DNA of 64,000 nucleotides from Pedosphaera sp. (lineage in GTDB: Bacteria > Verrucomicrobiota > Verrucomicrobiia > Limisphaerales > SIBH01), in assembly GCA_031414955.1 (NCBI GenBank), contig JANOQV010000040.1:1-64000 (forward strand), written 5' to 3'. The translations under genes and the position numbers were made by a program. Positions 1 to 64,000 of the stretch are shown here, one piece after another. The notes below the pieces were generated by a model that saw nothing but the letters and a program-made list of their open reading frames with translations, did no database searches and was not told the DNA's origin. Position 1 is the stretch's first letter, and the number at the start of each line of letters is the position of its first letter.

Positions 1-237
1 GTGTGAATGTCGAATGACGAATGGAACGCCCCTTCGACGAACTGTTTTTAACGACCACGCTGAGGCAGCTTCCGACGATTGGACGCGGCCAATTCCCGCT
101 GGACACCCCCCGGACCATGAATATAGTGCCGCCCACAGCCCGTTCGTTGGTCGTTCCGCAAAGCTGGGTCGCTGGGCGGAATTCCAAAAACGGACTCGAG
201 TGCCGGTCTCTCACCGGCAAACAAAAGGTTAAAACAG

Positions 238-432
238 ATGAAATCCATTAAGTCACTCATTGCCGTCGCGTGTGTTCTCGCCGTTCTCGGCGCAGTCACC
301 GCGCGCGCGGAATCCTGCTGCGACAAGGCCAAGGCCAAAGGCGAAGCCTGCGCCCATCCCTGCTGCAAGGACGCCGCCAAAGCCGGCAAGACCTGCGAAA
401 AATGCAACCCTAAGAAAGAAGAGAAGAAGTAG
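238..432 (+). CDS. Small secreted Cys-rich peptide (64 aa)
   Basis: Signal peptide ending in ARA, mature part with 7 Cys and 1 His in two CC-x9-C units; followed by an intrinsic terminator. Confidence 0.75.
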   Translation: MKSIKSLIAVACVLAVLGAVTARAESCCDKAKAKGEACAHPCCKDAAKAGKTCEKCNPKKEEKK

Positions 433-450
433 TCTTCTCCGCCTGCTCTC

Positions 451-483
451 AAGCGGCCAGCCCACAAGGCTGGCCGCTTTTTT
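451..483 (+). terminator. Intrinsic terminator
   Basis: AAGCGGCCAGCC-cacaa-GGCTGGCCGCTT followed by T-run. Confidence 0.8.
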
Positions 484-818
484 GCCGCGAAGTGATGGAG
501 GTCGCGAGAAAGTGCTCCTCTCTGACTCGCGAAAAAGATCTTGTTGCCCACGCCTCCCCGCGTGAACCGGCCGGGAATGCCCGAATTAATTCAAGCCGGG
601 AAGCGGTCTCCTCCAGGGCGGCCTGTGATTTATTTCGAAAAGTTTCACAACGATTCCCACTCTTCACGCGCCGCGCCGCGCTTCTCTCCGCAGGAACTGA
701 AAAACCTGTTGCGTGCCGGAATGCCGATCTATAGATTCCGCGTTCCGTTTCTCCGGGAACGGCTGAATCCATAATAAAATATAGGCTTTCGGCGCAATCC
801 GAGAGCGTAAAAAAGAAC

Positions 819-1184
819 ATGACTCCGCAAACCAAGAAACGACTGAAGCAGTTGCGCCGGTTCCGCATTCGCAAGAAGCTGTCCGGCACGAGCGCGCGCC
901 CTCGCATGGTGACGACGTTCTCCAACACTCACATTTACGTCCAGTTCATCGACGACATTGCGCGCAAAACTCTGGCCAGCGCCTCGACGAGGCACAAGGC
1001 CGCTCCTGACCGTGACAATCTGAGCGCGAACATCAAGAGCGCGACGCTCCTCGGCAAGTGGGCGGCGGAAGAGGCTCAGGGCAAAGGCATCAAGTCGGTG
1101 GTGTTTGACCGCGCCGGCACCCGTTACCACGGGAAGATCAAGGCGCTCGCCGACGCGGCGCGCGAAGCCGGTCTGCAATTTTAA
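819..1184 (+). CDS. rplR: 50S ribosomal protein L18
   Basis: RPRM..FSNTHIYVQFIDD, VVFDRAG.RYHGKIKALADAAREAGLQF. Confidence 0.97.
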   Translation: MTPQTKKRLKQLRRFRIRKKLSGTSARPRMVTTFSNTHIYVQFIDDIARKTLASASTRHKAAPDRDNLSANIKSATLLGKWAAEEAQGKGIKSVVFDRAGTRYHGKIKALADAAREAGLQF

Positions 1185-1205
1185 TTTCAACAGGAGACAA
1201 AGAAC

Positions 1206-1925
1206 GTGGCAGAAGAAAATCAATCTCAAGCAGCAGCAGCGCCGGCTCCCGCCGGTCCCGCCTCCGCCAGTTTTGGCGGCGGCGAACGTAGCGGTGGTTT
1301 TGGTGGTGGTCGCGGCGGTCCCGGCGGCGGCCGTGGTCGTGGCGGCTTCGGCGGCGGTCGCGGTCGCGGTCGTCCCCGTTCCGGGGGTGACAGTGATGTT
1401 AAGACCGGCAACGAAATGATGGAGAAGGTTGTCTTCATCAACCGCTCCGCGAAGGTCGTGAAGGGCGGGCGCCGCTTCAGCTTCAGCGCGCTCGTCGTCG
1501 TCGGCGACAAGAAGGGCCGCGTGGGCTGGGGTCTGGGGAAGGCTGCCGAAGTCGCGGAAGCGATTCGCAAGGGCGGCGAAGTGGCCCGCAATTCCCTCGT
1601 CTCGGTTTCGCTGCAAGGCGTGACCCTGCCGCACGAAATTTATTACGAATTCGGTGGCGCGAAGATCATGCTTCGCCCCGCCTCTCCCGGAACGGGCATC
1701 ATCGCCGGCAAGACCGTGCGCTCCGTGCTCGAGTCCGCCGGACTCAAGGACGTGCTGAGCAAGTCGCTCGGCTCGAGCAACGCCGCGAACGTGGTCAAGG
1801 CCACGCTCGGCGCGCTCCAGCAGCTCCGTCTGCGCGAAGATATTTACAAGAGCCGCGGCCTCACGTTGCGGACCAAGAAAGAAGCCGTTGTTGAATCCGT
1901 CCCTGTCACCGCCGTCACAGCCTAA
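1206..1925 (+). CDS. rpsE: 30S ribosomal protein S5 with RGG-rich N-terminal extension
   Basis: EKVVFINRSAKVVKGGRRFSFSALVVVGD; GTG start after AGGAG. Confidence 0.97.
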   Translation: MAEENQSQAAAAPAPAGPASASFGGGERSGGFGGGRGGPGGGRGRGGFGGGRGRGRPRSGGDSDVKTGNEMMEKVVFINRSAKVVKGGRRFSFSALVVVGDKKGRVGWGLGKAAEVAEAIRKGGEVARNSLVSVSLQGVTLPHEIYYEFGGAKIMLRPASPGTGIIAGKTVRSVLESAGLKDVLSKSLGSSNAANVVKATLGALQQLRLREDIYKSRGLTLRTKKEAVVESVPVTAVTA

Positions 1926-1939
1926 CTCCATTTGATATT

Positions 1940-2422
1940 ATGCGTTTGCACGATTTGAAACCACGCCCCGGCGCGAAACACCGCCGTAAGCGTCTCGGTC
2001 AGGGCGAGTCCAGCGGCCACGGCAAAACCTCCGGTCGCGGTGGCAAAGGCCAGACCGCGCGTTCCGGCTCCTCGATCCGCATAGGCTTCGAGGGTGGCCA
2101 GATTCCGCTCATCCGTCGTATCCCGAAGCGCGGCTTCAACAACGCCCGTCACACCACGGCCTACGTCGCGGTGAACCTCGATTCGCTCGAACAGTTCGAC
2201 AACGGCGCGCGCGTGGACGTGGAAACGATCCGCAATGCCGGTCTGGCCAACGGCCCGGTGAAGCTGGTGAAAATTCTCGCCGACGGCGCGTTGACCAAGA
2301 AGCTGACAGTCGTGGCGCACAAATTCAGCGCCGCTGCCAAGCAGAAGATTGAAGCCGCTGGCGGCACCTGCGAAATCGTGGCCGTCAAGGCCCCGGTCAC
2401 CAAAGCCGCCGCGAAATCCTGA
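1940..2422 (+). CDS. rplO: 50S ribosomal protein L15
   Basis: GHGKTSGRGGKGQTARSG, FEGGQIPLIRRIPKRGF. Confidence 0.97.
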   Translation: MRLHDLKPRPGAKHRRKRLGQGESSGHGKTSGRGGKGQTARSGSSIRIGFEGGQIPLIRRIPKRGFNNARHTTAYVAVNLDSLEQFDNGARVDVETIRNAGLANGPVKLVKILADGALTKKLTVVAHKFSAAAKQKIEAAGGTCEIVAVKAPVTKAAAKS

Positions 2423-2427
2423 CACGC

Positions 2428-3810
2428 ATGTTCCAAAAGGTTCTCGGCACATTCGCCAACTGCTTCAAGATTCCGGAGCTGAAGTCGCGCATCGTTTTCA
2501 CCCTGATCGTCCTCGCGGTCTGCCGTGTGATCGCGATGATTCCGATTCCCGGCATCAACGGCTCGTTGCTCCAGGAGCATTTTGACGACCTAGCGAAGAA
2601 CAATGCGGGCGGCGGTCTAGTCGGGATGTACAGCATGTTCACCGGCGGGGCGATGGAGAAGTGCGCCATTGGCGCGCTCAGCATCATGCCCTACATCAGC
2701 GCCACCATCATCATCCAGCTTCTGGGGGCGGTTGTGCCGCGGTTGAGCAAGCTGATGCGCGAAGAAGGCGGCCGGGCCAAGATTGTGCAGTACGGACGTT
2801 ACCTGACGGTGCTGCTCTGCCTCGGCCAAGGATTTTTTATGGCCCTGAGTTGGGCCAGCCCCGCGGGTTTCTTCGATGGCCTCAAGGGCGATCTGCTGAT
2901 GCCGCACATGCGCGAGCACATGTGGTTTTATTACCTCCAGACCGTGGTCATTCTCTCAACCGGCACGATGCTGATGATGTGGCTGGGTGAACAAATCACG
3001 GAACGGGGCATCGGCAATGGCGTCTCCCTCGTGATCACGATTGGCATTCTTTCGCGCCTGCCGGCCGCCGGGCAGGGCTTGGCGGACATGTTCGGCAAGT
3101 CGGCCAATCAATTCAGCCTGTTCCACGGCATCTCGCTCGTCCTCCTGCTCCTAGCGGTCATCGCCGGAGTCATCGCCGTCACTCAGGCTCAGCGCAAGGT
3201 GCCAGTGCAATACGCCCAGCGCGCCGTAGGGCGCAAGGTCTATCAGGGCGGCACCTCGTTCATGCCCCTGCGCGTCAACTACGCCGGCGTGATGCCGGTG
3301 ATTTTCGCCCAGGCTATTTTGATGTTTCCGCAGCAGATCTTTTCCAAGGCTGGCACTTATTTCGACCTGAACTGGATGCGAACCCTCGCCGGAATGCTGG
3401 GCGAAAGGCACCCGCTGTATCTCGTACTCTACGGGCTGATGATTCTGTTCTTCTCCTATTTCTGGGTGGCCACACAGTTTAATGAATTGCAGATCGCGGA
3501 TGATTTGAAGAAGCACGGCGGCTACATCCCCGGTGTCCGCCCTGGACAGGCCACCAGCACGTATCTGCATAACGCCATGAGCCGCATCACGTTGGCGGGC
3601 GCAGTTTTCCTGACGGTGATTGCCGTGATTCCCATTGTGTTGAGCTTTCAGATGAACGTGCCGTTCAACGTCTCGACGTTCTTTGGCGGCACCAGCTTGC
3701 TCATCATGGTGGGTGTGATGCTCGACACGATGCGCCAGATGGAATCGCACCTGTTGATGCGCCATTACGACGGTTTCCTCAAAAAGGGTCGGATCAAGGG
3801 GCGTTTCTAG
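2428..3810 (+). CDS. secY: Preprotein translocase subunit SecY
   Basis: IMPYISATIIIQLL, WLGEQITERGIGNGVSL, GGYIPGVRPG, FGGTSLLI. Confidence 0.98.
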   Translation: MFQKVLGTFANCFKIPELKSRIVFTLIVLAVCRVIAMIPIPGINGSLLQEHFDDLAKNNAGGGLVGMYSMFTGGAMEKCAIGALSIMPYISATIIIQLLGAVVPRLSKLMREEGGRAKIVQYGRYLTVLLCLGQGFFMALSWASPAGFFDGLKGDLLMPHMREHMWFYYLQTVVILSTGTMLMMWLGEQITERGIGNGVSLVITIGILSRLPAAGQGLADMFGKSANQFSLFHGISLVLLLLAVIAGVIAVTQAQRKVPVQYAQRAVGRKVYQGGTSFMPLRVNYAGVMPVIFAQAILMFPQQIFSKAGTYFDLNWMRTLAGMLGERHPLYLVLYGLMILFFSYFWVATQFNELQIADDLKKHGGYIPGVRPGQATSTYLHNAMSRITLAGAVFLTVIAVIPIVLSFQMNVPFNVSTFFGGTSLLIMVGVMLDTMRQMESHLLMRHYDGFLKKGRIKGRF

Positions 3811-3858
3811 GAGGCGGACTCTGGCCGGTGGAAATGATGCCGGCCTCTGGCCGGATTC

Positions 3859-4638
3859 ATGAGTACCATCAAAAGCCCTTTGGAAGTGGAGGCCATGCGC
3901 GTCGCGGGCCGGGTGGCGAACGAAGTTTTGGAGGAAGTGGCATCATTCATCCAGCCAGGGGTGACGACGCGGCAGATTGACGAGTTTGCGGCCGGAGCGA
4001 TTAGCCGGCACGGGGGGAAGAGCGCGTTTTTGGGATACAACAAGTATCCGTGCCATGCGTGCATCTCGGTGAACGAGGAAGTTGTGCATGGGCTGGCGAA
4101 GGATCGCCGGGTGGAATTTGGGGATATCGTGAGTCTGGACGTGGGCGTGCGCTACAACGGGTTCATCGGCGACAACGCCCGGACGGTGCCGGTGGGCGGA
4201 TGCGGAGTGGCCGCACAACGGTTGCTGGATGTGACGGAGCGGGCACTTTACGAAGGCATTGCCCAGGCTGTTGTTGGAAATCGCGTCGTCGACATTTCGC
4301 GGGCCATCCAGCGGCATGTGGAGGAGCACGGTTATAGCGTGGTGCGGGAGTTTGTCGGTCACGGCGTCGGGCGGTCCGTGCATGAAGAGCCGCAGATTCC
4401 GAACTTTGTCGAGTCAGGCAAAAGTTCGCCCAAGCTAAAGGCGGGCATGACCGTGGCCATCGAGCCGATGGTGAACGCGGGCCGGCCGGAGGTGAAAATC
4501 CTCAAAGACGGCTGGACAGTGGTGACGGTGGATGGTCAACTTTCCGCCCATTTTGAGCACACGGTGCTCATCACGACGGGTAAGCCGGAAATTCTGACAT
4601 GCCGGGACAAGACGTCATTCGCCTTGAAGGCCGGGTGA
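3859..4638 (+). CDS. map: Methionine aminopeptidase type I
   Basis: CISVNEEVVHG, DIVSLDVG, GHGVG..VHEEP, IEPMVN, SAHFEHT. Confidence 0.97.
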   Translation: MSTIKSPLEVEAMRVAGRVANEVLEEVASFIQPGVTTRQIDEFAAGAISRHGGKSAFLGYNKYPCHACISVNEEVVHGLAKDRRVEFGDIVSLDVGVRYNGFIGDNARTVPVGGCGVAAQRLLDVTERALYEGIAQAVVGNRVVDISRAIQRHVEEHGYSVVREFVGHGVGRSVHEEPQIPNFVESGKSSPKLKAGMTVAIEPMVNAGRPEVKILKDGWTVVTVDGQLSAHFEHTVLITTGKPEILTCRDKTSFALKAG

Positions 4639-4826
4639 TTGAGCTGCTGCAGGCCGCGCGGCTCTTTCGGGTGGAGTTGGGCAACGGGCACCGGCTGCTG
4701 GGGCATGTGCCGAAGCGGTCGCAACTGGCGGCGGCGGAGTTAAAACCGGGCGACCGGGTGAATTTGGAAATGTCGCCCTTCGATTTTTCGAAGGGACGAA
4801 TCGTTATAGAAGAGAAACAAAAATGA
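4599..4826 (+). CDS. infA: Translation initiation factor IF-1 (divergent)
   Basis: [32 protein letters not shown]; syntenic position between map and rpmJ. Confidence 0.85.
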
Positions 4827-4936
4827 AAGTTCGCGCATCAGTCAAAAAGCTTTGCGAAAACTGCAAAATCATTCGCCGCAAGGGCGTGATTCGTGTGTTG
4901 TGCACGAACCGTCGGCACAAACAGCGGCAGGGTTAA
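4823..4936 (+). CDS. rpmJ: 50S ribosomal protein L36 (Zn-ribbon form)
   Basis: Translated by hand (not in ORF track): [37 protein letters not shown]. Confidence 0.97.
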
Positions 4937-4940
4937 TTTT

Positions 4941-5336
4941 ATGGCACGCATCATTGGTGTAGAAATTCCGGGTGAGAAGCGCATCGACATTTCGCTGCGC
5001 TACATTTACGGCATTGGCCCGACGAACGCGAAGGCCATCCTCGCGGTCGCTGGCATTGATCCCAGCGTCCGGGCGAAGGATCTCGACGAGGCCCAGCTCT
5101 CGAAAATCGTGCACGCGATTCAAGAGGGCAAGTACGTCATCGAGGGCGACCTGCGTCGCGAGTTGGGCATGAACCTTAAGCGCCTCCAGGGCATCAAATG
5201 CTACCGGGGCATCCGCCACCTGCGCAGCCTGCCCGTGCGCGGCCAGCGCACCAGCACCAACGCCCGCACGCGCAAGGGACCGCGCAAGACGGTCGGTGTG
5301 CAGCGCAACCCCAACGCCAAGACCGGCATTCACTAA
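4941..5336 (+). CDS. rpsM: 30S ribosomal protein S13
   Basis: [22 protein letters not shown]...[16 protein letters not shown]. Confidence 0.97.
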
Positions 5337-5346
5337 AATTTGAAGT

Positions 5347-5949
5347 ATGGCTGAAGAAACCAAAAAAGCGGACGAGACGAAGAAGAAACCCGCCGCGAAG
5401 AAAGACGCCGCGGACAAGCCGGCCAAGGCTGCTGCGGAAGGCACCCCTGCGAAGCATAAAAAAGGTGCCGAGGGTACTCCTGCTCCTGAAGCGAAGCCCG
5501 CAGAAGGCGTGGTCGCCGCTGTGGTCCATGCTCCGACCGCAGCCGAACTCCTCGGTGACGACCCGAATGCCAAGAAGATCGTCAAGGCCAAGGGGTCCAA
5601 GAACATCACCTCGGGCATCGCCAACATTCTGGCGACCTTCAACAACACCCAGGTGTCCATCACCGACATGCAGGGCAATGTAATCGGCTGGTCCAGCGCT
5701 GGCCGCGTCGGCTTCAAAGGCTCCCGTAAGAGCACGGCCTTCGCCGCCCAGCAGGTCGCCCAGGACGCCGCCCGCCAGGCCATGTCCCACGGCATGCGCG
5801 AAGTCGAAATCCATGTGAAGGGTCCAGGCTCCGGCCGCGAATCCGCCATCCGCGCCCTGCAGGCCATCGGACTGGAAATCTCCACCATCAAGGACGTGAC
5901 TCCCATTCCCCACAACGGCTGCCGTCCGCGCAAGAAGCGCCGCGTCTAA
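5347..5949 (+). CDS. rpsK: 30S ribosomal protein S11 with Lys/Ala/Glu-rich N-terminal extension
   Basis: [43 protein letters not shown]. Confidence 0.97.
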
Positions 5950-5979
5950 TTCGTCATTTGGAATTCGTCATTCGACATT
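5948..5979. repeat. Degenerate 7-bp tandem repeat in the rpsK-rpsD spacer
   Basis: AATTCGT CATTTGG AATTCGT CATTCGA CATT; 5963-5979 is the exact reverse complement of 6-22. Confidence 0.65.
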
Positions 5980-5984
5980 AATTT

Positions 5985-6596
5985 ATGGCTCGTTACACAG
6001 GTCCCCGCGTTCGCATCAGCCGCCGTTTCGGAGTGCCGATTTTCGGCCCCTCGAAGTATCTCGAACGCCGCAACTACGGCCCCGGCATGCATGGCCCCAA
6101 GTCCGGTCGCCGCAAGACCACCGACTACGGACTCGGGCTCATTGAGAAGCAGAAGCTTCGTTACTACTACGGGCTGATGGAGAAGCAGTTTCGCGGCGTG
6201 TATGAAAAGGCTCTGAGCCGCCGCGGTGTCACTGGCGAGCAGATGCTCCAGATTCTTGAGACCCGTCTCGATAACGTGGTCTTCCACCTTGGCTTCGGTA
6301 ACACCCGCGCCCAGGCTCGGCAAATGGTGTGTCACGGGCACGTCAAGGTGAACGGCCGCAAGGTCAATATCCCGTCCTACGCCCTCAAGGTGAACGACGT
6401 GATCGACGTGAAGGACACGAACGCATCCAAGCAGATGGCGACCCGCTCGCTGGAAAGCTCCACGAGTCGCGTGGTGCCGGACTGGCTGATGCTCGACAAG
6501 ACCGCGTTCAAGGGCAGCGTCATGCGCGTCCCGACCCGCGCCGAGATCCAGCCCATCGCCAACGAGCAGGCTGTGGTCGAATTTTATTCCCGCTAG
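5985..6596 (+). CDS. rpsD: 30S ribosomal protein S4
   Basis: MARYTGP, EKQKLR..YG, LETRLDNVVF, ARQMVCHGH, VVEFYSR. Confidence 0.97.
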   Translation: MARYTGPRVRISRRFGVPIFGPSKYLERRNYGPGMHGPKSGRRKTTDYGLGLIEKQKLRYYYGLMEKQFRGVYEKALSRRGVTGEQMLQILETRLDNVVFHLGFGNTRAQARQMVCHGHVKVNGRKVNIPSYALKVNDVIDVKDTNASKQMATRSLESSTSRVVPDWLMLDKTAFKGSVMRVPTRAEIQPIANEQAVVEFYSR

Positions 6597-6728
6597 TAAC
6601 AACCGGAGCGGCCGAGCAGCGGAGCCTTGTGGCTCTGCTGTTTGTGGCTCCAAAACAATTACACGGATTCGCCCAGGCTGAGGGAATAACACCCGGGCGG
6701 GTCAGATTAAAATTGTTGAAAGGAAAAC

Positions 6729-7745
6729 ATGCCAGTACGTCTAGGTCGGTTTGAAATGCCCAAGCGTTTGACCAAGGAAGAGTCAAGCGCGACCCCCATC
6801 TACGCCAAGTTCTTTGCCGAGCCGTTTGAAACCGGCTACGGCCATACCGTTGGCAACTCCCTCCGTCGCGTGTTGCTCAGTTCTCTCGAAGGCGCTGCCA
6901 TCACCTCTGTCAAACTTGATGGAGCGATGCATGAATTCACGACCGTGGAGGGCGTCGTCGAGGATGTCACCGACATCGTCTTGAATCTCAAGAAGATCAA
7001 ATTCAAGGCCCATACTCGCGAAGAGCAGACTCTGCTTCTTTCCGTGAACAAGGAGGGCGTGGTCAAGGCCGGCGACATTGAATTGAACCAGAACGTGGAA
7101 CTGGTCAACCCCGAGCAGGTCATCTGCACGCTCGACAAGAAGAAGAAGCTTGAGATGGAACTCTCCGTGCGCATCGGCCGCGGCTTCCTGCCCGGCGACG
7201 AAAACAAGAAGCCGGACCAGTCGATCGGCGTCATTGCCATCGACTCCATCTTCTCCCCGGTCACCCGCGTCCGCTACGCCGTGGAAAGCGCCCGCGTCGG
7301 CCAGCGCACCGATTACGACCGTCTCCTGATCGAGATCTGGACCGATGGCCGCATTTCGCCCGACGACGCCCTCACTCAAGCCTCGGCCATTCTCCAGCAT
7401 CACCTTGACGTGTTTGTCGGTTACGACAAGAACGCCGTGGAATTCGAGGAAGCCGAGATCAAGCAGGACGATGAGAAGGCCAAGCTAAAGAAGTTGCTTA
7501 ACATGAGCGTGAACGAGATCGAACTGAGTGTTCGCGCCGCCAACTGCCTGAACAACGCCAACATCACCACCGTGGGGCAGCTCGCGATGAAGACCGAGGC
7601 CGAGATGCTCAAGTACCGCAACTTCGGCAAGAAATCCCTCAACGAAATCAAAGATAAACTCACGGCGCTGCAACTGAGCCTCGGGATGAACATCGACCCC
7701 GAGCTGCTCGAAGCGCCCAAGGAAGAAAAAGTCGTCACGGAGTAA
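6729..7745 (+). CDS. rpoA: RNA polymerase alpha subunit
   Basis: EPFETGYGHTVGNSLRRVLLSS, ARVGQRTDYDRL, LSVRAANCL, NFGKKSL.EI. Confidence 0.98.
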   Translation: MPVRLGRFEMPKRLTKEESSATPIYAKFFAEPFETGYGHTVGNSLRRVLLSSLEGAAITSVKLDGAMHEFTTVEGVVEDVTDIVLNLKKIKFKAHTREEQTLLLSVNKEGVVKAGDIELNQNVELVNPEQVICTLDKKKKLEMELSVRIGRGFLPGDENKKPDQSIGVIAIDSIFSPVTRVRYAVESARVGQRTDYDRLLIEIWTDGRISPDDALTQASAILQHHLDVFVGYDKNAVEFEEAEIKQDDEKAKLKKLLNMSVNEIELSVRAANCLNNANITTVGQLAMKTEAEMLKYRNFGKKSLNEIKDKLTALQLSLGMNIDPELLEAPKEEKVVTE

Positions 7746-7749
7746 TCGT

Positions 7750-8160
7750 ATGCGTCATCTAAAACGAACCGCCAAACTCGGCCGGACCGGCACGCACCGC
7801 AACGCCATGCTGGCCAACTTGGTTTGCAGCCTCATCATCCACAAGCGCGTTCAGACCACGCTGGCCAAAGCCAAGGCCGCGCGTTCCGTGGCCGAGAAGA
7901 TGGTCACGCTCGGTAAGAGCGGCACCATTTCCGACCGCCGTCTGGCCACGGGCCGCCTGCACAACGCCGACGCCGCGAAGATCCTCTTCACCGAACTCGC
8001 GCCGCTCTTCAAGGACCGCCGCGGCGGCTACACTCGCATCATTCAGATGCACCAGCGCAACGGTGACGCCGCTCAACTCGCCATTCTTGAATGGGTGGAC
8101 GCGCCGATCGAAGCTGCTCCGGTGGAAACCAAGGACAAGCCCGCCGAGGCCAAGGCGTAA
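7750..8160 (+). CDS. rplQ: 50S ribosomal protein L17
   Basis: MRH....KLGR...HR.AML.N, TTLAKAK, GGYTRI. Confidence 0.97.
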   Translation: MRHLKRTAKLGRTGTHRNAMLANLVCSLIIHKRVQTTLAKAKAARSVAEKMVTLGKSGTISDRRLATGRLHNADAAKILFTELAPLFKDRRGGYTRIIQMHQRNGDAAQLAILEWVDAPIEAAPVETKDKPAEAKA

Positions 8161-8184
8161 GTCCTTTCCGAAATTGTTTTGCAC

Positions 8185-8213
8185 AGCCCGTCCGCAAGGA
8201 CGGGCTTTTTTTT
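8185..8213 (+). terminator. Intrinsic terminator of the alpha operon
   Basis: AGCCCGTCC-gcaa-GGACGGGCT followed by T-run. Confidence 0.9.
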
Positions 8214-8294
8214 GGCGCTCGCTCGTGAAGTTACAGCTACCCCGGACAAACTCCTTGGCTGCATTTGCAAAGCCGTGTACTCACGGCGCGAACC

Positions 8295-9707
8295 ATGACA
8301 AAACAGGAAACGCCCGTGCTCTCTGCCGTTGATTCGCGACCGTGGTGGCAACTGCTCAATCGTTATCATTGGTTTGTCTTTGCCGTGGCCTCGCTCGCCT
8401 GGCTCTTCGATTGCCTCGATCAGCAGCTCTTCATTCTCGCCCGTACCAACGCCATCACCACGCTGCTCGGACCTGGCGCTGATCCGTTGAAGGTCAAGGA
8501 ATTCGGCGGCTATGCCACGGCGATCTTCGTCGCGGGCTGGGCCACGGGCGGACTGATCTTCGGCTCCATCGGCGATCGCATCGGGCGCGCGCGCACCCTC
8601 GCCATGACCGTGCTCCTCTACTCCGTATGCACGGGCCTGAGCGCCTTCTCGCGGAACTTTACCGACTTCGCCATTTACCGCTTCATCACCGGGCTGGGGG
8701 TGGGCGGCGTTTTTGGTCTGGCTGTGGCGCTGGTCGCGGATGCGCTCCCGGAAAAGGCCCGCCCCAAGGCGCTCGGGATGCTCCAAGCCTTGTCCGCCGT
8801 GGGCAATGTCACGGCCGGGCTCTGCAGCATGGCCGTGTCCGGAATGTCGCCTTTGGTGTCTTGGAAATATCTGTTTTGGATCGGCGCGGCCCCCGCGTTT
8901 CTCTGCCTCTTCATCATGCTGCGCCTGAAGGAGCCTGAGAAATGGGTGCAGGCTCGCGCGGCCAGCCAGAAAGCCGGCGGTAAGAAAATGGGTTCCTACG
9001 GCGACATGTTGGGCGTCGGCCCCTGGCGCCGGCCCGCCGTGCTCGGCATGCTCCTCTGCGTGGCCGGCGTGGTCGGCCTGTGGGGCGTGGGCTTCTTCAG
9101 TCCCGAGTTGGTCGTGCCTGCGCTCGACAAATCCCTCCGCGCCGAGGGACTGGACGGCCCGGCGCTGGGCGCGGCCAAGAACTGGTGGATGTCCATGAAC
9201 CTCATCGTGCAAAACATCGGCGCCTTCTTCGGCATGATTGCCTTCAGCAAGTTCGCCCACCGCTTCGGTCGCAAGCCTGCCTTCGCCCTCGGCTTCGTCA
9301 TGGCCTTCCTCGCCACCATCTTTTTCTTCCTCAGCTTCAAGAGCAAGGGCGACCTCTGGATGAGCGCCGTCATGGGCTTCTTCCAGCTCGGCCTCTTCGC
9401 TGGATTCGCCATCTACCTGCCGGAACTCTTCCCCACCCGCCTGCGCAGCACCGGCACCAGCTTCTGTTACAACGTCGGCCGCTTCATTGCCGCCACCGGC
9501 CCGTTCACTCTCGGCGTCCTCCAGTTGGCCCTCGGGGCCAAAGCCGTGGCCGCCCTCCCTGCCACCGCCGATGCCGTGGCCAAAGCTGACGCCAAGCTCG
9601 GCGCCTTTCGCGAAGCCGCCTGCTGGCTCAGTGCCATTTACCTGGTCGGCCTGATTGTGCTGCCCTTCCTGCCCGAGACGAAAGACCGGCCCATGCCGGA
9701 GGATTGA
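8295..9707 (+). CDS. MFS transporter
   Basis: Multiple TM helices; GDRIGR and RFGRK MFS motifs, PELFPTRLR.TG; ATG at 8295 preferred. Confidence 0.9.
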   Translation: MTKQETPVLSAVDSRPWWQLLNRYHWFVFAVASLAWLFDCLDQQLFILARTNAITTLLGPGADPLKVKEFGGYATAIFVAGWATGGLIFGSIGDRIGRARTLAMTVLLYSVCTGLSAFSRNFTDFAIYRFITGLGVGGVFGLAVALVADALPEKARPKALGMLQALSAVGNVTAGLCSMAVSGMSPLVSWKYLFWIGAAPAFLCLFIMLRLKEPEKWVQARAASQKAGGKKMGSYGDMLGVGPWRRPAVLGMLLCVAGVVGLWGVGFFSPELVVPALDKSLRAEGLDGPALGAAKNWWMSMNLIVQNIGAFFGMIAFSKFAHRFGRKPAFALGFVMAFLATIFFFLSFKSKGDLWMSAVMGFFQLGLFAGFAIYLPELFPTRLRSTGTSFCYNVGRFIAATGPFTLGVLQLALGAKAVAALPATADAVAKADAKLGAFREAACWLSAIYLVGLIVLPFLPETKDRPMPED

Positions 9708-9978
9708 AATTTGGCGTCGTTCAGCGGCGGTTCGCCCTGGGGAAGCCCGCCCTGATTCGTCGGCGCGGTGCAGCCCGTCCAAGGCTGGGTTGTGGCCGTC
9801 AGTTCTCAGCGTCACTCCTGGGTTGCAAAGTGCGATTCGGGGCCGCCGCCGCTTGCGCTTCAAGCAATTCCAGGCCGACCGTCCCCGCCTCCCGTCTGCG
9901 AGGTCGAGCCAGATGGCTCCCTTCCCATTACTTTCAATTGCATTGAAGCCGCTACGCTCGGCCCTTTAGCTTTTGCCC

Positions 9979-11094
9979 ATGCAAATTCCGGAAAGATTCG
10001 TCGCGCCTCCGCGCTTGTTGATGGGCCCCGGCCCGAGTGATGTCCCCCCGTCGGTCTTGCAAGCGATGGCGCAACCGTTGGTCGGTCATCTCGATCCTGT
10101 CTTCGTGAAGATGATGGAGGAGATCAAGACCATGCTGCGCGCGGTCTTCCAAACGCAGAACGAGATGACGTTCCCCGTGAGCGGCACGGGCAGTGCCGGA
10201 ATGGAATTCTGTTTCGTCAATCTGATCGAGCCGGGCGACGAAGTGATCATCGGGGTCAACGGAGTTTTCGGTAATCGAATGTGCGATGTCGCGGAACGCT
10301 GTGGCGCGCGCGTGACCAAAGTGGAGGCGGAGTGGGGCCGCATCATTGAAGCGGGCCAGATCAAGGAGGCGCTCCGCAAGGTCACGAAGCCGAAGCTCGT
10401 CGCGGTGGTTCATGCGGAGACTTCCACGGGCGCGCTCACGCCGGTGGAGGAGATCTCGCGGTTGGCGCACGAGGCGGGCGCGTTGTTCCTGATCGACACG
10501 GTGACGTCACTCGGCGGCTGCCCGGTGAAGCTGGACGAGTGGGGCGTGGATGCGGTTTACAGCGGCACGCAGAAGTGCTTGAGCTGTCCGCCCGGGCTGT
10601 CGCCGGTGTCGCTCAGTTCGCGCGCCATGGCCGTGGCGACGAAGCGCGCGAAGAAAGTGCAGAGCTGGTATCTCGATGTGAATCTGCTGGCGTCCTACTG
10701 GGGGGAGGCGCGCGTCTATCATCACACCGCGCCCATCTCGATGAACTACGCGCTGCACGAGGCGCTGCGGTTGGTGTTGAACGAAGGGTTGGAGAATCGT
10801 TTCCAAAGACATCGCGACAACCACCTGGCCTTAAAGCGCGGACTCGCGGAACTGGGCGTGAGTATCGCGTCGCAGGAGGGGCATCAACTCTGGCAACTGA
10901 ACGCCATCACCGTGCCGGTGGGCGCGGACGAAGCAGCGTTGCGCAAGCGCCTGCTCACGGAACACAATATCGAAGTCGGCGCGGGCCTGGGCGCACTGAA
11001 AGGCAAGATTATCCGCGTGGGTCTGATGGGTGAAACGTCGAAGGCGACCAACGTGAAGCAATTCCTGGCTGCCTTCCGGGCCTTGATCGCCTGA
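9979..11094 (+). CDS. Class V PLP aminotransferase (alanine/serine-glyoxylate aminotransferase family)
   Basis: [42 protein letters not shown]. Confidence 0.92.
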
Positions 11095-11198
11095 AAGGAA
11101 CGGGGCAGGGGGGCGTCCGACCTCCGGGTTTTTGGTCCCACTTGCGCTGGTCTGGGATCACGGTGCTGTCGCTCCGCATGAGCCGACCGTGACAGAGA

Positions 11199-13157
11199 TC
11201 AGCGATTCCGAGTGGCGAACTCAATCCAGCGGGTTTGCACCCGTCGGCCCGTTTGCACCGTCCAGACCGCGCTGTCTTGGTCGGTGAACAAATGCGACTC
11301 ACGGTGCGCGCCGTGGTCGTCTTTCCAGTCAAAAGTCACCTGCGTCGCGTCGGTCGCGGCCGTGTGATAAACGAGGTGGGCTTCAGCCCTCAGATATTTC
11401 CAGCCTCCGTCGTTTTTGAAACGCACCTGCGCTGAACGCGCGGAGATGTCAGCGTTTTCCGTGGAGCCATAACAGAAACTTTGCGACCAAAAGTCCTTTG
11501 GCTCATTTCCCCGGCGCGGAATTGTCCAATCGCGCACCAGGGATTTCCACGTTTGGCCGGAGTCGGTGGAGACCTCGATCTGAGATTTGGTTTCGGCGCG
11601 CGGCGGATTTCCCGAGGCCATCTGGGCCACGGCGTAAATGGTGGCGATGATTTCGCCGCGCGGTGGTTTGACTTCTAGCGTGACCGAAGGTGTGTCGAAA
11701 GCTCCGGCTACGATATGCGTCTGCGCCTGTTCGCGGTTCGGCCCGGCGGCAACCAGCGCTCGATTCGAGGCCGCGAACCTCACGCGTGTGCCGTCGTCTT
11801 GCAAGCGTGGCAGCATCGCGACATTGGCCTGGCACACCGTCGTCATCGTCAATCCGGATCCAGCCAAAGCCAGCGCGCTCGCTCCGAAACGGATGAAGTA
11901 CTGGCGACGGCCTTTCACGAAGTCGGTCAGATCCATGCCGTCCTTGAACGCTCCACAGTCCTGCCATGTGCGGCCCTGATCGACCGAGAGTGACACGTTG
12001 CATGTCGCCGAACCGCGCAGCACGAGTCCGGCGCGCCCGCCCGCGTCGTAGATGCCCCACGGTTTGTCGTTGGCCGGCTTCGTGGCAATGATGTAGGGCG
12101 TGTAGAACTCGAACGTGACCTGGGTGTCGCTTTCCTTAATGGTTCCCTCGTGATAATCGCCTGTCTTGAAATTAGGCGAGTAGTTGTAAACCGCATTGGC
12201 ATAACGAACCTGCCCCGGCTTGTAGCCCGCGCCGTTGCGTGAGCCGTGCATCGCCTCCGGTTGATTGACCCAGGTCTGTGATCTCTCCGGTCCCGGAACC
12301 CCGTCCGTGTTGTAATTGCGACCCCAGAAGACAAATGTCCTTCCGTCCTCCAAACCTGGCTTCAAATAGCGCCGCAGTGTTTCGCCGCGGCGCAAGTGAA
12401 CCATCGGAGGCGGCCCCGCGTAGCCAGCGAGATACTCCGCAGTCGCGTATTGGCGGTAAACGCCGCCATCTTCGGGATGCAGCCCGCACACCAGCCAACC
12501 ACGTTGTTTCTGCGGGGAGAATTTGCGATCGGTCAATTGCTTCCAATCCGGCTTCACATCGGCAATCGACAAAAGCCCTTGGCCATGGAGGTCGAAGATG
12601 ACGGTGGAAAGGTCATGGTCGAGCAGAGCCCACCGGCCTGCGCCGTAGGAGTCGCCGGTAAGAAACACTTCAAAGGAATTGTGGCCATCGACCCCGACAC
12701 CGCGTCCCCGACCATGACCGAGGAGATTTTCCATTTCCGCCGTCCACTGTGAGTGCGTGGTACCGCACAGTCCGAAGCCGTGCGCGAAGAGTCCCGTCCA
12801 GTACTCGCGTGTGCGCAGGTCGCCCTTGGTGAAACCCGTGCCCCACAAATCTTCCGCGCCCTCTTCGCCGTGCGCATAGTGGGTGTTGCGCCAGAACCAC
12901 GAGGCCAGCGCCTGGTCCTGATCGGTCTGTGGTTCGATGCTGGTGGCGCGCTGATATTGTTCCTTCTGGGTGGCACGCAAACGCTCGAAGGTAGAGCAAG
13001 CGAGATCCCCTGGATACCACGGATGGTCGGTGCGGATCTGTGGATCGCCAACGGCCGCCAGCGTCAGCGGCGTGGACACGAGCAACAAAAGCAGGCTGGC
13101 GGAAAGGAAACTCCGCTCGCGACCAACGCCTTCACGAATCTGGCCCCGCTTGTTCAT
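11199..13157 (-). CDS. Secreted hypothetical protein with putative transglutaminase-like Cys-His-Asp core
   Basis: Long ORF with hydrophobic signal; GLCG...GHNSFEV...WALLD; start uncertain (ORF open to 13271). Confidence 0.7.
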   Translation of the reverse strand: MNKRGQIREGVGRERSFLSASLLLLLVSTPLTLAAVGDPQIRTDHPWYPGDLACSTFERLRATQKEQYQRATSIEPQTDQDQALASWFWRNTHYAHGEEGAEDLWGTGFTKGDLRTREYWTGLFAHGFGLCGTTHSQWTAEMENLLGHGRGRGVGVDGHNSFEVFLTGDSYGAGRWALLDHDLSTVIFDLHGQGLLSIADVKPDWKQLTDRKFSPQKQRGWLVCGLHPEDGGVYRQYATAEYLAGYAGPPPMVHLRRGETLRRYLKPGLEDGRTFVFWGRNYNTDGVPGPERSQTWVNQPEAMHGSRNGAGYKPGQVRYANAVYNYSPNFKTGDYHEGTIKESDTQVTFEFYTPYIIATKPANDKPWGIYDAGGRAGLVLRGSATCNVSLSVDQGRTWQDCGAFKDGMDLTDFVKGRRQYFIRFGASALALAGSGLTMTTVCQANVAMLPRLQDDGTRVRFAASNRALVAAGPNREQAQTHIVAGAFDTPSVTLEVKPPRGEIIATIYAVAQMASGNPPRAETKSQIEVSTDSGQTWKSLVRDWTIPRRGNEPKDFWSQSFCYGSTENADISARSAQVRFKNDGGWKYLRAEAHLVYHTAATDATQVTFDWKDDHGAHRESHLFTDQDSAVWTVQTGRRVQTRWIEFATRNR

Positions 13158-13672
13158 AGTGTTTGCATCAATCCACATAGCCAGCGTCCTGCCAAGTCGA
13201 ATGATGGGCACCGCACCTTCGGGGCGAAATCTGGCACCGTGACCGGAGGCTGAGGTATCTACCGCATCCATTGCTTGTGGCCGCGTCAGTTGAAATTATC
13301 CAGCCACATTTTCGCTCCGCAGTCGGCCTCTTGCGTAATGCTGAGGGGCGAGCCATTGGGCCAGTGCCGCTTGGCGGTTTTGTCGCCGGGGGATTTTATC
13401 GGGGAATTGTCCGCCCATCCTGCTGCGACGAAGCGCCGGCTCGTGGCGTGTGTTCTAGGAATTGAACTAGTTTCACAGTTCGTTGCGCATGTTTCACCCG
13501 GCACATTTACAGCGCGCCGTGGCGTGCCTGTCAGACTGCGTCGTGGTCGCTGCCGGGAGAAAAACCTGCTGCAAACTTATTCCTCGTGCCATGCGTGGGA
13601 GGTGCGTTTTTAGGCGCTCGCCAGCAGGTTGTGGCTGCGCGCAAATCAGGTCAAAAAATCTTGGAAAACATT

Positions 13673-13701
13673 TTGACAAGAATTAGGTGCTTCCATACCG
13701 T
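13673..13701 (+). promoter_or_regulatory. Sigma70-type promoter of the trnT-tuf operon
   Basis: TTGACA-N17-TACCGT with AT-rich upstream sequence. Confidence 0.7.
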
Positions 13702-13828
13702 CCGCCCTCAGTCGTTGGGCCGTGAAAGGATAGAGAGCCGCCACCGACCCTGAATTTTCAAAGCGAAAGCCAAGGGTTAGTGGGTTTTTTTTCGCTTTAA
13801 GGGCAGGCGGGCATGTGCAGATTGGGGT

Positions 13829-13904
13829 GCCCATGTAGCTCAGTTGGTAGAGCACGTCCTTGGTAAGGACGAGGTCATCGGTTCAAACCCGATCGTGGGC
13901 TCCA
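13829..13904 (+). tRNA. trnT: tRNA-Thr(GGT)
   Basis: Cloverleaf, anticodon arm CGTCC-TTGGTAA-GGACG, GTTCAAA T-loop, encoded CCA. Confidence 0.96.
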
Positions 13905-13952
13905 TACGATTTTAGGAAATAGTAAAAAACAAAACTCAAGCAGGAGATAGCA

Positions 13953-15143
13953 ATGGCAAAGGAACAGTTTCAAAGAACGAAGCCGCATGTGAATGTTGGA
14001 ACGATTGGCCACGTTGACCACGGCAAATCCACTCTCACCGCCGCGATTGTCGAAGTACAGCATCGTAAAGGGTTGGCCCCGGCGATCAGTTATGCGGACA
14101 TCACTAAGGGTGGCACTGTCCGTGACGAGACTAAAACCGTCACTATCGCCGTCTCGCACGTCGAATACGAATCTCCCCTGCGTCACTACGCGCATGTTGA
14201 CTGCCCCGGCCACGCTGACTATGTGAAGAACATGATCACCGGCGCCGCGCAGATGGACGGCGCGATCCTTGTAGTCAGCGCTGCGGACGGCCCGATGCCC
14301 CAGACGCGTGAGCACATCCTGCTGGCCCGTCAGGTTGGCGTGCCCGCCATCGTGGTGTTCCTGAACAAGGTGGATCTCGTGGATGACACGGAGTTGCTCG
14401 ACCTCGTCGAGATGGAAATTCGCGATCTCCTCACGAAGTACGGTTTTCCTGGCGAAACCACGCCCATCATCCGCGGCAGTGCGACCGCCGCGATGGCTGC
14501 GAAGCCCGAAGGCGAGAAGGCGATTGCTGACTTGCTCGACGCGGTGGACAAGTTCATTCCGATCCCGACGCGCGAGATCGACAAGCCCTTCCTGATGTGC
14601 ATTGAAGACGTGTTCACTATCGAAGGCCGTGGCACGGTCGTGACCGGCCGTGTGGAACGCGGTGAACTGCTGCGCATGACGGAAGTTGAAATCGTCGGTC
14701 TCAAGGACACGCGCAAGACGACGGCGACGGACATTGAAGCCTTCCGCAAACTGCTCGACAAGGCGAGTGCCGGAGACAATGTCGGTGTGCTGCTTCGCGG
14801 CACGACCAAGGATGATGTGGAGCGCGGCATGGTGCTCTCGAAGCCCGGCTCGATCACGCCGCACACGAAGTTCAAGGCGGAAGTGTACGTGCTCTCGAAG
14901 GAAGAAGGCGGCCGTCACACGCCGTTTTTCAACAAGTACCGCCCGCAGTTTTATTTCCGCACTTCGGACGTGACTGGTGACATGACTTTGCCGGCCGGTG
15001 TGGAAATGGTGATGCCGGGTGACAATGTTTCCATTGATGTTGAACTGCAGAAGCCCGTGGCGATGGAAAAGGGCCAGCGTTTCGCGATTCGCGAGGGTGG
15101 CCGCACCATCGGTGCTGGTCGCGTCAGCGAAGTGATGAAGTAA
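13953..15143 (+). CDS. tuf: Elongation factor Tu
   Basis: [44 protein letters not shown]. Confidence 0.99.
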
Positions 15144-15216
15144 TTTGTTCCTGAGAACATGAGCGGGGGGCGTGATAAGCGTTCCTCCGCATTTTAGTCT
15201 AGCGAGTGGGCTTAGT

Positions 15217-15292
15217 ACGGCGTTAGCTCAATTGGTAGAGTAGCGGTCTCCAAAACCGTTGGTTGGGGGTTCGAGTCCCTCACGCCGTGCCA
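15217..15292 (+). tRNA. trnW: tRNA-Trp(CCA)
   Basis: Cloverleaf, anticodon loop CTCCAAA, GTTCGAG T-loop, CCA end. Confidence 0.96.
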
Positions 15293-15303
15293 GTCCGGGA
15301 ATT

Positions 15304-15393
15304 GGAGAGGTGGCAGAGTGGTCTATCGCGGCGGTCTTGAAAACCGCTTTGGGTGAAAGCCCAACGGGGGTTCGAATCCCTCCCTCTCCGCCA
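15304..15393 (+). tRNA. trnS: tRNA-Ser(TGA)
   Basis: GGAGAGG/CCTCTCC acceptor stem, GCGGT-CTTGAAA-ACCGC, long variable arm, GCCA end. Confidence 0.95.
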
Positions 15394-15407
15394 GCAGGTA
15401 ATTTGTC

Positions 15408-15671
15408 ATGAATTTCTACATTAAGTTGTTGATTTGGGTGCTCGCTGTGGGTGCTGTCTTTGGTGTGCTCTGGCGCACAGGGCAACTCTTGCGCCTGACG
15501 AGTTACATTCAGGAGACCAAGGAGGAACTGAAGAAATGCACTTGGCCGAGCGTGGATGAGTTGAAAGGTTCAACTTTGGTCGTGCTGTTCTGTGTTCTTG
15601 GTTTGGGCTTGTTCACCGTGGCGGTGGACTGGTTGCTTCTTTTGTTTGTGCGGGGAATCACGGCCAACTAA
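15408..15671 (+). CDS. secE: Preprotein translocase subunit SecE
   Basis: ELKKCTWPS motif followed by TM helix; precedes nusG. Confidence 0.92.
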   Translation: MNFYIKLLIWVLAVGAVFGVLWRTGQLLRLTSYIQETKEELKKCTWPSVDELKGSTLVVLFCVLGLGLFTVAVDWLLLLFVRGITAN

Positions 15672-15683
15672 TTCAGTAATTGC

Positions 15684-16232
15684 ATGAAAAGCCAGTGGTT
15701 CGTAATCCATACTCTCTCCGGGCAGGAGCACAAAGTGAAGGAGAGCATCGAGAAGCGCATGAAAGCCGAGGAGATGGGCGAGTACATCAAGGAAGTGCTT
15801 GTGCCGGTCGAGAAGGTTGTGGACGTGCGCGGCGGCAAGAAGACGGTCACGAACCGCAAATTGCACCCCGGCTACGTTTACATCGATATGGTCTTGCTGG
15901 ATGACAGCCGGGGCATCCTTCCAAAGCCTTGGTTTTTCATTCAGGAGACCCCAGGCAAGATTGGCTTCGTGGGCGGAGATCGCCCGGTGCCGGTTACTGC
16001 GGATGAAATGGCCGTGATTAAGGAGACGATTACGGACAGCGAGGATGCCGAGCGTCCGAAGGTTCAGTTTGAGATGGGCGAAAATGTAAAGATCATGGAT
16101 GGACCGTTCATGAATTTTAGCGGCTTGATCGAGGAGATCGATCCAACCCGCGGCAAGTTGAAGATCACTGTGAATATATTCGGCCGCAACACTCCGGTGG
16201 AACTGGAATACTGGCAGGTGGAGAAGGCGTAA
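15684..16232 (+). CDS. nusG: Transcription termination/antitermination factor NusG
   Basis: WFVIHTLSGQE.KV, PGYV, KOW motif DGPF..FSG, IFGR.TPVEL. Confidence 0.97.
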   Translation: MKSQWFVIHTLSGQEHKVKESIEKRMKAEEMGEYIKEVLVPVEKVVDVRGGKKTVTNRKLHPGYVYIDMVLLDDSRGILPKPWFFIQETPGKIGFVGGDRPVPVTADEMAVIKETITDSEDAERPKVQFEMGENVKIMDGPFMNFSGLIEEIDPTRGKLKITVNIFGRNTPVELEYWQVEKA

Positions 16233-16279
16233 TCTAATCGAACTCAGTCGATCGTTGCTGAGTCCAAACCTAAATTTTT

Positions 16280-16708
16280 ATGGCGAAGAAGAAGACAGGC
16301 GAAATCAAATTGCAAATCCCGGCTGGGCAGGCGAACCCTGCGCCGCCGGTCGGTCCGGCACTCGGTCAGCACGGCGTAAACATTATGGGCTTCTGCAAGG
16401 AGTTCAATGCCGTGACCAAGGATCAGAATGGCATGATCATCCCAGTGGTCATCTCTGTTTATCAGGACAAGTCATTCACTTTCATCACCAAGTCCCCTCC
16501 GGCTTCCGCGCTGCTCAAGAAAGCTGCTGGCATCGCCAGCGGTTCAAAAACGCCGAACAAGGAAAAGGTCGGCAAGGTCACGCGCAAGCAGGTGATGGAC
16601 ATCGTGAAGCTCAAGTTCAAGGACATGAACGCCACATCTGAGGAAGCCGCTTTTCGTCAAGTCGCAGGAACCGCCCGCAGCATGGGTGTTGAAGTTCTGG
16701 ACAAGTAG
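16280..16708 (+). CDS. rplK: 50S ribosomal protein L11
   Basis: [33 protein letters not shown]. Confidence 0.98.
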
Positions 16709-16718
16709 AAACCTAAAC

Positions 16719-16755
16719 GCGGGAGAGTCCGTAAATTCGGATTCGCCAGCACCGC
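16719..16755 (+). promoter_or_regulatory. Putative L1-binding autoregulatory RNA site
   Basis: GCGG-GA-GAGTCCG...CGGATTC-GCCAGCA-CCGC: two helices around an asymmetric loop with GGGAG, 8 nt upstream of the rplA ATG. Confidence 0.55.
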
Positions 16756-16763
16756 ACAAAAAC

Positions 16764-17468
16764 ATGCCCAAACAATATAGTAAGCGTTACCGCAAGGCTC
16801 TCGAACAAGTGGATGCCAGCAAGGCTTATCCGCTTAAATCCGCTGTCGACGTTCTCGTCAAATTCCCCAAGGCCAAGTTCAACGAGTCAGTGGACCTCGC
16901 CTTTAAACTCGGCGTTGATCCGAAGCAATCCGACCAGATGGTTCGCGGCACCGTTCCGTTGCCCCACGGCAGCGGCAAGGTGGTGCGCGTGCTCGTTTTT
17001 GCCCAAGGTGCCGCTGCCGAGGCCGCCAAGGCGGCAGGTGCGGAATATGTTGGCTATGACGACATGATTAAGAAGTGTAACGAAGGCTGGAACGATTTCG
17101 ATGTCGCCGTGGCTACGCCAGCCGCCATGAGCGAGGTTCGCAAACTCGGCAAGGTTCTCGGCCCGCGAGGGCTGATGCCCAATCCCAAGACCGGCACCGT
17201 CACCGAAGACACGGGGAAAGCTGTGAAGGAAGTCAAAGCTGGTCGTGTCGAGTTTAAGGTGGACAAGGGGGGGAATGTTCATGTCGCTGTCGGCAAGGTT
17301 TCCTTCCCCCAGAACCAGATTGAAGAAAACGCCCGCGCTGTCATTGAGGCTGTCACCAAGTCTCGTCCCTCGGGTGTCAAGGGCACTTTCATTCACACCT
17401 GCACGCTGTCGGCGACCATGAGTCCGCCCGTGCGCATCGACCTCCGCGAATTCAACGCGACGGCCTAA
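16764..17468 (+). CDS. rplA: 50S ribosomal protein L1
   Basis: KFNESVD, DQMVRGTV.LPHG.GK, LGPRGLMPNPKTGTVT. Confidence 0.98.
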   Translation: MPKQYSKRYRKALEQVDASKAYPLKSAVDVLVKFPKAKFNESVDLAFKLGVDPKQSDQMVRGTVPLPHGSGKVVRVLVFAQGAAAEAAKAAGAEYVGYDDMIKKCNEGWNDFDVAVATPAAMSEVRKLGKVLGPRGLMPNPKTGTVTEDTGKAVKEVKAGRVEFKVDKGGNVHVAVGKVSFPQNQIEENARAVIEAVTKSRPSGVKGTFIHTCTLSATMSPPVRIDLREFNATA

Positions 17469-17492
17469 ACCATTTGCTGAAAGGACTGAAAC

Positions 17493-18005
17493 ATGCGTGC
17501 TGAGAAACAAATCATTTCGGGCGAATACGTCGCCCGCCTGAACTCCTCCCCATTCTTTATCGTAGTGGATTATACCGGCCTTCGCGTCGGCCCCATGACG
17601 GAGTTGCGCAAACGGCTGAACAAAGCCGGGGCCGAGATTCACGTCGTCAAGAACACCATCTTTCGCATTGCGGCGAAGGAAGCCGGCGTGAGCGATCTCA
17701 CTGGTTCCTTGACTGGTCAAACTGCCGTGGTCACCGGACAACGCGACATTTCTGCGGCGGCCAAGGTGCTCAAGACCTTCACCGCCGAATTCGAGAAGCC
17801 CAAGACCCGTTTTGGGTTTCTGAACAACCAGCGCCTGGACGCCGACGCCCTCAAGGTGCTGGCCGATCTGCCGCCGATGGAAGTGCTACGGGCCAAATTC
17901 CTTGGCCTGTTGAACACCCCGGCGACCACGCTTGTCGCGCTGCTCAATACGCCCGCGAGTCAGTTGGCCCGGGTGCTCCAGGCCAAGGTGGACAAGGGCG
18001 ATTAA
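17493..18005 (+). CDS. rplJ: 50S ribosomal protein L10
   Basis: DYTGL.V..MTELR, VVKNT, LADLPP; position between rplA and rplL. Confidence 0.95.
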   Translation: MRAEKQIISGEYVARLNSSPFFIVVDYTGLRVGPMTELRKRLNKAGAEIHVVKNTIFRIAAKEAGVSDLTGSLTGQTAVVTGQRDISAAAKVLKTFTAEFEKPKTRFGFLNNQRLDADALKVLADLPPMEVLRAKFLGLLNTPATTLVALLNTPASQLARVLQAKVDKGD

Positions 18006-18147
18006 CGGAAAGTTTTAACACTTTCCTCGCTCCGTGGCCACGGAGCGGGGGGATTAACCAACAAAAACAAAAAGTAAATCGTCGGTCGGCAGGCTTGTCG
18101 GCTCAAAACATTCGTGGCCTCGGATGACGACGAGACTGAAAGGTAAC

Positions 18148-18537
18148 ATGGCTGACATTGCAGCAATTGTAGAACAACTGAGCGGTCTGACGGTGATGGA
18201 AGTCGCCGACCTCGTGAAGCAGCTCGAAGGCAAGTGGGGTGTCACGGCTGCGGCTCCGGTCGCGGTGGCGGCAGCGGGCGGCGCAGCCGGTGGCGCAGCG
18301 GCTCCGGCCGCCGAAGCCCAGACCACCTTCGACGTGATCCTCGTCTCCGCCCCGGCGGACAAGAAGATCTCCGTCATCAAGGCGGTGCGCGAAGTGAAGG
18401 CTGGACTTGGCCTCGCGGATGCGAAGGCTCTCGTCGAAGGCGCTCCCAAGCCCATCCTCGAAGGCGCTCCCAAGGCCGAAGCGGAAGCGGCCAAGAAGAA
18501 GCTCGAAGAGGCTGGTGCCAAGGTCGATCTCAAGTAA
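18148..18537 (+). CDS. rplL: 50S ribosomal protein L7/L12
   Basis: [29 protein letters not shown]...LGL.DAK.LVE; ATG after GAAAGG. Confidence 0.97.
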
Positions 18538-18559
18538 TCGACTCCAGTATAGTTTTCAC

Positions 18560-18594
18560 AGGAGCGGCGGGGCAACCCGCCGCTCCTTTTGTTT
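18560..18594 (+). terminator. Intrinsic terminator after rplL
   Basis: AGGAGCGGCGGG-gcaa-CCCGCCGCTCCT-TTTGTTT. Confidence 0.9.
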
Positions 18595-18666
18595 GCTCAC
18601 ATGAAATCGCCGGCCCATGCGCGCGAGGTCCGCCTGGTCCGCCTGAACCTTCAGTCGTGGCCAAGG

Positions 18667-18695
18667 AAAAACCCGGATCGAAACCGATCCGGGTT
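18667..18695 (-). terminator. Intrinsic terminator of the DUF6600-like gene
   Basis: 11-bp stem AACCCGGATCG/CGATCCGGGTT with A-run on the plus strand. Confidence 0.75.
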
Positions 18696-18715
18696 CTCGC
18701 GGACTGCGGAATTGT

Positions 18716-20707
18716 TCAACGGCTGCGTTCGCTGCGCTCGCCCCGGCCGGAGCCAGAGTTACCGGGTGAGCCGCCGCTGCTCGGGACGGATCGTTCCTGA
18801 CTTCGTGAGCCGCCGGTCGTCGGCCGCGAAACCTGTGGGGCCGGATTGGCGGAGGGCGCGGGCTCGACCCGGCGCGGTGCCTGTTCGTACTGGCGCGGAG
18901 ACTGGTAGGGATTGTTCGGGGCCACGCGGGATTGCGCCCCGTTGTGGGGTTGTTCTGTGCGCGGCGCAACCTGGCGCGGTTGGGTTGCGGGTGTCTGGGG
19001 CTGGGGGCGCGGCGTCACGTTGGCGGCCGGCGGCAGTTGTTGCGGAGCGGAGCGAACTGGTGCCTGGGCCACCGGCGGGTTGTTCCTTGGCTGGCTGCGT
19101 TCGGCTCCGGAATTCCCGAAGAGCGAATTGTCCCCGCGTTGCGCCGGCTTGGAGGGCTGCCCTCGCGCCGGGGCCGGGGCTGTGACCGGTGTCGTGTTGC
19201 GTTCGTCATTGCGCGCAGCAACTGGCTGCCTCCCGGCATTCGGATTGGCTGGTGCCGGGCCGGTTCCAGGAACGCCTCGGGCCACCTCGGAATTGCCCCT
19301 GCTGCCTGCGACCGGTTGTGAACGCTGGGGCGTATTTGGAGTGGGGGAAGTATTTCCGCCCGCTGAATTCGACCTTCCCGCAGTGGTGCCTCCGGGGTTG
19401 GCTCGCCCTGTGCCCGGCGCGGTGCGCACGGTTGGCGGGCTTGGCGGAAGTTGTGGACGATAAGCCACGAGTTGATTTCCCTGCCGTTCGGGTTTCTGGC
19501 CACGCCCACTGGAGAAACCACTCATCGGAGTCTCGCGCACGGTGACTTCGCGCACGCGGGTGCTACCACCGGAGCGGGCGATCGTTTCTTTCCCGATGCC
19601 ATCGTTAATCACAGTTCTATTGTTTCCAGACCTGTAATTGTTCACCACCGTGGTGTTGTTGTAGATGTTGACCACGGTCGGCCGGGCCACAACGTGACGA
19701 TAAGGGTGGGGATCGCAGAAGCGGTTTGCGTGGACGAAGGAGTAGTGGAAGGACGACAACCCAAACTCGAACCCGATGCTGACGTGGCTTCCGCGGTAGG
19801 TGAAACCGGAGCCATGCACGAAATGCGCTTCGGGTGGCAGCGGAGCCCATCCGCAGTAGCCGCTTTGGTAACGCCAACTCACCCATGACGGCCCCCACAC
19901 CGTGCCCGGCGTCCAAACCCAGCCACTCCGGCTGTGATGATACCAGCGTCCATAATGGAATGCCGCCCAGCCCCAGGAGTAATCTGAGTTCCAATACCAG
20001 CCGCCATCAGACCAGTACCAACTGCCGTTGTCGCAATAGGGCCGCCAAGCCGGTGCCGAAACTGCCACCGTCGGTTGCCAGCACCAGCCATAGCCCGACA
20101 GATAAATCCAGCTCCCGTAAGGGGAGAGCGAGTCGTAAAAATAGCTGACCTCGGTCGAACTCGTCGGTGGCGGGACCGCGCCCGGAGTGGTCGGCTGCGC
20201 CGGCGGCGTTTGCGGTTGAGGCTCACTGGCTTGGGTTGGTGGAGCCTGTGCCACCACTGCCGGAGCCTTGCCATCGTCGTGCTTGAGCATCGCGGTGATG
20301 ACGGTCGAGGAGACGCCGAGGTCGTTGAGATAGATGATTTGGTCCGCGCCCACTTCGAAGCGTCCATGATATTTTTCCACGAAGGCGAGCATCACCTGTT
20401 CGCTTACTCCCGCTTGCGCGAGTTTGGCCACCTCGCCGATGCCGGATGTGGTGGCAAGGTTATCAGGCCGAGTGCTGGGCGGGATGCGCTCCAGAATGGC
20501 GGGCGCGTTGGTGTCTGCGTCGGCTTTGAGCGCGTTGGGATCAGGAAGGCCGGGCGCAACCTGAGCCCCGACCACGGCGGGCGAGTTCACCGGGGAAACA
20601 ATCGCCTTCTGTTGTTCGGTCTGCGCCGAGGGGCGCGCGCAACCGAGGAAAAATGCAACCCCGACGGCGACCGCCATACTGCACTGCCGGACAGATGATG
20701 TTTTCAT
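18716..20707 (-). CDS. Putative lipoprotein with DUF6600-like Trp/Tyr-rich domain and Pro-rich disordered tail
   Basis: Lipobox-like FFLGC; FYDSLSPYGSW...YGWCWQP, WGWAAFHYGRW, WGPSWVSWR, GWAPLPP. Confidence 0.8.
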   Translation of the reverse strand: MKTSSVRQCSMAVAVGVAFFLGCARPSAQTEQQKAIVSPVNSPAVVGAQVAPGLPDPNALKADADTNAPAILERIPPSTRPDNLATTSGIGEVAKLAQAGVSEQVMLAFVEKYHGRFEVGADQIIYLNDLGVSSTVITAMLKHDDGKAPAVVAQAPPTQASEPQPQTPPAQPTTPGAVPPPTSSTEVSYFYDSLSPYGSWIYLSGYGWCWQPTVAVSAPAWRPYCDNGSWYWSDGGWYWNSDYSWGWAAFHYGRWYHHSRSGWVWTPGTVWGPSWVSWRYQSGYCGWAPLPPEAHFVHGSGFTYRGSHVSIGFEFGLSSFHYSFVHANRFCDPHPYRHVVARPTVVNIYNNTTVVNNYRSGNNRTVINDGIGKETIARSGGSTRVREVTVRETPMSGFSSGRGQKPERQGNQLVAYRPQLPPSPPTVRTAPGTGRANPGGTTAGRSNSAGGNTSPTPNTPQRSQPVAGSRGNSEVARGVPGTGPAPANPNAGRQPVAARNDERNTTPVTAPAPARGQPSKPAQRGDNSLFGNSGAERSQPRNNPPVAQAPVRSAPQQLPPAANVTPRPQPQTPATQPRQVAPRTEQPHNGAQSRVAPNNPYQSPRQYEQAPRRVEPAPSANPAPQVSRPTTGGSRSQERSVPSSGGSPGNSGSGRGERSERSR

Positions 20708-20944
20708 ATTCTCTTTCTTTGTAACTCCCGGAACACTTTTGGCCCAGGAGCAGTTGAACCATACACCACTAGACTAGGCTTGTTCTGTGGCTATTCAGAA
20801 CTCGGAAAACTCCATAAAACATTGATAAATATGGATGAAAACAGCCTGTGGCGAGGGCGGCAAGGTGAATGCTTTGCGGTGAGATTTTACACTTGATCGG
20901 GTGCCCCTGGCCGCTGGGCGGAATCCCGCCTGCTGGCCCGCGCG

Positions 20945-20972
20945 TTGACAGCGTGCCGCGCGCTTTTAGAGT
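20945..20972 (+). promoter_or_regulatory. Sigma70-type promoter of uvrA (near-leaderless transcript)
   Basis: TTGACA-N16-TAGAGT, ATG 9 nt downstream, no SD sequence. Confidence 0.55.
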
Positions 20973-20981
20973 CCGCGCCGC

Positions 20982-23900
20982 ATGTCGAAATCGCCAGCGT
21001 CCGCCTTCATTCGCCTTCGAGGGGTGCGGCATCACAACTTGAAGAACTTCGATCTCGATCTGCCCGTGGGAAAACTGGTCGTCGTGACCGGCTTGAGCGG
21101 TTCGGGGAAAAGCTCGCTGGCCTTCGACACTCTTTTCGCCGAGGGGCAGCGCCGTTACATCGAAACTTTTTCTCCGTACGCGCGGCAGTTCTTCGATCGC
21201 ATGGACAAGCCCCAGGTCGATCGTATTGAAGGCATTCCGCCCGCCATCGCCATCGAGCAGCGCAACACCGTGAAGAGCACGCGCTCGACCGTTGGTACCA
21301 TGACGGAGCTAAACGACTACATGAAGCTGCTCTGGCCGCACGTGGCCACGTTGCACTGCCGACAATGCGGGCAGCCGGTGCGCAAGGAATCGCCGTCGGA
21401 GGTCTGGAACGCGCTGGCGGCGGGGCCGGAGGTCGGAAGTGCTGAGGCTGTGAAGGTGTCCGATATTCTGTTGGCTTTCGAGCTTCCGCTCTCGGAAAAA
21501 CTTTCCCTGGAGGAATCGCTCGCGCTGATTTCCAAACAGGGCTACCAGCGGCTGCTGTGGAACGGAGCGATGATTCGCCTCGAGGAGGTGAACGCTCAGT
21601 CCGCTCCGCGCTCCGCGCCAGCTACGCTCACCGTCATTCAGGATCGAGTGAAGCTTGGGCCGACTCACCGCGCGCGATTTGTCGAAGCGTGTGAGCAGGC
21701 CTTTCATTTTGGGAAAGGCCGCCTCACGGCTTTTGAGATGAACTCGCGCGGACTGCCGGCCAACCCGCGTTGCTTTTCCAACCGCTGGCATTGCGCCTCC
21801 TGCGACCTCGACTACCGCGAGCCGGTGCCGGCGTTGTTCAGCTTCAATCACCCGCTGGGGGCGTGTCCGACGTGTCGCGGTTTCGGCCGCACTATCACCA
21901 TCGACTACAACCTCGCCATCCCGGATCGCTCCAAATCCCTCGCGGGTGGTGCGGTCAAGCCGTGGCAGGTCGGGCACGGGTTGCAGTCGCAGCGCGACCT
22001 CTCTCGAGCCTGCAAGGCGCGTCGCATTCCGATGAATATGCCGTTCGCCAAACTGTCCGCCGAGCAACAGAAAGTCGTGCTTGAAGGCGACCCCGACTAC
22101 GGCCTGGACGAGGAGCACGAGTGGCCACGCGCCTGGTACGGGGTGAAGGGCTACTTCCGCTGGCTCGAAAGCAAAGCCTACAAGATGCATGTGCGCGTGC
22201 TGCTCTCGCGCTATCGCTCTTACACGACCTGCCCCGATTGCCAGGGCAAACGCTTTCAACCCGAGGCGTTACTCTATAAATTGAATGGCCTCGGGCTTTC
22301 GGATTTTTACCAATTGCCAGTGCGCGATGCGTTGGGATTTGTCGCCCGGCTGGCAGAACTTGGTTCACGGCGCAATCAGCCCAACGAAGTTCGATACGAT
22401 CGGAGTCTCGCGACCGCGACTGTGGTGAAGGCCGAGAATGCGCCGACTCTGAATGATGCCATCGCCAGTCCCGAGCATGATCAGGACGTGACCAATTCAA
22501 CTGGTTCCAAGGGCCACGATCCGCTCCGCTTCGCCTTCCAGGAAATGCGCGCGCGGCTCCATTACCTGAACGAAGTCGGGCTGGGTTATCTCACACTGGA
22601 TCGACCGACTCGCTCTCTCTCCGGTGGCGAGACTGAGCGCGTGAATCTCACCACCTGTCTGGGCACGCGCCTGGTCAACACGCTCTATGTGCTCGACGAG
22701 CCGAGCGTTGGCCTTCATCCCCGCGACACGGAGCGATTGGTGACGATTCTCCAGGAGTTGCGCGATCTCGGGAACACCGTCGTGGTGGTGGAACACGAAC
22801 CGGCCGTGATGCTGGCCGCCGACCACATTGTCGATCTTGGCCCGGGTCACGGTGAAGCGGGCGGGCAGATTGTCTATGCTGGTCCGGTCGAAGGCCTCTT
22901 GCGGCACGGAAGCTCTCTCACCGGGCGGTACCTTTCGGGCCGGAAGAAAGTCTCCCTGCGCAATCCCCGGCCGGTGCAACCGCGCGACCCGAGGCTTCGG
23001 CTCGAACAGGCCACGGTCCATAACTTGAAGAATCTCGCGGTGGAGATTCCGCTGGCCCGCTTCGTCTGCCTCACCGGCGTGAGCGGCTCGGGCAAGACCA
23101 CCCTGGCCCGAGAAGTTTTAGGTCCGCTCTTGCAACGACATCTCGCGGCGCCCGCTGGCTGGCCCGGGAATGTCCCAGCCAGCAGGGGCGACGAGAAAGA
23201 CACGGAGGATCAAGAGGACGATTCTGGCTCGCCGCAGTCCGCCGCGCCCGCCGCGCCCGCCGCGGTGCTCTCCGGCTTCGAGCCGCTCAGCGAGGTGGTG
23301 CTCGTGGATCAATCACCGCTCGGCCGCACGCCCCGTTCCAATCCGGCGGTCTATGTCGGTGCGTTCGAGCCGATTCGCGAGCTGTTCGCCCTGACCGAGG
23401 CCGCCCGGCAGCAGGGACTCAGTGCCAGCGCCTTTAGCTTCAACTCCGGCCAGGGCCAGTGCGGCCAATGCCGGGGCGCAGGTTTCGAGAAGATTGAGAT
23501 GCAGTTTCTCAGCGATGTCTTCGTGACCTGCCCCGCCTGCGGCGGACGCCGCTATCGCGACCATATCCTGCAGATCAAGGTCCAAGGTCCAAAGTCCAAG
23601 GCCCAAAGTCTGGCCTGGTCCATCGCCGATCTGCTCGCCGCGACGATCGATGAAGTCATCTCCTTCCTGGCGGTTCAGCCCGAGTCGCGTTCGCGTCAAC
23701 GGGCGTTGGGCAGCTTGAAGCTGTTGCAGGACGTCGGCCTGGGCTATCTCCGTGCCGGTCAGCCCATCAACACGCTTTCCGGGGGCGAGAGCCAGCGGTT
23801 GAAACTGGTGAGTCATCTCGCGGCGTCAGCCCTCCCGGTGCCCGCCACAGGTGTGGCCAAGCCCAAGTTCTTCATCTTCGACGAGCCGACGACCGGCCTG

Positions 23901-24155
23901 CATTTCGACGATGTGCGCGTCTTGGTCGGGGTCTTTCAACGTCTGGTGGACGACGGACATTCCGTCCTCGTCATCGAGCACAATCTGGAACTGATTCGCT
24001 GCGCGGACTGGTTGATCGACCTTGGCCCCGAAGCGGGGGATCGCGGCGGTGAACTCGTTGGGACAGGAACACCGGAGCAGTTGGCGAGGAATGCCTCCAG
24101 CCTCACGGGCCGCGCCTTGGCCGGGATGAACCGGGCGTGGGTGCCTTCAGAGTAG
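20982..24155 (+). CDS. uvrA: Excinuclease ABC subunit A (UvrA family)
   Basis: Two Walker A motifs (GLSGSGKSS, GVSGSGKTT), two LSGGE signatures, DEPS/DEPT, CxxC zinc modules; may be a secondary paralog. Confidence 0.92.
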   Translation: MSKSPASAFIRLRGVRHHNLKNFDLDLPVGKLVVVTGLSGSGKSSLAFDTLFAEGQRRYIETFSPYARQFFDRMDKPQVDRIEGIPPAIAIEQRNTVKSTRSTVGTMTELNDYMKLLWPHVATLHCRQCGQPVRKESPSEVWNALAAGPEVGSAEAVKVSDILLAFELPLSEKLSLEESLALISKQGYQRLLWNGAMIRLEEVNAQSAPRSAPATLTVIQDRVKLGPTHRARFVEACEQAFHFGKGRLTAFEMNSRGLPANPRCFSNRWHCASCDLDYREPVPALFSFNHPLGACPTCRGFGRTITIDYNLAIPDRSKSLAGGAVKPWQVGHGLQSQRDLSRACKARRIPMNMPFAKLSAEQQKVVLEGDPDYGLDEEHEWPRAWYGVKGYFRWLESKAYKMHVRVLLSRYRSYTTCPDCQGKRFQPEALLYKLNGLGLSDFYQLPVRDALGFVARLAELGSRRNQPNEVRYDRSLATATVVKAENAPTLNDAIASPEHDQDVTNSTGSKGHDPLRFAFQEMRARLHYLNEVGLGYLTLDRPTRSLSGGETERVNLTTCLGTRLVNTLYVLDEPSVGLHPRDTERLVTILQELRDLGNTVVVVEHEPAVMLAADHIVDLGPGHGEAGGQIVYAGPVEGLLRHGSSLTGRYLSGRKKVSLRNPRPVQPRDPRLRLEQATVHNLKNLAVEIPLARFVCLTGVSGSGKTTLAREVLGPLLQRHLAAPAGWPGNVPASRGDEKDTEDQEDDSGSPQSAAPAAPAAVLSGFEPLSEVVLVDQSPLGRTPRSNPAVYVGAFEPIRELFALTEAARQQGLSASAFSFNSGQGQCGQCRGAGFEKIEMQFLSDVFVTCPACGGRRYRDHILQIKVQGPKSKAQSLAWSIADLLAATIDEVISFLAVQPESRSRQRALGSLKLLQDVGLGYLRAGQPINTLSGGESQRLKLVSHLAASALPVPATGVAKPKFFIFDEPTTGLHFDDVRVLVGVFQRLVDDGHSVLVIEHNLELIRCADWLIDLGPEAGDRGGELVGTGTPEQLARNASSLTGRALAGMNRAWVPSE

Positions 24156-24339
24156 GCCTCGCAAGGCTGCGCCGGTGACTGACGGCTGCCCGACGGAAAC
24201 AATCACGGCGCGGCCGGGAGTTGATTTCGTGTTCGGAGGCCGCGCCAGAATGCAACATTTGTGTTACCACCGGGAATTCACTGGGCGGGGCGCGTGGGCT
24301 TTCGCTAGGCTGGCACCGTCATCCAACAACCCGAGGTCA

Positions 24340-27300
24340 ATGCTTATGTCGCTCAGAATTCTTTCCGTTCTCGTCCTGCTCATTTCATCACTCACCCACC
24401 TCCGCGCGGCGGATCAAGTGGTCATCACCGAGTTCATGGCGGCGAACAGCTTCACCTTGGCGGATGAGGATGGCGGGTTCTCCGACTGGGTGGAGATTTA
24501 CAACGCCGACACCAACACGGTGAACCTGGACGGCTGGTCTCTTACCGACAACGACGGCAACCTGACCAAATGGCAGTTCCCATCCACGAACATGGCCCCG
24601 CACACCTTCCTGGTGGTGTTCGCCTCGGGCAAGAACCGCCGTGTGCCGGGCGCGCCACTGCACGCCAACTTCAGCCTGAACGCCGGCGGCGAATATCTCG
24701 CGCTGGTGCGGCCGGACGGCGTGACCATCGCCAGCGAGTTCGCGCCGCAATTTCCCAATCAGTTCAGCGACGTGGCCTTTGGGTTTGTGATGACCGGCAG
24801 CACGGCGACGCTGCTGCCGGCGGGCGCGGGCGCGCGGGCACTGGTGCCCGGCTCGGACATAGGCACGGCGTGGCGGGGGATGAATTACGATGACTCGGCC
24901 TGGACGACCGGCACAACGGGTGCGGGCTACGATCAGGGAACAAATTATCTTCCCGGCCTCGGCCTGAACATCGGCGCGGTGATGTCGAACGTGAACGCCT
25001 CGGCCTATCTGCGCGTGCCGTTCGAGGTGAGCGACCCCGCGCAGTACGAGGCGCTGACGCTGCGCATCCGCTATGACGACGGCTTCATCGCCTACCTGAA
25101 CGGCACCGAAGTGGCGCGGCGCAACGCCCCGGTGTCGCCGACCTGGAATTCGACCGCCACGACCGGTCACGGTGCCCCGCCACCGGCTGCGCAGGTCGAG
25201 GATTTCGAGGGCTCAGCGCTGAACTACACCCTCAATCAATACGGCACCGCGCCGGCTCCTTCGGTGCAACTGGCGGGCGCGGGCAGCACGGGCCGCTTTC
25301 TGCGGCTGTTGACCGATCCGGTGAACAACCAGTTCAACACCGTGACCTTCCGCCAGGCGGCTCCGGGCTTGTTCGAGACCATCACGGCCAGTTTTGATTT
25401 TCGCGGCTCGGACGCGGCGGCCAATCCGGCAGATGGCTTTGCCTTCATGCTGATTCCGACCAGCGTGTACGGCACGAACGGCCCGGGCCTCACAGTGCAG
25501 CCGTCGTTTGGCGTGGAGGAGCCGAACTATCCGGGCGTCTTCGCCGTCGGCTTCGACGCCTATCCGCACGGCACGCAGAACGACGTGTCGGTGCATTGGA
25601 ACGGCGCCGAGTTGAACAACGTGACCATGCCGCGCGCGATCCTCGACCTGATCTCAAACCAGTTCCATCGCGTCACCATCACCTTGCAATACGTCGCGGG
25701 TGGCGCGCGGGTCACGGTCAGGTTTGTCGGGGACATCAATGGCGTACCGGCCGCAGCCTACACGCCGATCAATAATTTCTTCGTGCCCGGACTGAACCCG
25801 TATCAGTGCCGCGCCCAGATCGCCGGGCGCACCGGCGGCGCGGATTTCTCGCTCGACTTGGACAATCTCAACCTCCAGTTCCAGCCCGCCGCCGGGCTGA
25901 TCGCGTTCGAGGACATCGACCTCCCGGCCGGCCTGGGCGTGCTCGCGGCCGGCTCGAATGTGCTGGCCATCCAGGGCTTGAACCTCACGGTGGCCGACTC
26001 GGATTTTCTGATCGAGCCGCAACTGGTCTTCGCGAATTTCGGGCTGACCACCAACGCGACCTTCATCGCGCCGGCCACGCCGGGTGCCTGGAACAACGTG
26101 TCGGGCGCGGGCACGGTCGCGCCGGTGGTCTTCTCGCCGCCGCCGGGAGTTTATTCCTCGAACACGCTCGCGGTCACGCTGGCCTCGGCGTCCTCCTCGG
26201 CCGAGATCCGTTACACCATCGACGGCACCTCGCCCACGGCCAGTTCGTTGCTTTACTCGGGTGCCATCACCTTTGGCAGCAACCGTGTCATCCGTGCCCG
26301 CGCCTTCGCGCCGGGCCAGGTGGAGAGCGAAGTGACGGCGGGAAATTACGTGCTGCTCGATGCGGGCCTGACTAATTTTACCAGCAACCTGCCGCTCGTG
26401 ATCATCGACTCGCTGGGCGGAACCATCGTCGCCGAAGTGCAGATTCCGACCTACGTGGTGTTCATCAACACCAATGGTCCCGGCAATCGCGCCAGCATGA
26501 ACGGGCCGTTCGACTATCGCGGCCGGGCTGGGGTCGAGTTGCATGGGCAAAGCTCGCTCGGCTTCCCCAAGCAGTCGATGAACCTCGAAACGGACAACGA
26601 GAAGGACAACGACAAGGCGGTCTCGCTGCTCGGACTGCCCAAGGGCAGCGACTGGGTGCTCTACGCGCCCTACACCGACAAGACGTTGATGAATGATCTC
26701 CTGACCTACGAGTTGCACGAGGCCATGGGCCACTACGCGGTGCGGCGCAAATTCGTGGAGGTGTTCGTGCGCAGCACGCCTGGGCGCTTGGGCACGAACG
26801 ACTATCGCGGCGTGTATGTGCTGCTGGAAAAAATCCGCATCGACAACGACCGCGTCGATATTAGCGAGCCGCAGTCCGGCGAGCCGGGCGATCCGATCAC
26901 GGGCGGCTACATCTTCAAGCGCGACAAGGGCAGCCCCGGCATGGTCGAGTTCACCACCCTCAATCAGCCCTACACCGTCGCGATCAACGGCGTGTCGATG
27001 CAGTACCACGATCCGCGCGGCGACGAGTTGAACCCCGCGCAACGCTCCTGGCTGACCAATCACCTGAATGAATTCGAGACCTCGCTCTACGGCGCGAACT
27101 GGCGCGACCCGCTGGTCGGCTACTTGAAATACATCGCCCCGGCCTCGTTCGTGGATCAGCACTGGATCGTGGAGTTCCCCAAGAACATCGACGGCTACCG
27201 TCTGAGCGATTACATGCACCTCGACCGCGGCGGCAAGATCAAGATGGAGCCAATCTGGGACTGGAATCTTTCCTGGGGCAACGCCAACTACCTCGAAGGC

Positions 27301-30300
27301 GGACTGACCAACGGCTGGTATCACACCCAGCTTGGGGGCGGTGATGACATCTGGTTGAGCCGGCTGCGCACCGATCCGGATTTCTACCAGCGCATCATCG
27401 ATCGCTGGGGCGAGCTGCGCACCGATGTGTTCGCGCTCTCCAACCTGCTGGCCCGCGTGGATCGCATCACCAACCAGCTTTGGGAGGCGCAGTCGCGCGA
27501 CTTCGGGCGCTGGCCGCGCTTGAGCGCGTACGTGTGGCCCAACCCGGACGGCGCGAACCTCGTGCCCACCGGCACTGACGGCACGGTGGCGACCTGGCAT
27601 GTGAACTACGCCACGCCGGGCACCTATCAGAATCTGATCGCCGAGATGAAGAACTGGATTCGCGGACGCCACGCCTGGATTGATGCGCGTTTCGTGATCA
27701 AGCCCGCGCTGAGTCTTCCGCCGGGCAGCATCACGCCGGGCGCGTTGCTCAGCCTCTCCGCTCCGACCGGCAGCGTTTACTACACGCTCAACAACACCGA
27801 CCCGCGCGCGGCGGGCGGCGGGGTCAGCTCTGCGGCCATCCTTTACTCGGGACCGATCACTCTCCAGAGCAACGCGGGCGTGATGGCGCGTGCGTTCCAC
27901 ACCAACTCGTGGAGCCCGCCCGCCTCGGGCGTGTATGTGGTCTCGCCGCCCACGCTGGCCATCACCGAGATCATGTTCCACCCGCAGGACGTGCCGACGA
28001 ACAGCCCGTATGGCCAGGAGGAATTTGAATTCATCGAGATCAAGAACACCGGCCTTACCACCCTCAACTTGCAAGGCGCGCGGCTCGCCGGTGGGATTGA
28101 GTTCACTTTCCAGCCGAGCGTTCTCGTGCCGGGCGGCTTGCCGACGACGCATGACTTCGACACGGTGGAAACTCAGTTCACGGCCTCCACGCTGAACAGC
28201 GGACCCGGCGCGACGGTCACGGGCGGCGGGCCGGATGGAAATTTCCTGCGCCTGGTTCACAGTGGCAGCACGAGCGTCACGCGTAACCGGGTCGCCTTCA
28301 GTCAGACCGCTTCCGGCCCATACGCCCGGCTTACGGCGGACTTTGACTTCCGTGCCACCACGATCACCCCGCCGGCGACGAACGGCCCGGCCTCGGTGCA
28401 GACTTTTGATGCGGCCGGGGCCGCGTTCACCCTTGGCGGTGTGGCGGCGGTCACCCCGGCCAACACCGGATCGTCGGGCAGTTTCCTCCAGCTCGTGCCG
28501 TCAGCGGGCAGCCTCGTCGGCACGGTCGGCTTCGAGCGCACGGCCACGGGCGCGTGGAACACGGTCGTGGCCTCGTTTGATTTCCGCATCACGCCGCCGA
28601 GCGAGGCCAATCAGGCGGATGGCATGTCCTTCGCCTTTCTGAACACGGCCAACTTTGGCGTCGCGGGCGCGGCCCCGGGCATGTCCGAGGAAATGAATCT
28701 GGCCAACACCATTGGCATCGGCATCGACGACTACAACAACGCCGAGATCAACAACAACCACCTCTCGGTCCATTGGAACAACGCCATTGTCGGCACGCCT
28801 TACACGCCGCCGTTTGATTTTTCCAACGGCCAGTTCCATCGCGCCCAGGTCACAATCCGTTTCTCGGGCGGTGCGGCTTTCGTCACGGTACGATTGACGC
28901 CCGACATCAACGGCACGCCCGGCCAGACGGTCACGCTGGTGCAGAACCTCCAGATCAACGGCGTGCCGCCGTATGAGGGCCGCGCGGCCTTCGGCGCGCG
29001 CACCGGTGGCCAGTGGGCTTCGCACGACATCGACAATCTCAACATCCAATACTCGACCGACACCGGCGCGGCGGCCGGAGTGTCGCTCGCCCTGCTGCCG
29101 GTCAATCGTTTCGGCAATGCGGGCGTGGGCAGCACGCTGGCTCATTACACCGACGCACCGCTCGTCACCAACGGGTTGTCGATGGACCTGGCCTTCAACG
29201 GCTCGAACACGGCCAATGATGTGACGTTCTATTACGACCGCGTGGCGCTGGCGGCGGTGTCATTGCCCATCGGGGTCCTGGATCTGGACGAGGACGTATT
29301 CCATCGCGCGTCGCTAACCGTGCAACGCGCCAGCGGCGGCAGCTACGTGACGTTGAGCTTGACTCCGAACAGCCAGGTTGCGCCGGGGCTGCCGAACACG
29401 GTCGTGTCTAATCTCTACGTGCTGGGTCTGCTGCCGGAGAACGCGCGCGTGGAACTGGCCGGGCGCAACGGCGGCCTCAACGCTGCGCTCGATGTCGAAA
29501 GCGTGTACGTGCAGTACTACGATTACGCCTCGCTCTTGCTGGCCCCGGGCGAGTGCATCCTGGTGGTGAAGAACATCGCGGCCTTCGAGTCGCGCTACGG
29601 CACTGGCTACCGCATCGCCGGCGAATACAGCGGCACGCTCGACAACAGTGGCGACCATATTGTGCTGCTCGGGCCGGTGGGCGAGGTGATTCTTGATTTC
29701 ACCTACAGCGACGACTGGTATCACCTCACGGATGGCCTCGGCTTCTCGCTGGTGAACGCGAATCCCGGCGGGCCTGGCGCCGGCTACGGCTCCAGCACCA
29801 ACTGGCGTGGCTCGAGTTATCAGGGCGGCTCGCCCGGTGCATTCGATCCGGTGCTGAACCTCGCGCCCATTCTCATCAACGAAATCCTGGCCAACTCCAT
29901 CCTGCCCGAAGTGGACCGCATTGAGCTGTTCAATCCCACGACCAACGACGTGAACATCGGTGGCTGGTTTCTGACTGACGACTGGAACTCGCCGAAGAAG
30001 TTTCGCATCCCGAACGGCACGGTCATTTCCAACGGCGGCTTCATCGTCTTCCACGAAGGCGTCTTCAATCCCACGCCCGGCTTGGGCAGCAGCTTCGCGC
30101 TGGGCAGCGACGGCGATGAGGTGTGGCTTTTCTCCGGCGACGCGGCCACGAACCTGACCGGCTACGTGCATGGCTTCGACTTCGGCGGCTCGGATGAGAA
30201 TGTCAGTTTCGGCCGCTACCTCGACAGCGCGGGCGGCGAACACTTCCCGGCACAGTTCGTGAACACGTTCGGCGGACCGAACTCCGGGCCGCGCCTTGGT

Positions 30301-31992
30301 TCGGTCATTATCACCGAAGTCATGTATCGTCCGCCCGATTTCGGCGGCGTGGACAATGATCTCGATGAGTTCATCGAGATTGTGAACATCGGCGCGTCGC
30401 CCGTGCCGCTCTACAGTCCGGCGCTGCCCACCGACACCTGGCACTTGCGCCACGCGGTCGATTTCGATTTCCCGATGAACCTCGAGCTGGCCGTGGGCGA
30501 AATCATCCTCGTCGTCGGCTTTGACCCGACCAATACCGTCGCGCTCGCGGATTTTCAGGCGCGCTACCAGGTCAATCCGTTGGTGCGCGTCTTCGGGCCG
30601 TGGTCCGGCCAGCTCGACAACTCTGGCGAAGACGTGGAGTTGAACCGCCCGCTCGCGCCGGGAACCAACGGAACTGTTTACGTGCGCGCGGATCAAGTTG
30701 GCTACGCCGACCATGCGCCCTGGGCGGCGGCGGCGGATGGCTACGGTCCGTCGTTGCAGCGCACGCCGCTGGTTTCCTTCGGCGATGATCCAGGGAGTTG
30801 GTCAGCGGCGACGGCCAGCGCTGGGGCGGCTTTCCCTGGCGGCTCCGCTCCGTTCATCACGGCGGGACCAGCCAGTGCTTCCGTCATTGGTGGACGTAGT
30901 ACGAATTTCTCGGTCGCGGCCTCGGGCCCGGCGCTGCGTTACCAATGGCGCATGGAGGGCGCGAACCTTCCCGGCGCGACCAATGGCACGCTTGCTTTGA
31001 GCAACATCCAGATCACGCAGGCTGGCGATTATCATGTGGCCGTGTTCAACGCGGCCGGCTCAGAGGTCAGCACCCATGCGCATCTCACCGTGCTCACGCC
31101 GGTGCTCTTCATCCTTCAACCCACCAACCAGAACGTGCTGAATGGCACCAACGTCACGCTCGTCTCGGCGGCCGTGGGCCATGGTCCCGTCACCTACCAG
31201 TGGCGCAACAATGGCACCAACATTCCCAACGCCACCAACGCGAGCCACAGTTTCAGCCCGGCCACGCTGGCCTTCGGGCACGGCAACTGGCAGGTCACGG
31301 CCTCGGATGCGCTGAGTTCCACCGACAGCTCGAATGCCTTTATCTTTGTGCTCGTCCGGCCCGGCATCATCCTCCAGCCGATGCCCCAGGCCGTGGGGCC
31401 GGGCCAGAGTGCGCTCTTCGTTTGCGTGGCCACCGGTGCGCCGCCCATTGTGTTCCGCTGGCTGACCAACGGCGTGGGCAGTGCCACCAACACCAGTGGC
31501 GTGTTCGTGTTCCCGAACGTCCAGGCCAGCTTGAGCGTGCGCGCCGTGGTCCAGAATGTGGCTGGGAGCGTGAACAGCAGCACCGTGGCCCTGACCGTCT
31601 GGCGCGACTTCGATGGTGATGGCATCGCGGATAATTGGGAGACGAACTACTTCGGCTTCAGCACCAACAGCGCCGCCGACGGTCTGCTGGACTTCGACGG
31701 TGACGGCCTGAACAACCACGACGAGTTCGTCGCCGGGACCAACCCGACCAATGCCCTGAGCGTCTTGAAACTGGTACGGAACGCGACCAACGCGAGCCTG
31801 CTTCAGTTCACCGCCCAGACGAACAAGACTTATACCGTCGTTTGCCGGACCAATCTGACGAGCGCGTGGTGGGTCGGGGTGACGAATATCTTCCCGGCCA
31901 TTACCGTGCGGACCATCGAGGTGAATTCCGCCTTCAGCCCAGCCCTGGACCCGGAGCGATACTACCACGTGCTGACGCCGATGAACCCATAG
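24340..31992 (+). CDS. Giant secreted protein: lamin-tail domains, L-type-lectin-like domains, CotH kinase-like domain, chitobiase/FN3-like, Ig domains, DxDGDG repeats, shared C-terminal module
   Basis: Signal peptide; four ITE/INE...IE..N LTD motifs; IRYTIDGT.P; CotH-like Y.GVYVLLEKI, NIDGY, PIWDWNLSWGN; YQWR Ig motifs; start 24340 or 24346. Confidence 0.88.
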   Translation: MLMSLRILSVLVLLISSLTHLRAADQVVITEFMAANSFTLADEDGGFSDWVEIYNADTNTVNLDGWSLTDNDGNLTKWQFPSTNMAPHTFLVVFASGKNRRVPGAPLHANFSLNAGGEYLALVRPDGVTIASEFAPQFPNQFSDVAFGFVMTGSTATLLPAGAGARALVPGSDIGTAWRGMNYDDSAWTTGTTGAGYDQGTNYLPGLGLNIGAVMSNVNASAYLRVPFEVSDPAQYEALTLRIRYDDGFIAYLNGTEVARRNAPVSPTWNSTATTGHGAPPPAAQVEDFEGSALNYTLNQYGTAPAPSVQLAGAGSTGRFLRLLTDPVNNQFNTVTFRQAAPGLFETITASFDFRGSDAAANPADGFAFMLIPTSVYGTNGPGLTVQPSFGVEEPNYPGVFAVGFDAYPHGTQNDVSVHWNGAELNNVTMPRAILDLISNQFHRVTITLQYVAGGARVTVRFVGDINGVPAAAYTPINNFFVPGLNPYQCRAQIAGRTGGADFSLDLDNLNLQFQPAAGLIAFEDIDLPAGLGVLAAGSNVLAIQGLNLTVADSDFLIEPQLVFANFGLTTNATFIAPATPGAWNNVSGAGTVAPVVFSPPPGVYSSNTLAVTLASASSSAEIRYTIDGTSPTASSLLYSGAITFGSNRVIRARAFAPGQVESEVTAGNYVLLDAGLTNFTSNLPLVIIDSLGGTIVAEVQIPTYVVFINTNGPGNRASMNGPFDYRGRAGVELHGQSSLGFPKQSMNLETDNEKDNDKAVSLLGLPKGSDWVLYAPYTDKTLMNDLLTYELHEAMGHYAVRRKFVEVFVRSTPGRLGTNDYRGVYVLLEKIRIDNDRVDISEPQSGEPGDPITGGYIFKRDKGSPGMVEFTTLNQPYTVAINGVSMQYHDPRGDELNPAQRSWLTNHLNEFETSLYGANWRDPLVGYLKYIAPASFVDQHWIVEFPKNIDGYRLSDYMHLDRGGKIKMEPIWDWNLSWGNANYLEGGLTNGWYHTQLGGGDDIWLSRLRTDPDFYQRIIDRWGELRTDVFALSNLLARVDRITNQLWEAQSRDFGRWPRLSAYVWPNPDGANLVPTGTDGTVATWHVNYATPGTYQNLIAEMKNWIRGRHAWIDARFVIKPALSLPPGSITPGALLSLSAPTGSVYYTLNNTDPRAAGGGVSSAAILYSGPITLQSNAGVMARAFHTNSWSPPASGVYVVSPPTLAITEIMFHPQDVPTNSPYGQEEFEFIEIKNTGLTTLNLQGARLAGGIEFTFQPSVLVPGGLPTTHDFDTVETQFTASTLNSGPGATVTGGGPDGNFLRLVHSGSTSVTRNRVAFSQTASGPYARLTADFDFRATTITPPATNGPASVQTFDAAGAAFTLGGVAAVTPANTGSSGSFLQLVPSAGSLVGTVGFERTATGAWNTVVASFDFRITPPSEANQADGMSFAFLNTANFGVAGAAPGMSEEMNLANTIGIGIDDYNNAEINNNHLSVHWNNAIVGTPYTPPFDFSNGQFHRAQVTIRFSGGAAFVTVRLTPDINGTPGQTVTLVQNLQINGVPPYEGRAAFGARTGGQWASHDIDNLNIQYSTDTGAAAGVSLALLPVNRFGNAGVGSTLAHYTDAPLVTNGLSMDLAFNGSNTANDVTFYYDRVALAAVSLPIGVLDLDEDVFHRASLTVQRASGGSYVTLSLTPNSQVAPGLPNTVVSNLYVLGLLPENARVELAGRNGGLNAALDVESVYVQYYDYASLLLAPGECILVVKNIAAFESRYGTGYRIAGEYSGTLDNSGDHIVLLGPVGEVILDFTYSDDWYHLTDGLGFSLVNANPGGPGAGYGSSTNWRGSSYQGGSPGAFDPVLNLAPILINEILANSILPEVDRIELFNPTTNDVNIGGWFLTDDWNSPKKFRIPNGTVISNGGFIVFHEGVFNPTPGLGSSFALGSDGDEVWLFSGDAATNLTGYVHGFDFGGSDENVSFGRYLDSAGGEHFPAQFVNTFGGPNSGPRLGSVIITEVMYRPPDFGGVDNDLDEFIEIVNIGASPVPLYSPALPTDTWHLRHAVDFDFPMNLELAVGEIILVVGFDPTNTVALADFQARYQVNPLVRVFGPWSGQLDNSGEDVELNRPLAPGTNGTVYVRADQVGYADHAPWAAAADGYGPSLQRTPLVSFGDDPGSWSAATASAGAAFPGGSAPFITAGPASASVIGGRSTNFSVAASGPALRYQWRMEGANLPGATNGTLALSNIQITQAGDYHVAVFNAAGSEVSTHAHLTVLTPVLFILQPTNQNVLNGTNVTLVSAAVGHGPVTYQWRNNGTNIPNATNASHSFSPATLAFGHGNWQVTASDALSSTDSSNAFIFVLVRPGIILQPMPQAVGPGQSALFVCVATGAPPIVFRWLTNGVGSATNTSGVFVFPNVQASLSVRAVVQNVAGSVNSSTVALTVWRDFDGDGIADNWETNYFGFSTNSAADGLLDFDGDGLNNHDEFVAGTNPTNALSVLKLVRNATNASLLQFTAQTNKTYTVVCRTNLTSAWWVGVTNIFPAITVRTIEVNSAFSPALDPERYYHVLTPMNP

Positions 31993-32138
31993 CGGAGCCG
32001 ACGGCTGCCTTGTGCGCGCAGTCTTGCTGGCCCGATCGTTCTGGGGACGGCGGCCTGGCCCGTACTTTCCCCGACGTCGGCTCGCGTTCCGCCCGGATTA
32101 CATTTTGGCCGTCCCGCACGTAGTCTGGTGACGTTTCA

Positions 32139-32423
32139 ATGACAATGAACATCGTGCTGCGACATAAAGTGTCTGGTCTGTATTATCAGGCGGCGGGTAA
32201 ATGGGTGCGGCGTTCGGATAACGCCTGTGTCTTCAAGAGTGCCCGGGCGGCTCGGCTCTACTTGAAATTGAACCAGTTGCGGGAGGCGCAGCCCGTGCCC
32301 CGGCTGGCCCCGTACCTCATGGCGATGTTGCACCGCCCGAGTCCCAGCATCTGGCAAATCTGGAGCCGCGGCGCTGCTTCGGGCTGGGACGGAAAAAAGT
32401 CCAGCCACTTCAACCGGAACTGA
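32139..32423 (+). CDS. Small hypothetical protein
   Basis: 94-aa ORF filling an intergenic gap; N-terminal VLRH..SGLYY...W...A..F pattern; function unknown. Confidence 0.5.
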   Translation: MTMNIVLRHKVSGLYYQAAGKWVRRSDNACVFKSARAARLYLKLNQLREAQPVPRLAPYLMAMLHRPSPSIWQIWSRGAASGWDGKKSSHFNRN

Positions 32424-32585
32424 CCAGCGACTCCGGCTTGGATCCAGACCCACGCCGGAAATGGTGCGCGTGATTGCTACTGGTAACAGTGCTTCACTCT
32501 TCAAGTTCCCCACCCGCGCAGCGTCCTAGAACGCAACGTGAAAACTCTCATTGCCCACCCATTTATGCGTCGATACGCTCGCTTC

Positions 32586-33644
32586 ATGCCCAAAGCAAAA
32601 CTTCTCAGCACAATCGCGTTCTGCCTCGCCGCCGCCGGACTCCTCCCTTTGCGCGCTGCCGAGGGCGTGACCATGACTCAGACTAATGACCGCGTACGGG
32701 TCGAGATCAACGGTGAACACTTCACCGACTATTTCTTCCGCATGAAGCAGCACCCGGCGCTGATGACGGACAAGAGCGGCATCACCACGACCAACCCGAC
32801 CAAGCACACTTACTTTTATCCGCTCATCGGTCCGGGCGGCGTGAACATGACGCGCAGTTGGCCGATGAAGCCTGATGCCGAAGGCGAAGAGAAGGACCAC
32901 CCGCATCATCGCTCGCTGTGGTTTGCGCACGGTGCGGTCAATGGCGTGGACTTCTGGGCCGAGACGCTGAAGGCCGGCAAGATTCAGCACGATCAATTCG
33001 TGGAAGTGAAATCCGGCGCGGACTCGGGCCACATCAAATCCACCTGCAAATGGGTCGCGCCCGATGGCAAGACCGTCTGCACCGACGAGCGCACTTTCCG
33101 CGTTTACAACCGGCCGGGGAAGGAGCGCCTCTTTGACTTCGAGATCACCATCAAAGCACCTGCGGATCGCGACGTGCTTTTTGGCGACACCAAGGAAGGC
33201 ACTATGGCCGTGCGCTTGAACGAGCAATTGCGCGTGACCCGCGGCAAGAAGGAGCCGGGCACCGGCCACATCGTGCTCAGCAGCGGCGTGCGCGACGACG
33301 CGCCGCCGGCCAAGGGCGATACGGTGACCTGGGGCAAACCCGCCGCGTGGTGCGACTACTGGGGCAAGATCGATGGCAAGACTCTCGGCCTCGCCATCTT
33401 CGATCATCCGTCCAATCCCGTTCACCCCACGACCTGGCATGTGCGCGACTACGGGTTGTTCGCCGCCAATCCTTTCGGCATCCATGACTTCGAGAAGAAG
33501 CCGCCGGGCACGGGTAACCTCAACATCCCGGCCGGCAAGAGCGTGACCTTCAAGTATCGCTTCTACATCCATGAGGGGGACGAGAAGCAGGCCAAGGTCG
33601 CCGAGCGCTACCAGGAATACGCCAGCGGCACCGGCGCAAAATAA
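32586..33644 (+). CDS. Secreted DUF6807-type protein (often labelled PmoA family)
   Basis: Signal peptide; YFYPL, DHPHHRSLWFAHG, FGDTKEG, IFDHPSN...WHVRDYGLFAANPFG. Confidence 0.85.
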   Translation: MPKAKLLSTIAFCLAAAGLLPLRAAEGVTMTQTNDRVRVEINGEHFTDYFFRMKQHPALMTDKSGITTTNPTKHTYFYPLIGPGGVNMTRSWPMKPDAEGEEKDHPHHRSLWFAHGAVNGVDFWAETLKAGKIQHDQFVEVKSGADSGHIKSTCKWVAPDGKTVCTDERTFRVYNRPGKERLFDFEITIKAPADRDVLFGDTKEGTMAVRLNEQLRVTRGKKEPGTGHIVLSSGVRDDAPPAKGDTVTWGKPAAWCDYWGKIDGKTLGLAIFDHPSNPVHPTTWHVRDYGLFAANPFGIHDFEKKPPGTGNLNIPAGKSVTFKYRFYIHEGDEKQAKVAERYQEYASGTGAK

Positions 33645-33679
33645 TTTTTCGAGATCAACCGCCTCACAACAAACGAATC

Positions 33680-35140
33680 ATGAAATCACTCAATCGCCGC
33701 AGTTTCCTCAAGCGCACCGCGCTCGCATCCGCCGCCGTCAGTTGGACGGCGCGCTCCTGGTCCCAGATCGAAGGCTCCAACAGCGACGTGCGCGTCGCCG
33801 TGGTCGGCTTTGGCGGACGCGGCCAGAGCCATATCGATGGCTTTGGCAAGATGTCCGGCGTGCGTATCACTTCGCTCTGCGACGTGGACAGCACCGTCAT
33901 GGCCAAGGGCGTGGCGCAGTTCACCAAGCGCAACCAGGAAGTCGCGCAGTTCACCGACGTGCGCAAGATGCTTGAGAGCAAGAACGTCGATGTCGTCTCC
34001 ATCGCCACGCCCAACCACTGGCATGCCCTGGGCGGCATCTGGGCCATTCAGGCGGGCAAGGACGTTTACACGGAGAAACCTGTTTCGCATAACGTCTTCG
34101 AGGGGCGCCAGTTCGTGAACGCCGCGCGCAAGTACAAGAAGATCGTCCAGACCGGCACCCAGAGCCGCTCCTCCCGCACCGGCATCCAGGCTGCCGTGGA
34201 TTGGGTCAAGGCTGGCAACCTCGGCAAAATCCAAATTGCCCGCGGCCTCTGTTACAAGCCGCGCGGAAGCATTGGCCAGAACAGTGGCCCCCAGCCCGTG
34301 CCCGGCAGCATCGACTACGATCTCTGGTGCGGGCCTGCGCCGCTCGATCCGCCGCGCCGCAACAGCAAGAAGTTTGGCCCCATCCACTATGACTGGCACT
34401 GGTTCTGGGCCTACGGCAGCGGCGACCTTGGCAATCAGGGCATTCACCAGATGGACATCTGCCGCTGGTTCCTCGGCGAGATGGAACTCGCCCCCTACGT
34501 CATCAGCACCGGCGGCCGCCTTGGCTACGTGGATGACGCCGAGACGCCCAACACCCAGATTGTTTATCAGGGCTACGAGAAGGCTCCGCTCATCTTCGAG
34601 GTGCGCGGATTGCCGGAGTCCAAGGACGCCAAGGACATGGACAAATACAAGGGCGCCAACGTCGGCTGCGTCATCGAGTGCGAAGGCGGCTACGTGACCG
34701 TGCCCAATTACACCGGCGCCACGGCCCACGACAAGGATGGCAAGCAGATCCAGAAATGGTCCGGCTCCGAGGACCACTTCGCCAACTTCATCAAGGCCGT
34801 CCACAGCCGCAAGATCACCGACCTGCACGCCGACATTCTCGAAGGTCACCTCTCCAGCGCGCTTTGCCACACTGGCAACATCTCCTACCGCCTCGGCGCG
34901 AAGAAGAATCCGGGCGAGATCAAGGAGGCCCTCAAGGCGGACCGCGGCCTGAGTGAGAGCTTCGACCGCATGGCCGAGCACCTGGGCAAAAACGGCGTGG
35001 ACCTGGCCAAGGATCAACTCACCCTAGGTGTGCCGCTCAAGATGGACCCGAAGACGGAGAAGTTCCCCGGTAACGATGCCGCGAACGCCTTGCTCACTCG
35101 CAAGTATCGCGCGCCCTACATCGTGCCGGAAATTGTTTAG
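33680..35140 (+). CDS. Tat-exported Gfo/Idh/MocA oxidoreductase
   Basis: NRRSFLK Tat motif; VVGFGGRG, ATPNHWH, GKDVYTEKP, GDLGNQGIHQMD. Confidence 0.93.
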   Translation: MKSLNRRSFLKRTALASAAVSWTARSWSQIEGSNSDVRVAVVGFGGRGQSHIDGFGKMSGVRITSLCDVDSTVMAKGVAQFTKRNQEVAQFTDVRKMLESKNVDVVSIATPNHWHALGGIWAIQAGKDVYTEKPVSHNVFEGRQFVNAARKYKKIVQTGTQSRSSRTGIQAAVDWVKAGNLGKIQIARGLCYKPRGSIGQNSGPQPVPGSIDYDLWCGPAPLDPPRRNSKKFGPIHYDWHWFWAYGSGDLGNQGIHQMDICRWFLGEMELAPYVISTGGRLGYVDDAETPNTQIVYQGYEKAPLIFEVRGLPESKDAKDMDKYKGANVGCVIECEGGYVTVPNYTGATAHDKDGKQIQKWSGSEDHFANFIKAVHSRKITDLHADILEGHLSSALCHTGNISYRLGAKKNPGEIKEALKADRGLSESFDRMAEHLGKNGVDLAKDQLTLGVPLKMDPKTEKFPGNDAANALLTRKYRAPYIVPEIV

Positions 35141-35169
35141 TCACAGCTCGGTTGGTTGCTATCCACGGG

Positions 35170-35201
35170 TCCCCCGGGTGCGCGAGTGCCGGGGGATTTT
35201 T
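35170..35201 (+). terminator. Intrinsic terminator (copy 1 of a duplicated terminator)
   Basis: TCCCCCGG...CCGGGGGA-TTTTT. Confidence 0.75.
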
Positions 35202-35334
35202 GTTTCGCGAAGGAGATCAGGAAGTGAAGGGACAGGCAAAAAAGCAAGCGGCGGCAGCCTTGAACCTTCTGGCCGTCCCCACCACACTGCCGCGCATGGC
35301 AGAATCATCGCCCTGACCGCTCTCCGCACCGCTC

Positions 35335-35571
35335 GTGAGCACGCGAAAGCAAAATGAATCGAAGTTTGGCCAGTGGGAGGAACTTCCCGAAGGCGGGCGG
35401 CGCTATCGGTTGGATGTATCCGGTCGGTCGGGCTGGCTGGCGCGTTACATGAAGGAAGTGGATGGCAATGAAACGACGTTGCGTTTCTGGCAGGAGATTT
35501 ACGACCAATCGGGCCAACTGGTCGAGAAACACGAGAAATTCCCGGTGGATAAAGGCCACCAAAAAGCCTAG
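35335..35571 (+). CDS. Small hypothetical protein, candidate toxin of a two-gene pair
   Basis: 78 aa, GTG start, 9 nt from next ORF; QEIYD..G...HEKFP.D.GH C-terminus; toxin role is inference. Confidence 0.65.
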   Translation: MSTRKQNESKFGQWEELPEGGRRYRLDVSGRSGWLARYMKEVDGNETTLRFWQEIYDQSGQLVEKHEKFPVDKGHQKA

Positions 35572-35580
35572 GGTGCCGCC

Positions 35581-35841
35581 GTGACGATCACCAAGAAAAC
35601 TGTCGCCGACCAGATTGCTGCCTATCTCCACCACGAGATCACGCTGGCGCAGTTGGTGGATTGGTCGGAACACGCGCTTATGGACGGTGTGCTGGCGGAG
35701 CGCGATGCCCCGGTTCTTTCGTCCGTCGTGGCCCGCCTCGGCGTGGCCGACGTGCGCGCGTTCGGTCTGGCCTGGGAAGATTGCGAAGACTTGCTCCATC
35801 AACTCGGCTTTGCCCCGCGTGTGGAAGTGGTCCCCTCATAA
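35581..35841 (+). CDS. Small acidic hypothetical protein, candidate antitoxin/immunity partner
   Basis: 86 aa, acidic, predicted helical by eye, tightly linked to upstream ORF. Confidence 0.65.
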   Translation: MTITKKTVADQIAAYLHHEITLAQLVDWSEHALMDGVLAERDAPVLSSVVARLGVADVRAFGLAWEDCEDLLHQLGFAPRVEVVPS

Positions 35842-35865
35842 GACGGGTCTCCCCGCGCCGCCTAG

Positions 35866-35946
35866 AAATTTCCCGGCCACGACGCGGCGAACGCCTTACT
35901 CACCCGCAAGTATCGCGCGCCCTATATCGTGCCCGAGATTTCGTAA
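35866..35946 (+). pseudogene. Orphan duplicate of the Gfo/Idh/MocA gene 3' end
   Basis: KFPGHDAANALLTRKYRAPYIVPEIS* versus KFPGNDAANALLTRKYRAPYIVPEIV* at 35060-35140; preceded by an in-frame TAG. Confidence 0.9.
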
Positions 35947-35963
35947 TTTTGGTCAATGGTTGG

Positions 35964-35997
35964 AATCCCCCGGTGCGCGAGTGCCGGGGGATTTTTT
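35964..35997 (+). terminator. Intrinsic terminator (copy 2)
   Basis: AATCCCCCGG-tgcgcgagtg-CCGGGGGATT-TTTT, near-identical to 35170-35201. Confidence 0.8.
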
Positions 35998-36096
35998 GCG
36001 CCGCCGAGCCAAAGCGGCGATCCGTTTTGCCCGTTTACCAGCCTTAACCCGCGCGTCGGCTGGTCCGATACCAAGCGGTGTTGTGCTCATCCAGTT

Positions 36097-38385
36097 ATGA
36101 ATAGACATGCTCTCTGCTTACTGATGGCCGCGCTGCTCGGCGCGCGCAGCGCGGGCGCGCAGTTCTCCGGCACGGTCGAGGCGTGGGGGCGAAACGATTA
36201 TGGTCAGGTGAATGTACCTTTGGCCGCGCAAAGCGGAGTCATCGCGATTACGGCGGGAGGTTTGCATACGGCTGCCCTGAAATCCGATGGCAGCGTGCTG
36301 GCTTGGGGGCGCAGTTCTGAGGGCCAGATCGAGGTGCCCGTCGCGGCGCAGAGCGGAGTGACTTCAATCTCCGCCGGGATTTCTCACACTGTCGCCTTGA
36401 AGGAGAATGGAAGCGTGGTGGCGTGGGGAGCCGGCACCAACAACTGGGGATACATTCCCTATTTGGGCCAGTCGATCATTCCTGTGGCGGCGCAAAGTGG
36501 AGTGATCTCCATCGCGGCTGGAGGTTACCACACCCTGGCTCTGAAGATCGACGGGAGCGTAGTGGCATGGGGGGCGGGCAGCCCTGACTGGCCTTTCGAG
36601 CCACGGGAGCCGCACTTTGGTCAATCGGTCGTTCCCATGTCCGCACAAAGCGGAGTCACAGCGATTGCCGCGGGGGTGTATCACTCGGTGGCCCTGAAGA
36701 ATGATGGCAGCGTGGTGGTTTGGGGAAATGATTGGAATGGCAAAACAAATGTGCCTGTGGCGGCTCTGAGCGGGGTCGTTGCCATTGCCTCGGGAGACTT
36801 TCACATCGTGGCTCTTAGATCTGACGGCAGCGTGGTTGCATGGGGAGAAAACGGCATTGGCCAAACAGTCGTTCCCTCCACCGCGTTAAGCGGGGTAACG
36901 GCCATCGGTGCAGGATCAGCCCATACCCTGGCCGTGAAGAGTGACGGCACGTTGCTGGCGTGGGGCGATTACCTTTACGGGGAAACAAATGTGCCTCCTT
37001 CACCCGGCAGGATTGTGACTTCCATAACCGGTGGAGGATACCATTCTGTATTGCTGGCCGTTTCGACCGTTCCAGTGATCACGGTTCCACCTATCAGTCT
37101 GACCGTGTCCGAGGGCCACGCCGTCAGCTTCACCGTGGGAGCAAGCGGTTACCCGTTGTTTTATCAGTGGCGCAAGGACGGGACCAACCTCGCCGGGGCT
37201 ACGAATGCGTTTTGCAGTTTGGGAGTCGCGCAGAGCAATCAGGCCGGCAGTTATACCGTCAGGGTGAGCAACCTCCTCGGCGTTGTGACCAGCAGCCCAC
37301 CGGCGCTGCTGACGTGGAACGCAGCACCTTTTGGAACCGTGGTGGCCTGGGGATACGACTCGTACGGGCAATCGACCGTGCCCGTCGCGGCCCAGAGCGG
37401 AGTGAAGGCCATTGCGGCCGGAAGTTTTCACACCCTGGCCCTGAAGACGGACGGCAGCGTCGTGGCCTGGGGGCAGACAAACTATTATGGCTTACCGGGT
37501 AAAACCACGGTGCCATTGGCGGCGCAAAGCGGCGTCGTGGCGATTGCGGCGGGACAGGAGCACAGCGCAGCTTTGAAGCAGGACGGGACAGTGTGGGTGT
37601 GGGGAAACGGAGCCATTGGCGGAAGCAATGTAGCAGCACTGGGGGGTGCCAAAGCGATCGCGGCCGGGCTTTGGCACACCGTGGCCCTGAAGAGCAATGG
37701 CAGTGTGGTGGCGTGGGCACCCGGCGGTTTTGGCCCCGGTCCCATGCCCATTGCGGCGCAGAGCGGGGTCATGGCCATAGCTGCTGGAGATATTTCTGCC
37801 ATGGCGTTGAAAACCAACGGCAGCTTGATCATATGGGATGGCTGGAACAACTCCTATCCGATTCCACCAGAGGCTCAGAGCGGAGTGGTAGCCGTCGCTG
37901 GAGGCGGCCACTTCCTGGCCTTGAGGAGCGACAGCCGCGTGATCGATTGGGATATCAATGGCATCGGTGAAGCAATTGTTTCCCCGGTGGCCCAAAGCGG
38001 TGTCGTGGCAGCAGCGGCAGGGCAGTATCACAACGTGGTCTTGAGAAGCGACGGGCGAGTCGTGGCTTGGGGTCAAAACGATTTTGGCCAGACCAACGTA
38101 CCCGTCATCGCTCAGAGCGGCGTCATCGCCATCGCGGCCGGATACGGCCATACGGTGGCGCTCATCGGGAGTCCGCTTCCATTCACTGCTTTACGCGGGG
38201 ACAATGGAATGATCCTCACCTGGCCCACCAACGCCCCCGGCTTCACCTTGCAATCAACCACTGACCTGACGCCGCCAGTGAACTGGTTGGACGTCACCAA
38301 TCCGCCGGGGTTGCTCGGCGCGCAGTGGGCGGTGACCAATCCCTTCGCCAGCGGCGCGCGGTATTTTCGGCTGCGCAAGTTGTAG
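36097..38385 (+). CDS. Secreted RCC1-like repeat protein (two 7-repeat propellers, one Ig domain, shared C-terminal module)
   Basis: Signal peptide; repeated AQSGV.AIAAG..HT.ALK.DGSVVAWG; YQWRKDG Ig motif. Confidence 0.88.
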   Translation: MNRHALCLLMAALLGARSAGAQFSGTVEAWGRNDYGQVNVPLAAQSGVIAITAGGLHTAALKSDGSVLAWGRSSEGQIEVPVAAQSGVTSISAGISHTVALKENGSVVAWGAGTNNWGYIPYLGQSIIPVAAQSGVISIAAGGYHTLALKIDGSVVAWGAGSPDWPFEPREPHFGQSVVPMSAQSGVTAIAAGVYHSVALKNDGSVVVWGNDWNGKTNVPVAALSGVVAIASGDFHIVALRSDGSVVAWGENGIGQTVVPSTALSGVTAIGAGSAHTLAVKSDGTLLAWGDYLYGETNVPPSPGRIVTSITGGGYHSVLLAVSTVPVITVPPISLTVSEGHAVSFTVGASGYPLFYQWRKDGTNLAGATNAFCSLGVAQSNQAGSYTVRVSNLLGVVTSSPPALLTWNAAPFGTVVAWGYDSYGQSTVPVAAQSGVKAIAAGSFHTLALKTDGSVVAWGQTNYYGLPGKTTVPLAAQSGVVAIAAGQEHSAALKQDGTVWVWGNGAIGGSNVAALGGAKAIAAGLWHTVALKSNGSVVAWAPGGFGPGPMPIAAQSGVMAIAAGDISAMALKTNGSLIIWDGWNNSYPIPPEAQSGVVAVAGGGHFLALRSDSRVIDWDINGIGEAIVSPVAQSGVVAAAAGQYHNVVLRSDGRVVAWGQNDFGQTNVPVIAQSGVIAIAAGYGHTVALIGSPLPFTALRGDNGMILTWPTNAPGFTLQSTTDLTPPVNWLDVTNPPGLLGAQWAVTNPFASGARYFRLRKL

Positions 38386-38489
38386 CTGATTCGTATCAGT
38401 CGGAACATGGGCGGAGGAGTGGGCAGAGGGCGGCAACTTGCGCTTCGCCGGTTTTATTGAACCACAGAACCAAGTTGCGACCGGGCTGG

Positions 38490-39122
38490 TTACTCGCCGC
38501 GCAGGCGGAAGAATCTATGGGCACCGCCATGGTCGTGGACGGTGATCTCGTGGGGTAGGCTGTCGCCTTCGAAGGAGAGGGGCAGGGTTTCCCAAAGCCC
38601 GGTTCCCAGTGCGTCCGTAGCTTCCAAATACCAGACCTGGCCCTCGGGTGTTTCCAATATCAGATCCACGTCGTGGCCCTGTCCATTGGGCGTCGCGCGG
38701 ACGATTTCGAGGCTTGGCCGGGCGGGTTTGCACACGGGGACAACGAGGATAAAGGGCCGCACACAACACTCGACGAACTCCGCATCGTGCAGCGTGAACC
38801 GCACCGGGACGTTGGTGGGGCCGACGGCGGTGAATTTGAAGACCACGGTCGCGGACTGGCCGAGGGCCAGGGGCGTGGGAAAGGCCAGAATCGGACTGGG
38901 GAGGACGGTGGTGCCCGCCGGCAGATCGTTCAAGGCGAGGTAGGCGGCGGAGGGCAGGGCCTGATTCGTGACCCGCATCGAGCAGACGTAAAGCCCGTTA
39001 CTCAGGCAGCGGATGACGGTGCGGCCCACGTCCAGACACGCGGCGTCGGCCGAAGTGCCCAAGGCGTAAAACACCAAGGCCAAGAACCAGGCCCGCTTTG
39101 GCCATGTCATCAGGGCACGCAT
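38490..39122 (-). CDS. Secreted Cys-rich domain protein with shared C-terminal module
   Basis: Signal peptide; CL...I.CLSN...LHD.EF.ECC domain homologous to the neighbouring gene; ends HRFFRLRGE. Confidence 0.75.
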   Translation of the reverse strand: MRALMTWPKRAWFLALVFYALGTSADAACLDVGRTVIRCLSNGLYVCSMRVTNQALPSAAYLALNDLPAGTTVLPSPILAFPTPLALGQSATVVFKFTAVGPTNVPVRFTLHDAEFVECCVRPFILVVPVCKPARPSLEIVRATPNGQGHDVDLILETPEGQVWYLEATDALGTGLWETLPLSFEGDSLPHEITVHDHGGAHRFFRLRGE

Positions 39123-39190
39123 GGGAAATTCAGAAACCGATCCCGGCCCGCTGCCGGAGCAGCGGGCCGGGTGGAACTGAAGCGAGTGCT

Positions 39191-41479
39191 TCAATACCGG
39201 ACGCGGTAGAACCGTTGGGTGGCACCGGAAGTATCCTGAACGGTGATGACTGAACCGGTGCCGTTGATCGTGCGCAGCAACTTCCAATTGGTTGGGTTGA
39301 GCGAGTCGGTGTATTCAAGCCAGCAGGTGGTGCCGACCGGGGGGGCGAACCTGAACTCAGGCTTGCCGTTGACGAATTTCGGCAGCGCGACCGCCGCGCC
39401 ATCCGGTGTGCCCGCACTGGCGGTGAACGATCTCAGGAACGAGGCGCCGAGAATATCCAGATCCCCATCGACCGGCTCCACCGTGGCCAGCAGATTGTGC
39501 GTGCCACCGGCCACGCCTTGGAGCGAGAACGAGAACGACCCGTCCTCGGGATGTGCGTGACCCACTTCTTCCCCGTCCAGATCGAAGGAGACTTCCCGCA
39601 CCATGTCCCGCACCGAGGTGAGGGTCGTGCCCAGAGTGCCGGCCACGCTCACAGTTCCTCCGGAGACCGTCCCGTCGCCCGTGGGATCTATGATGATGAT
39701 GGGGGTGAAGAGGGCGGTGCGCCGGCGGGAGCAGCAGTGCCGGAAGCCCGAATCGTGGGCCGACACGATGAACGACCAGGTGCCGGGAGGCGCGGTGACG
39801 TTGACGCAAATGGTGGTGGAAGTCGTGAAGGGCGGGATGTTCACCGGGACGATGGGCGGAGAGAAGGTCGGCGGACTGCCGGCCGGTGTGCCGACCAGAT
39901 ACAGATAGCTGATGGTGTTGGTGGTTTCGTTATACCACTGGAAGCAGTAGCTGTAATTGTTGCCTGAGAGGTGTTTGATGCTCTCCTTGAGCACCGTGCC
40001 GCAGCATTCGGGCAGGGTGATGCAATGATCGGTGGCGCAGCACTGGGCGAAGGTTTCGTTATGCACCGCGATGGTGAAGCAGAGGTCGTGCGCCGCCGTG
40101 CCGCTGAAGCAAATCGTCACGTCCAGCGTGAAACTCCCGCCGGCCGGCACGGGGGTGGGCAGGGCTACAATCGGGCCGCCTTGCACGGTCACGCCGGGGG
40201 GCAAGGAGGGGAAGGAGACGTAACTGATGCTGTTGGTGAAATTGTTGGTGATGGAAACCCGCCAGCGGTAGCAGTTGTTGCTCAGGCAAGTGATCACTTC
40301 GCGGCCGAAAGTGAGGCAGCCGCCGCCTTCCCAAATCTTCTGCACCGTCTCGGAATAGTTGGTCACGCCGAGCGCATTCACCCAACTGGAGGTGATCAGA
40401 TCCGTGCCGGGGCCGCCATTGCCGGTCCAGGTGAAACAGGCCACGCCGCCGGGGCCGGTGACGGCCGTGCCGGTGAGCGGCGCATTCGGCCCGCTCACGA
40501 TGGTGAAGGTGACGGTCGTGCCGACCACTGGGCCGGAGTTGTTGGTGACCGTGGCGCAGACGGTGTGGGGCGTGTTGAGCGCGTTGGTGGCAATGGGCGG
40601 GCCAAGGTGGATCGTGCTGATGACGGTGACATCCTTGCCGCGCACGAGAATGTAAGGGACGCCCTGGGAGCCGTCCGAGGCGTTGAAAGTGCCGTTGGTG
40701 AGCGCGATGGCGAGCACGACGAAATTGGCCGGCCACACATCAAATCCTTCGTGGGTGGAGCAACCCCAGTTGCTGAGTTCGGCGTCTGTCAGGGCCGGAG
40801 CAGCGGTGAACACAGGATGGGTGGCGACTTGATGGCAAAGGTTGAAGCATACCCCGGGATAGTTACGCACCATGAACGTGCCGAAGGTGGTCAGATGCGG
40901 CACCAGCGTGGGCACCGTCGCGGGTGCCGTGTAGTCATAGTAACAACTAAGTGCGTAGTAGAGACCGGTCTGTGTCGCATCCGCGATGGCGAACTGGATG
41001 CCACGCTCCAGAGTTTTGGTCGCGCCCACTTGGGAGGGCGAGTGTAGGGCGTTGTCCACGCCTTCCAGAATCACATTGCCCGTGACCTGCGGACCCCAGG
41101 TCAGTTTCGTGGCGTTCAACACGCTCAATGCCGTGGCGTAGCCCGGCGCGCTGGTGCCGCAATCCGGATCCCCAAGGATGATGGCCCGGTATTGGTTGAA
41201 GCCAAAACCGGTCGGACCGCCTAGTCCGGTAGCCGGGATGCTGGACCATTGCGCCGCCGTGGCGATGTCCACGGCCAGGCCCAGGGATAGGGCGAAAACA
41301 GCCTCCTCGCTCGCGATACCGCCGCTGACAAACTCATCAAGGATGAGCACCCGGTTCAATGGCGCCGCAGAAGCGCGCATGGGTGTGAAGGCGAGAGCCA
41401 GCGCGGCCAGCAGACACAAGCAAAGGCTGGGTGCCGAAAAAGCAGTCCGGTAGGGACGGTTAGGAGCGTTATTTTTCAT
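39191..41479 (-). CDS. Secreted multidomain protein (Big-1-like Ig, two Cys-rich domains, shared C-terminal module)
   Basis: Signal peptide; HTVCATVT...G.TVTFT..GPN...G.A.F; ends QRFYRVRY. Confidence 0.82.
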   Translation of the reverse strand: MKNNAPNRPYRTAFSAPSLCLCLLAALALAFTPMRASAAPLNRVLILDEFVSGGIASEEAVFALSLGLAVDIATAAQWSSIPATGLGGPTGFGFNQYRAIILGDPDCGTSAPGYATALSVLNATKLTWGPQVTGNVILEGVDNALHSPSQVGATKTLERGIQFAIADATQTGLYYALSCYYDYTAPATVPTLVPHLTTFGTFMVRNYPGVCFNLCHQVATHPVFTAAPALTDAELSNWGCSTHEGFDVWPANFVVLAIALTNGTFNASDGSQGVPYILVRGKDVTVISTIHLGPPIATNALNTPHTVCATVTNNSGPVVGTTVTFTIVSGPNAPLTGTAVTGPGGVACFTWTGNGGPGTDLITSSWVNALGVTNYSETVQKIWEGGGCLTFGREVITCLSNNCYRWRVSITNNFTNSISYVSFPSLPPGVTVQGGPIVALPTPVPAGGSFTLDVTICFSGTAAHDLCFTIAVHNETFAQCCATDHCITLPECCGTVLKESIKHLSGNNYSYCFQWYNETTNTISYLYLVGTPAGSPPTFSPPIVPVNIPPFTTSTTICVNVTAPPGTWSFIVSAHDSGFRHCCSRRRTALFTPIIIIDPTGDGTVSGGTVSVAGTLGTTLTSVRDMVREVSFDLDGEEVGHAHPEDGSFSFSLQGVAGGTHNLLATVEPVDGDLDILGASFLRSFTASAGTPDGAAVALPKFVNGKPEFRFAPPVGTTCWLEYTDSLNPTNWKLLRTINGTGSVITVQDTSGATQRFYRVRY

Positions 41480-41929
41480 ATGAGTCGGGTTTGAATATTT
41501 TCAACCAAGCCCACCCACGAAGAAGCTAATCCTAAGGTTGCGCACGCTTGATTACTTTGGTTTGTCTTTCTTTTGCCAAGACTTGGCAAGGCATTTTTCG
41601 CGAAAGGACCACCGCCGGGCGGGACACCACGGATCCAGATCCGGCGCGGACGCTCGCCGCCACATTTTCTGGTGCGGGTGCCCCATTGCACCCCTCTGTG
41701 GGCCTCTCTGGCTTTTTTTCAGTGAACGGGAAAAATGACGAAGATGAATCTGAATTGCGGCGGATCCAATTCAGGAGGCGGACGGAGGGTAGAGGGTGAA
41801 TGGACGCGGTCTCGGCGGGGCGCAGCTGGGAAGAGCCATCGGTGCGACGGGTCGTGCGATCGTGGCGGTCGTCGGTCTGCGCGCCGTTTCCATTGCGCCG
41901 CGACCGGGCTTTGAATTACAAACTTCTCC

Positions 41930-43882
41930 ATGCGATTCCCACTCGTCCTGGCTGTGTCGTTGAGCGTGCTGCAATGCTTCGGCGCAGAGCCACCCGCGCT
42001 GCCCGTCGGCGTCGTCAATACTCAAAATCCCAAGGACGCACCGCTCGCGCCGGCCGAGGCGCTCAAGCGCATGACGATGCCCGAGGGGTTCAAGGCCACG
42101 CTCTTCGCCGCCGAGCCGGACGTGATGCAGCCCATTGCCTTCGACTTCGATGACCGCGGGCGGCTCTGGGTCGTGGAGTGCTTTTCCTATCCTGACTTCA
42201 AAGTGCAGAACCGCGACCGCATTCTCATCTTCATCGACCGGGATGGCGACGGTCGCTTCGATGAGCGCAAGGTATTCCTCGACCACGGAAGCCGACTCAG
42301 CGGCCTCACGCTGGGCTTCGGCGGCGTGTGGGTGACCAGCGCGCCCAACCTGTTGTTCTATCCCGACGCCAATGGCGATGACGTGCCGGATGGTGAACCG
42401 ACGGTGATGCTCGACGGCTGGACGCTCAAGGCCGGTCACAACATGGTCAACGGTCTGGTCTGGGGACCGGACGGCTGGCTCTACGGACGGCACGGCATCA
42501 CGACGCACTCGATGGTCGGCCAGCCCGGCACGCCGGAGAGCGAGCGGGTGAAGTTGAGCTGCTCCATCTGGCGCTATCATCCGGTGAAAAAACTTTTCGA
42601 GGTCGTGGCCAACGGGACGACGAATCCGTGGGGGCTGGACTGGGACGACAACGGCCAGCCGTTTTTTTCCAACAACGTCATCGGGCATCTCTGGCATCTG
42701 GTGCCCGGCGCGCACTACAAGCGGATGTTCGGCGAGGATTTCAATCCTTACGTTTATCAACTGATGGAGCAGACCGCCGATCACCTGCATTGGGCCGGCG
42801 GTGAATGGCAGAAGTCGCGCACGGGGCAGGGCGATCTCGGCGGTGGACACGCGCATTCCGGCGGAATGATTTACCTCGGCGACAACTGGCCCGCGTCTTA
42901 CCGCAGCCGGATGGTCATGGCCAACATCCACGGCAACCGATTGCTCTCCGATCAACTGGAGCGCCAAGGCTCCGGCTTCGTCGCGAAGCACGGCGGCGAT
43001 TTCCTCATGGCGAATGATTCGTGGTTCCGTGCGCTCCAGGCGGGCTACGGTCCCGACGGCGGCGTGTTCGTAAGCGACTGGAATGATTTCGGCGAATGCC
43101 ACGACAGCGATGGTTCCTACCGTGCCAGCGGACGCATCTACAAAATCACTTATGGCAACACCAAACCGGCGGGCGATCTCGATCTCGCCAAACTCACCGA
43201 TGCCGAGTTGGTGAAGCTGCAACTGCACCCGAACGACTGGTACGTGCGCCACGCGCGGCGCCTGCTCCAGGAGCGGGCCGCCATTGGGAAACTGGGTGCC
43301 GGCGCGCACGCGGCCTTGACCCAGATCGTGCGCGGCAATGCCGACGTGCCGAAGAAATTGCGCGCGCTGTGGGCCTTGCACGCCACGGACGGACTTGAGC
43401 CGAGTGTCCAGCCAGCGGTCCGACTCCAGAAACAGCCGCTGGACTTGCGCGGACCGCGACTGATTGGGGCAACGCCGTCGCCTCTGCTCATGGAGTTGCT
43501 CGGACACAAGGACGAGAACCTGCGCTGGTGGGCCGTGCAATTGTTGTGCGAGGGAAAGAGCGCGCCGGCGGACGTGCTGCAAAAATTCGCCCTGATGGCT
43601 CGCGAGGACCAATCGTCCTTCGTGCGTCTCTCCATCGCCTCGGCCTTACAACGGCTCCCGCTGGCGAACCGATGGACCATCGCCGAGCGTCTGGCCGAAC
43701 ATGCCGAGGATGCCACCGACCCGAATCTGCCCTTGATGATCTGGTATGCCATTGAGCCAGCGGTCCCGGGCAGCCGTGCCGAGGCGCTGCGCTTCGCCGG
43801 TCGCACGAAAATCCCACTCCTGCGCGAGTTCATCGTGAGGAGACTGGCCGCCGCCGCGCCCGCTCCGGTCTTGGAAAAGTGA
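41930..43882 (+). CDS. PVC-type membrane-bound dehydrogenase-domain protein with HEAT-like repeats
   Basis: PEGFKATLFAAEPDV.QPIA..FDDRGRLWV, D.DGDG..D, WGPDGWLY, NPWG.DW, GRIYKI; no CxxCH seen. Confidence 0.85.
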   Translation: MRFPLVLAVSLSVLQCFGAEPPALPVGVVNTQNPKDAPLAPAEALKRMTMPEGFKATLFAAEPDVMQPIAFDFDDRGRLWVVECFSYPDFKVQNRDRILIFIDRDGDGRFDERKVFLDHGSRLSGLTLGFGGVWVTSAPNLLFYPDANGDDVPDGEPTVMLDGWTLKAGHNMVNGLVWGPDGWLYGRHGITTHSMVGQPGTPESERVKLSCSIWRYHPVKKLFEVVANGTTNPWGLDWDDNGQPFFSNNVIGHLWHLVPGAHYKRMFGEDFNPYVYQLMEQTADHLHWAGGEWQKSRTGQGDLGGGHAHSGGMIYLGDNWPASYRSRMVMANIHGNRLLSDQLERQGSGFVAKHGGDFLMANDSWFRALQAGYGPDGGVFVSDWNDFGECHDSDGSYRASGRIYKITYGNTKPAGDLDLAKLTDAELVKLQLHPNDWYVRHARRLLQERAAIGKLGAGAHAALTQIVRGNADVPKKLRALWALHATDGLEPSVQPAVRLQKQPLDLRGPRLIGATPSPLLMELLGHKDENLRWWAVQLLCEGKSAPADVLQKFALMAREDQSSFVRLSIASALQRLPLANRWTIAERLAEHAEDATDPNLPLMIWYAIEPAVPGSRAEALRFAGRTKIPLLREFIVRRLAAAAPAPVLEK

Positions 43883-43945
43883 TCCAACTCGGCGCTTGCC
43901 AGGCGCAGGGCCGATCTTCACTCTCGGGCCAACTCGCACACCATT

Positions 43946-44770
43946 ATGAACATGCCATTCAAGTTACGTTCGCTCTTGCTCTTCACGTTTCTCGCCTCGG
44001 CACTGGCCGGACACTGCACGTACCTGACGCTCGAAGGCACGGTGGGGTGGCGAACTTCTGGAGACTACATCACCATCACGGCCGACCAGGTGGTGAACAA
44101 CGAGTCTGGCGGAGCGAGCGGTTCATTGCGCCTCAGGGTCTGGGCCACGACCACTCCTTATGGGGGCGGTTATATTTCCGGCTACGTGATGGGCACTCGA
44201 TCTTTCCGCAGCGTGCTGGAAGGCGGCTACTATTTTTACGACATTAGCGGGACGGTTGCTTATCACCGCCCGCCCGCCGGCCAGTACTACACCACCATGA
44301 CCTTGGAGGAATACGACGGCGGAACCTGGTGGATCGTCGATTATCGGACTTTCGACGGCCTTACCAGTTTTGGCGGCGCGGGCGGCAGCGGCGGGACGGG
44401 AGGTGGCTACAACGGTGATTTGAATCTCGAGGGCACCGTCTCCTGGTCGTCGCGCGGTTCCTTGGTCACGCTCCGGGCCGGCGAAATCTCCAATGACCGC
44501 GTCTCCGGTCGCAGCGGTTCCTTGCGTTTGCGGCTCTGGGCCACTTCCACGCCCTATGAGGGCGGGACTATTCGCGGTTACATTATGGGCACCAAGAGTT
44601 TTCGCGCGCTTGATGCGGGCTATTATTACTACGACATCGCCAAGACCGTCACCTTCACCCGGCCGCCGCGTGGCTACTACTACACCACGATGACCCTGCA
44701 AGAATACAGCGGGGGCCGATGGTACATCGTCGATTACGTCACCTTCTCAGGGCGCACTAGGTTTAACTGA
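43946..44770 (+). CDS. Secreted protein with two copies of an unknown ~120-aa domain
   Basis: Signal peptide; repeated SGSLRLR.WAT.TPY.GG...GY.MGT...RPP.G.YYTTMTL.EY. Confidence 0.8.
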   Translation: MNMPFKLRSLLLFTFLASALAGHCTYLTLEGTVGWRTSGDYITITADQVVNNESGGASGSLRLRVWATTTPYGGGYISGYVMGTRSFRSVLEGGYYFYDISGTVAYHRPPAGQYYTTMTLEEYDGGTWWIVDYRTFDGLTSFGGAGGSGGTGGGYNGDLNLEGTVSWSSRGSLVTLRAGEISNDRVSGRSGSLRLRLWATSTPYEGGTIRGYIMGTKSFRALDAGYYYYDIAKTVTFTRPPRGYYYTTMTLQEYSGGRWYIVDYVTFSGRTRFN

Positions 44771-44811
44771 GCCTCGGTCGAATTCCCCTCGGCTCGGCAC
44801 GTCGGATTGAC

Positions 44812-45636
44812 ATGTCGTTGCGCAGATTACTCAGCCCGTTGCTTTGTCTGGCCTTTGTTGTACTGGCGGTTTCGCTTCCGGCCCAGGAGATCGATCTCGT
44901 CGGCAGCAACAGTTGGTGGAAGGTGGGAGCCACGCTCCGCATCTCCGCCGAGCGGGTGGAGAATCTGCGCGAGGCCGGAACGAGCGGCAATCTGCGGCTG
45001 CGCATCTGGGCCACGGATGAGATCGACGACGGCACTAATGACCTCACGGGCTTCGTGCTGGGCACTTCCAATCTTCGTCCATTGCCGGCTGGTTACGCCT
45101 ACGTGAATCTGAGCCGAGTAGTTCGCTATAATCGTCCGCCGCCCGGCCTCTATTACACGACCATCACCCTGGAGGAGAACACGGTGGACGGGTTCTTCAT
45201 CGTCGACTCCGAGAATTACCCCGGCCTCGTCAACCTGGGCCGCTACGGCTACGGCGCAGTGGAAAATCTCGGCTCGAACGGGGACGTTGGTTTTGTTGGC
45301 GACGTCATCTGGCTGGCGGGGAACGGACGGGTGAGGTTTTACACCGAGGAGATGCTGAATCAGCGCGTGAGCGGGCGCAGCGGCGTGCTCCGCATCCGCC
45401 TATGGGCGACCGCCACGCCGTACGACGGCGGGCCGTTGCTCCAAGGCTATCCGATGGCCACGCGCGGAGTAGGGAGGCTGTCGGCTGGTGGTTCGATCCC
45501 GCTGTTCGCTCGCTCGGCCTTGTTCCGCGCGCCGCCCACGGGCGAGTATTACGTGACGATGACGCTGGAGGAACTCGTGCCGGGCGGTTGGAACATCGTG
45601 GATTACGTGACCTTCCCTGAGACGAGCCTCTTCTGA
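44812..45636 (+). CDS. Tandem paralog of 43946-44770
   Basis: Same duplicated SG.LR.R.WAT...PP.G.YY.T.TLEE domain; signal peptide. Confidence 0.8.
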   Translation: MSLRRLLSPLLCLAFVVLAVSLPAQEIDLVGSNSWWKVGATLRISAERVENLREAGTSGNLRLRIWATDEIDDGTNDLTGFVLGTSNLRPLPAGYAYVNLSRVVRYNRPPPGLYYTTITLEENTVDGFFIVDSENYPGLVNLGRYGYGAVENLGSNGDVGFVGDVIWLAGNGRVRFYTEEMLNQRVSGRSGVLRIRLWATATPYDGGPLLQGYPMATRGVGRLSAGGSIPLFARSALFRAPPTGEYYVTMTLEELVPGGWNIVDYVTFPETSLF

Positions 45637-45709
45637 TTTTGCCAACGGAGCAGAGCGCGAAAGAATGTCTGCGCTACTCGGGTGCGTCTTCAGATTCAGT
45701 CGCAGCGCG

Positions 45710-45884
45710 GCGGCAGAAAGTAGCCCACGGCGCAAGCCGTGGATCTGCGGGCGGAAAGAAACCAGCCCCAGGGGGGCGCAAGAAAAACTCTCCCACCAGG
45801 ACGGGGCTTCTGCCGCCCCGCTGGGGCTGAGGCCATCCCGAACCATCATACCCACGGCTTGCGCCGTAGGCTACTTTCTGCCGC
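45710..45884. repeat. REP/MITE-like nested palindromic element
   Basis: 33-bp inverted repeats (45710-45742 and 45852-45884, one mismatch), each with the hairpin CCACGGCGCAAGCCGTGG; inner imperfect IR CAGCCCCAG.GGGGCG. Confidence 0.8.
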
Positions 45885-45927
45885 GCCTATCGCGCTGGTA
45901 TATTTTGTGAACGCGCTCCGCTGAAAC

Positions 45928-48441
45928 TCACTCGTTGGAGATCTGCTTCAGGAGGCGTTGTTTGGTTTGCTCGGGCAGGGGAGCGGTGGCGAGCCAGGCC
46001 TGGGCGGCCGTCGGATCCTGGCGAATCCAGTTGGAAGCGATGTTCTCCATGCGGCTGGTGCGCTGCCGTTCGTCGGTCATCTTTTCGGCCCAACCCGCCG
46101 CCGTTTTCGGATCGGAGTAAGTGAGGTTGCTGACCATGGCGTTGACCGCGCTTTCGCGGGCCGGCCCCTCGGGAAAAGTTTGAATCCACGCGCCGGCCCC
46201 GGTGGGATCGACCCGGCCCCAGGCTGAGATGACATTCCCGACGGCTTCATCGCGCATGGTGCCGGCGGGGAACCCGGCCACCCAGGCGGCGGCAGATTGC
46301 GGATCAGAATTGGCCCAAGTCGAGACGACGGAAGAAACGGCGCGGCGCTGACCATCGCCGTCGGGTAATCCGGCGACGTAAGTGGCGGCGGCCTGCGGGT
46401 CGTTGTTGGCCCAGCCGCTGACCACGGAGCCGAGCACGTTGTTCTTGGCCGTGCCGTCGGGCAACTTGGTCGCCCAGGCGAGGGCGGTGTCGGGATCGGT
46501 CGAGGCCCATTGGCTGGCCACGCTGGAGAGGAAGTTGTTGCGCGCATTGCCGGCGGGCAGCGTCTCGGCGAAGGCGGCGGCGCCCTGCGGATCATTTTGC
46601 GCCCACTGGTGACTGAGATTGTTGAGCGCGCTGTTCTTGCCCGCGCCCTCGGGAAGTTTCTTCACCCACTCGACGGCTCCGCTCAGATCGGAACTGGCCC
46701 ATTGCGAAGCCACGCTGCTGATCATTTCATTTTGCGTCTGGCCGGCGGGCATGGAGAGGGCGAGTTCGGCGGCGGAACTCGGGTTGGCGCTGGACATGCG
46801 GTACATCATGTTGCGTGCGGCGTCGCGCTGGGCTGGTCCAGCGGGCAAACCCTTCACCCAGGCCATCGCGCCCTCCAGATCGGTGTAAGACCACTGGCTG
46901 GCGAGGCTGCTGATGGCGCTGTTCTGCGCCGAGCCGGGCGGGAGCGTCATCACGAATTCCGACGCGGCCTTCGGGTCGGTGGAACCCCAAGAAGAAATCA
47001 CCTGGCTCATCGCACTGTTGCGTCCCTGGCTGGGTGGCAGGGCTTGGGCCCATTTTAACGCGGCACTGGGATCGTTGTTGGCCCACTGGCTGACCACGGA
47101 ACTGAGCAGGTTGTTTTTCCCGGTGCCGGCGGGAAGGTTTTGCACGTAGGCGGCGGCGGCATCCGGCGCGGTGGCTGCCCAGGAGGAGACGACGTTCTGG
47201 AGCGCGCTGTTACGCGTGGAGCCGGCGGGCAATGTTTCGGCCCATTGCCGGGCGGCGTTCACATCCGTGGCCGCCCATTGGCTGGCGAGGGAGTTGACGA
47301 GCGAGTTCTTGTTCTGCCCGGCAGGCAGGTTCTGGATGTAATCGCGCATGCCCTGCGGATCACTTTGCGCCCACTGATGGCCGATGTTGCCGTAAGCGCT
47401 TTGTTTGGTCTGGCCCTCGGGCAGTTTTTGAATCCAGGCGAGGGCGGAGGGCAGGTCGCTGTTGGCGAGTTGCGAGGCGATGCTGCTGATGGCGCTGTTG
47501 CGAAGTTCGCCCGGGGGCAGGGAGGCGGCGAAGTCCGCGGCCAGCTTCGGATTGGCCGTGGCCAGGCTGTACATCATGCTCTGCATGGCCTGCTGTCTCT
47601 TGGTGCCCTGCGGCAGGCTCTTCACCCAGGCGATGGCGGCCTCGGGATCCTTCTGCGCCCATTGCGAGGCGATGGAGCCAAAGACGTAACTGTCGCGGCC
47701 GGTGCCGAGGGTCATGGCGGCCTTGGCCGCGCCCTCGGGATCTCTTTGCGCCCACTGGGAGAGAATCGTGCTGTAGAGCTGCGCCTTGTTGCCCACGCCG
47801 GGCAGGCTGTCGGCCAAAGCCATCGCTTCCTGCGGATTGTTGGCGGCGATGCCGGCGATCAACGACTGGAGAGCTTGGGTGCGTTCCTGTCCGGCGGGGA
47901 GCGCCTGGGCGTAAGCCGACGCGCCGGCGGGATCGTGCTCGGCCCAGACCGCGATCACGCTTTGCAGGGCGCTGGTGCGTTGGTGCGAAACCGGCAGGGT
48001 TTTGGCGTAGGCCAGCGCGGCCTTGGGATCGAGCGCGGCCCAGCGCGTGATCAATCTTTGGGAGACGACGTTGCGCGCTTCCATCGAGTGATGTTTGGCC
48101 ACGATGTTCAGCGCCTCGGCAATGTCCGCGTCATCGATCCGGTTGCCCAGCTCCATCATGGACATGTAGCGAGTGCTTTGGGATTCCCGCAACACCTTCT
48201 CCAGGGCGAGCGGCAGTTCGGCGATGGAAACGCGCCCGGTGGTCTTGAAGGTCGGCTCGCGGGGCGGTTCGGCGGGGCGCAGCGTTGCGAGCGAGGTTTT
48301 GGGCGGCGGTTTGGGTTCGGCCAGTTCCAGCGTGGCGGCGGACGGGGCCACGGGCGCGACCAGTTTTCCACCCGCGACTAGGCCGACGCCGAGACCGGCC
48401 GCGAGACCAACGACTCCAAAGAACAGGGCGCGTGCATTCAT
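45928..48441 (-). CDS. Membrane-anchored alpha-solenoid repeat protein (~22 repeats of ~32 aa)
   Basis: N-terminal TM segment; repeat WA..DP.AA..W...LP.G..R/KN.A...V... Confidence 0.88.
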   Translation of the reverse strand: MNARALFFGVVGLAAGLGVGLVAGGKLVAPVAPSAATLELAEPKPPPKTSLATLRPAEPPREPTFKTTGRVSIAELPLALEKVLRESQSTRYMSMMELGNRIDDADIAEALNIVAKHHSMEARNVVSQRLITRWAALDPKAALAYAKTLPVSHQRTSALQSVIAVWAEHDPAGASAYAQALPAGQERTQALQSLIAGIAANNPQEAMALADSLPGVGNKAQLYSTILSQWAQRDPEGAAKAAMTLGTGRDSYVFGSIASQWAQKDPEAAIAWVKSLPQGTKRQQAMQSMMYSLATANPKLAADFAASLPPGELRNSAISSIASQLANSDLPSALAWIQKLPEGQTKQSAYGNIGHQWAQSDPQGMRDYIQNLPAGQNKNSLVNSLASQWAATDVNAARQWAETLPAGSTRNSALQNVVSSWAATAPDAAAAYVQNLPAGTGKNNLLSSVVSQWANNDPSAALKWAQALPPSQGRNSAMSQVISSWGSTDPKAASEFVMTLPPGSAQNSAISSLASQWSYTDLEGAMAWVKGLPAGPAQRDAARNMMYRMSSANPSSAAELALSMPAGQTQNEMISSVASQWASSDLSGAVEWVKKLPEGAGKNSALNNLSHQWAQNDPQGAAAFAETLPAGNARNNFLSSVASQWASTDPDTALAWATKLPDGTAKNNVLGSVVSGWANNDPQAAATYVAGLPDGDGQRRAVSSVVSTWANSDPQSAAAWVAGFPAGTMRDEAVGNVISAWGRVDPTGAGAWIQTFPEGPARESAVNAMVSNLTYSDPKTAAGWAEKMTDERQRTSRMENIASNWIRQDPTAAQAWLATAPLPEQTKQRLLKQISNE

Positions 48442-48611
48442 AGATTGAAGACCGGGCCGCAGCCTAGCAGCCGGCCCCAGGCGGTCGCAAAGAAATTGAG
48501 GCCAAACCAAACGAAACGCCGCGTGGCCTGGAATCTGGAAATGTTGCGCGCTCTCCACGGACCTGACCGCGCGTGCTTGAACCTCGAGGCCATGCCTCCC
48601 CAGGCCGACGC

Positions 48612-48638
48612 GTAACCTTGTCTTTTGGCCCTCGTCTG
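48612..48638 (+). promoter_or_regulatory. Putative ECF-sigma promoter
   Basis: GTAACC-N15-CGTCTG upstream of the ECF gene cluster. Confidence 0.55.
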
Positions 48639-48654
48639 CTCCATCGTGTCGGCA

Positions 48655-49068
48655 ATGAAGATGTGGCGATCAGGATTTCTGAGCTGGGTGGCGCTGTCCT
48701 TGGGCGCGGCAATTTCGTGGGCGGCCGACCAGACGGGGGAACGGTCGCCTCAGCGCGAGGCCGCCGGAAAACTGCTCGCCGCCGAGCGGGCCGCCTCCAA
48801 GGACGGACGCAAGACCAACGGCGGCCCCTCAAGGGAGGAACGTGATAAGCAGCGGGAGGAATTTAACAAACTCACGCCCGAGGAGCGCGAAGCCAAGCGC
48901 CTGGAGATCAAAGGACGCCTGGAGAAACGCATCTGCGAGCTGCGCTCCAAGCAAACCAACGCCACGCTTTCCACCCAGGAATCGCACGAACTCGAACGTC
49001 GCGAACAAATCCTCAAACGATTTGAACAGGCCCCGGTGGCAGAACCCAAGGCTCCCGTGCTTAAGTGA
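48655..49068 (+). CDS. Secreted charged helical protein
   Basis: Signal peptide; EEFNKLTPEER motif; first gene of the ECF cluster. Confidence 0.7.
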   Translation: MKMWRSGFLSWVALSLGAAISWAADQTGERSPQREAAGKLLAAERAASKDGRKTNGGPSREERDKQREEFNKLTPEEREAKRLEIKGRLEKRICELRSKQTNATLSTQESHELERREQILKRFEQAPVAEPKAPVLK

Positions 49069-49072
49069 TTTT

Positions 49073-49564
49073 ATGAAATCATGGTTGTTCATTCTGCTCT
49101 GCTCCTTTTCGGCGATGGGCCTTTCGGCCGCCGCCCCCGAGAAACCCGCGCGCCGTCCGGCGGCTGCGGGTGGCCCGGCCGCCTATGAGCGCGTGCTGAC
49201 CGAGGGGCAACGCGAGGTCTTTCGGGAACACCTCCAGGCCCACGCCCGGGAACTCCGCGCGGGCCAGTTGGAATTGGCGAAGTTGCGTCGTGAGTTGCAG
49301 GAGAGTGTCCTAAACGCCAAAGCCAGCGCCTCCTTCATCAAGGAAAAGACGGAGGCCATCGCCAAGCTCGACGCGGCCCAACTGCGAGTGCGGATGGCGG
49401 CGCTTTCACAAATTGCGCCTACGCTGACCGAGGATCAGCGGGAGAAGCTGAAGAGCGTGGGCGAGGACATCCGCGCCGGACGGCCCGGCCTGGCTGGAGG
49501 ACTGCGACCAGCAGAGTCTCCGGCCCAGCCCGAGCCGGCTGCGCCGCCGCCCCCGGACCAATGA
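49073..49564 (+). CDS. Periplasmic Spy/CpxP-like (LTxxQ) protein
   Basis: Signal peptide; LTEGQ and LTEDQR motifs. Confidence 0.75.
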   Translation: MKSWLFILLCSFSAMGLSAAAPEKPARRPAAAGGPAAYERVLTEGQREVFREHLQAHARELRAGQLELAKLRRELQESVLNAKASASFIKEKTEAIAKLDAAQLRVRMAALSQIAPTLTEDQREKLKSVGEDIRAGRPGLAGGLRPAESPAQPEPAAPPPPDQ

Positions 49565-49609
49565 ATCTGCCTTCGCTGTCTCAGGGACACACGGGCCACC
49601 GCCAGCGCG

Positions 49610-50233
49610 GTGGCTTTCGCGCTCATTGTGGCTGACCCGCTGCCAGAATCGCCGCCGCCGCCGCGCAGCGACGCGGAGTTGATTGCCGCAGTGTTGAAGG
49701 GCGACATTGCGAGCTTTGAACCGCTCGTGGCCAAGTACTCGCCCCGGCTCTTCGCCACTGCCCGCCGTTATGCCCGGCGCGAGGATGAGGTCGAGGATGT
49801 GGTGCAGGAGATTTGGTCCAAGGCTTTCCTGAAGCTTGCCACCTTTCGCGGCGACGCCCCTTTCGAGCACTGGCTCATGCGTATGGCCGTCCGCACCTGC
49901 TACGATTTCCTCCGTCACCATCAGCGTAACCGGGAGAACACCTTCACCGAACTGACCACGGAGGAGGACGACTGGCTGGAGCGCATCACGAGCGCGCCGG
50001 AGCAAGTGAGTGACCGAGCGGACGCCGCGAAGCAGCTCGTGCAGAAACTGCTCGCCATGCTTTCTCCCCAGGCGCGGCTGGTGATTCAACTCCTGGAGAT
50101 CGAGGACTGGACGGTGAAGGAGATTTCCCACCTGACCGGATGGTCGGTGCCGCTGGTGAAGGTGCGGGCCTTTCGCGCGCGCGCCGAAATGAGAAAATGC
50201 CTCCTGCGCGTCGCCAAGGACAAGTACCTGTAA
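49610..50233 (+). CDS. ECF RNA polymerase sigma factor
   Basis: D.ELI.....GD..SFE.LV, EDVVQE, FEHWL.R.A, EIS..TG.S...VKVR.FRAR; alternative GTG start at 49628. Confidence 0.92.
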   Translation: MAFALIVADPLPESPPPPRSDAELIAAVLKGDIASFEPLVAKYSPRLFATARRYARREDEVEDVVQEIWSKAFLKLATFRGDAPFEHWLMRMAVRTCYDFLRHHQRNRENTFTELTTEEDDWLERITSAPEQVSDRADAAKQLVQKLLAMLSPQARLVIQLLEIEDWTVKEISHLTGWSVPLVKVRAFRARAEMRKCLLRVAKDKYL

Positions 50234-50257
50234 CCCCATGAAAATGCTCCCCGTCTG
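50230..50257 (+). promoter_or_regulatory. Putative ECF-sigma promoter for the anti-sigma gene
   Basis: GTAACC-N16-CGTCTG overlapping the sigma gene's TAA stop. Confidence 0.55.
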
Positions 50258-50272
50258 TTCGCTTCGTCCGAT

Positions 50273-50572
50273 ATGAAACTGGAAATTCTGCACCAAAAAT
50301 TGATCGCCTCGGCCCGGGCCGAGCAGCCCAGCGACCGGGTTCCCTACGCCTTCGAGAAGCGCGTCATGGCGCGGATTGCCGCTGGTCGCGCGGTGGATTT
50401 ACTGGGCGCATGGAGCGCTGCTCTGTGGCGGGCCGCAGTGTCCTGCGTGGTGGTGAGCCTTGTGGCCTGCGCCTGTCTGCTCTGGTCCAACCACAATCAG
50501 GAGACGGATTTTTCCCATGAGTTTGACACGGCGGTCTTCGCTTCCGCCGGTTCCGCCGACGAAGCCTGGTGA
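50273..50572 (+). CDS. Putative single-TM anti-sigma factor
   Basis: P.AFEKRVMARI followed by TM helix, directly after the ECF sigma gene. Confidence 0.7.
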   Translation: MKLEILHQKLIASARAEQPSDRVPYAFEKRVMARIAAGRAVDLLGAWSAALWRAAVSCVVVSLVACACLLWSNHNQETDFSHEFDTAVFASAGSADEAW

Positions 50573-51048
50573 AAATCTGGAAGGTCATTCTTGCCACGCT
50601 CGTCATCTTCGCCGCCGGAATGTTCGCGGGCGTGGTGGCGGGCCGTAAAACTCAACCGCCACCTGCGGCGCCCAAGGAGTCCATTCCGCCTATTTCCTCC
50701 CAGCAACGCTTCTACGAGCGCCTCAAAAAGGAACTGCAACTCACGGCCGAGCAGACCAATCGCATCGACAAGATTTTTGCCGAAGGCAACGAGCAGGTGA
50801 AAGTGATTTGGGATCTCCTGAACCCTGAGCTCCAGAAACATCGCCAGGAAGTCTATGAAAGCGTCAGGGCCGTTCTCACTCCTGAACAACGCGAGAAGTT
50901 TGAAAGGTTGATCAAAGAACGTTCCTCCATGCGCAAACCCGACTTCGACGGCCCACGGTCTCGTTCTCCCAAGCCGGGTACCAACGCGGACGGGTCGAAA
51001 GGCCTGCGCGCTGAGGATGTTCCAAAATCCGAGACGCCGACGAAGTAG
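50569..51048 (+). CDS. Membrane-anchored LTxxQ periplasmic protein
   Basis: N-terminal TM helix; LQLTAEQ and LTPEQREKF motifs; GTGA overlap with the anti-sigma gene. Confidence 0.72.
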   Translation: MKIWKVILATLVIFAAGMFAGVVAGRKTQPPPAAPKESIPPISSQQRFYERLKKELQLTAEQTNRIDKIFAEGNEQVKVIWDLLNPELQKHRQEVYESVRAVLTPEQREKFERLIKERSSMRKPDFDGPRSRSPKPGTNADGSKGLRAEDVPKSETPTK

Positions 51049-51169
51049 CGGACGGCCTGCGCCCTTGGCCTCCACACGAGATGCTCTCGCGGCCCCGCCC
51101 CCTCCCAATCGCATTCCAGGCGGCCCTGCCAGTTGCCAAAAGACGGCTCGTTGCTCCAAGCTCCTCCAC

Positions 51170-52921
51170 ATGGACAAGGATCAGGTCGCGGACATCTTGG
51201 TGGACATCGGGCTGTTGCTGGAATTGACGGGCGAGAACCCGTTCAAGACCCGCGCGTATCAGAACGCCGCGCGCACGCTCCAGCAGTTGAACGAGCCGCT
51301 GGCCACGATTGTCGCCGAGGAACGGCTGGGGGAAATCAAAGGCATTGGCGAGGCGCTCCAGCAAAAGATCACCGAACTCGTCACCACCGGGAAGCTGGAA
51401 TACTACGAGAAGCTCAAGACCTCCATCGCGCCTGGTCTGCGCGAGATGCTGGAAATTCCCGGCCTCGGCCCGAAGAAGATCAAGGCCATGCACGACAAGC
51501 TGGGCCTCGACTCGATCGAAAAACTCGAAGCGGCGTGCAAGGCGGGCACCGTGGCGGAACTCGCGGGCTTCGGCGAGAAGACGCAGACCAACATCCTCGC
51601 CGGCATCGAGCGCAAGCGCACCTACGCCTCGAAGCATCGGCTGGTGAACGCGCTCGCGGCGGCCGAGCCGATTCTCGAAAGCCTGCGCTCGCACGCCGAC
51701 GTGATTCGCTGTGCCACGGCGGGCAGTTCGCGCCGGCACAAGGAAGTCATCGGCGACATCGACTTCCTCGCGTCGTCCAAGAAGCCCGCCAGCGTCATCG
51801 AGTTCTTTGTCTCGCAGCCGGGCATTCTCAGCGTCAGTGCCAAGGGCGAGACCAAGGCCAGCGTGGTGCTGGCCGGCGGCATTCAGGCGGACCTGCGCGT
51901 GGTCAGCGATGCCGAGTATCCGTTCGCGCTCATTTATTTCACTGGCAGCAAGGAGCACAACATCGTCATGCGGCAGCGGGCCATCGCGCGCGGGTTGCGG
52001 CTGAACGAATACGGCCTGTTCAAATCGAAGGAAGAAACGCGCGATCCGAAGCTGCTCGTGAAGTGCCACAGCGAAGCGGAGGTTTACGCCGAGTTGGGCC
52101 TCGATTACGTGGAGCCGGAACTGCGCGAGGACAACGGCGAGTTCCAAGCCGCCGAGCAGCATCGTTTGCCGCGCCTGCTCGAATGGACCGACCTCAAAGG
52201 CTCGCTCCACAACCACTCCAACTGGAGCGACGGCCGCAACACTCTCGAAGAAATCGCCACGCACATGCAGGAGTTGGGGCTGGCGTATTGGGCCATCACC
52301 GATCACTCCAAGTCCTCCTTCCAGGCCAACGGACTCGACGTGGACCGCGTGCGCAAACAGATCGTCGAAGTCAAAGCCCTCAACCAGCGCCTCGCTGACG
52401 AAGGCTCGGACTTCCGCCTCTTCACCGGCACGGAGGTGGACATTCTCAACGACGGCCTTGATTTCCCCGACGACTTGCTGGCCGAACTCGACGTGGTGGT
52501 GGCTAGCATTCACCAGGGCTTCACCCAGAGCGAAGCCGAGACCACCAAGCGCCTCGTGCGCGCGGCGGAAAACAAATACGTCCACATGCTCGGGCATCTC
52601 ACCGGGCGGCTGTTGCTGGAGCGCGATGGCTACCAGTTGAACCACTCGGCCGTCATCGACGCGTGCGCGGCCACGGGCACATGGATTGAACTCAACGCCA
52701 GCCCGTATCGGTTCGACATGGACTGGCGGCACTGGAAGCACGCCACGAGCAAGGGGGTGAGGTGCGTGATCAACTGCGACGCGCACCGCTTCGAGCACGC
52801 CGGCTTCCTCCGCCTCGGCGCCGGCATCGCGCGCAAGGGCTGGCTGACCAAGGACGACGTGATCAACACGCTGCCGTTGAAGGAACTGAAGGAGCAATTG
52901 CAGCGGAAGCGTGGGAAGTGA
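51170..52921 (+). CDS. polX: DNA polymerase X with PHP domain
   Basis: GENPFK.RAY, HhH motifs, GS.RR....GDIDFL, DLRV, YFTGSK.HN; PHP motifs HNHS.WSDG, ITDHS, DAH. Confidence 0.95.
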   Translation: MDKDQVADILVDIGLLLELTGENPFKTRAYQNAARTLQQLNEPLATIVAEERLGEIKGIGEALQQKITELVTTGKLEYYEKLKTSIAPGLREMLEIPGLGPKKIKAMHDKLGLDSIEKLEAACKAGTVAELAGFGEKTQTNILAGIERKRTYASKHRLVNALAAAEPILESLRSHADVIRCATAGSSRRHKEVIGDIDFLASSKKPASVIEFFVSQPGILSVSAKGETKASVVLAGGIQADLRVVSDAEYPFALIYFTGSKEHNIVMRQRAIARGLRLNEYGLFKSKEETRDPKLLVKCHSEAEVYAELGLDYVEPELREDNGEFQAAEQHRLPRLLEWTDLKGSLHNHSNWSDGRNTLEEIATHMQELGLAYWAITDHSKSSFQANGLDVDRVRKQIVEVKALNQRLADEGSDFRLFTGTEVDILNDGLDFPDDLLAELDVVVASIHQGFTQSEAETTKRLVRAAENKYVHMLGHLTGRLLLERDGYQLNHSAVIDACAATGTWIELNASPYRFDMDWRHWKHATSKGVRCVINCDAHRFEHAGFLRLGAGIARKGWLTKDDVINTLPLKELKEQLQRKRGK

Positions 52922-53002
52922 AATCACCACGCGACCACGAGACCAGACGTGGCTTTGCGGCTTGCTGTCCGAGCGGAATTCCGCCATCACTTCCTCGTCG
53001 CC

Positions 53003-55054
53003 ATGAAAGCCCTCCACCATCTCGCGCGCCTTGCCGCACTCGCAATCTGTTTCGCCGCAGGCCTGGCGGCGACCCACGCCGCGCCGCCCAGCCTACAACC
53101 GCTTATCACCGGCAAGTGGCCCGCATGGCCACGAATCGGATTCGCCAACGATGTCCAAGTAGTAGGCAACTTTGCTTACATTGGCCTCCAACAAGAGGGC
53201 GGCCTGGCGGTTATTGACGTGAGCGATCCGGCCAACTGCGTGCAAGTCGGCGGCTATGTAACCGACGGGTTTCCAAACGGCGTGGCGGTGTTGGGCAATT
53301 ACGTCTTCATGGCGGATTACTATGAGGGTTTGCAGGTGTTTAACGTGAGCAACCCGGCCAACTGTGTGCAAGTGGGCAGCTATGGCACCAGCGGGCATGC
53401 CCGGGGCGTGGTGGTGGCGGGCAACTACGCCTACGTAGCGGATTCGGATGCGGGCTTGCAGGTGTTCGACGTGAGCAACCCCACAAATTGCGTCATAGTC
53501 GGCGGCTGTTACACCGACGGCAACTCCGTGGATGTGGCGGTGTCGGGCAACTACGCTTACCTGGCGGATGATGAGGCAGGTTTGCAGGTGATTGACGTAA
53601 GCGACCCGGCCAATTGCGTGCGCGTGGGCGGGTATGACACCTGGTTGGCCCGCGCCGTGGCGGTGTCGGGAAACTACGCCTACGTGGCGGATGACACGAA
53701 TGGCTTGCAAGTGATTGATGTGAGCAACCCCACCAACTGCGTGCGCGTGGGTGGGTATGACACCAGCGGGATTGCCTACGGCGTGACAGTGTCGGCGAAC
53801 TACGCTTACGTGGCGGATGCCTTCCGGGGTCTGCAGGTGATTGACATAAGCAACCCTACCAACTGCGTGCGCGTGGGTGGTGCTGCCACCAGCGGATTTG
53901 CCGTGGGTGTGGTGGTGTCGGGAAACCACACCTACGTGGCGGCTAACCAAGCCGGCCTACAAGTGATTAACGTCAGCAACCCGACCAACTGCGTGCAAGT
54001 GGGTGGCTATCACACCAGCGGGCGAGCCCAAGGCGTGGGAGTGTCAGGGAATTACGCCTTTGTGGCGGATCAGTTCGGGGGGTTGCAGGCGGTTGATGTG
54101 AGCAACCCGGCGAGCTGCGTGCGTGTTGGAGGATACGACTCGCGCGATACTGTTGAGGGCGTGGCGATGTCTGGAAACTACGCATACGTCGCGAACCGCA
54201 GTCTAGGACTGACGGTTGTTGACGTAAGTATCCCAACGAAATGCGTGCGCGTGGGCGGCTACAATACGAGCGGGATTGCCTGGGGCGTGGCGGTGTCGGG
54301 CAACTACGCTTACGTGGCGGATGAATTTGCGGGCTTGCAGGTGATTGATGCAAGGAACCCAACCAACTGCCTACGCGTCGGCGGGTATGCCACCAGCGGG
54401 AATGCCCTTAGCGTGGCGGTATCGGGCAGCTACGCCTATGTGGTGGGTAGCGGGAGCTTGGAGGTGATTAACGTGAGTAATCCCACCAACTGCATGCTCG
54501 TGGGTGGGTATTACACCGGCGGCGGCACCCTCGGTGTGGCGGTGTCGGGGAACTATGCGTACATCGCGGATGAGTTTGGGGGCTTGCAGGTGATTGACGT
54601 GAGCAACCCCACCAATTGCGTGCGCGTGGGCGGCTACGCCAACGTGGAGGCATACGCGGTGGCGGTGGCGGGGAACTATGCCTACGTGGTGGACATATTT
54701 GAGGGCTTGCAGGTGTTTGATGTGAGCAACCCAACCAACTGCGTGCGCGTGGGAAGCTATGCCACCGGCGAGAATACCCTAGGGGTGGCTGTGGTCGCCG
54801 GTCGCATCTACGTGTGCGCTGCGCAGCAAGGTCTGCTGGTGCTGCCCAGCGTGCCTAACGTGCAACTCACCCTGCGGGTGAACGCCACCACCAACGAGAC
54901 CTTCACCCTCGAAAGCGCCACCAATCTGCTCAAACCAATCGCCTGGACGACGCTCGTGACCACCAACGTCCCCGTCATGCCCTTCGACTTCGTGGACTTC
55001 GACGTGCAGCGCTCCGAGAAGCCGCAGAAGTTCTACCGCGTCCGCCAGCCGTAG
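53003..55054 (+). CDS. Secreted LVIVD-repeat protein (14 repeats) with shared C-terminal module
   Basis: Signal peptide; ~42-aa repeat VAVSGNYAYVAD...GLQVIDVSNPTNCVRVGGY; ends KFYRVRQP. Confidence 0.9.
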   Translation: MKALHHLARLAALAICFAAGLAATHAAPPSLQPLITGKWPAWPRIGFANDVQVVGNFAYIGLQQEGGLAVIDVSDPANCVQVGGYVTDGFPNGVAVLGNYVFMADYYEGLQVFNVSNPANCVQVGSYGTSGHARGVVVAGNYAYVADSDAGLQVFDVSNPTNCVIVGGCYTDGNSVDVAVSGNYAYLADDEAGLQVIDVSDPANCVRVGGYDTWLARAVAVSGNYAYVADDTNGLQVIDVSNPTNCVRVGGYDTSGIAYGVTVSANYAYVADAFRGLQVIDISNPTNCVRVGGAATSGFAVGVVVSGNHTYVAANQAGLQVINVSNPTNCVQVGGYHTSGRAQGVGVSGNYAFVADQFGGLQAVDVSNPASCVRVGGYDSRDTVEGVAMSGNYAYVANRSLGLTVVDVSIPTKCVRVGGYNTSGIAWGVAVSGNYAYVADEFAGLQVIDARNPTNCLRVGGYATSGNALSVAVSGSYAYVVGSGSLEVINVSNPTNCMLVGGYYTGGGTLGVAVSGNYAYIADEFGGLQVIDVSNPTNCVRVGGYANVEAYAVAVAGNYAYVVDIFEGLQVFDVSNPTNCVRVGSYATGENTLGVAVVAGRIYVCAAQQGLLVLPSVPNVQLTLRVNATTNETFTLESATNLLKPIAWTTLVTTNVPVMPFDFVDFDVQRSEKPQKFYRVRQP

Positions 55055-55073
55055 GCGTTCCTATGGCGGCACG

Positions 55074-55289
55074 TCAGGTGGTTTCTTTCGTCTCCAGTGC
55101 CGTCACCAGCGCCACATCAATAATCTTGGTGCCGCCCCGGTCGAGGTGGACGAACAGAGTGCGTCCGCTGGGATGCAGGTGGACATGGTCGCCACTGGGC
55201 ACGTCGATCTCCAGGCCCTCGGCCAGCCGGACTTTGAAGGGGTGAAAAGGTTTTTGCAGCACCCGCTCTCGAATCTCTTCCTTCGTCAT
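55074..55289 (-). CDS. Small hypothetical protein (71 aa)
   Basis: MTKEEIRERVLQKPFHPFKVRLAEG...IIDVALVTALE; AGGAG SD upstream. Confidence 0.7.
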   Translation of the reverse strand: MTKEEIRERVLQKPFHPFKVRLAEGLEIDVPSGDHVHLHPSGRTLFVHLDRGGTKIIDVALVTALETKETT

Positions 55290-55326
55290 GATCTTGTTCT
55301 CCTGTGCCGCACCAAGTTTGTCAACC

Positions 55327-55440
55327 GCCTGGACGCCGCTCGTGACCACCAACGCCCCGGTCATGCCCTTCGACTTCGTGGACTTCGACGTGAAGCGCTC
55401 GGAGCAGCCGCAGAAGTTCTACCGCGTCCGCCAGCCGTGA
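55327..55440 (+). pseudogene. Orphan duplicate of the LVIVD gene 3' end
   Basis: 114-nt copy of 54941-55054 with 8 differences; AWTPLVTTNAPVMPFDFVDFDVKRSEQPQKFYRVRQP*. Confidence 0.9.
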
Positions 55441-55453
55441 CGCGGCGGAGGTT

Positions 55454-55537
55454 TTTAACCACGGAATTCGCGGATACCGCGGATGGGGTGGCGGGCGAAG
55501 GTGGAAGTCTTTTTCATCCGCGTCATCCGTGGTTAAA
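55454..55537. repeat. Short palindromic element
   Basis: Terminal IR TTTAACCACGGA/TCCGTGGTTAAA with internal CGCGGAT units and ATCCGCG complement. Confidence 0.7.
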
Positions 55538-55746
55538 CCCTGGCCCATGAAACACGAAGCGAGGACGCCCAACTCCACGATGTGGCCCGCCACTTTCCAT
55601 CCCACTCGGCAACCGGGCCGTGATTGAAGAAACAATACAGACCACGGCCTGCGCGGGGATGGACCTTTTGGCGGAGGTTACGCTTGACCATCCCGCCAAC
55701 CGGAAACCCATCGACAACAAACTTTGGCCGCGCTTAACGTCCGCGC

Positions 55747-56931
55747 GTGCCAGAAGCAGCGGACATCGATGTGGCGGTCATGGGCGGCGGAATCGCCGGC
55801 CTGTGGCTGCTCAACCGCCTGCGCGCCCTCGGCTTTGATGCCGTGCTCTTCGAGAAGAATTTCCTCGGCGCGGGCCAGACCATCGCCTCGCAGGGCATCA
55901 TTCACAGTGGGGTGAAATACACCTTCGATGGCGTGAACCGTCCCCAGACCGAGGCGCTGTCCTCGATGCCGAAGATCTGGATGGACTGCATCGCCGGGCG
56001 TGGGGAAGTCGATCTGCGCGGCACCGAGTTGCTGGCCTCGAATCAACTCATGTTCACCAGTGGCGGCTTCTTGAATCGCATGGCCGGCGCGCTGGCCACC
56101 AAGGCGCTGCGCAGCGATGTCGGTTCGGTCGCGCGGGAGAACTGGCCGGCGGTCTTCGATGCGCGCGAGTTCAGCGGGAAGATTTACCAACTCGAGGAGC
56201 CGGTGCTGGCCACCAAGTCCGTGCTCGCGGCCTTGCAGGCGCGTTTCAGCAAATCCATCTGCCGCGCCGAGGTGAAGGAACTGCGCCGCAAGACGCATCA
56301 GGTGACGGAGATTCATTTCCAGAACTCGACCACGGTGGTCCGACCACGCGCCTGCATCTCGACTTCCGGCGAGGGCAACGAATGGTTCGCCAGCCAGCTC
56401 GGCCTCGACCAGGCCCGGGTCACGCAGCGCCGGCCGTTGCGGATGTTTCTCGCCCGCGGCCTGCCGCACAAATTGTTCGCGCACTGCCTCGTGCCGGAAC
56501 CGAAGCCGCGCGTCACCGTCACCACGCATCCGTTGGAGGGCGAGAATGTCTGGTACCTCGGCGGCAACATCGCGGAGAAGGCCGTGGGCCTGAGCGATGA
56601 AGCTGCCTTGCGCTGGGCGCATTCGGAGATGACAGACCTATTTCCCTGGCTGGACTGGAAAAAGGTTCGCTGGGCCATGCACGACGTGGATCGCGCCGAG
56701 CCGCACGCGAGCAAGCTGTTACCCAGTTGTCCCACCGTCACGAGCGTCGGCAATGCCGCGCTCGCCTGGCCGACCAAGCTGGCGCTTGCGCCCGCGCTCA
56801 CGCAGCAGGCCTTGCGCTGGCTGGAGCAGCAAGGCGTCACGCCCTCGGGAAAAGTCACCGAGCTGTCTCTACCTGCGGCGGAGCCGTCACCCTATCCGTG
56901 GGAGGAGAAGACCAAATGGGTGCCGATGTGA
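55747..56931 (+). CDS. FAD-dependent oxidoreductase
   Basis: DVAVMGGGIAGLW, GQTIASQGIIHSG.KY, WPTKLALAP. Confidence 0.88.
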   Translation: MPEAADIDVAVMGGGIAGLWLLNRLRALGFDAVLFEKNFLGAGQTIASQGIIHSGVKYTFDGVNRPQTEALSSMPKIWMDCIAGRGEVDLRGTELLASNQLMFTSGGFLNRMAGALATKALRSDVGSVARENWPAVFDAREFSGKIYQLEEPVLATKSVLAALQARFSKSICRAEVKELRRKTHQVTEIHFQNSTTVVRPRACISTSGEGNEWFASQLGLDQARVTQRRPLRMFLARGLPHKLFAHCLVPEPKPRVTVTTHPLEGENVWYLGGNIAEKAVGLSDEAALRWAHSEMTDLFPWLDWKKVRWAMHDVDRAEPHASKLLPSCPTVTSVGNAALAWPTKLALAPALTQQALRWLEQQGVTPSGKVTELSLPAAEPSPYPWEEKTKWVPM

Positions 56932-57710
56932 CATTGCCGAAGCGCCCGCTCGGCTCGACCGGACTGAACGTGAGCGTGCTCGGACTCGGCACGGTGAAAT
57001 TCGGTCGCAACCAGAAGATCAAATACCCGACCTTCGAGCTGCCCACCGACGAGGCGATCCAACAGTTGCTCGACGATGCGCTGAGTCTCGGCATCAACCT
57101 GCTCGACACGGCCCCCGCCTACGGCATCGCCGAAGCGCGCGTGGGCCAGTTGCTCGGCGCGCGGCGCGATCAGTTTGTCGTCGTGACCAAGACCGGCGAG
57201 GAGTTTGCGAATGGTGAATCTACCTACAACTTCTCCGCCGAGCACACCCGGCTGAGTGTCGAGCGCAGTTTGAAGCGATTGAAGACGGACCGGCTCGACT
57301 GCGTGCTCGTGCATTGCCCGCGCAACGACTTCGAGGTGTTGAGCAGTTCGCCGGTGTTCGACACGCTGGCTCAACTCAAGCAGCGCGGCGACATCCGCAG
57401 TTTCGGCGCCTCCACGAATTCGATCGAGGGCGGGATGCTGACCTTGGAACGCGCCGACGTGGTGATGGCGACTTACGCCACCGATTACACGGCCGAGGAA
57501 CCGGTCATCCAGCGCGCGGCGGAACTGGGCAAGGGCGTGTTCATCAAGAAAGGGCTTGGCTCGGGACAGTTGGCCGGCGCGGCGCGCAGTCTGGAGGATA
57601 ATTTCCGGCCCATCTTCAGCCTGCCCGGCGTCTCGAGCCTCATCATCGGCACCATCAACCGCAACCACCTGCGCGATAATGTGAGGGCCGTGGCCAGCGT
57701 AACAAAGTGA
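56928..57710 (+). CDS. Aldo/keto reductase
   Basis: LGSTGL.VS.LGLGT, DTAPAYG, TK.G, SLKRLKTD.LD; GTGA overlap with upstream gene. Confidence 0.9.
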   Translation: MTLPKRPLGSTGLNVSVLGLGTVKFGRNQKIKYPTFELPTDEAIQQLLDDALSLGINLLDTAPAYGIAEARVGQLLGARRDQFVVVTKTGEEFANGESTYNFSAEHTRLSVERSLKRLKTDRLDCVLVHCPRNDFEVLSSSPVFDTLAQLKQRGDIRSFGASTNSIEGGMLTLERADVVMATYATDYTAEEPVIQRAAELGKGVFIKKGLGSGQLAGAARSLEDNFRPIFSLPGVSSLIIGTINRNHLRDNVRAVASVTK

Positions 57711-57847
57711 TGCGCGGCCTGCGGATTCTGCCCTTGCATCGGCGCACGGCTCTCCAGAGCCGCGCGCCGGGGATTCGAGGAGTCGCGGCACGAATCTGCC
57801 GCTCTCCCGCTCGTGAATTAACCCCGGTCGGACACGTCTTGTATCCC

Positions 57848-58615
57848 ATGCGTAAACAAAGCTTCCTCCTGCTGCTGGCCGCCTGCGGCCTGCTTGCGAC
57901 GCTTTCTCCCGTTGCCGCGGCGGAGAAGCTGTATTCCGGCAAGCCCATTCGCGCGCTGATCATCACCGGCGGATGCTGTCACAACTACAAGTTTCAGGCG
58001 GCTGCGATGACCAACGGGATCAGTCAGCAGGCGGATTTCGAATGGACGGTGGTGAACGAAGGCGGTAACGGCACCAAGGCTGAAATCGATCTCTACCAGA
58101 ATCCCGACTGGGCCAAACCGTACGACGTGATCATTCACAACGAATGCTTTGCCGACACCGTGACCACGAACTACATCCGCAGCATTACCGCTGCGCACAA
58201 GGCGGGAAAGCCGGCGGTGGTCATCCACTGCGCCATGCACACCTACCGCTCATGGAAGTCCGACGACTGGCGTGAATTTCTTGGCGTGACCAGCCGGATG
58301 CACGAGCACCAGAGCAAATACCCGGTGAAGAATGTGGCAAAGAATCATCCGGTGATGCGCGGCTTTCCGGAGAACTGGGTCACGCCCATGGACGAACTCT
58401 ATATCATCGAAAAACTCTGGCCCGGCGCGCAGGCGCTGGCCACATCAGTCAGTGAGAAGAGCGGCCAGGCTCAGCCCTGTGTTTGGGTGAATGATTATCA
58501 TGGCACGCGGGTCTTCGGCACCACCTACGGCCACGCGGACGACACCTTCCGCGACCCGGTCTTCATCAACCTCCTGGCCCGTGGCGTGGTCTGGTCGGCC
58601 GGAAAATTGAAATGA
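57848..58615 (+). CDS. Secreted ThuA-like protein
   Basis: Signal peptide; LIITGG..H, HCA.H, HP...G, DELY, RVFGTTYGH. Confidence 0.85.
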   Translation: MRKQSFLLLLAACGLLATLSPVAAAEKLYSGKPIRALIITGGCCHNYKFQAAAMTNGISQQADFEWTVVNEGGNGTKAEIDLYQNPDWAKPYDVIIHNECFADTVTTNYIRSITAAHKAGKPAVVIHCAMHTYRSWKSDDWREFLGVTSRMHEHQSKYPVKNVAKNHPVMRGFPENWVTPMDELYIIEKLWPGAQALATSVSEKSGQAQPCVWVNDYHGTRVFGTTYGHADDTFRDPVFINLLARGVVWSAGKLK

Positions 58616-58676
58616 CTTTCAGCCCGCAATCCCGTAACTCGCTCCCGGTTTGCGCCGTCAACGACAACACATATTC

Positions 58677-59915
58677 ATGAACATGAAACGCTCCGTCACG
58701 ACTCTGGCCCTAACTGCCGCTTGCGTCTCCCTCGTCGCTGCCTCGGACTGGCCGCAGTGGCGCGGCCCCGACCGGACTGATGTCTCAAAAGAAACCGGCC
58801 TGCTCAAATCCTGGCCCGCGGGCGGACCGAAACGCGTGTGGCTTTTTGAGAACGCGGGCCACGGCTACTCCGGCCCCGCCATCGCGGGCGGCAAATATTT
58901 CACCCTCGGCACGCGCGATGGATCGGAAATCCTGCTCGCGCTCGACGCCAACACCGGCAAGGAGTTATGGACTGCGCCGCTCGGCAGCATTCTTGAGAAC
59001 GGCTGGGGCGGCGGCCCGCGCGGCACGCCGGCGGTTGACGGCGGCAATGTTTACGCACTGAGCGGCAAGGGCGACCTCGCCTGCGTGAGCGCGGCCGATG
59101 GCAAAGTGGGTTGGAAGGCGAGTCTGAAAACCTTCGGCGGCAAGACGCCCGGCTGGGGTTACACCGAGTCCGTGCTCGTCGATGGTGATCTGGTCGTATG
59201 CACGCCGGGCGGGGCCCAGGGCGCCCTCGTGGCGCTGAACAAGAAGACGGGCGCGTTGGTCTGGCAGTCGAAGGAGTTCACCGATCTGGCGCATTACTCC
59301 TCAATCGTGCCCGCGAAGATCAATGGCGCTGACACCTACGTTCAACGCACCGAGAAAAGCATCGTCGGCCTCGCGGTCAAGGATGGAAAGCTGCTCTGGA
59401 AAACCGATTTCCCCTTTGGCCGCACTGCGGTCATTCCCACGCCGATCGTCCGGGACAATATCGTTTATGTGTCGGCGGGTTATGGCGCGGGCTGCAAGGA
59501 GATCAAAATCAACCCGGACAACACGGTCACGACCATCTTTGAAAACAAAGTGATGAAGAACCATCACGGTGGTGTGATCCTCGTGGGCGATCATCTTTAC
59601 GGGCATGGCGATCCGGGCTGGGTCTGCCAGGACTTCAAAACCGGCGAGGAAGTCTGGAATCATCGCGGCTTCGGCAAAGGAGCCGTGGCCTTCGCGGATG
59701 GGATGCTCTACTGCTTGGAGGAAGGCAGCGGCACGCTCGTCCTCGCCGAAGCTTCACCCACGGGCTGGAAAGAACACGGACGCTTCAAACTCGATCCACA
59801 GACCAAGATTCGTAATCCACAGGGCCGCGTCTGGACACACCCCGTCATCGCCAACGGCAAGCTCTACTTGCGCGATCAGGATTTGATCTCCTGCTACGAC
59901 ATTAAGGGAAACTGA
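58677..59915 (+). CDS. PQQ-like beta-propeller protein (BamB-like family)
   Basis: DWPQWRGP, repeated TGKELW/DGKLLW, W.HP.IANGKLYLR. Confidence 0.9.
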   Translation: MNMKRSVTTLALTAACVSLVAASDWPQWRGPDRTDVSKETGLLKSWPAGGPKRVWLFENAGHGYSGPAIAGGKYFTLGTRDGSEILLALDANTGKELWTAPLGSILENGWGGGPRGTPAVDGGNVYALSGKGDLACVSAADGKVGWKASLKTFGGKTPGWGYTESVLVDGDLVVCTPGGAQGALVALNKKTGALVWQSKEFTDLAHYSSIVPAKINGADTYVQRTEKSIVGLAVKDGKLLWKTDFPFGRTAVIPTPIVRDNIVYVSAGYGAGCKEIKINPDNTVTTIFENKVMKNHHGGVILVGDHLYGHGDPGWVCQDFKTGEEVWNHRGFGKGAVAFADGMLYCLEEGSGTLVLAEASPTGWKEHGRFKLDPQTKIRNPQGRVWTHPVIANGKLYLRDQDLISCYDIKGN

Positions 59916-60099
59916 GCGGCCAACTGTTTGAGGACCAGCGACGCAAGTCACGCCTGGTCCTCGTCGCAGTCGAGGCATCGAGGCTCATGTTGCGGCCACG
60001 TGAGCGGGCCGCTTCCGCTTCACCTCAACCGCAATCCTTTCTGGCCGCGCAGTCAAATTGCGCTAAGGTGTCGTTGACCCGGCAGACATCCTGAAACTT

Positions 60100-61902
60100 A
60101 TGAGCATACTCACGTTCCATCGCGGCCCCGTCTGGTGCTTGCTCATGCTGCTTTTTGTCCACGCCAGTCGCGCCGCCACGAATTTCATCTCCGGCACGAT
60201 CAGCAACGACGTCACCTGGTCGGGAACTAACTGGCTGTCCGGCACGGTCGTGGTGAGCAACGGCGTGACGGTCAGCATCGCGCCGGGCACGCAGATGTTG
60301 ATGAACACCAACGCCACGCTGCTCATTTACGGGCGGTTGCTGGCCGACGGCACGAGCAACGCACCCGTTCGTTTCACGCGGGCCACGACCGCCGCGCGCT
60401 GGTCGGAGATGAGATTCATCGAGGCGGATGACAGCCGCTTCCGGCACTGCGTGATCGAATACGCCGACAGCGCGGGCGATCATCAGGATTATTATCCGAC
60501 CAACTGCACGACGGGGCAGGGCGTGTCGCCGCGCAATTATCACGAGGCGATTGTCGCGCTGGCCACGCATCTCGACGTGGAGAATTGCACTTTCCAAAAC
60601 ATGGTCGGCGGCGCGGGCGGGAACGAGGGCGACGTCTTCGCGATCATCTCGGATGACTACCAGTTCCCCGGGACCGCTTCTGCGCACATCCGGTGGTGCG
60701 TTTTCACCGACATCGGCCAGGCCATCCACACGCGCTACTCCTATGTGCTGGTGCAGGGTTGCACCTTCTCCAGCAAGAACGGTGACAACGATGACGTCGA
60801 CATGTACGGAGAGAGCCTTCCAGTGCCGCTCATCATCGGCAACACGTTCCTCTCGGGCCACGAGGACAAGATCAATCCTACGCGCTGCTCGGCTATCATC
60901 ATGAACAACTACATTTCCGGCGGCGATGATCACGGCGTGGTGCTGCGCGACAAGTGTTACCCCGTCGTGATCAACAACATCTTCTCCAACTTCACGGCCG
61001 CGGCCATCTCGGTGCAGAACCAGTGCGACGCGCTCATCGCCAACAACACGATCATCAATTCCGGTCGCGGCATCCGCATGTTCGATCACACCGCGCGCCA
61101 CGGCCCGCCGTACTGCCTGAATCCCGGCAACGGCAAGGTCACAGTGATCAACACCATCCTCTGGAACACACCCACCGGGCCGGTCACGATGGAGGCGAGC
61201 GCCTTTCTGCCCCACCCGGAGCTTACGGTCACCCATTGCGACGTGCAGGGAGGGAGGGCCAGCATCGTGACGAACAACGCCAACTGCGTCGTGGTCTGGG
61301 GGCCGGGCAACCTCAATGCCGACCCGCTCTTCACCAACGGCGTTTTTTTGCTGGCCGGTTCGCCGTGCATTGATGCCGGGACCAACGCGTTGCTCCTCGC
61401 GTCCTCCAACTGGACAGCCAGCGTGACGAATGATTTTCTGGGCCTACCGCGTCCGCTCGACGGCGACGGCAGCAATGGCGCGGCCTGGGACATCGGCGCG
61501 GAAGAGGTTTTCCTCGCGACGGCGGACTCCAACGGCGACGGGATTCCCGATGGCTGGACGCGCAATTTTGGTTTCAATCCAACCGACCCCGCCGTGGGCG
61601 GCGGCAACCCTGACAACGATCCGCACACCACGTATCAGGAATGGGTTGCAGACACGAACCCGACCAATGCGCTCTCCTTTTTCCGCATCGCTTCCATCCC
61701 GGCAACGCCAGGCTCGGTCTCCTTCGCCAGTTCCTCCAACCGCCTCTACACGCTCCTGGCTTCCACGAACCTCACCCCGAGCAACAGCTTCAATGCGGTC
61801 GGCGGCCAGACCAATGTGCCGGGCAACGGTGCCACGCAGACGCTCGCCGACACCAACGGCGCCCCGGCCAAGTTCTTTCAAGTGCAGGTGAGGACGCCGT
61901 AG
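60100..61902 (+). CDS. Secreted right-handed beta-helix protein with DxDGDG repeats and shared C-terminal module
   Basis: Signal peptide; repeated I.NN.I/F; DP.F..., SPCIDAG, DIGA.E; DSNGDGIPD; ends KFFQVQV. Confidence 0.85.
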   Translation: MSILTFHRGPVWCLLMLLFVHASRAATNFISGTISNDVTWSGTNWLSGTVVVSNGVTVSIAPGTQMLMNTNATLLIYGRLLADGTSNAPVRFTRATTAARWSEMRFIEADDSRFRHCVIEYADSAGDHQDYYPTNCTTGQGVSPRNYHEAIVALATHLDVENCTFQNMVGGAGGNEGDVFAIISDDYQFPGTASAHIRWCVFTDIGQAIHTRYSYVLVQGCTFSSKNGDNDDVDMYGESLPVPLIIGNTFLSGHEDKINPTRCSAIIMNNYISGGDDHGVVLRDKCYPVVINNIFSNFTAAAISVQNQCDALIANNTIINSGRGIRMFDHTARHGPPYCLNPGNGKVTVINTILWNTPTGPVTMEASAFLPHPELTVTHCDVQGGRASIVTNNANCVVVWGPGNLNADPLFTNGVFLLAGSPCIDAGTNALLLASSNWTASVTNDFLGLPRPLDGDGSNGAAWDIGAEEVFLATADSNGDGIPDGWTRNFGFNPTDPAVGGGNPDNDPHTTYQEWVADTNPTNALSFFRIASIPATPGSVSFASSSNRLYTLLASTNLTPSNSFNAVGGQTNVPGNGATQTLADTNGAPAKFFQVQVRTP

Positions 61903-61919
61903 CGCGCCGTGGTTCGCCC

Positions 61920-63542
61920 TTAGAACCAGCTTAGATCCAGCTTCACGTCCGCGTGCTTCCACGCCTGCTTGAACTGTTTCGCGGTCCGCGCGGCTTCGGC
62001 GTCCTTGCCTTGGGCGCGCAGGCTCTGCTCCAGCCCGAAGAGCGGCCAGCCGTTGGCCGGGAATTCCTTCAGCGTTTCACGAAAGGCTTTTTCCGCCTCG
62101 GCGGGGTGGCCGGTTTTCAGCAGCGCCGCGCCCAGCGACAGCCGCGCGGGATAATACCAGTAGGGCGGCTCCATGTATGACAACTCGTGCTCGGCTTTGA
62201 CCGCCGCGCGCAATTCGTTGACCATTTCAGCCGGCCGTTTCGCCGCGCCCGCCACTTTGCCTGCCAGCACATGGCCGGCTACTGCGAGAATCTTCGTGCC
62301 GGGAAAATAGGGATTGTCCATCGCCACCACGGCCGAGTTGGTCTGGAACTTTCGGAAAGCGTCCAGTTCCTGCTGGGCTTCGGTGGCTTGTCCGCCCGCC
62401 GCATAGGCCAGCCCGCGTGCGTAATGAGCCATCGCGCGATCGAACAGATATTCCTCCGCCGGCTGTTTCTCTTTCAGAATGTTCTGCCACTGCCCGAAGC
62501 GCGCATAAGCCAGCAGCGGCACGTAGCGCTGGCGCGGCCCTTCGATGGCGCCGCAGCGCAGATCCAGCGTGTATTGAGAAACCTTCTTCGCCGCGGCGAT
62601 GCTGTCCTTGCTCCGCCCCTCGAGGTCGGTGGCGAACCAGAGGAAATGGACATTGTGCGGATAATAACCGCCGGGATACACGCCCGCTGGTTTGACCTTC
62701 TTCAGGTAGCTTTCGTCCACACCGGTCGCGCGCTCGTTCACCGTCGAGGCGTCGTGGTAACGCCCCACCCGCACGTAAATGTGCGAGGCCATGTGGACAA
62801 GGTGCCCGGCTTTCGGGGTCAGCTTGCCGATGCGATCCGCGCTGGGTACGCCCTTTTCCGGATTCGGCCCTGCCTCGACGAGATGGATGTAGAGATGATC
62901 CGCGCCCGAGTGCGACGGCACGCGCGCCAGCACGGACTCAATCACCGTCAGCGCTTCCTTGGCCGACGGCTTCGGCGTCTTGTCATCCTGCCAGTAATTC
63001 CACGGCGACGTGTCCATCAACGCCTCCGCCAACAACGTCTGCGCGTCGAGGTCATCGGGATATTTCTTCGCCAGGGCGCGCATGGCGTCGGCGAAGTCCG
63101 CGTCCAGCGCCGAGCGATCCTTCACCGGCTCCTTGGTGTAACGCTTGGCCTGAGCTTCGATGTAGTCGCGTTCCTGGACGCTGGCCTGGTCCTTCAACTG
63201 GATGGCTTTTTGCAGGGCCTCCCAGGCTTTTGGAACAGCGCTGTCTTCCATTGGCGCATTGATGTTCGGTCCGTGCGCAAAGGCCACGCCCCACCAGGCC
63301 ATCGCGCAATTCGTATCCACCTGCGCCGCCGCCTCAAACGACCGGATGGCTTCGGCGTGATTGAAGTTGTAGCAAAGCGTCAGCCCCTGATCGAAGTAGC
63401 GCTGCGCCAGGGCCCATTTCGTGGTGATGGGATGATGATGCCGGCCCAGCCCGTCAAACCGCGGCACCGCCGGCAGTGATTGCGCTCCACGAGCGCTGAG
63501 CAGCAAGCTCGCCGCGACTATCGCAATGAAAAGATTCTTCAT
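61920..63542 (-). CDS. Secreted TPR-like helical protein
   Basis: Signal peptide; AQRYFDQGL...FNH.EA.RSF, H.GA.H.YIH.VE, GHLVHM.SHIY.R.G. Confidence 0.85.
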   Translation of the reverse strand: MKNLFIAIVAASLLLSARGAQSLPAVPRFDGLGRHHHPITTKWALAQRYFDQGLTLCYNFNHAEAIRSFEAAAQVDTNCAMAWWGVAFAHGPNINAPMEDSAVPKAWEALQKAIQLKDQASVQERDYIEAQAKRYTKEPVKDRSALDADFADAMRALAKKYPDDLDAQTLLAEALMDTSPWNYWQDDKTPKPSAKEALTVIESVLARVPSHSGADHLYIHLVEAGPNPEKGVPSADRIGKLTPKAGHLVHMASHIYVRVGRYHDASTVNERATGVDESYLKKVKPAGVYPGGYYPHNVHFLWFATDLEGRSKDSIAAAKKVSQYTLDLRCGAIEGPRQRYVPLLAYARFGQWQNILKEKQPAEEYLFDRAMAHYARGLAYAAGGQATEAQQELDAFRKFQTNSAVVAMDNPYFPGTKILAVAGHVLAGKVAGAAKRPAEMVNELRAAVKAEHELSYMEPPYWYYPARLSLGAALLKTGHPAEAEKAFRETLKEFPANGWPLFGLEQSLRAQGKDAEAARTAKQFKQAWKHADVKLDLSWF

Positions 63543-63718
63543 AGGGGTAGGGAGCCTGCCAGCCGGAAGGCTGCGGGCAACACGAAAATAGCGTCTGGAG
63601 ATGGAACTAAAGGTCCATTCAGGAGAATGGGCTTCACCATCATTTTTCAACCGTGAGCTTCCGGAACCTTGTTTACGGCCAGGCTTCGGTTGATGCTCCG
63701 TGAAAGGAAACGCATGCT

Positions 63719-64000
63719 ATGAATCTCCAACTTGAAAACAAAACGGCGCTCGTCACTGGGTCAACCAAGGGCATTGGCTTTGCCATCGCCCGGTGGCTGG
63801 CACAGGAGGGCGCGAGCGTGATCGTGAACGGCCGCAGTGAAGCCTCGACGAAAGCGGCGGCGGAAAAGATTGGCCCGCGGGCGCGTGGTGTGGCGGCGGA
63901 TGTTTCGACGGCGGCCGGTTGCGCCGCGTTGGTCAAGCAATTGCCTGCCGTGGACATTCTCGTGAACAATGCCGGTATTTTTGAACCGAAGCCCTTCACC
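63719..64000 (+). CDS. SDR oxidoreductase, truncated by the window end
   Basis: Translated by hand: MNLQLENKTALVTGSTKGIG...DILVNNAG; SD GAAAGGA. Confidence 0.9.
   Translation, partial: MNLQLENKTALVTGSTKGIGFAIARWLAQEGASVIVNGRSEASTKAAAEKIGPRARGVAADVSTAAGCAALVKQLPAVDILVNNAGIFEPKPFT

Follow-up and report, generated by a model that had tools for sequence, protein, structure and literature searches.

A C-terminal module of about 70 amino acids, carried by 207 ORFs of this Pedosphaera sp. genome and terminal in 191 of them, is predicted to fold as a fibronectin-III (FN3) sandwich of six strands without strand G, and we propose, with slightly less than even confidence, that it is a portable folded tag for secretin-dependent export to the cell surface. 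Genes with this tail make up 11.7% of the genome, and 47 of the 64 ORFs of at least 2000 aa carry it. Within the order, the module was found in 40 of 41 genomes, and the family comprises about 92,000 sequence clusters. A scan of 66 tails against Pfam and NCBIfam revealed no family covering them, bearing out the statement of the initial annotation that no catalogued family could be named. In the open-access literature searched, the family is not described beyond a remark on the Akkermansia sulfatase Amuc0953. New here are the tail of Amuc0953 orthologues, the exchange of position with PEP-CTERM, and the co-occurrence with and adjacency to secretins.

The window, a stretch of 64,000 nucleotides, contains six exported proteins with this tail. 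All six ORFs and their tail sequences were found where the initial annotation had placed them, and a Sec-type signal peptide is visible by eye in each; the likely starts are 24340, 36097, 39122, 41479, 53003 and 60100. On the forward strand, a CotH / lamin-tail / Ig giant (24340..31992, ORF listed from 24175) ends in a module at 31774..31989 (E 1.6e-7), preceded by a DxDGDG TSP3-like linker (TSP3_bac match, residues 2506-2527), and a protein with two RCC1-like propellers and Ig (36097..38385, ORF listed from 35956) ends in one at 38164..38379 (E 3.6e-10). Two proteins of no known family lie on the reverse strand: a small one (38490..39122, ORF listed to 39287), whose module at 38493..38729 is the most divergent of the six (E 5.5e-5), and one of 762 aa (39191..41479), whose module at 39194..39409 was the copy chosen for folding (pLDDT 87, six strands). 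The remaining two, again on the forward strand, have passengers matching NCBIfam choice-of-anchor families. They are an LVIVD-repeat protein (53003..55054; choice-of-anchor B, 102.4 bits against a cut-off of 100) with a module at 54824..55051 (E 2e-9), and a beta-helix protein with a choice-of-anchor Q domain (60100..61902; 29.7 bits against a cut-off of 25) with a module at 61669..61899 (E 1.6e-9). A seventh copy, an orphan partial module at 55306..55440 on the forward strand, is a near-duplicate of the last part of the LVIVD gene, about 120 nt long, and neither passenger nor signal peptide was seen with it. Pairwise similarity among the six tails is low (local BLOSUM scores 19-66). Their homology is nevertheless supported by a leave-one-out HMM: against a background of 3854 C-termini (3855 with the query), every tail left out of the model came 1st to 10th, at E values from 3e-5 to 0.28, the weakest being that of the 38490 ORF.

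A position-blind iterated HMM run on 56,942 stop-to-stop ORFs returned 186 domains at E<=1e-3, 174 of which end no more than 10 aa before the ORF does. The earlier claim that the module is always terminal is thus right for the window but wrong for the genome as a whole, where N-terminal, internal and tandem copies occur; the 13 non-terminal matches at E<=0.01 include five directly after the signal peptide, three internal and one that is the first of a tandem pair. Association with signal peptides extends to the whole genome: by a crude heuristic, 118 of 154 complete tail ORFs of at least 300 aa have one, as T2SS substrates would, compared with 654 of 2499 other ORFs. The lack of a TM helix was likewise confirmed, a TM-like segment being present in the last 80 aa of only 3 of 207 tails, and the tails do not show the motif, TM helix and basic tail of sortase-type signals (PEP-CTERM, LPXTG, GlyGly-CTERM). 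Our first model, A1, missed the Akkermansia-type tails (0/14), and other negatives may therefore also be false; the broader A2, whose seeds include three of the Akkermansia-type tails, found 7/8. Several other assignments were rejected. PF28492 occurs on about 12 of 120 listed beta-helix homologues but is absent from 70/70 tail-profile matches. A tail family of about 300 aa, considered as a conserved component, reflects one seed sequence, and its N-terminal domain was not found in genome G000. Five weak GH2-type matches were false positives, in a set of which 22/27 matches are terminal.

In the predicted model of the 39191 copy, the six strands align with FN3 strands A-F, and fold matches to FN3 domains (Z 5.6-6.8) span residues 1-74 of those domains. 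The module profile also cross-matches true FN3 repeats, indicating kinship with FN3 in sequence. Strand G is missing from the predicted fold: a stop codon follows within a few residues of F. In tandem copies the next module begins directly after F, with a period of 75-83 aa versus about 90-100 in true FN3 repeats. The Fn3 domains of PelI/Pel3 are among the best fold matches (Z 6.5-6.6, rmsd 2.4-2.5, 66 aligned), but at Z<7 a large number of unrelated FN3 domains match equally well. No full-length match to F5/8 type C / CBM32 domains exceeded the cut-off, five of 66 tails matching in Pfam with a best E of 0.0035.

A link to an experimentally localised protein is provided by the sulfatase Amuc0953, whose orthologues end in the module. 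A 1423-aa sulfatase at one locus (L128) matches PDB 9S8X over residues 32-1294 and ends in the module according to the A1 model, which was built without that sulfatase (E 0.0014 within the locus set). By orthology, Amuc0953's own C-terminal domain (CTD) would belong to the family. This SPI enzyme is extracellular and cell-bound and is not found in the medium, while its paralogue Amuc0451, which has no tail, is intracellular; the 2026 paper reporting this holds that a mechanism it calls unknown must bring the sulfatase to the cell surface (PMC13524802; bioRxiv 10.1101/2025.09.11.675649). That paper deals with one protein and likens its domain to a T9SS CTD, and the available part of its text mentions neither a phylum-wide family, nor the FN3-minus-G topology, nor a link to secretins. 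Amuc0953 is the sole experimentally localised cargo of the family, and the surface-location evidence for tail proteins comes from this one enzyme. As Amuc0953 is now tied to a family of about 92,000 clusters, and a candidate machine can be named in an organism with transposon mutants, the question of surface export becomes directly testable.

Similar passengers can have the same position filled either by PEP-CTERM or by the module, as seen between C141:22306 and C284:9528 (E 3.7e-42) and also in C193 and C159. The module thus resembles the PEP-CTERM / exosortase signal in occupying an interchangeable terminal slot on the same passengers, and differs from it in having neither TM helix nor basic tail. 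Together, terminal bias, signal peptides, this exchange and presence on a surface sulfatase of the Amuc0953 type lend support to the original idea of a putative lineage-specific export or anchoring tag.

In the route that we propose, tail proteins would leave the cytoplasm by Sec and fold in the periplasm. A secretin machine would then recognise the conserved C-C' loop (L, W) and the F strand (RFYR); it may do so with a partner strand that pairs with the open F edge. The cargo would pass through a secretin of the Amuc_1098-1101 type, a type IV filament machine, across the outer membrane and be retained on the cell surface, probably without cleavage because N-terminal and tandem copies exist. 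A precedent for such reading is found in PelI/Pel3, in which the C-C' loop (loop 3) of Fn3 is the T2SS signal that binds GspC and the secretin GspD (PMC7949064), folded cargo leaving through the secretin. Known T2SS signals, however, are composite, substrate-specific and placed on a complete seven-stranded Fn3, whereas the module is one interchangeable domain common to hundreds of cargoes. It is conceivable, if doubtful, that a T2SS-like secretion route is combined here with T9SS-like addressing, such that one universal tag, its missing strand G supplied by a machine component, would export hundreds of unrelated proteins of up to about 5000 aa to the surface, including the mucin-degrading enzymes of Akkermansia. 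If the secretin route is true, secretin-based export would here use one portable signal common to its cargoes, something that known T2SS substrates do not have, and this would yield a sequence rule predicting the surface proteome across a phylum whose members are major degraders of polysaccharides. Such a signal might in addition serve as a tool for surface display in a probiotic candidate.

The initial annotation could point to no machinery for such a tag. Co-distribution now suggests a candidate, the Amuc_1098-1101-type secretin system, which may act in export. Among 80 hand-picked genomes, 52 scored as tail-positive; the matches in G115, G118 and G058 are F5/8 domains, and those in G002 and G034, two genomes that stayed in the count of 52, probably are too. 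Of the 52, 49 encode Amuc_1101 and the other three a shorter Amuc_1098-like secretin. The tail is absent from six genomes without a secretin-model match and from two with only other secretins, a co-absence that is weak because the secretin-less genomes represent some three lineages and several of them are small. Against the candidate, almost the whole phylum has the secretin system (68/80), and 19 of these 68 genomes have no detected tail. One genome (G157) has kept the secretin with one weak tail only, and another (G179) has two tails left, one of them on the gene behind the secretin. Three Akkermansia-type (g6) genomes have only two secretin matches each, both of the Amuc_1098 type. The Amuc_1098-1101 cluster (NF042912, NF038287, NF045709) resembles a type IV pilus system and is described as such; among the outer-membrane proteins of A. 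muciniphila, Amuc_1098 ranks first in abundance (PMC4960237). In the literature searched, no protein substrate or targeting signal was found for it.

Gene order is consistent with this candidate. Tail genes lie behind an Amuc_1098-type secretin in 53 of 61 loci, mostly as one orthologous block in one order; outside that block, a scored tail was found at 2/17 Amuc_1101 loci and 2/11 further secretin loci. Over 80 secretin loci, there were 102 tail matches in 659 kb downstream versus 1 in 271 kb upstream. Unrelated tail-bearing giants stand behind secretins in G138, G011 and G141, and some tail genes lie behind a PilQ-type secretin instead of an Amuc_1098-type one. G000 has three full secretin systems, four GspE/PilB-like ATPases (E<1e-130) and about 30 pilin-motif ORFs, the gene complement of a T2SS or type IV filament. 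At C30 it encodes a PilM-like, a PilO-like and a membrane-anchored accessory protein with a TPR-bearing secretin. Against the candidate, the first gene behind its own Amuc_1098-type secretin has no tail, and pilin genes were not enriched within 5 kb of tail genes (4/20 versus 987/4185); an Amuc_1102-like protein was not found in this genome. The idea that a second, paired tail of 135 aa uses the same secretin was dropped: G024 and G045 are rich in this tail but lack an Amuc_1098-type secretin, and a search of G000 found no copy.

The T9SS analogy drawn by the initial annotation applies to layout only; it fails for HMM matches, PorV and position, and the predicted strand number differs. Type A T9SS CTDs (PF18962 Por_Secre_tail / TIGR04183, Bacteroidota) are, like the module, small all-beta C-terminal domains without a TM helix on many unrelated Sec-exported proteins, and their cargo reaches the cell surface. 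The authors of the sulfatase study, moreover, judge their AF3 model of the Amuc0953 CTD to be similar to T9SS CTDs (PMC13524802). It is nevertheless improbable that the module is read at its free C-terminus by a beta-barrel translocon, then cut off and exchanged for an anchor of lipid or glycan. A T9SS CTD has seven strands in a 3+4 Ig-like sandwich, and its C-terminal motif is functional (PMC11285876), whereas the module is predicted to have FN3 strands A-F and is not strictly C-terminal; a signal that needs a free, cleaved C-terminus is hard to reconcile with its N-terminal and tandem copies, and such processing could not act on copies that are N-terminal or internal. None of the 66 tails matched PF18962, TIGR04183 or TIGR04131 (E<=0.1), and no T9SS CTD chain was among the best 50 fold matches, a result compatible with some resemblance. 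PorV (PF19572) was not found in G000 (95.9% complete), while the control in B. thetaiotaomicron was positive. SprA and GldN/PorN were found in 0/1 and 0/12 genomes, with no control genome positive either, and on visual inspection the tail-less ORFs of at least 1200 aa showed no conspicuous barrel of SprA size. The conserved zincin-like neighbour of the tail genes, a tail-less gene (X2) that lies behind the secretin with a tail gene on either side, was rejected as a PorU-like protease: HExxH is present in 0/70 sequences, and the fold gave weak zincin-like matches only (Z 3.6-4.3) and none by Foldseek.

The main rival to an export tag, which we rate as somewhat unlikely, is a dockerin- or SLH-like docking domain that binds a surface scaffold, a glycan or a PEP-CTERM protein after an export, by a secretin or another way, that would not need the module. 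Dockerin and SLH modules occur at either end of proteins or in tandem. The position-independent copies and the tandem arrays fit such a role, as do the cell-bound state of Amuc0953, the filling of a slot otherwise held by an anchoring signal, and the frequent location of Akkermansia-type tail enzymes directly behind PEP-CTERM-like genes. Arrays of 3-10 copies exist, and they fit an avidity module better than a one-time signal. No dockerin or SLH match was found in Pfam among the 66 tails. Against docking, no scaffold with repeated partner domains was found; X2, the best conserved candidate, is order-specific, with one weak match in 80 genomes outside the order, and was discarded as a universal receptor or general component. 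Retention alone, furthermore, leaves it unexplained that the SPI protein crosses the outer membrane and its tail-less paralogue does not. Should the module turn out to act in docking, the size of the family and its absence from the catalogues would still justify a Pfam entry. Still less probable is that the module, an FN3 derivative, passively caps, spaces or binds a ligand, has no role in sorting and was carried from one large exported protein to another by recombination. The FN3 ancestry is clear, weak F5/8-type matches exist, the duplicated orphan copy behind the LVIVD gene shows that tail DNA gets copied, and beta-helix homologues are less conserved in the tail than in the passenger (48% versus 60%). 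The F5/8-type match, however, is limited to a common hairpin motif (2rv9, E 3e-5), and the tail is kept in 118 of 120 beta-helix homologues among the matches listed. Short-period arrays end at the C-terminus in 110/113 cases, unlike the true FN3 repeats that this profile detects, of which 21/29 are non-terminal. Across about 190 unrelated passengers, W and R are invariant in 99% and 90%, respectively, and one protein that tolerates an insert of about 230 aa still ends in the F strand.

Each of the six open reading frames in the window claimed to end in a shared tail does so, and their passengers proved as unrelated as proposed (CotH/LTD/Ig, RCC1, two of no known family, LVIVD and beta-helix). 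Homology of the tails was borne out by leave-one-out HMMs, with every held-out tail ranking 1st to 10th among 3855 C-termini. The host genome (6.55 Mb, 313 contigs, 95.9% complete, 5.8% contamination; the window is its contig C40) has named relatives in Verrucomicrobiota subdivision 3/Limisphaerales. A position-blind iterated HMM found 186 module domains in 185 of its ORFs at E<=1e-3, with 174 of the 186 lying within 10 aa of the ORF end. The union of the iterated and broader models gave 207 module ORFs (191 with a terminal copy), and tail genes account for 11.7% of the genome. Among ORFs of at least 2000 aa, 47 of 64 carry the module, and several more finish in a visibly shorter variant undetected by the models. 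Its most conserved residues are W (99%), R (90%), F (81%) and L (80%). The expected signal peptides (118/154 tail ORFs versus 654/2499 other ORFs by a crude rule) and lack of a TM helix (TM-like end in only 3/207 module ORFs) were found. By contrast, the initial annotation's "always terminal" did not hold: at E<=0.01 there are 13 non-terminal matches, including five directly after the signal peptide, three internal, one that opens a tandem pair, and one interrupted by a ~230-aa insert, its last strand remaining C-terminal.

At 55306-55440 (+), a seventh, orphan partial tail copy nearly duplicates ~120 nt of the end of the LVIVD gene, ~390 nt downstream of the original; this suggests that tail DNA was copied or left behind by recombination. 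Elsewhere in the genome, a family of tiny proteins consists of a signal peptide, a ~55-aa Gly-rich segment and the tail (C238:5050-5517, C23:34481-34978, C132:44571-45086, C89:4352-4867 and C172:26474-27043), and represents natural minimal cargo.

An AlphaFold2 model of the module (pLDDT 87) has six strands, and its best fold matches (Z 5.6-6.8) are FN3 domains of 90-97 residues, of which the alignment covers residues ~1-74. True FN3 repeats matched by the profile run on into strand G with a period of ~90-100 and are non-terminal in 21 of 29 cases; module arrays have a period of 75-83, the next copy beginning directly after strand F, and reach the C-terminus in 110 of 113. Because of these partial fold matches and this array period and restart, we assign the module, as modelled, to an FN3 derivative without strand G.

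An HMM search beyond this genome, as initially proposed, was positive in 69 of 151 genomes of the phylum (first model). The broader model detected the module in 40 of 41 genomes of the order at E<=1e-9, and in 52 of 80 genomes, a non-random set chosen so that 40 had been positive and 40 negative with the first model. At E<=1e-3 the profile matches 92,215 clusters (50% identity), some being true FN3 cross-matches; in this search of Verrucomicrobiota, all named matches belong to that phylum. Pfam and NCBIfam scans of 66 tails (of about 174) yielded no family that covers them. Giant subtilase/P-domain proteins (P0192-P0222) carry C-terminal arrays of up to 10 copies. Family f5 has a second terminal module of ~135 aa, usually paired and ending V-E-V-Y-D/E (L135:9323-13414, L265:11128-14589, L266:10166-16843), with 23 matches in genome G024, 63 in G045 and none found in the window's genome; it also sits on a gene immediately behind a secretin.

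The window's genome encodes three secretin systems, of Amuc_1098-1101 type (C30), PilMNOPQ type (C146) and GspD type (C22), as well as ATPases and pilins. Among the 80 chosen genomes, 49 have both tail and Amuc_1101, 3 the tail only (these have a shorter Amuc_1098-like secretin), 19 Amuc_1101 only and 9 neither. No tail was found in six genomes without a secretin match or in two with only other secretins; this shared absence supports a link with the Amuc_1098-type secretin weakly, since few lineages are represented. Genome G157 retains the secretin and a single weak tail; of the two tails retained in G179, one follows the secretin. Across the best 80 secretin loci (of 592), there are 102 tail matches in 659 kb of downstream sequence versus a single one in 271 kb upstream. 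Where a locus has at least 8 kb of downstream sequence, a downstream tail is present in 53 of 61 cases. These are mostly a single conserved block from one order, X1(tail)-X2-X3(tail) (L061:8630-14810 on C30; L147-L226). X1 is a repeat protein with a tail in most genomes, though not on C30; X2 gives a confident model with weak zincin-like matches, and a search for a zinc motif found none; X3 is ~1000 aa with a tail. Outside the order, scored tails follow the operon in 2 of 17 loci and 2 of 11 in a second set, on unrelated passengers and sometimes behind a PilQ-type secretin. Immediately 3' of the PilQ-type secretin on C146, a 900-aa NHL-repeat protein (L062:7468-10170) ends in the usual pre-tail linker with its stop just ahead of the tail start; the same place in genome G183 holds a 1020-aa ORF with a tail. 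In several lineages, Amuc_1099-like operon proteins (L136-L137, L142-L145) contain a DxDGDG...E...GTxP linker motif that also precedes the tail in many cargoes.

Akkermansia-type genomes, in which only Amuc_1098-type secretins were detected, encode 1423-1437-aa sulfatases ending in the module. For one of them, residues 32-1294 align with PDB 9S8X (2472 bits) and the tail falls outside the crystallised chain; the 682-aa 9S8A aligns to its core alone. The preprint bioRxiv 10.1101/2025.09.11.675649 lists both entries among its data; we infer that they are Amuc0953 and Amuc0451. Transposon mutants reported there (also PMC13524802) assign extracellular, cell-bound activity to Amuc0953 and intracellular activity to Amuc0451; an unknown mechanism, the authors state, has to translocate Amuc0953. 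Further tail proteins of these genomes include GH18, a sialidase and a raffinose-synthase-like enzyme, and tail-bearing glycan enzymes often lie directly 3' of one or two PEP-CTERM-like genes (L127-L129, L255, L258, L260, L261). In the window's genome, the same passenger can end in PEP-CTERM or the module at one and the same position (C141:22306 versus C284:9528, E 3.7e-42; further cases on C193 and C159). Choice-of-anchor families are defined by occurrence with alternative sorting signals, and two window passengers score above cut-off for such NCBIfam families.

The account we lean towards, at somewhat less than an even chance, is that cargo would be exported by Sec and then fold, its module being recognised by the Amuc_1098-type machine, which would take the cargo out via the secretin; at the surface it would be retained uncleaved. 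In A. muciniphila, no outer-membrane protein is more abundant than Amuc_1098 (PMC4960237). A precedent exists in PelI/Pel3, where the C-C' loop of an Fn3 domain acts as a T2SS signal that binds GspC and GspD (PMC7949064). These Fn3 domains rank among the fold matches tied for best, although a common fold alone shows no function. A purely docking role for the module is the less probable next choice, and the cell-bound activity of Amuc0953 would suit either account. A passive or ligand-binding module is unlikely. We give still less weight to a T9SS-like cleaved signal with an as yet unnamed barrel. The Amuc0953 authors liken its CTD to that of T9SS (bioRxiv 10.1101/2025.09.11.675649; PMC13524802). 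T9SS CTDs have seven strands (PMC11285876), and our model six. PorV was not found in the window's genome by a search whose control worked, nor were SprA and GldN, for which no control genome matched either. Taking the single readings together, the module very probably plays some part in surface localisation. Shared terminal sorting domains are already known as a kind; the module family, its FN3-minus-G fold and the secretin link are uncatalogued, and our literature searches turned up no account of them save a remark on one protein, the Amuc0953 CTD.

The window also contains a tandem pair of 274-aa paralogues that carry signal peptides (43946-44770 and 44812-45636, +); each consists of two similar repeats of ~120 aa and terminates in F/FN, and neither had a match in Pfam and NCBIfam scans. 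An 876-aa protein at 45928-48558 (-), which combines an N-terminal hydrophobic segment with a long W-A-x-x-D-P helical-repeat array, adjoins an ECF sigma factor gene (49610-50233).
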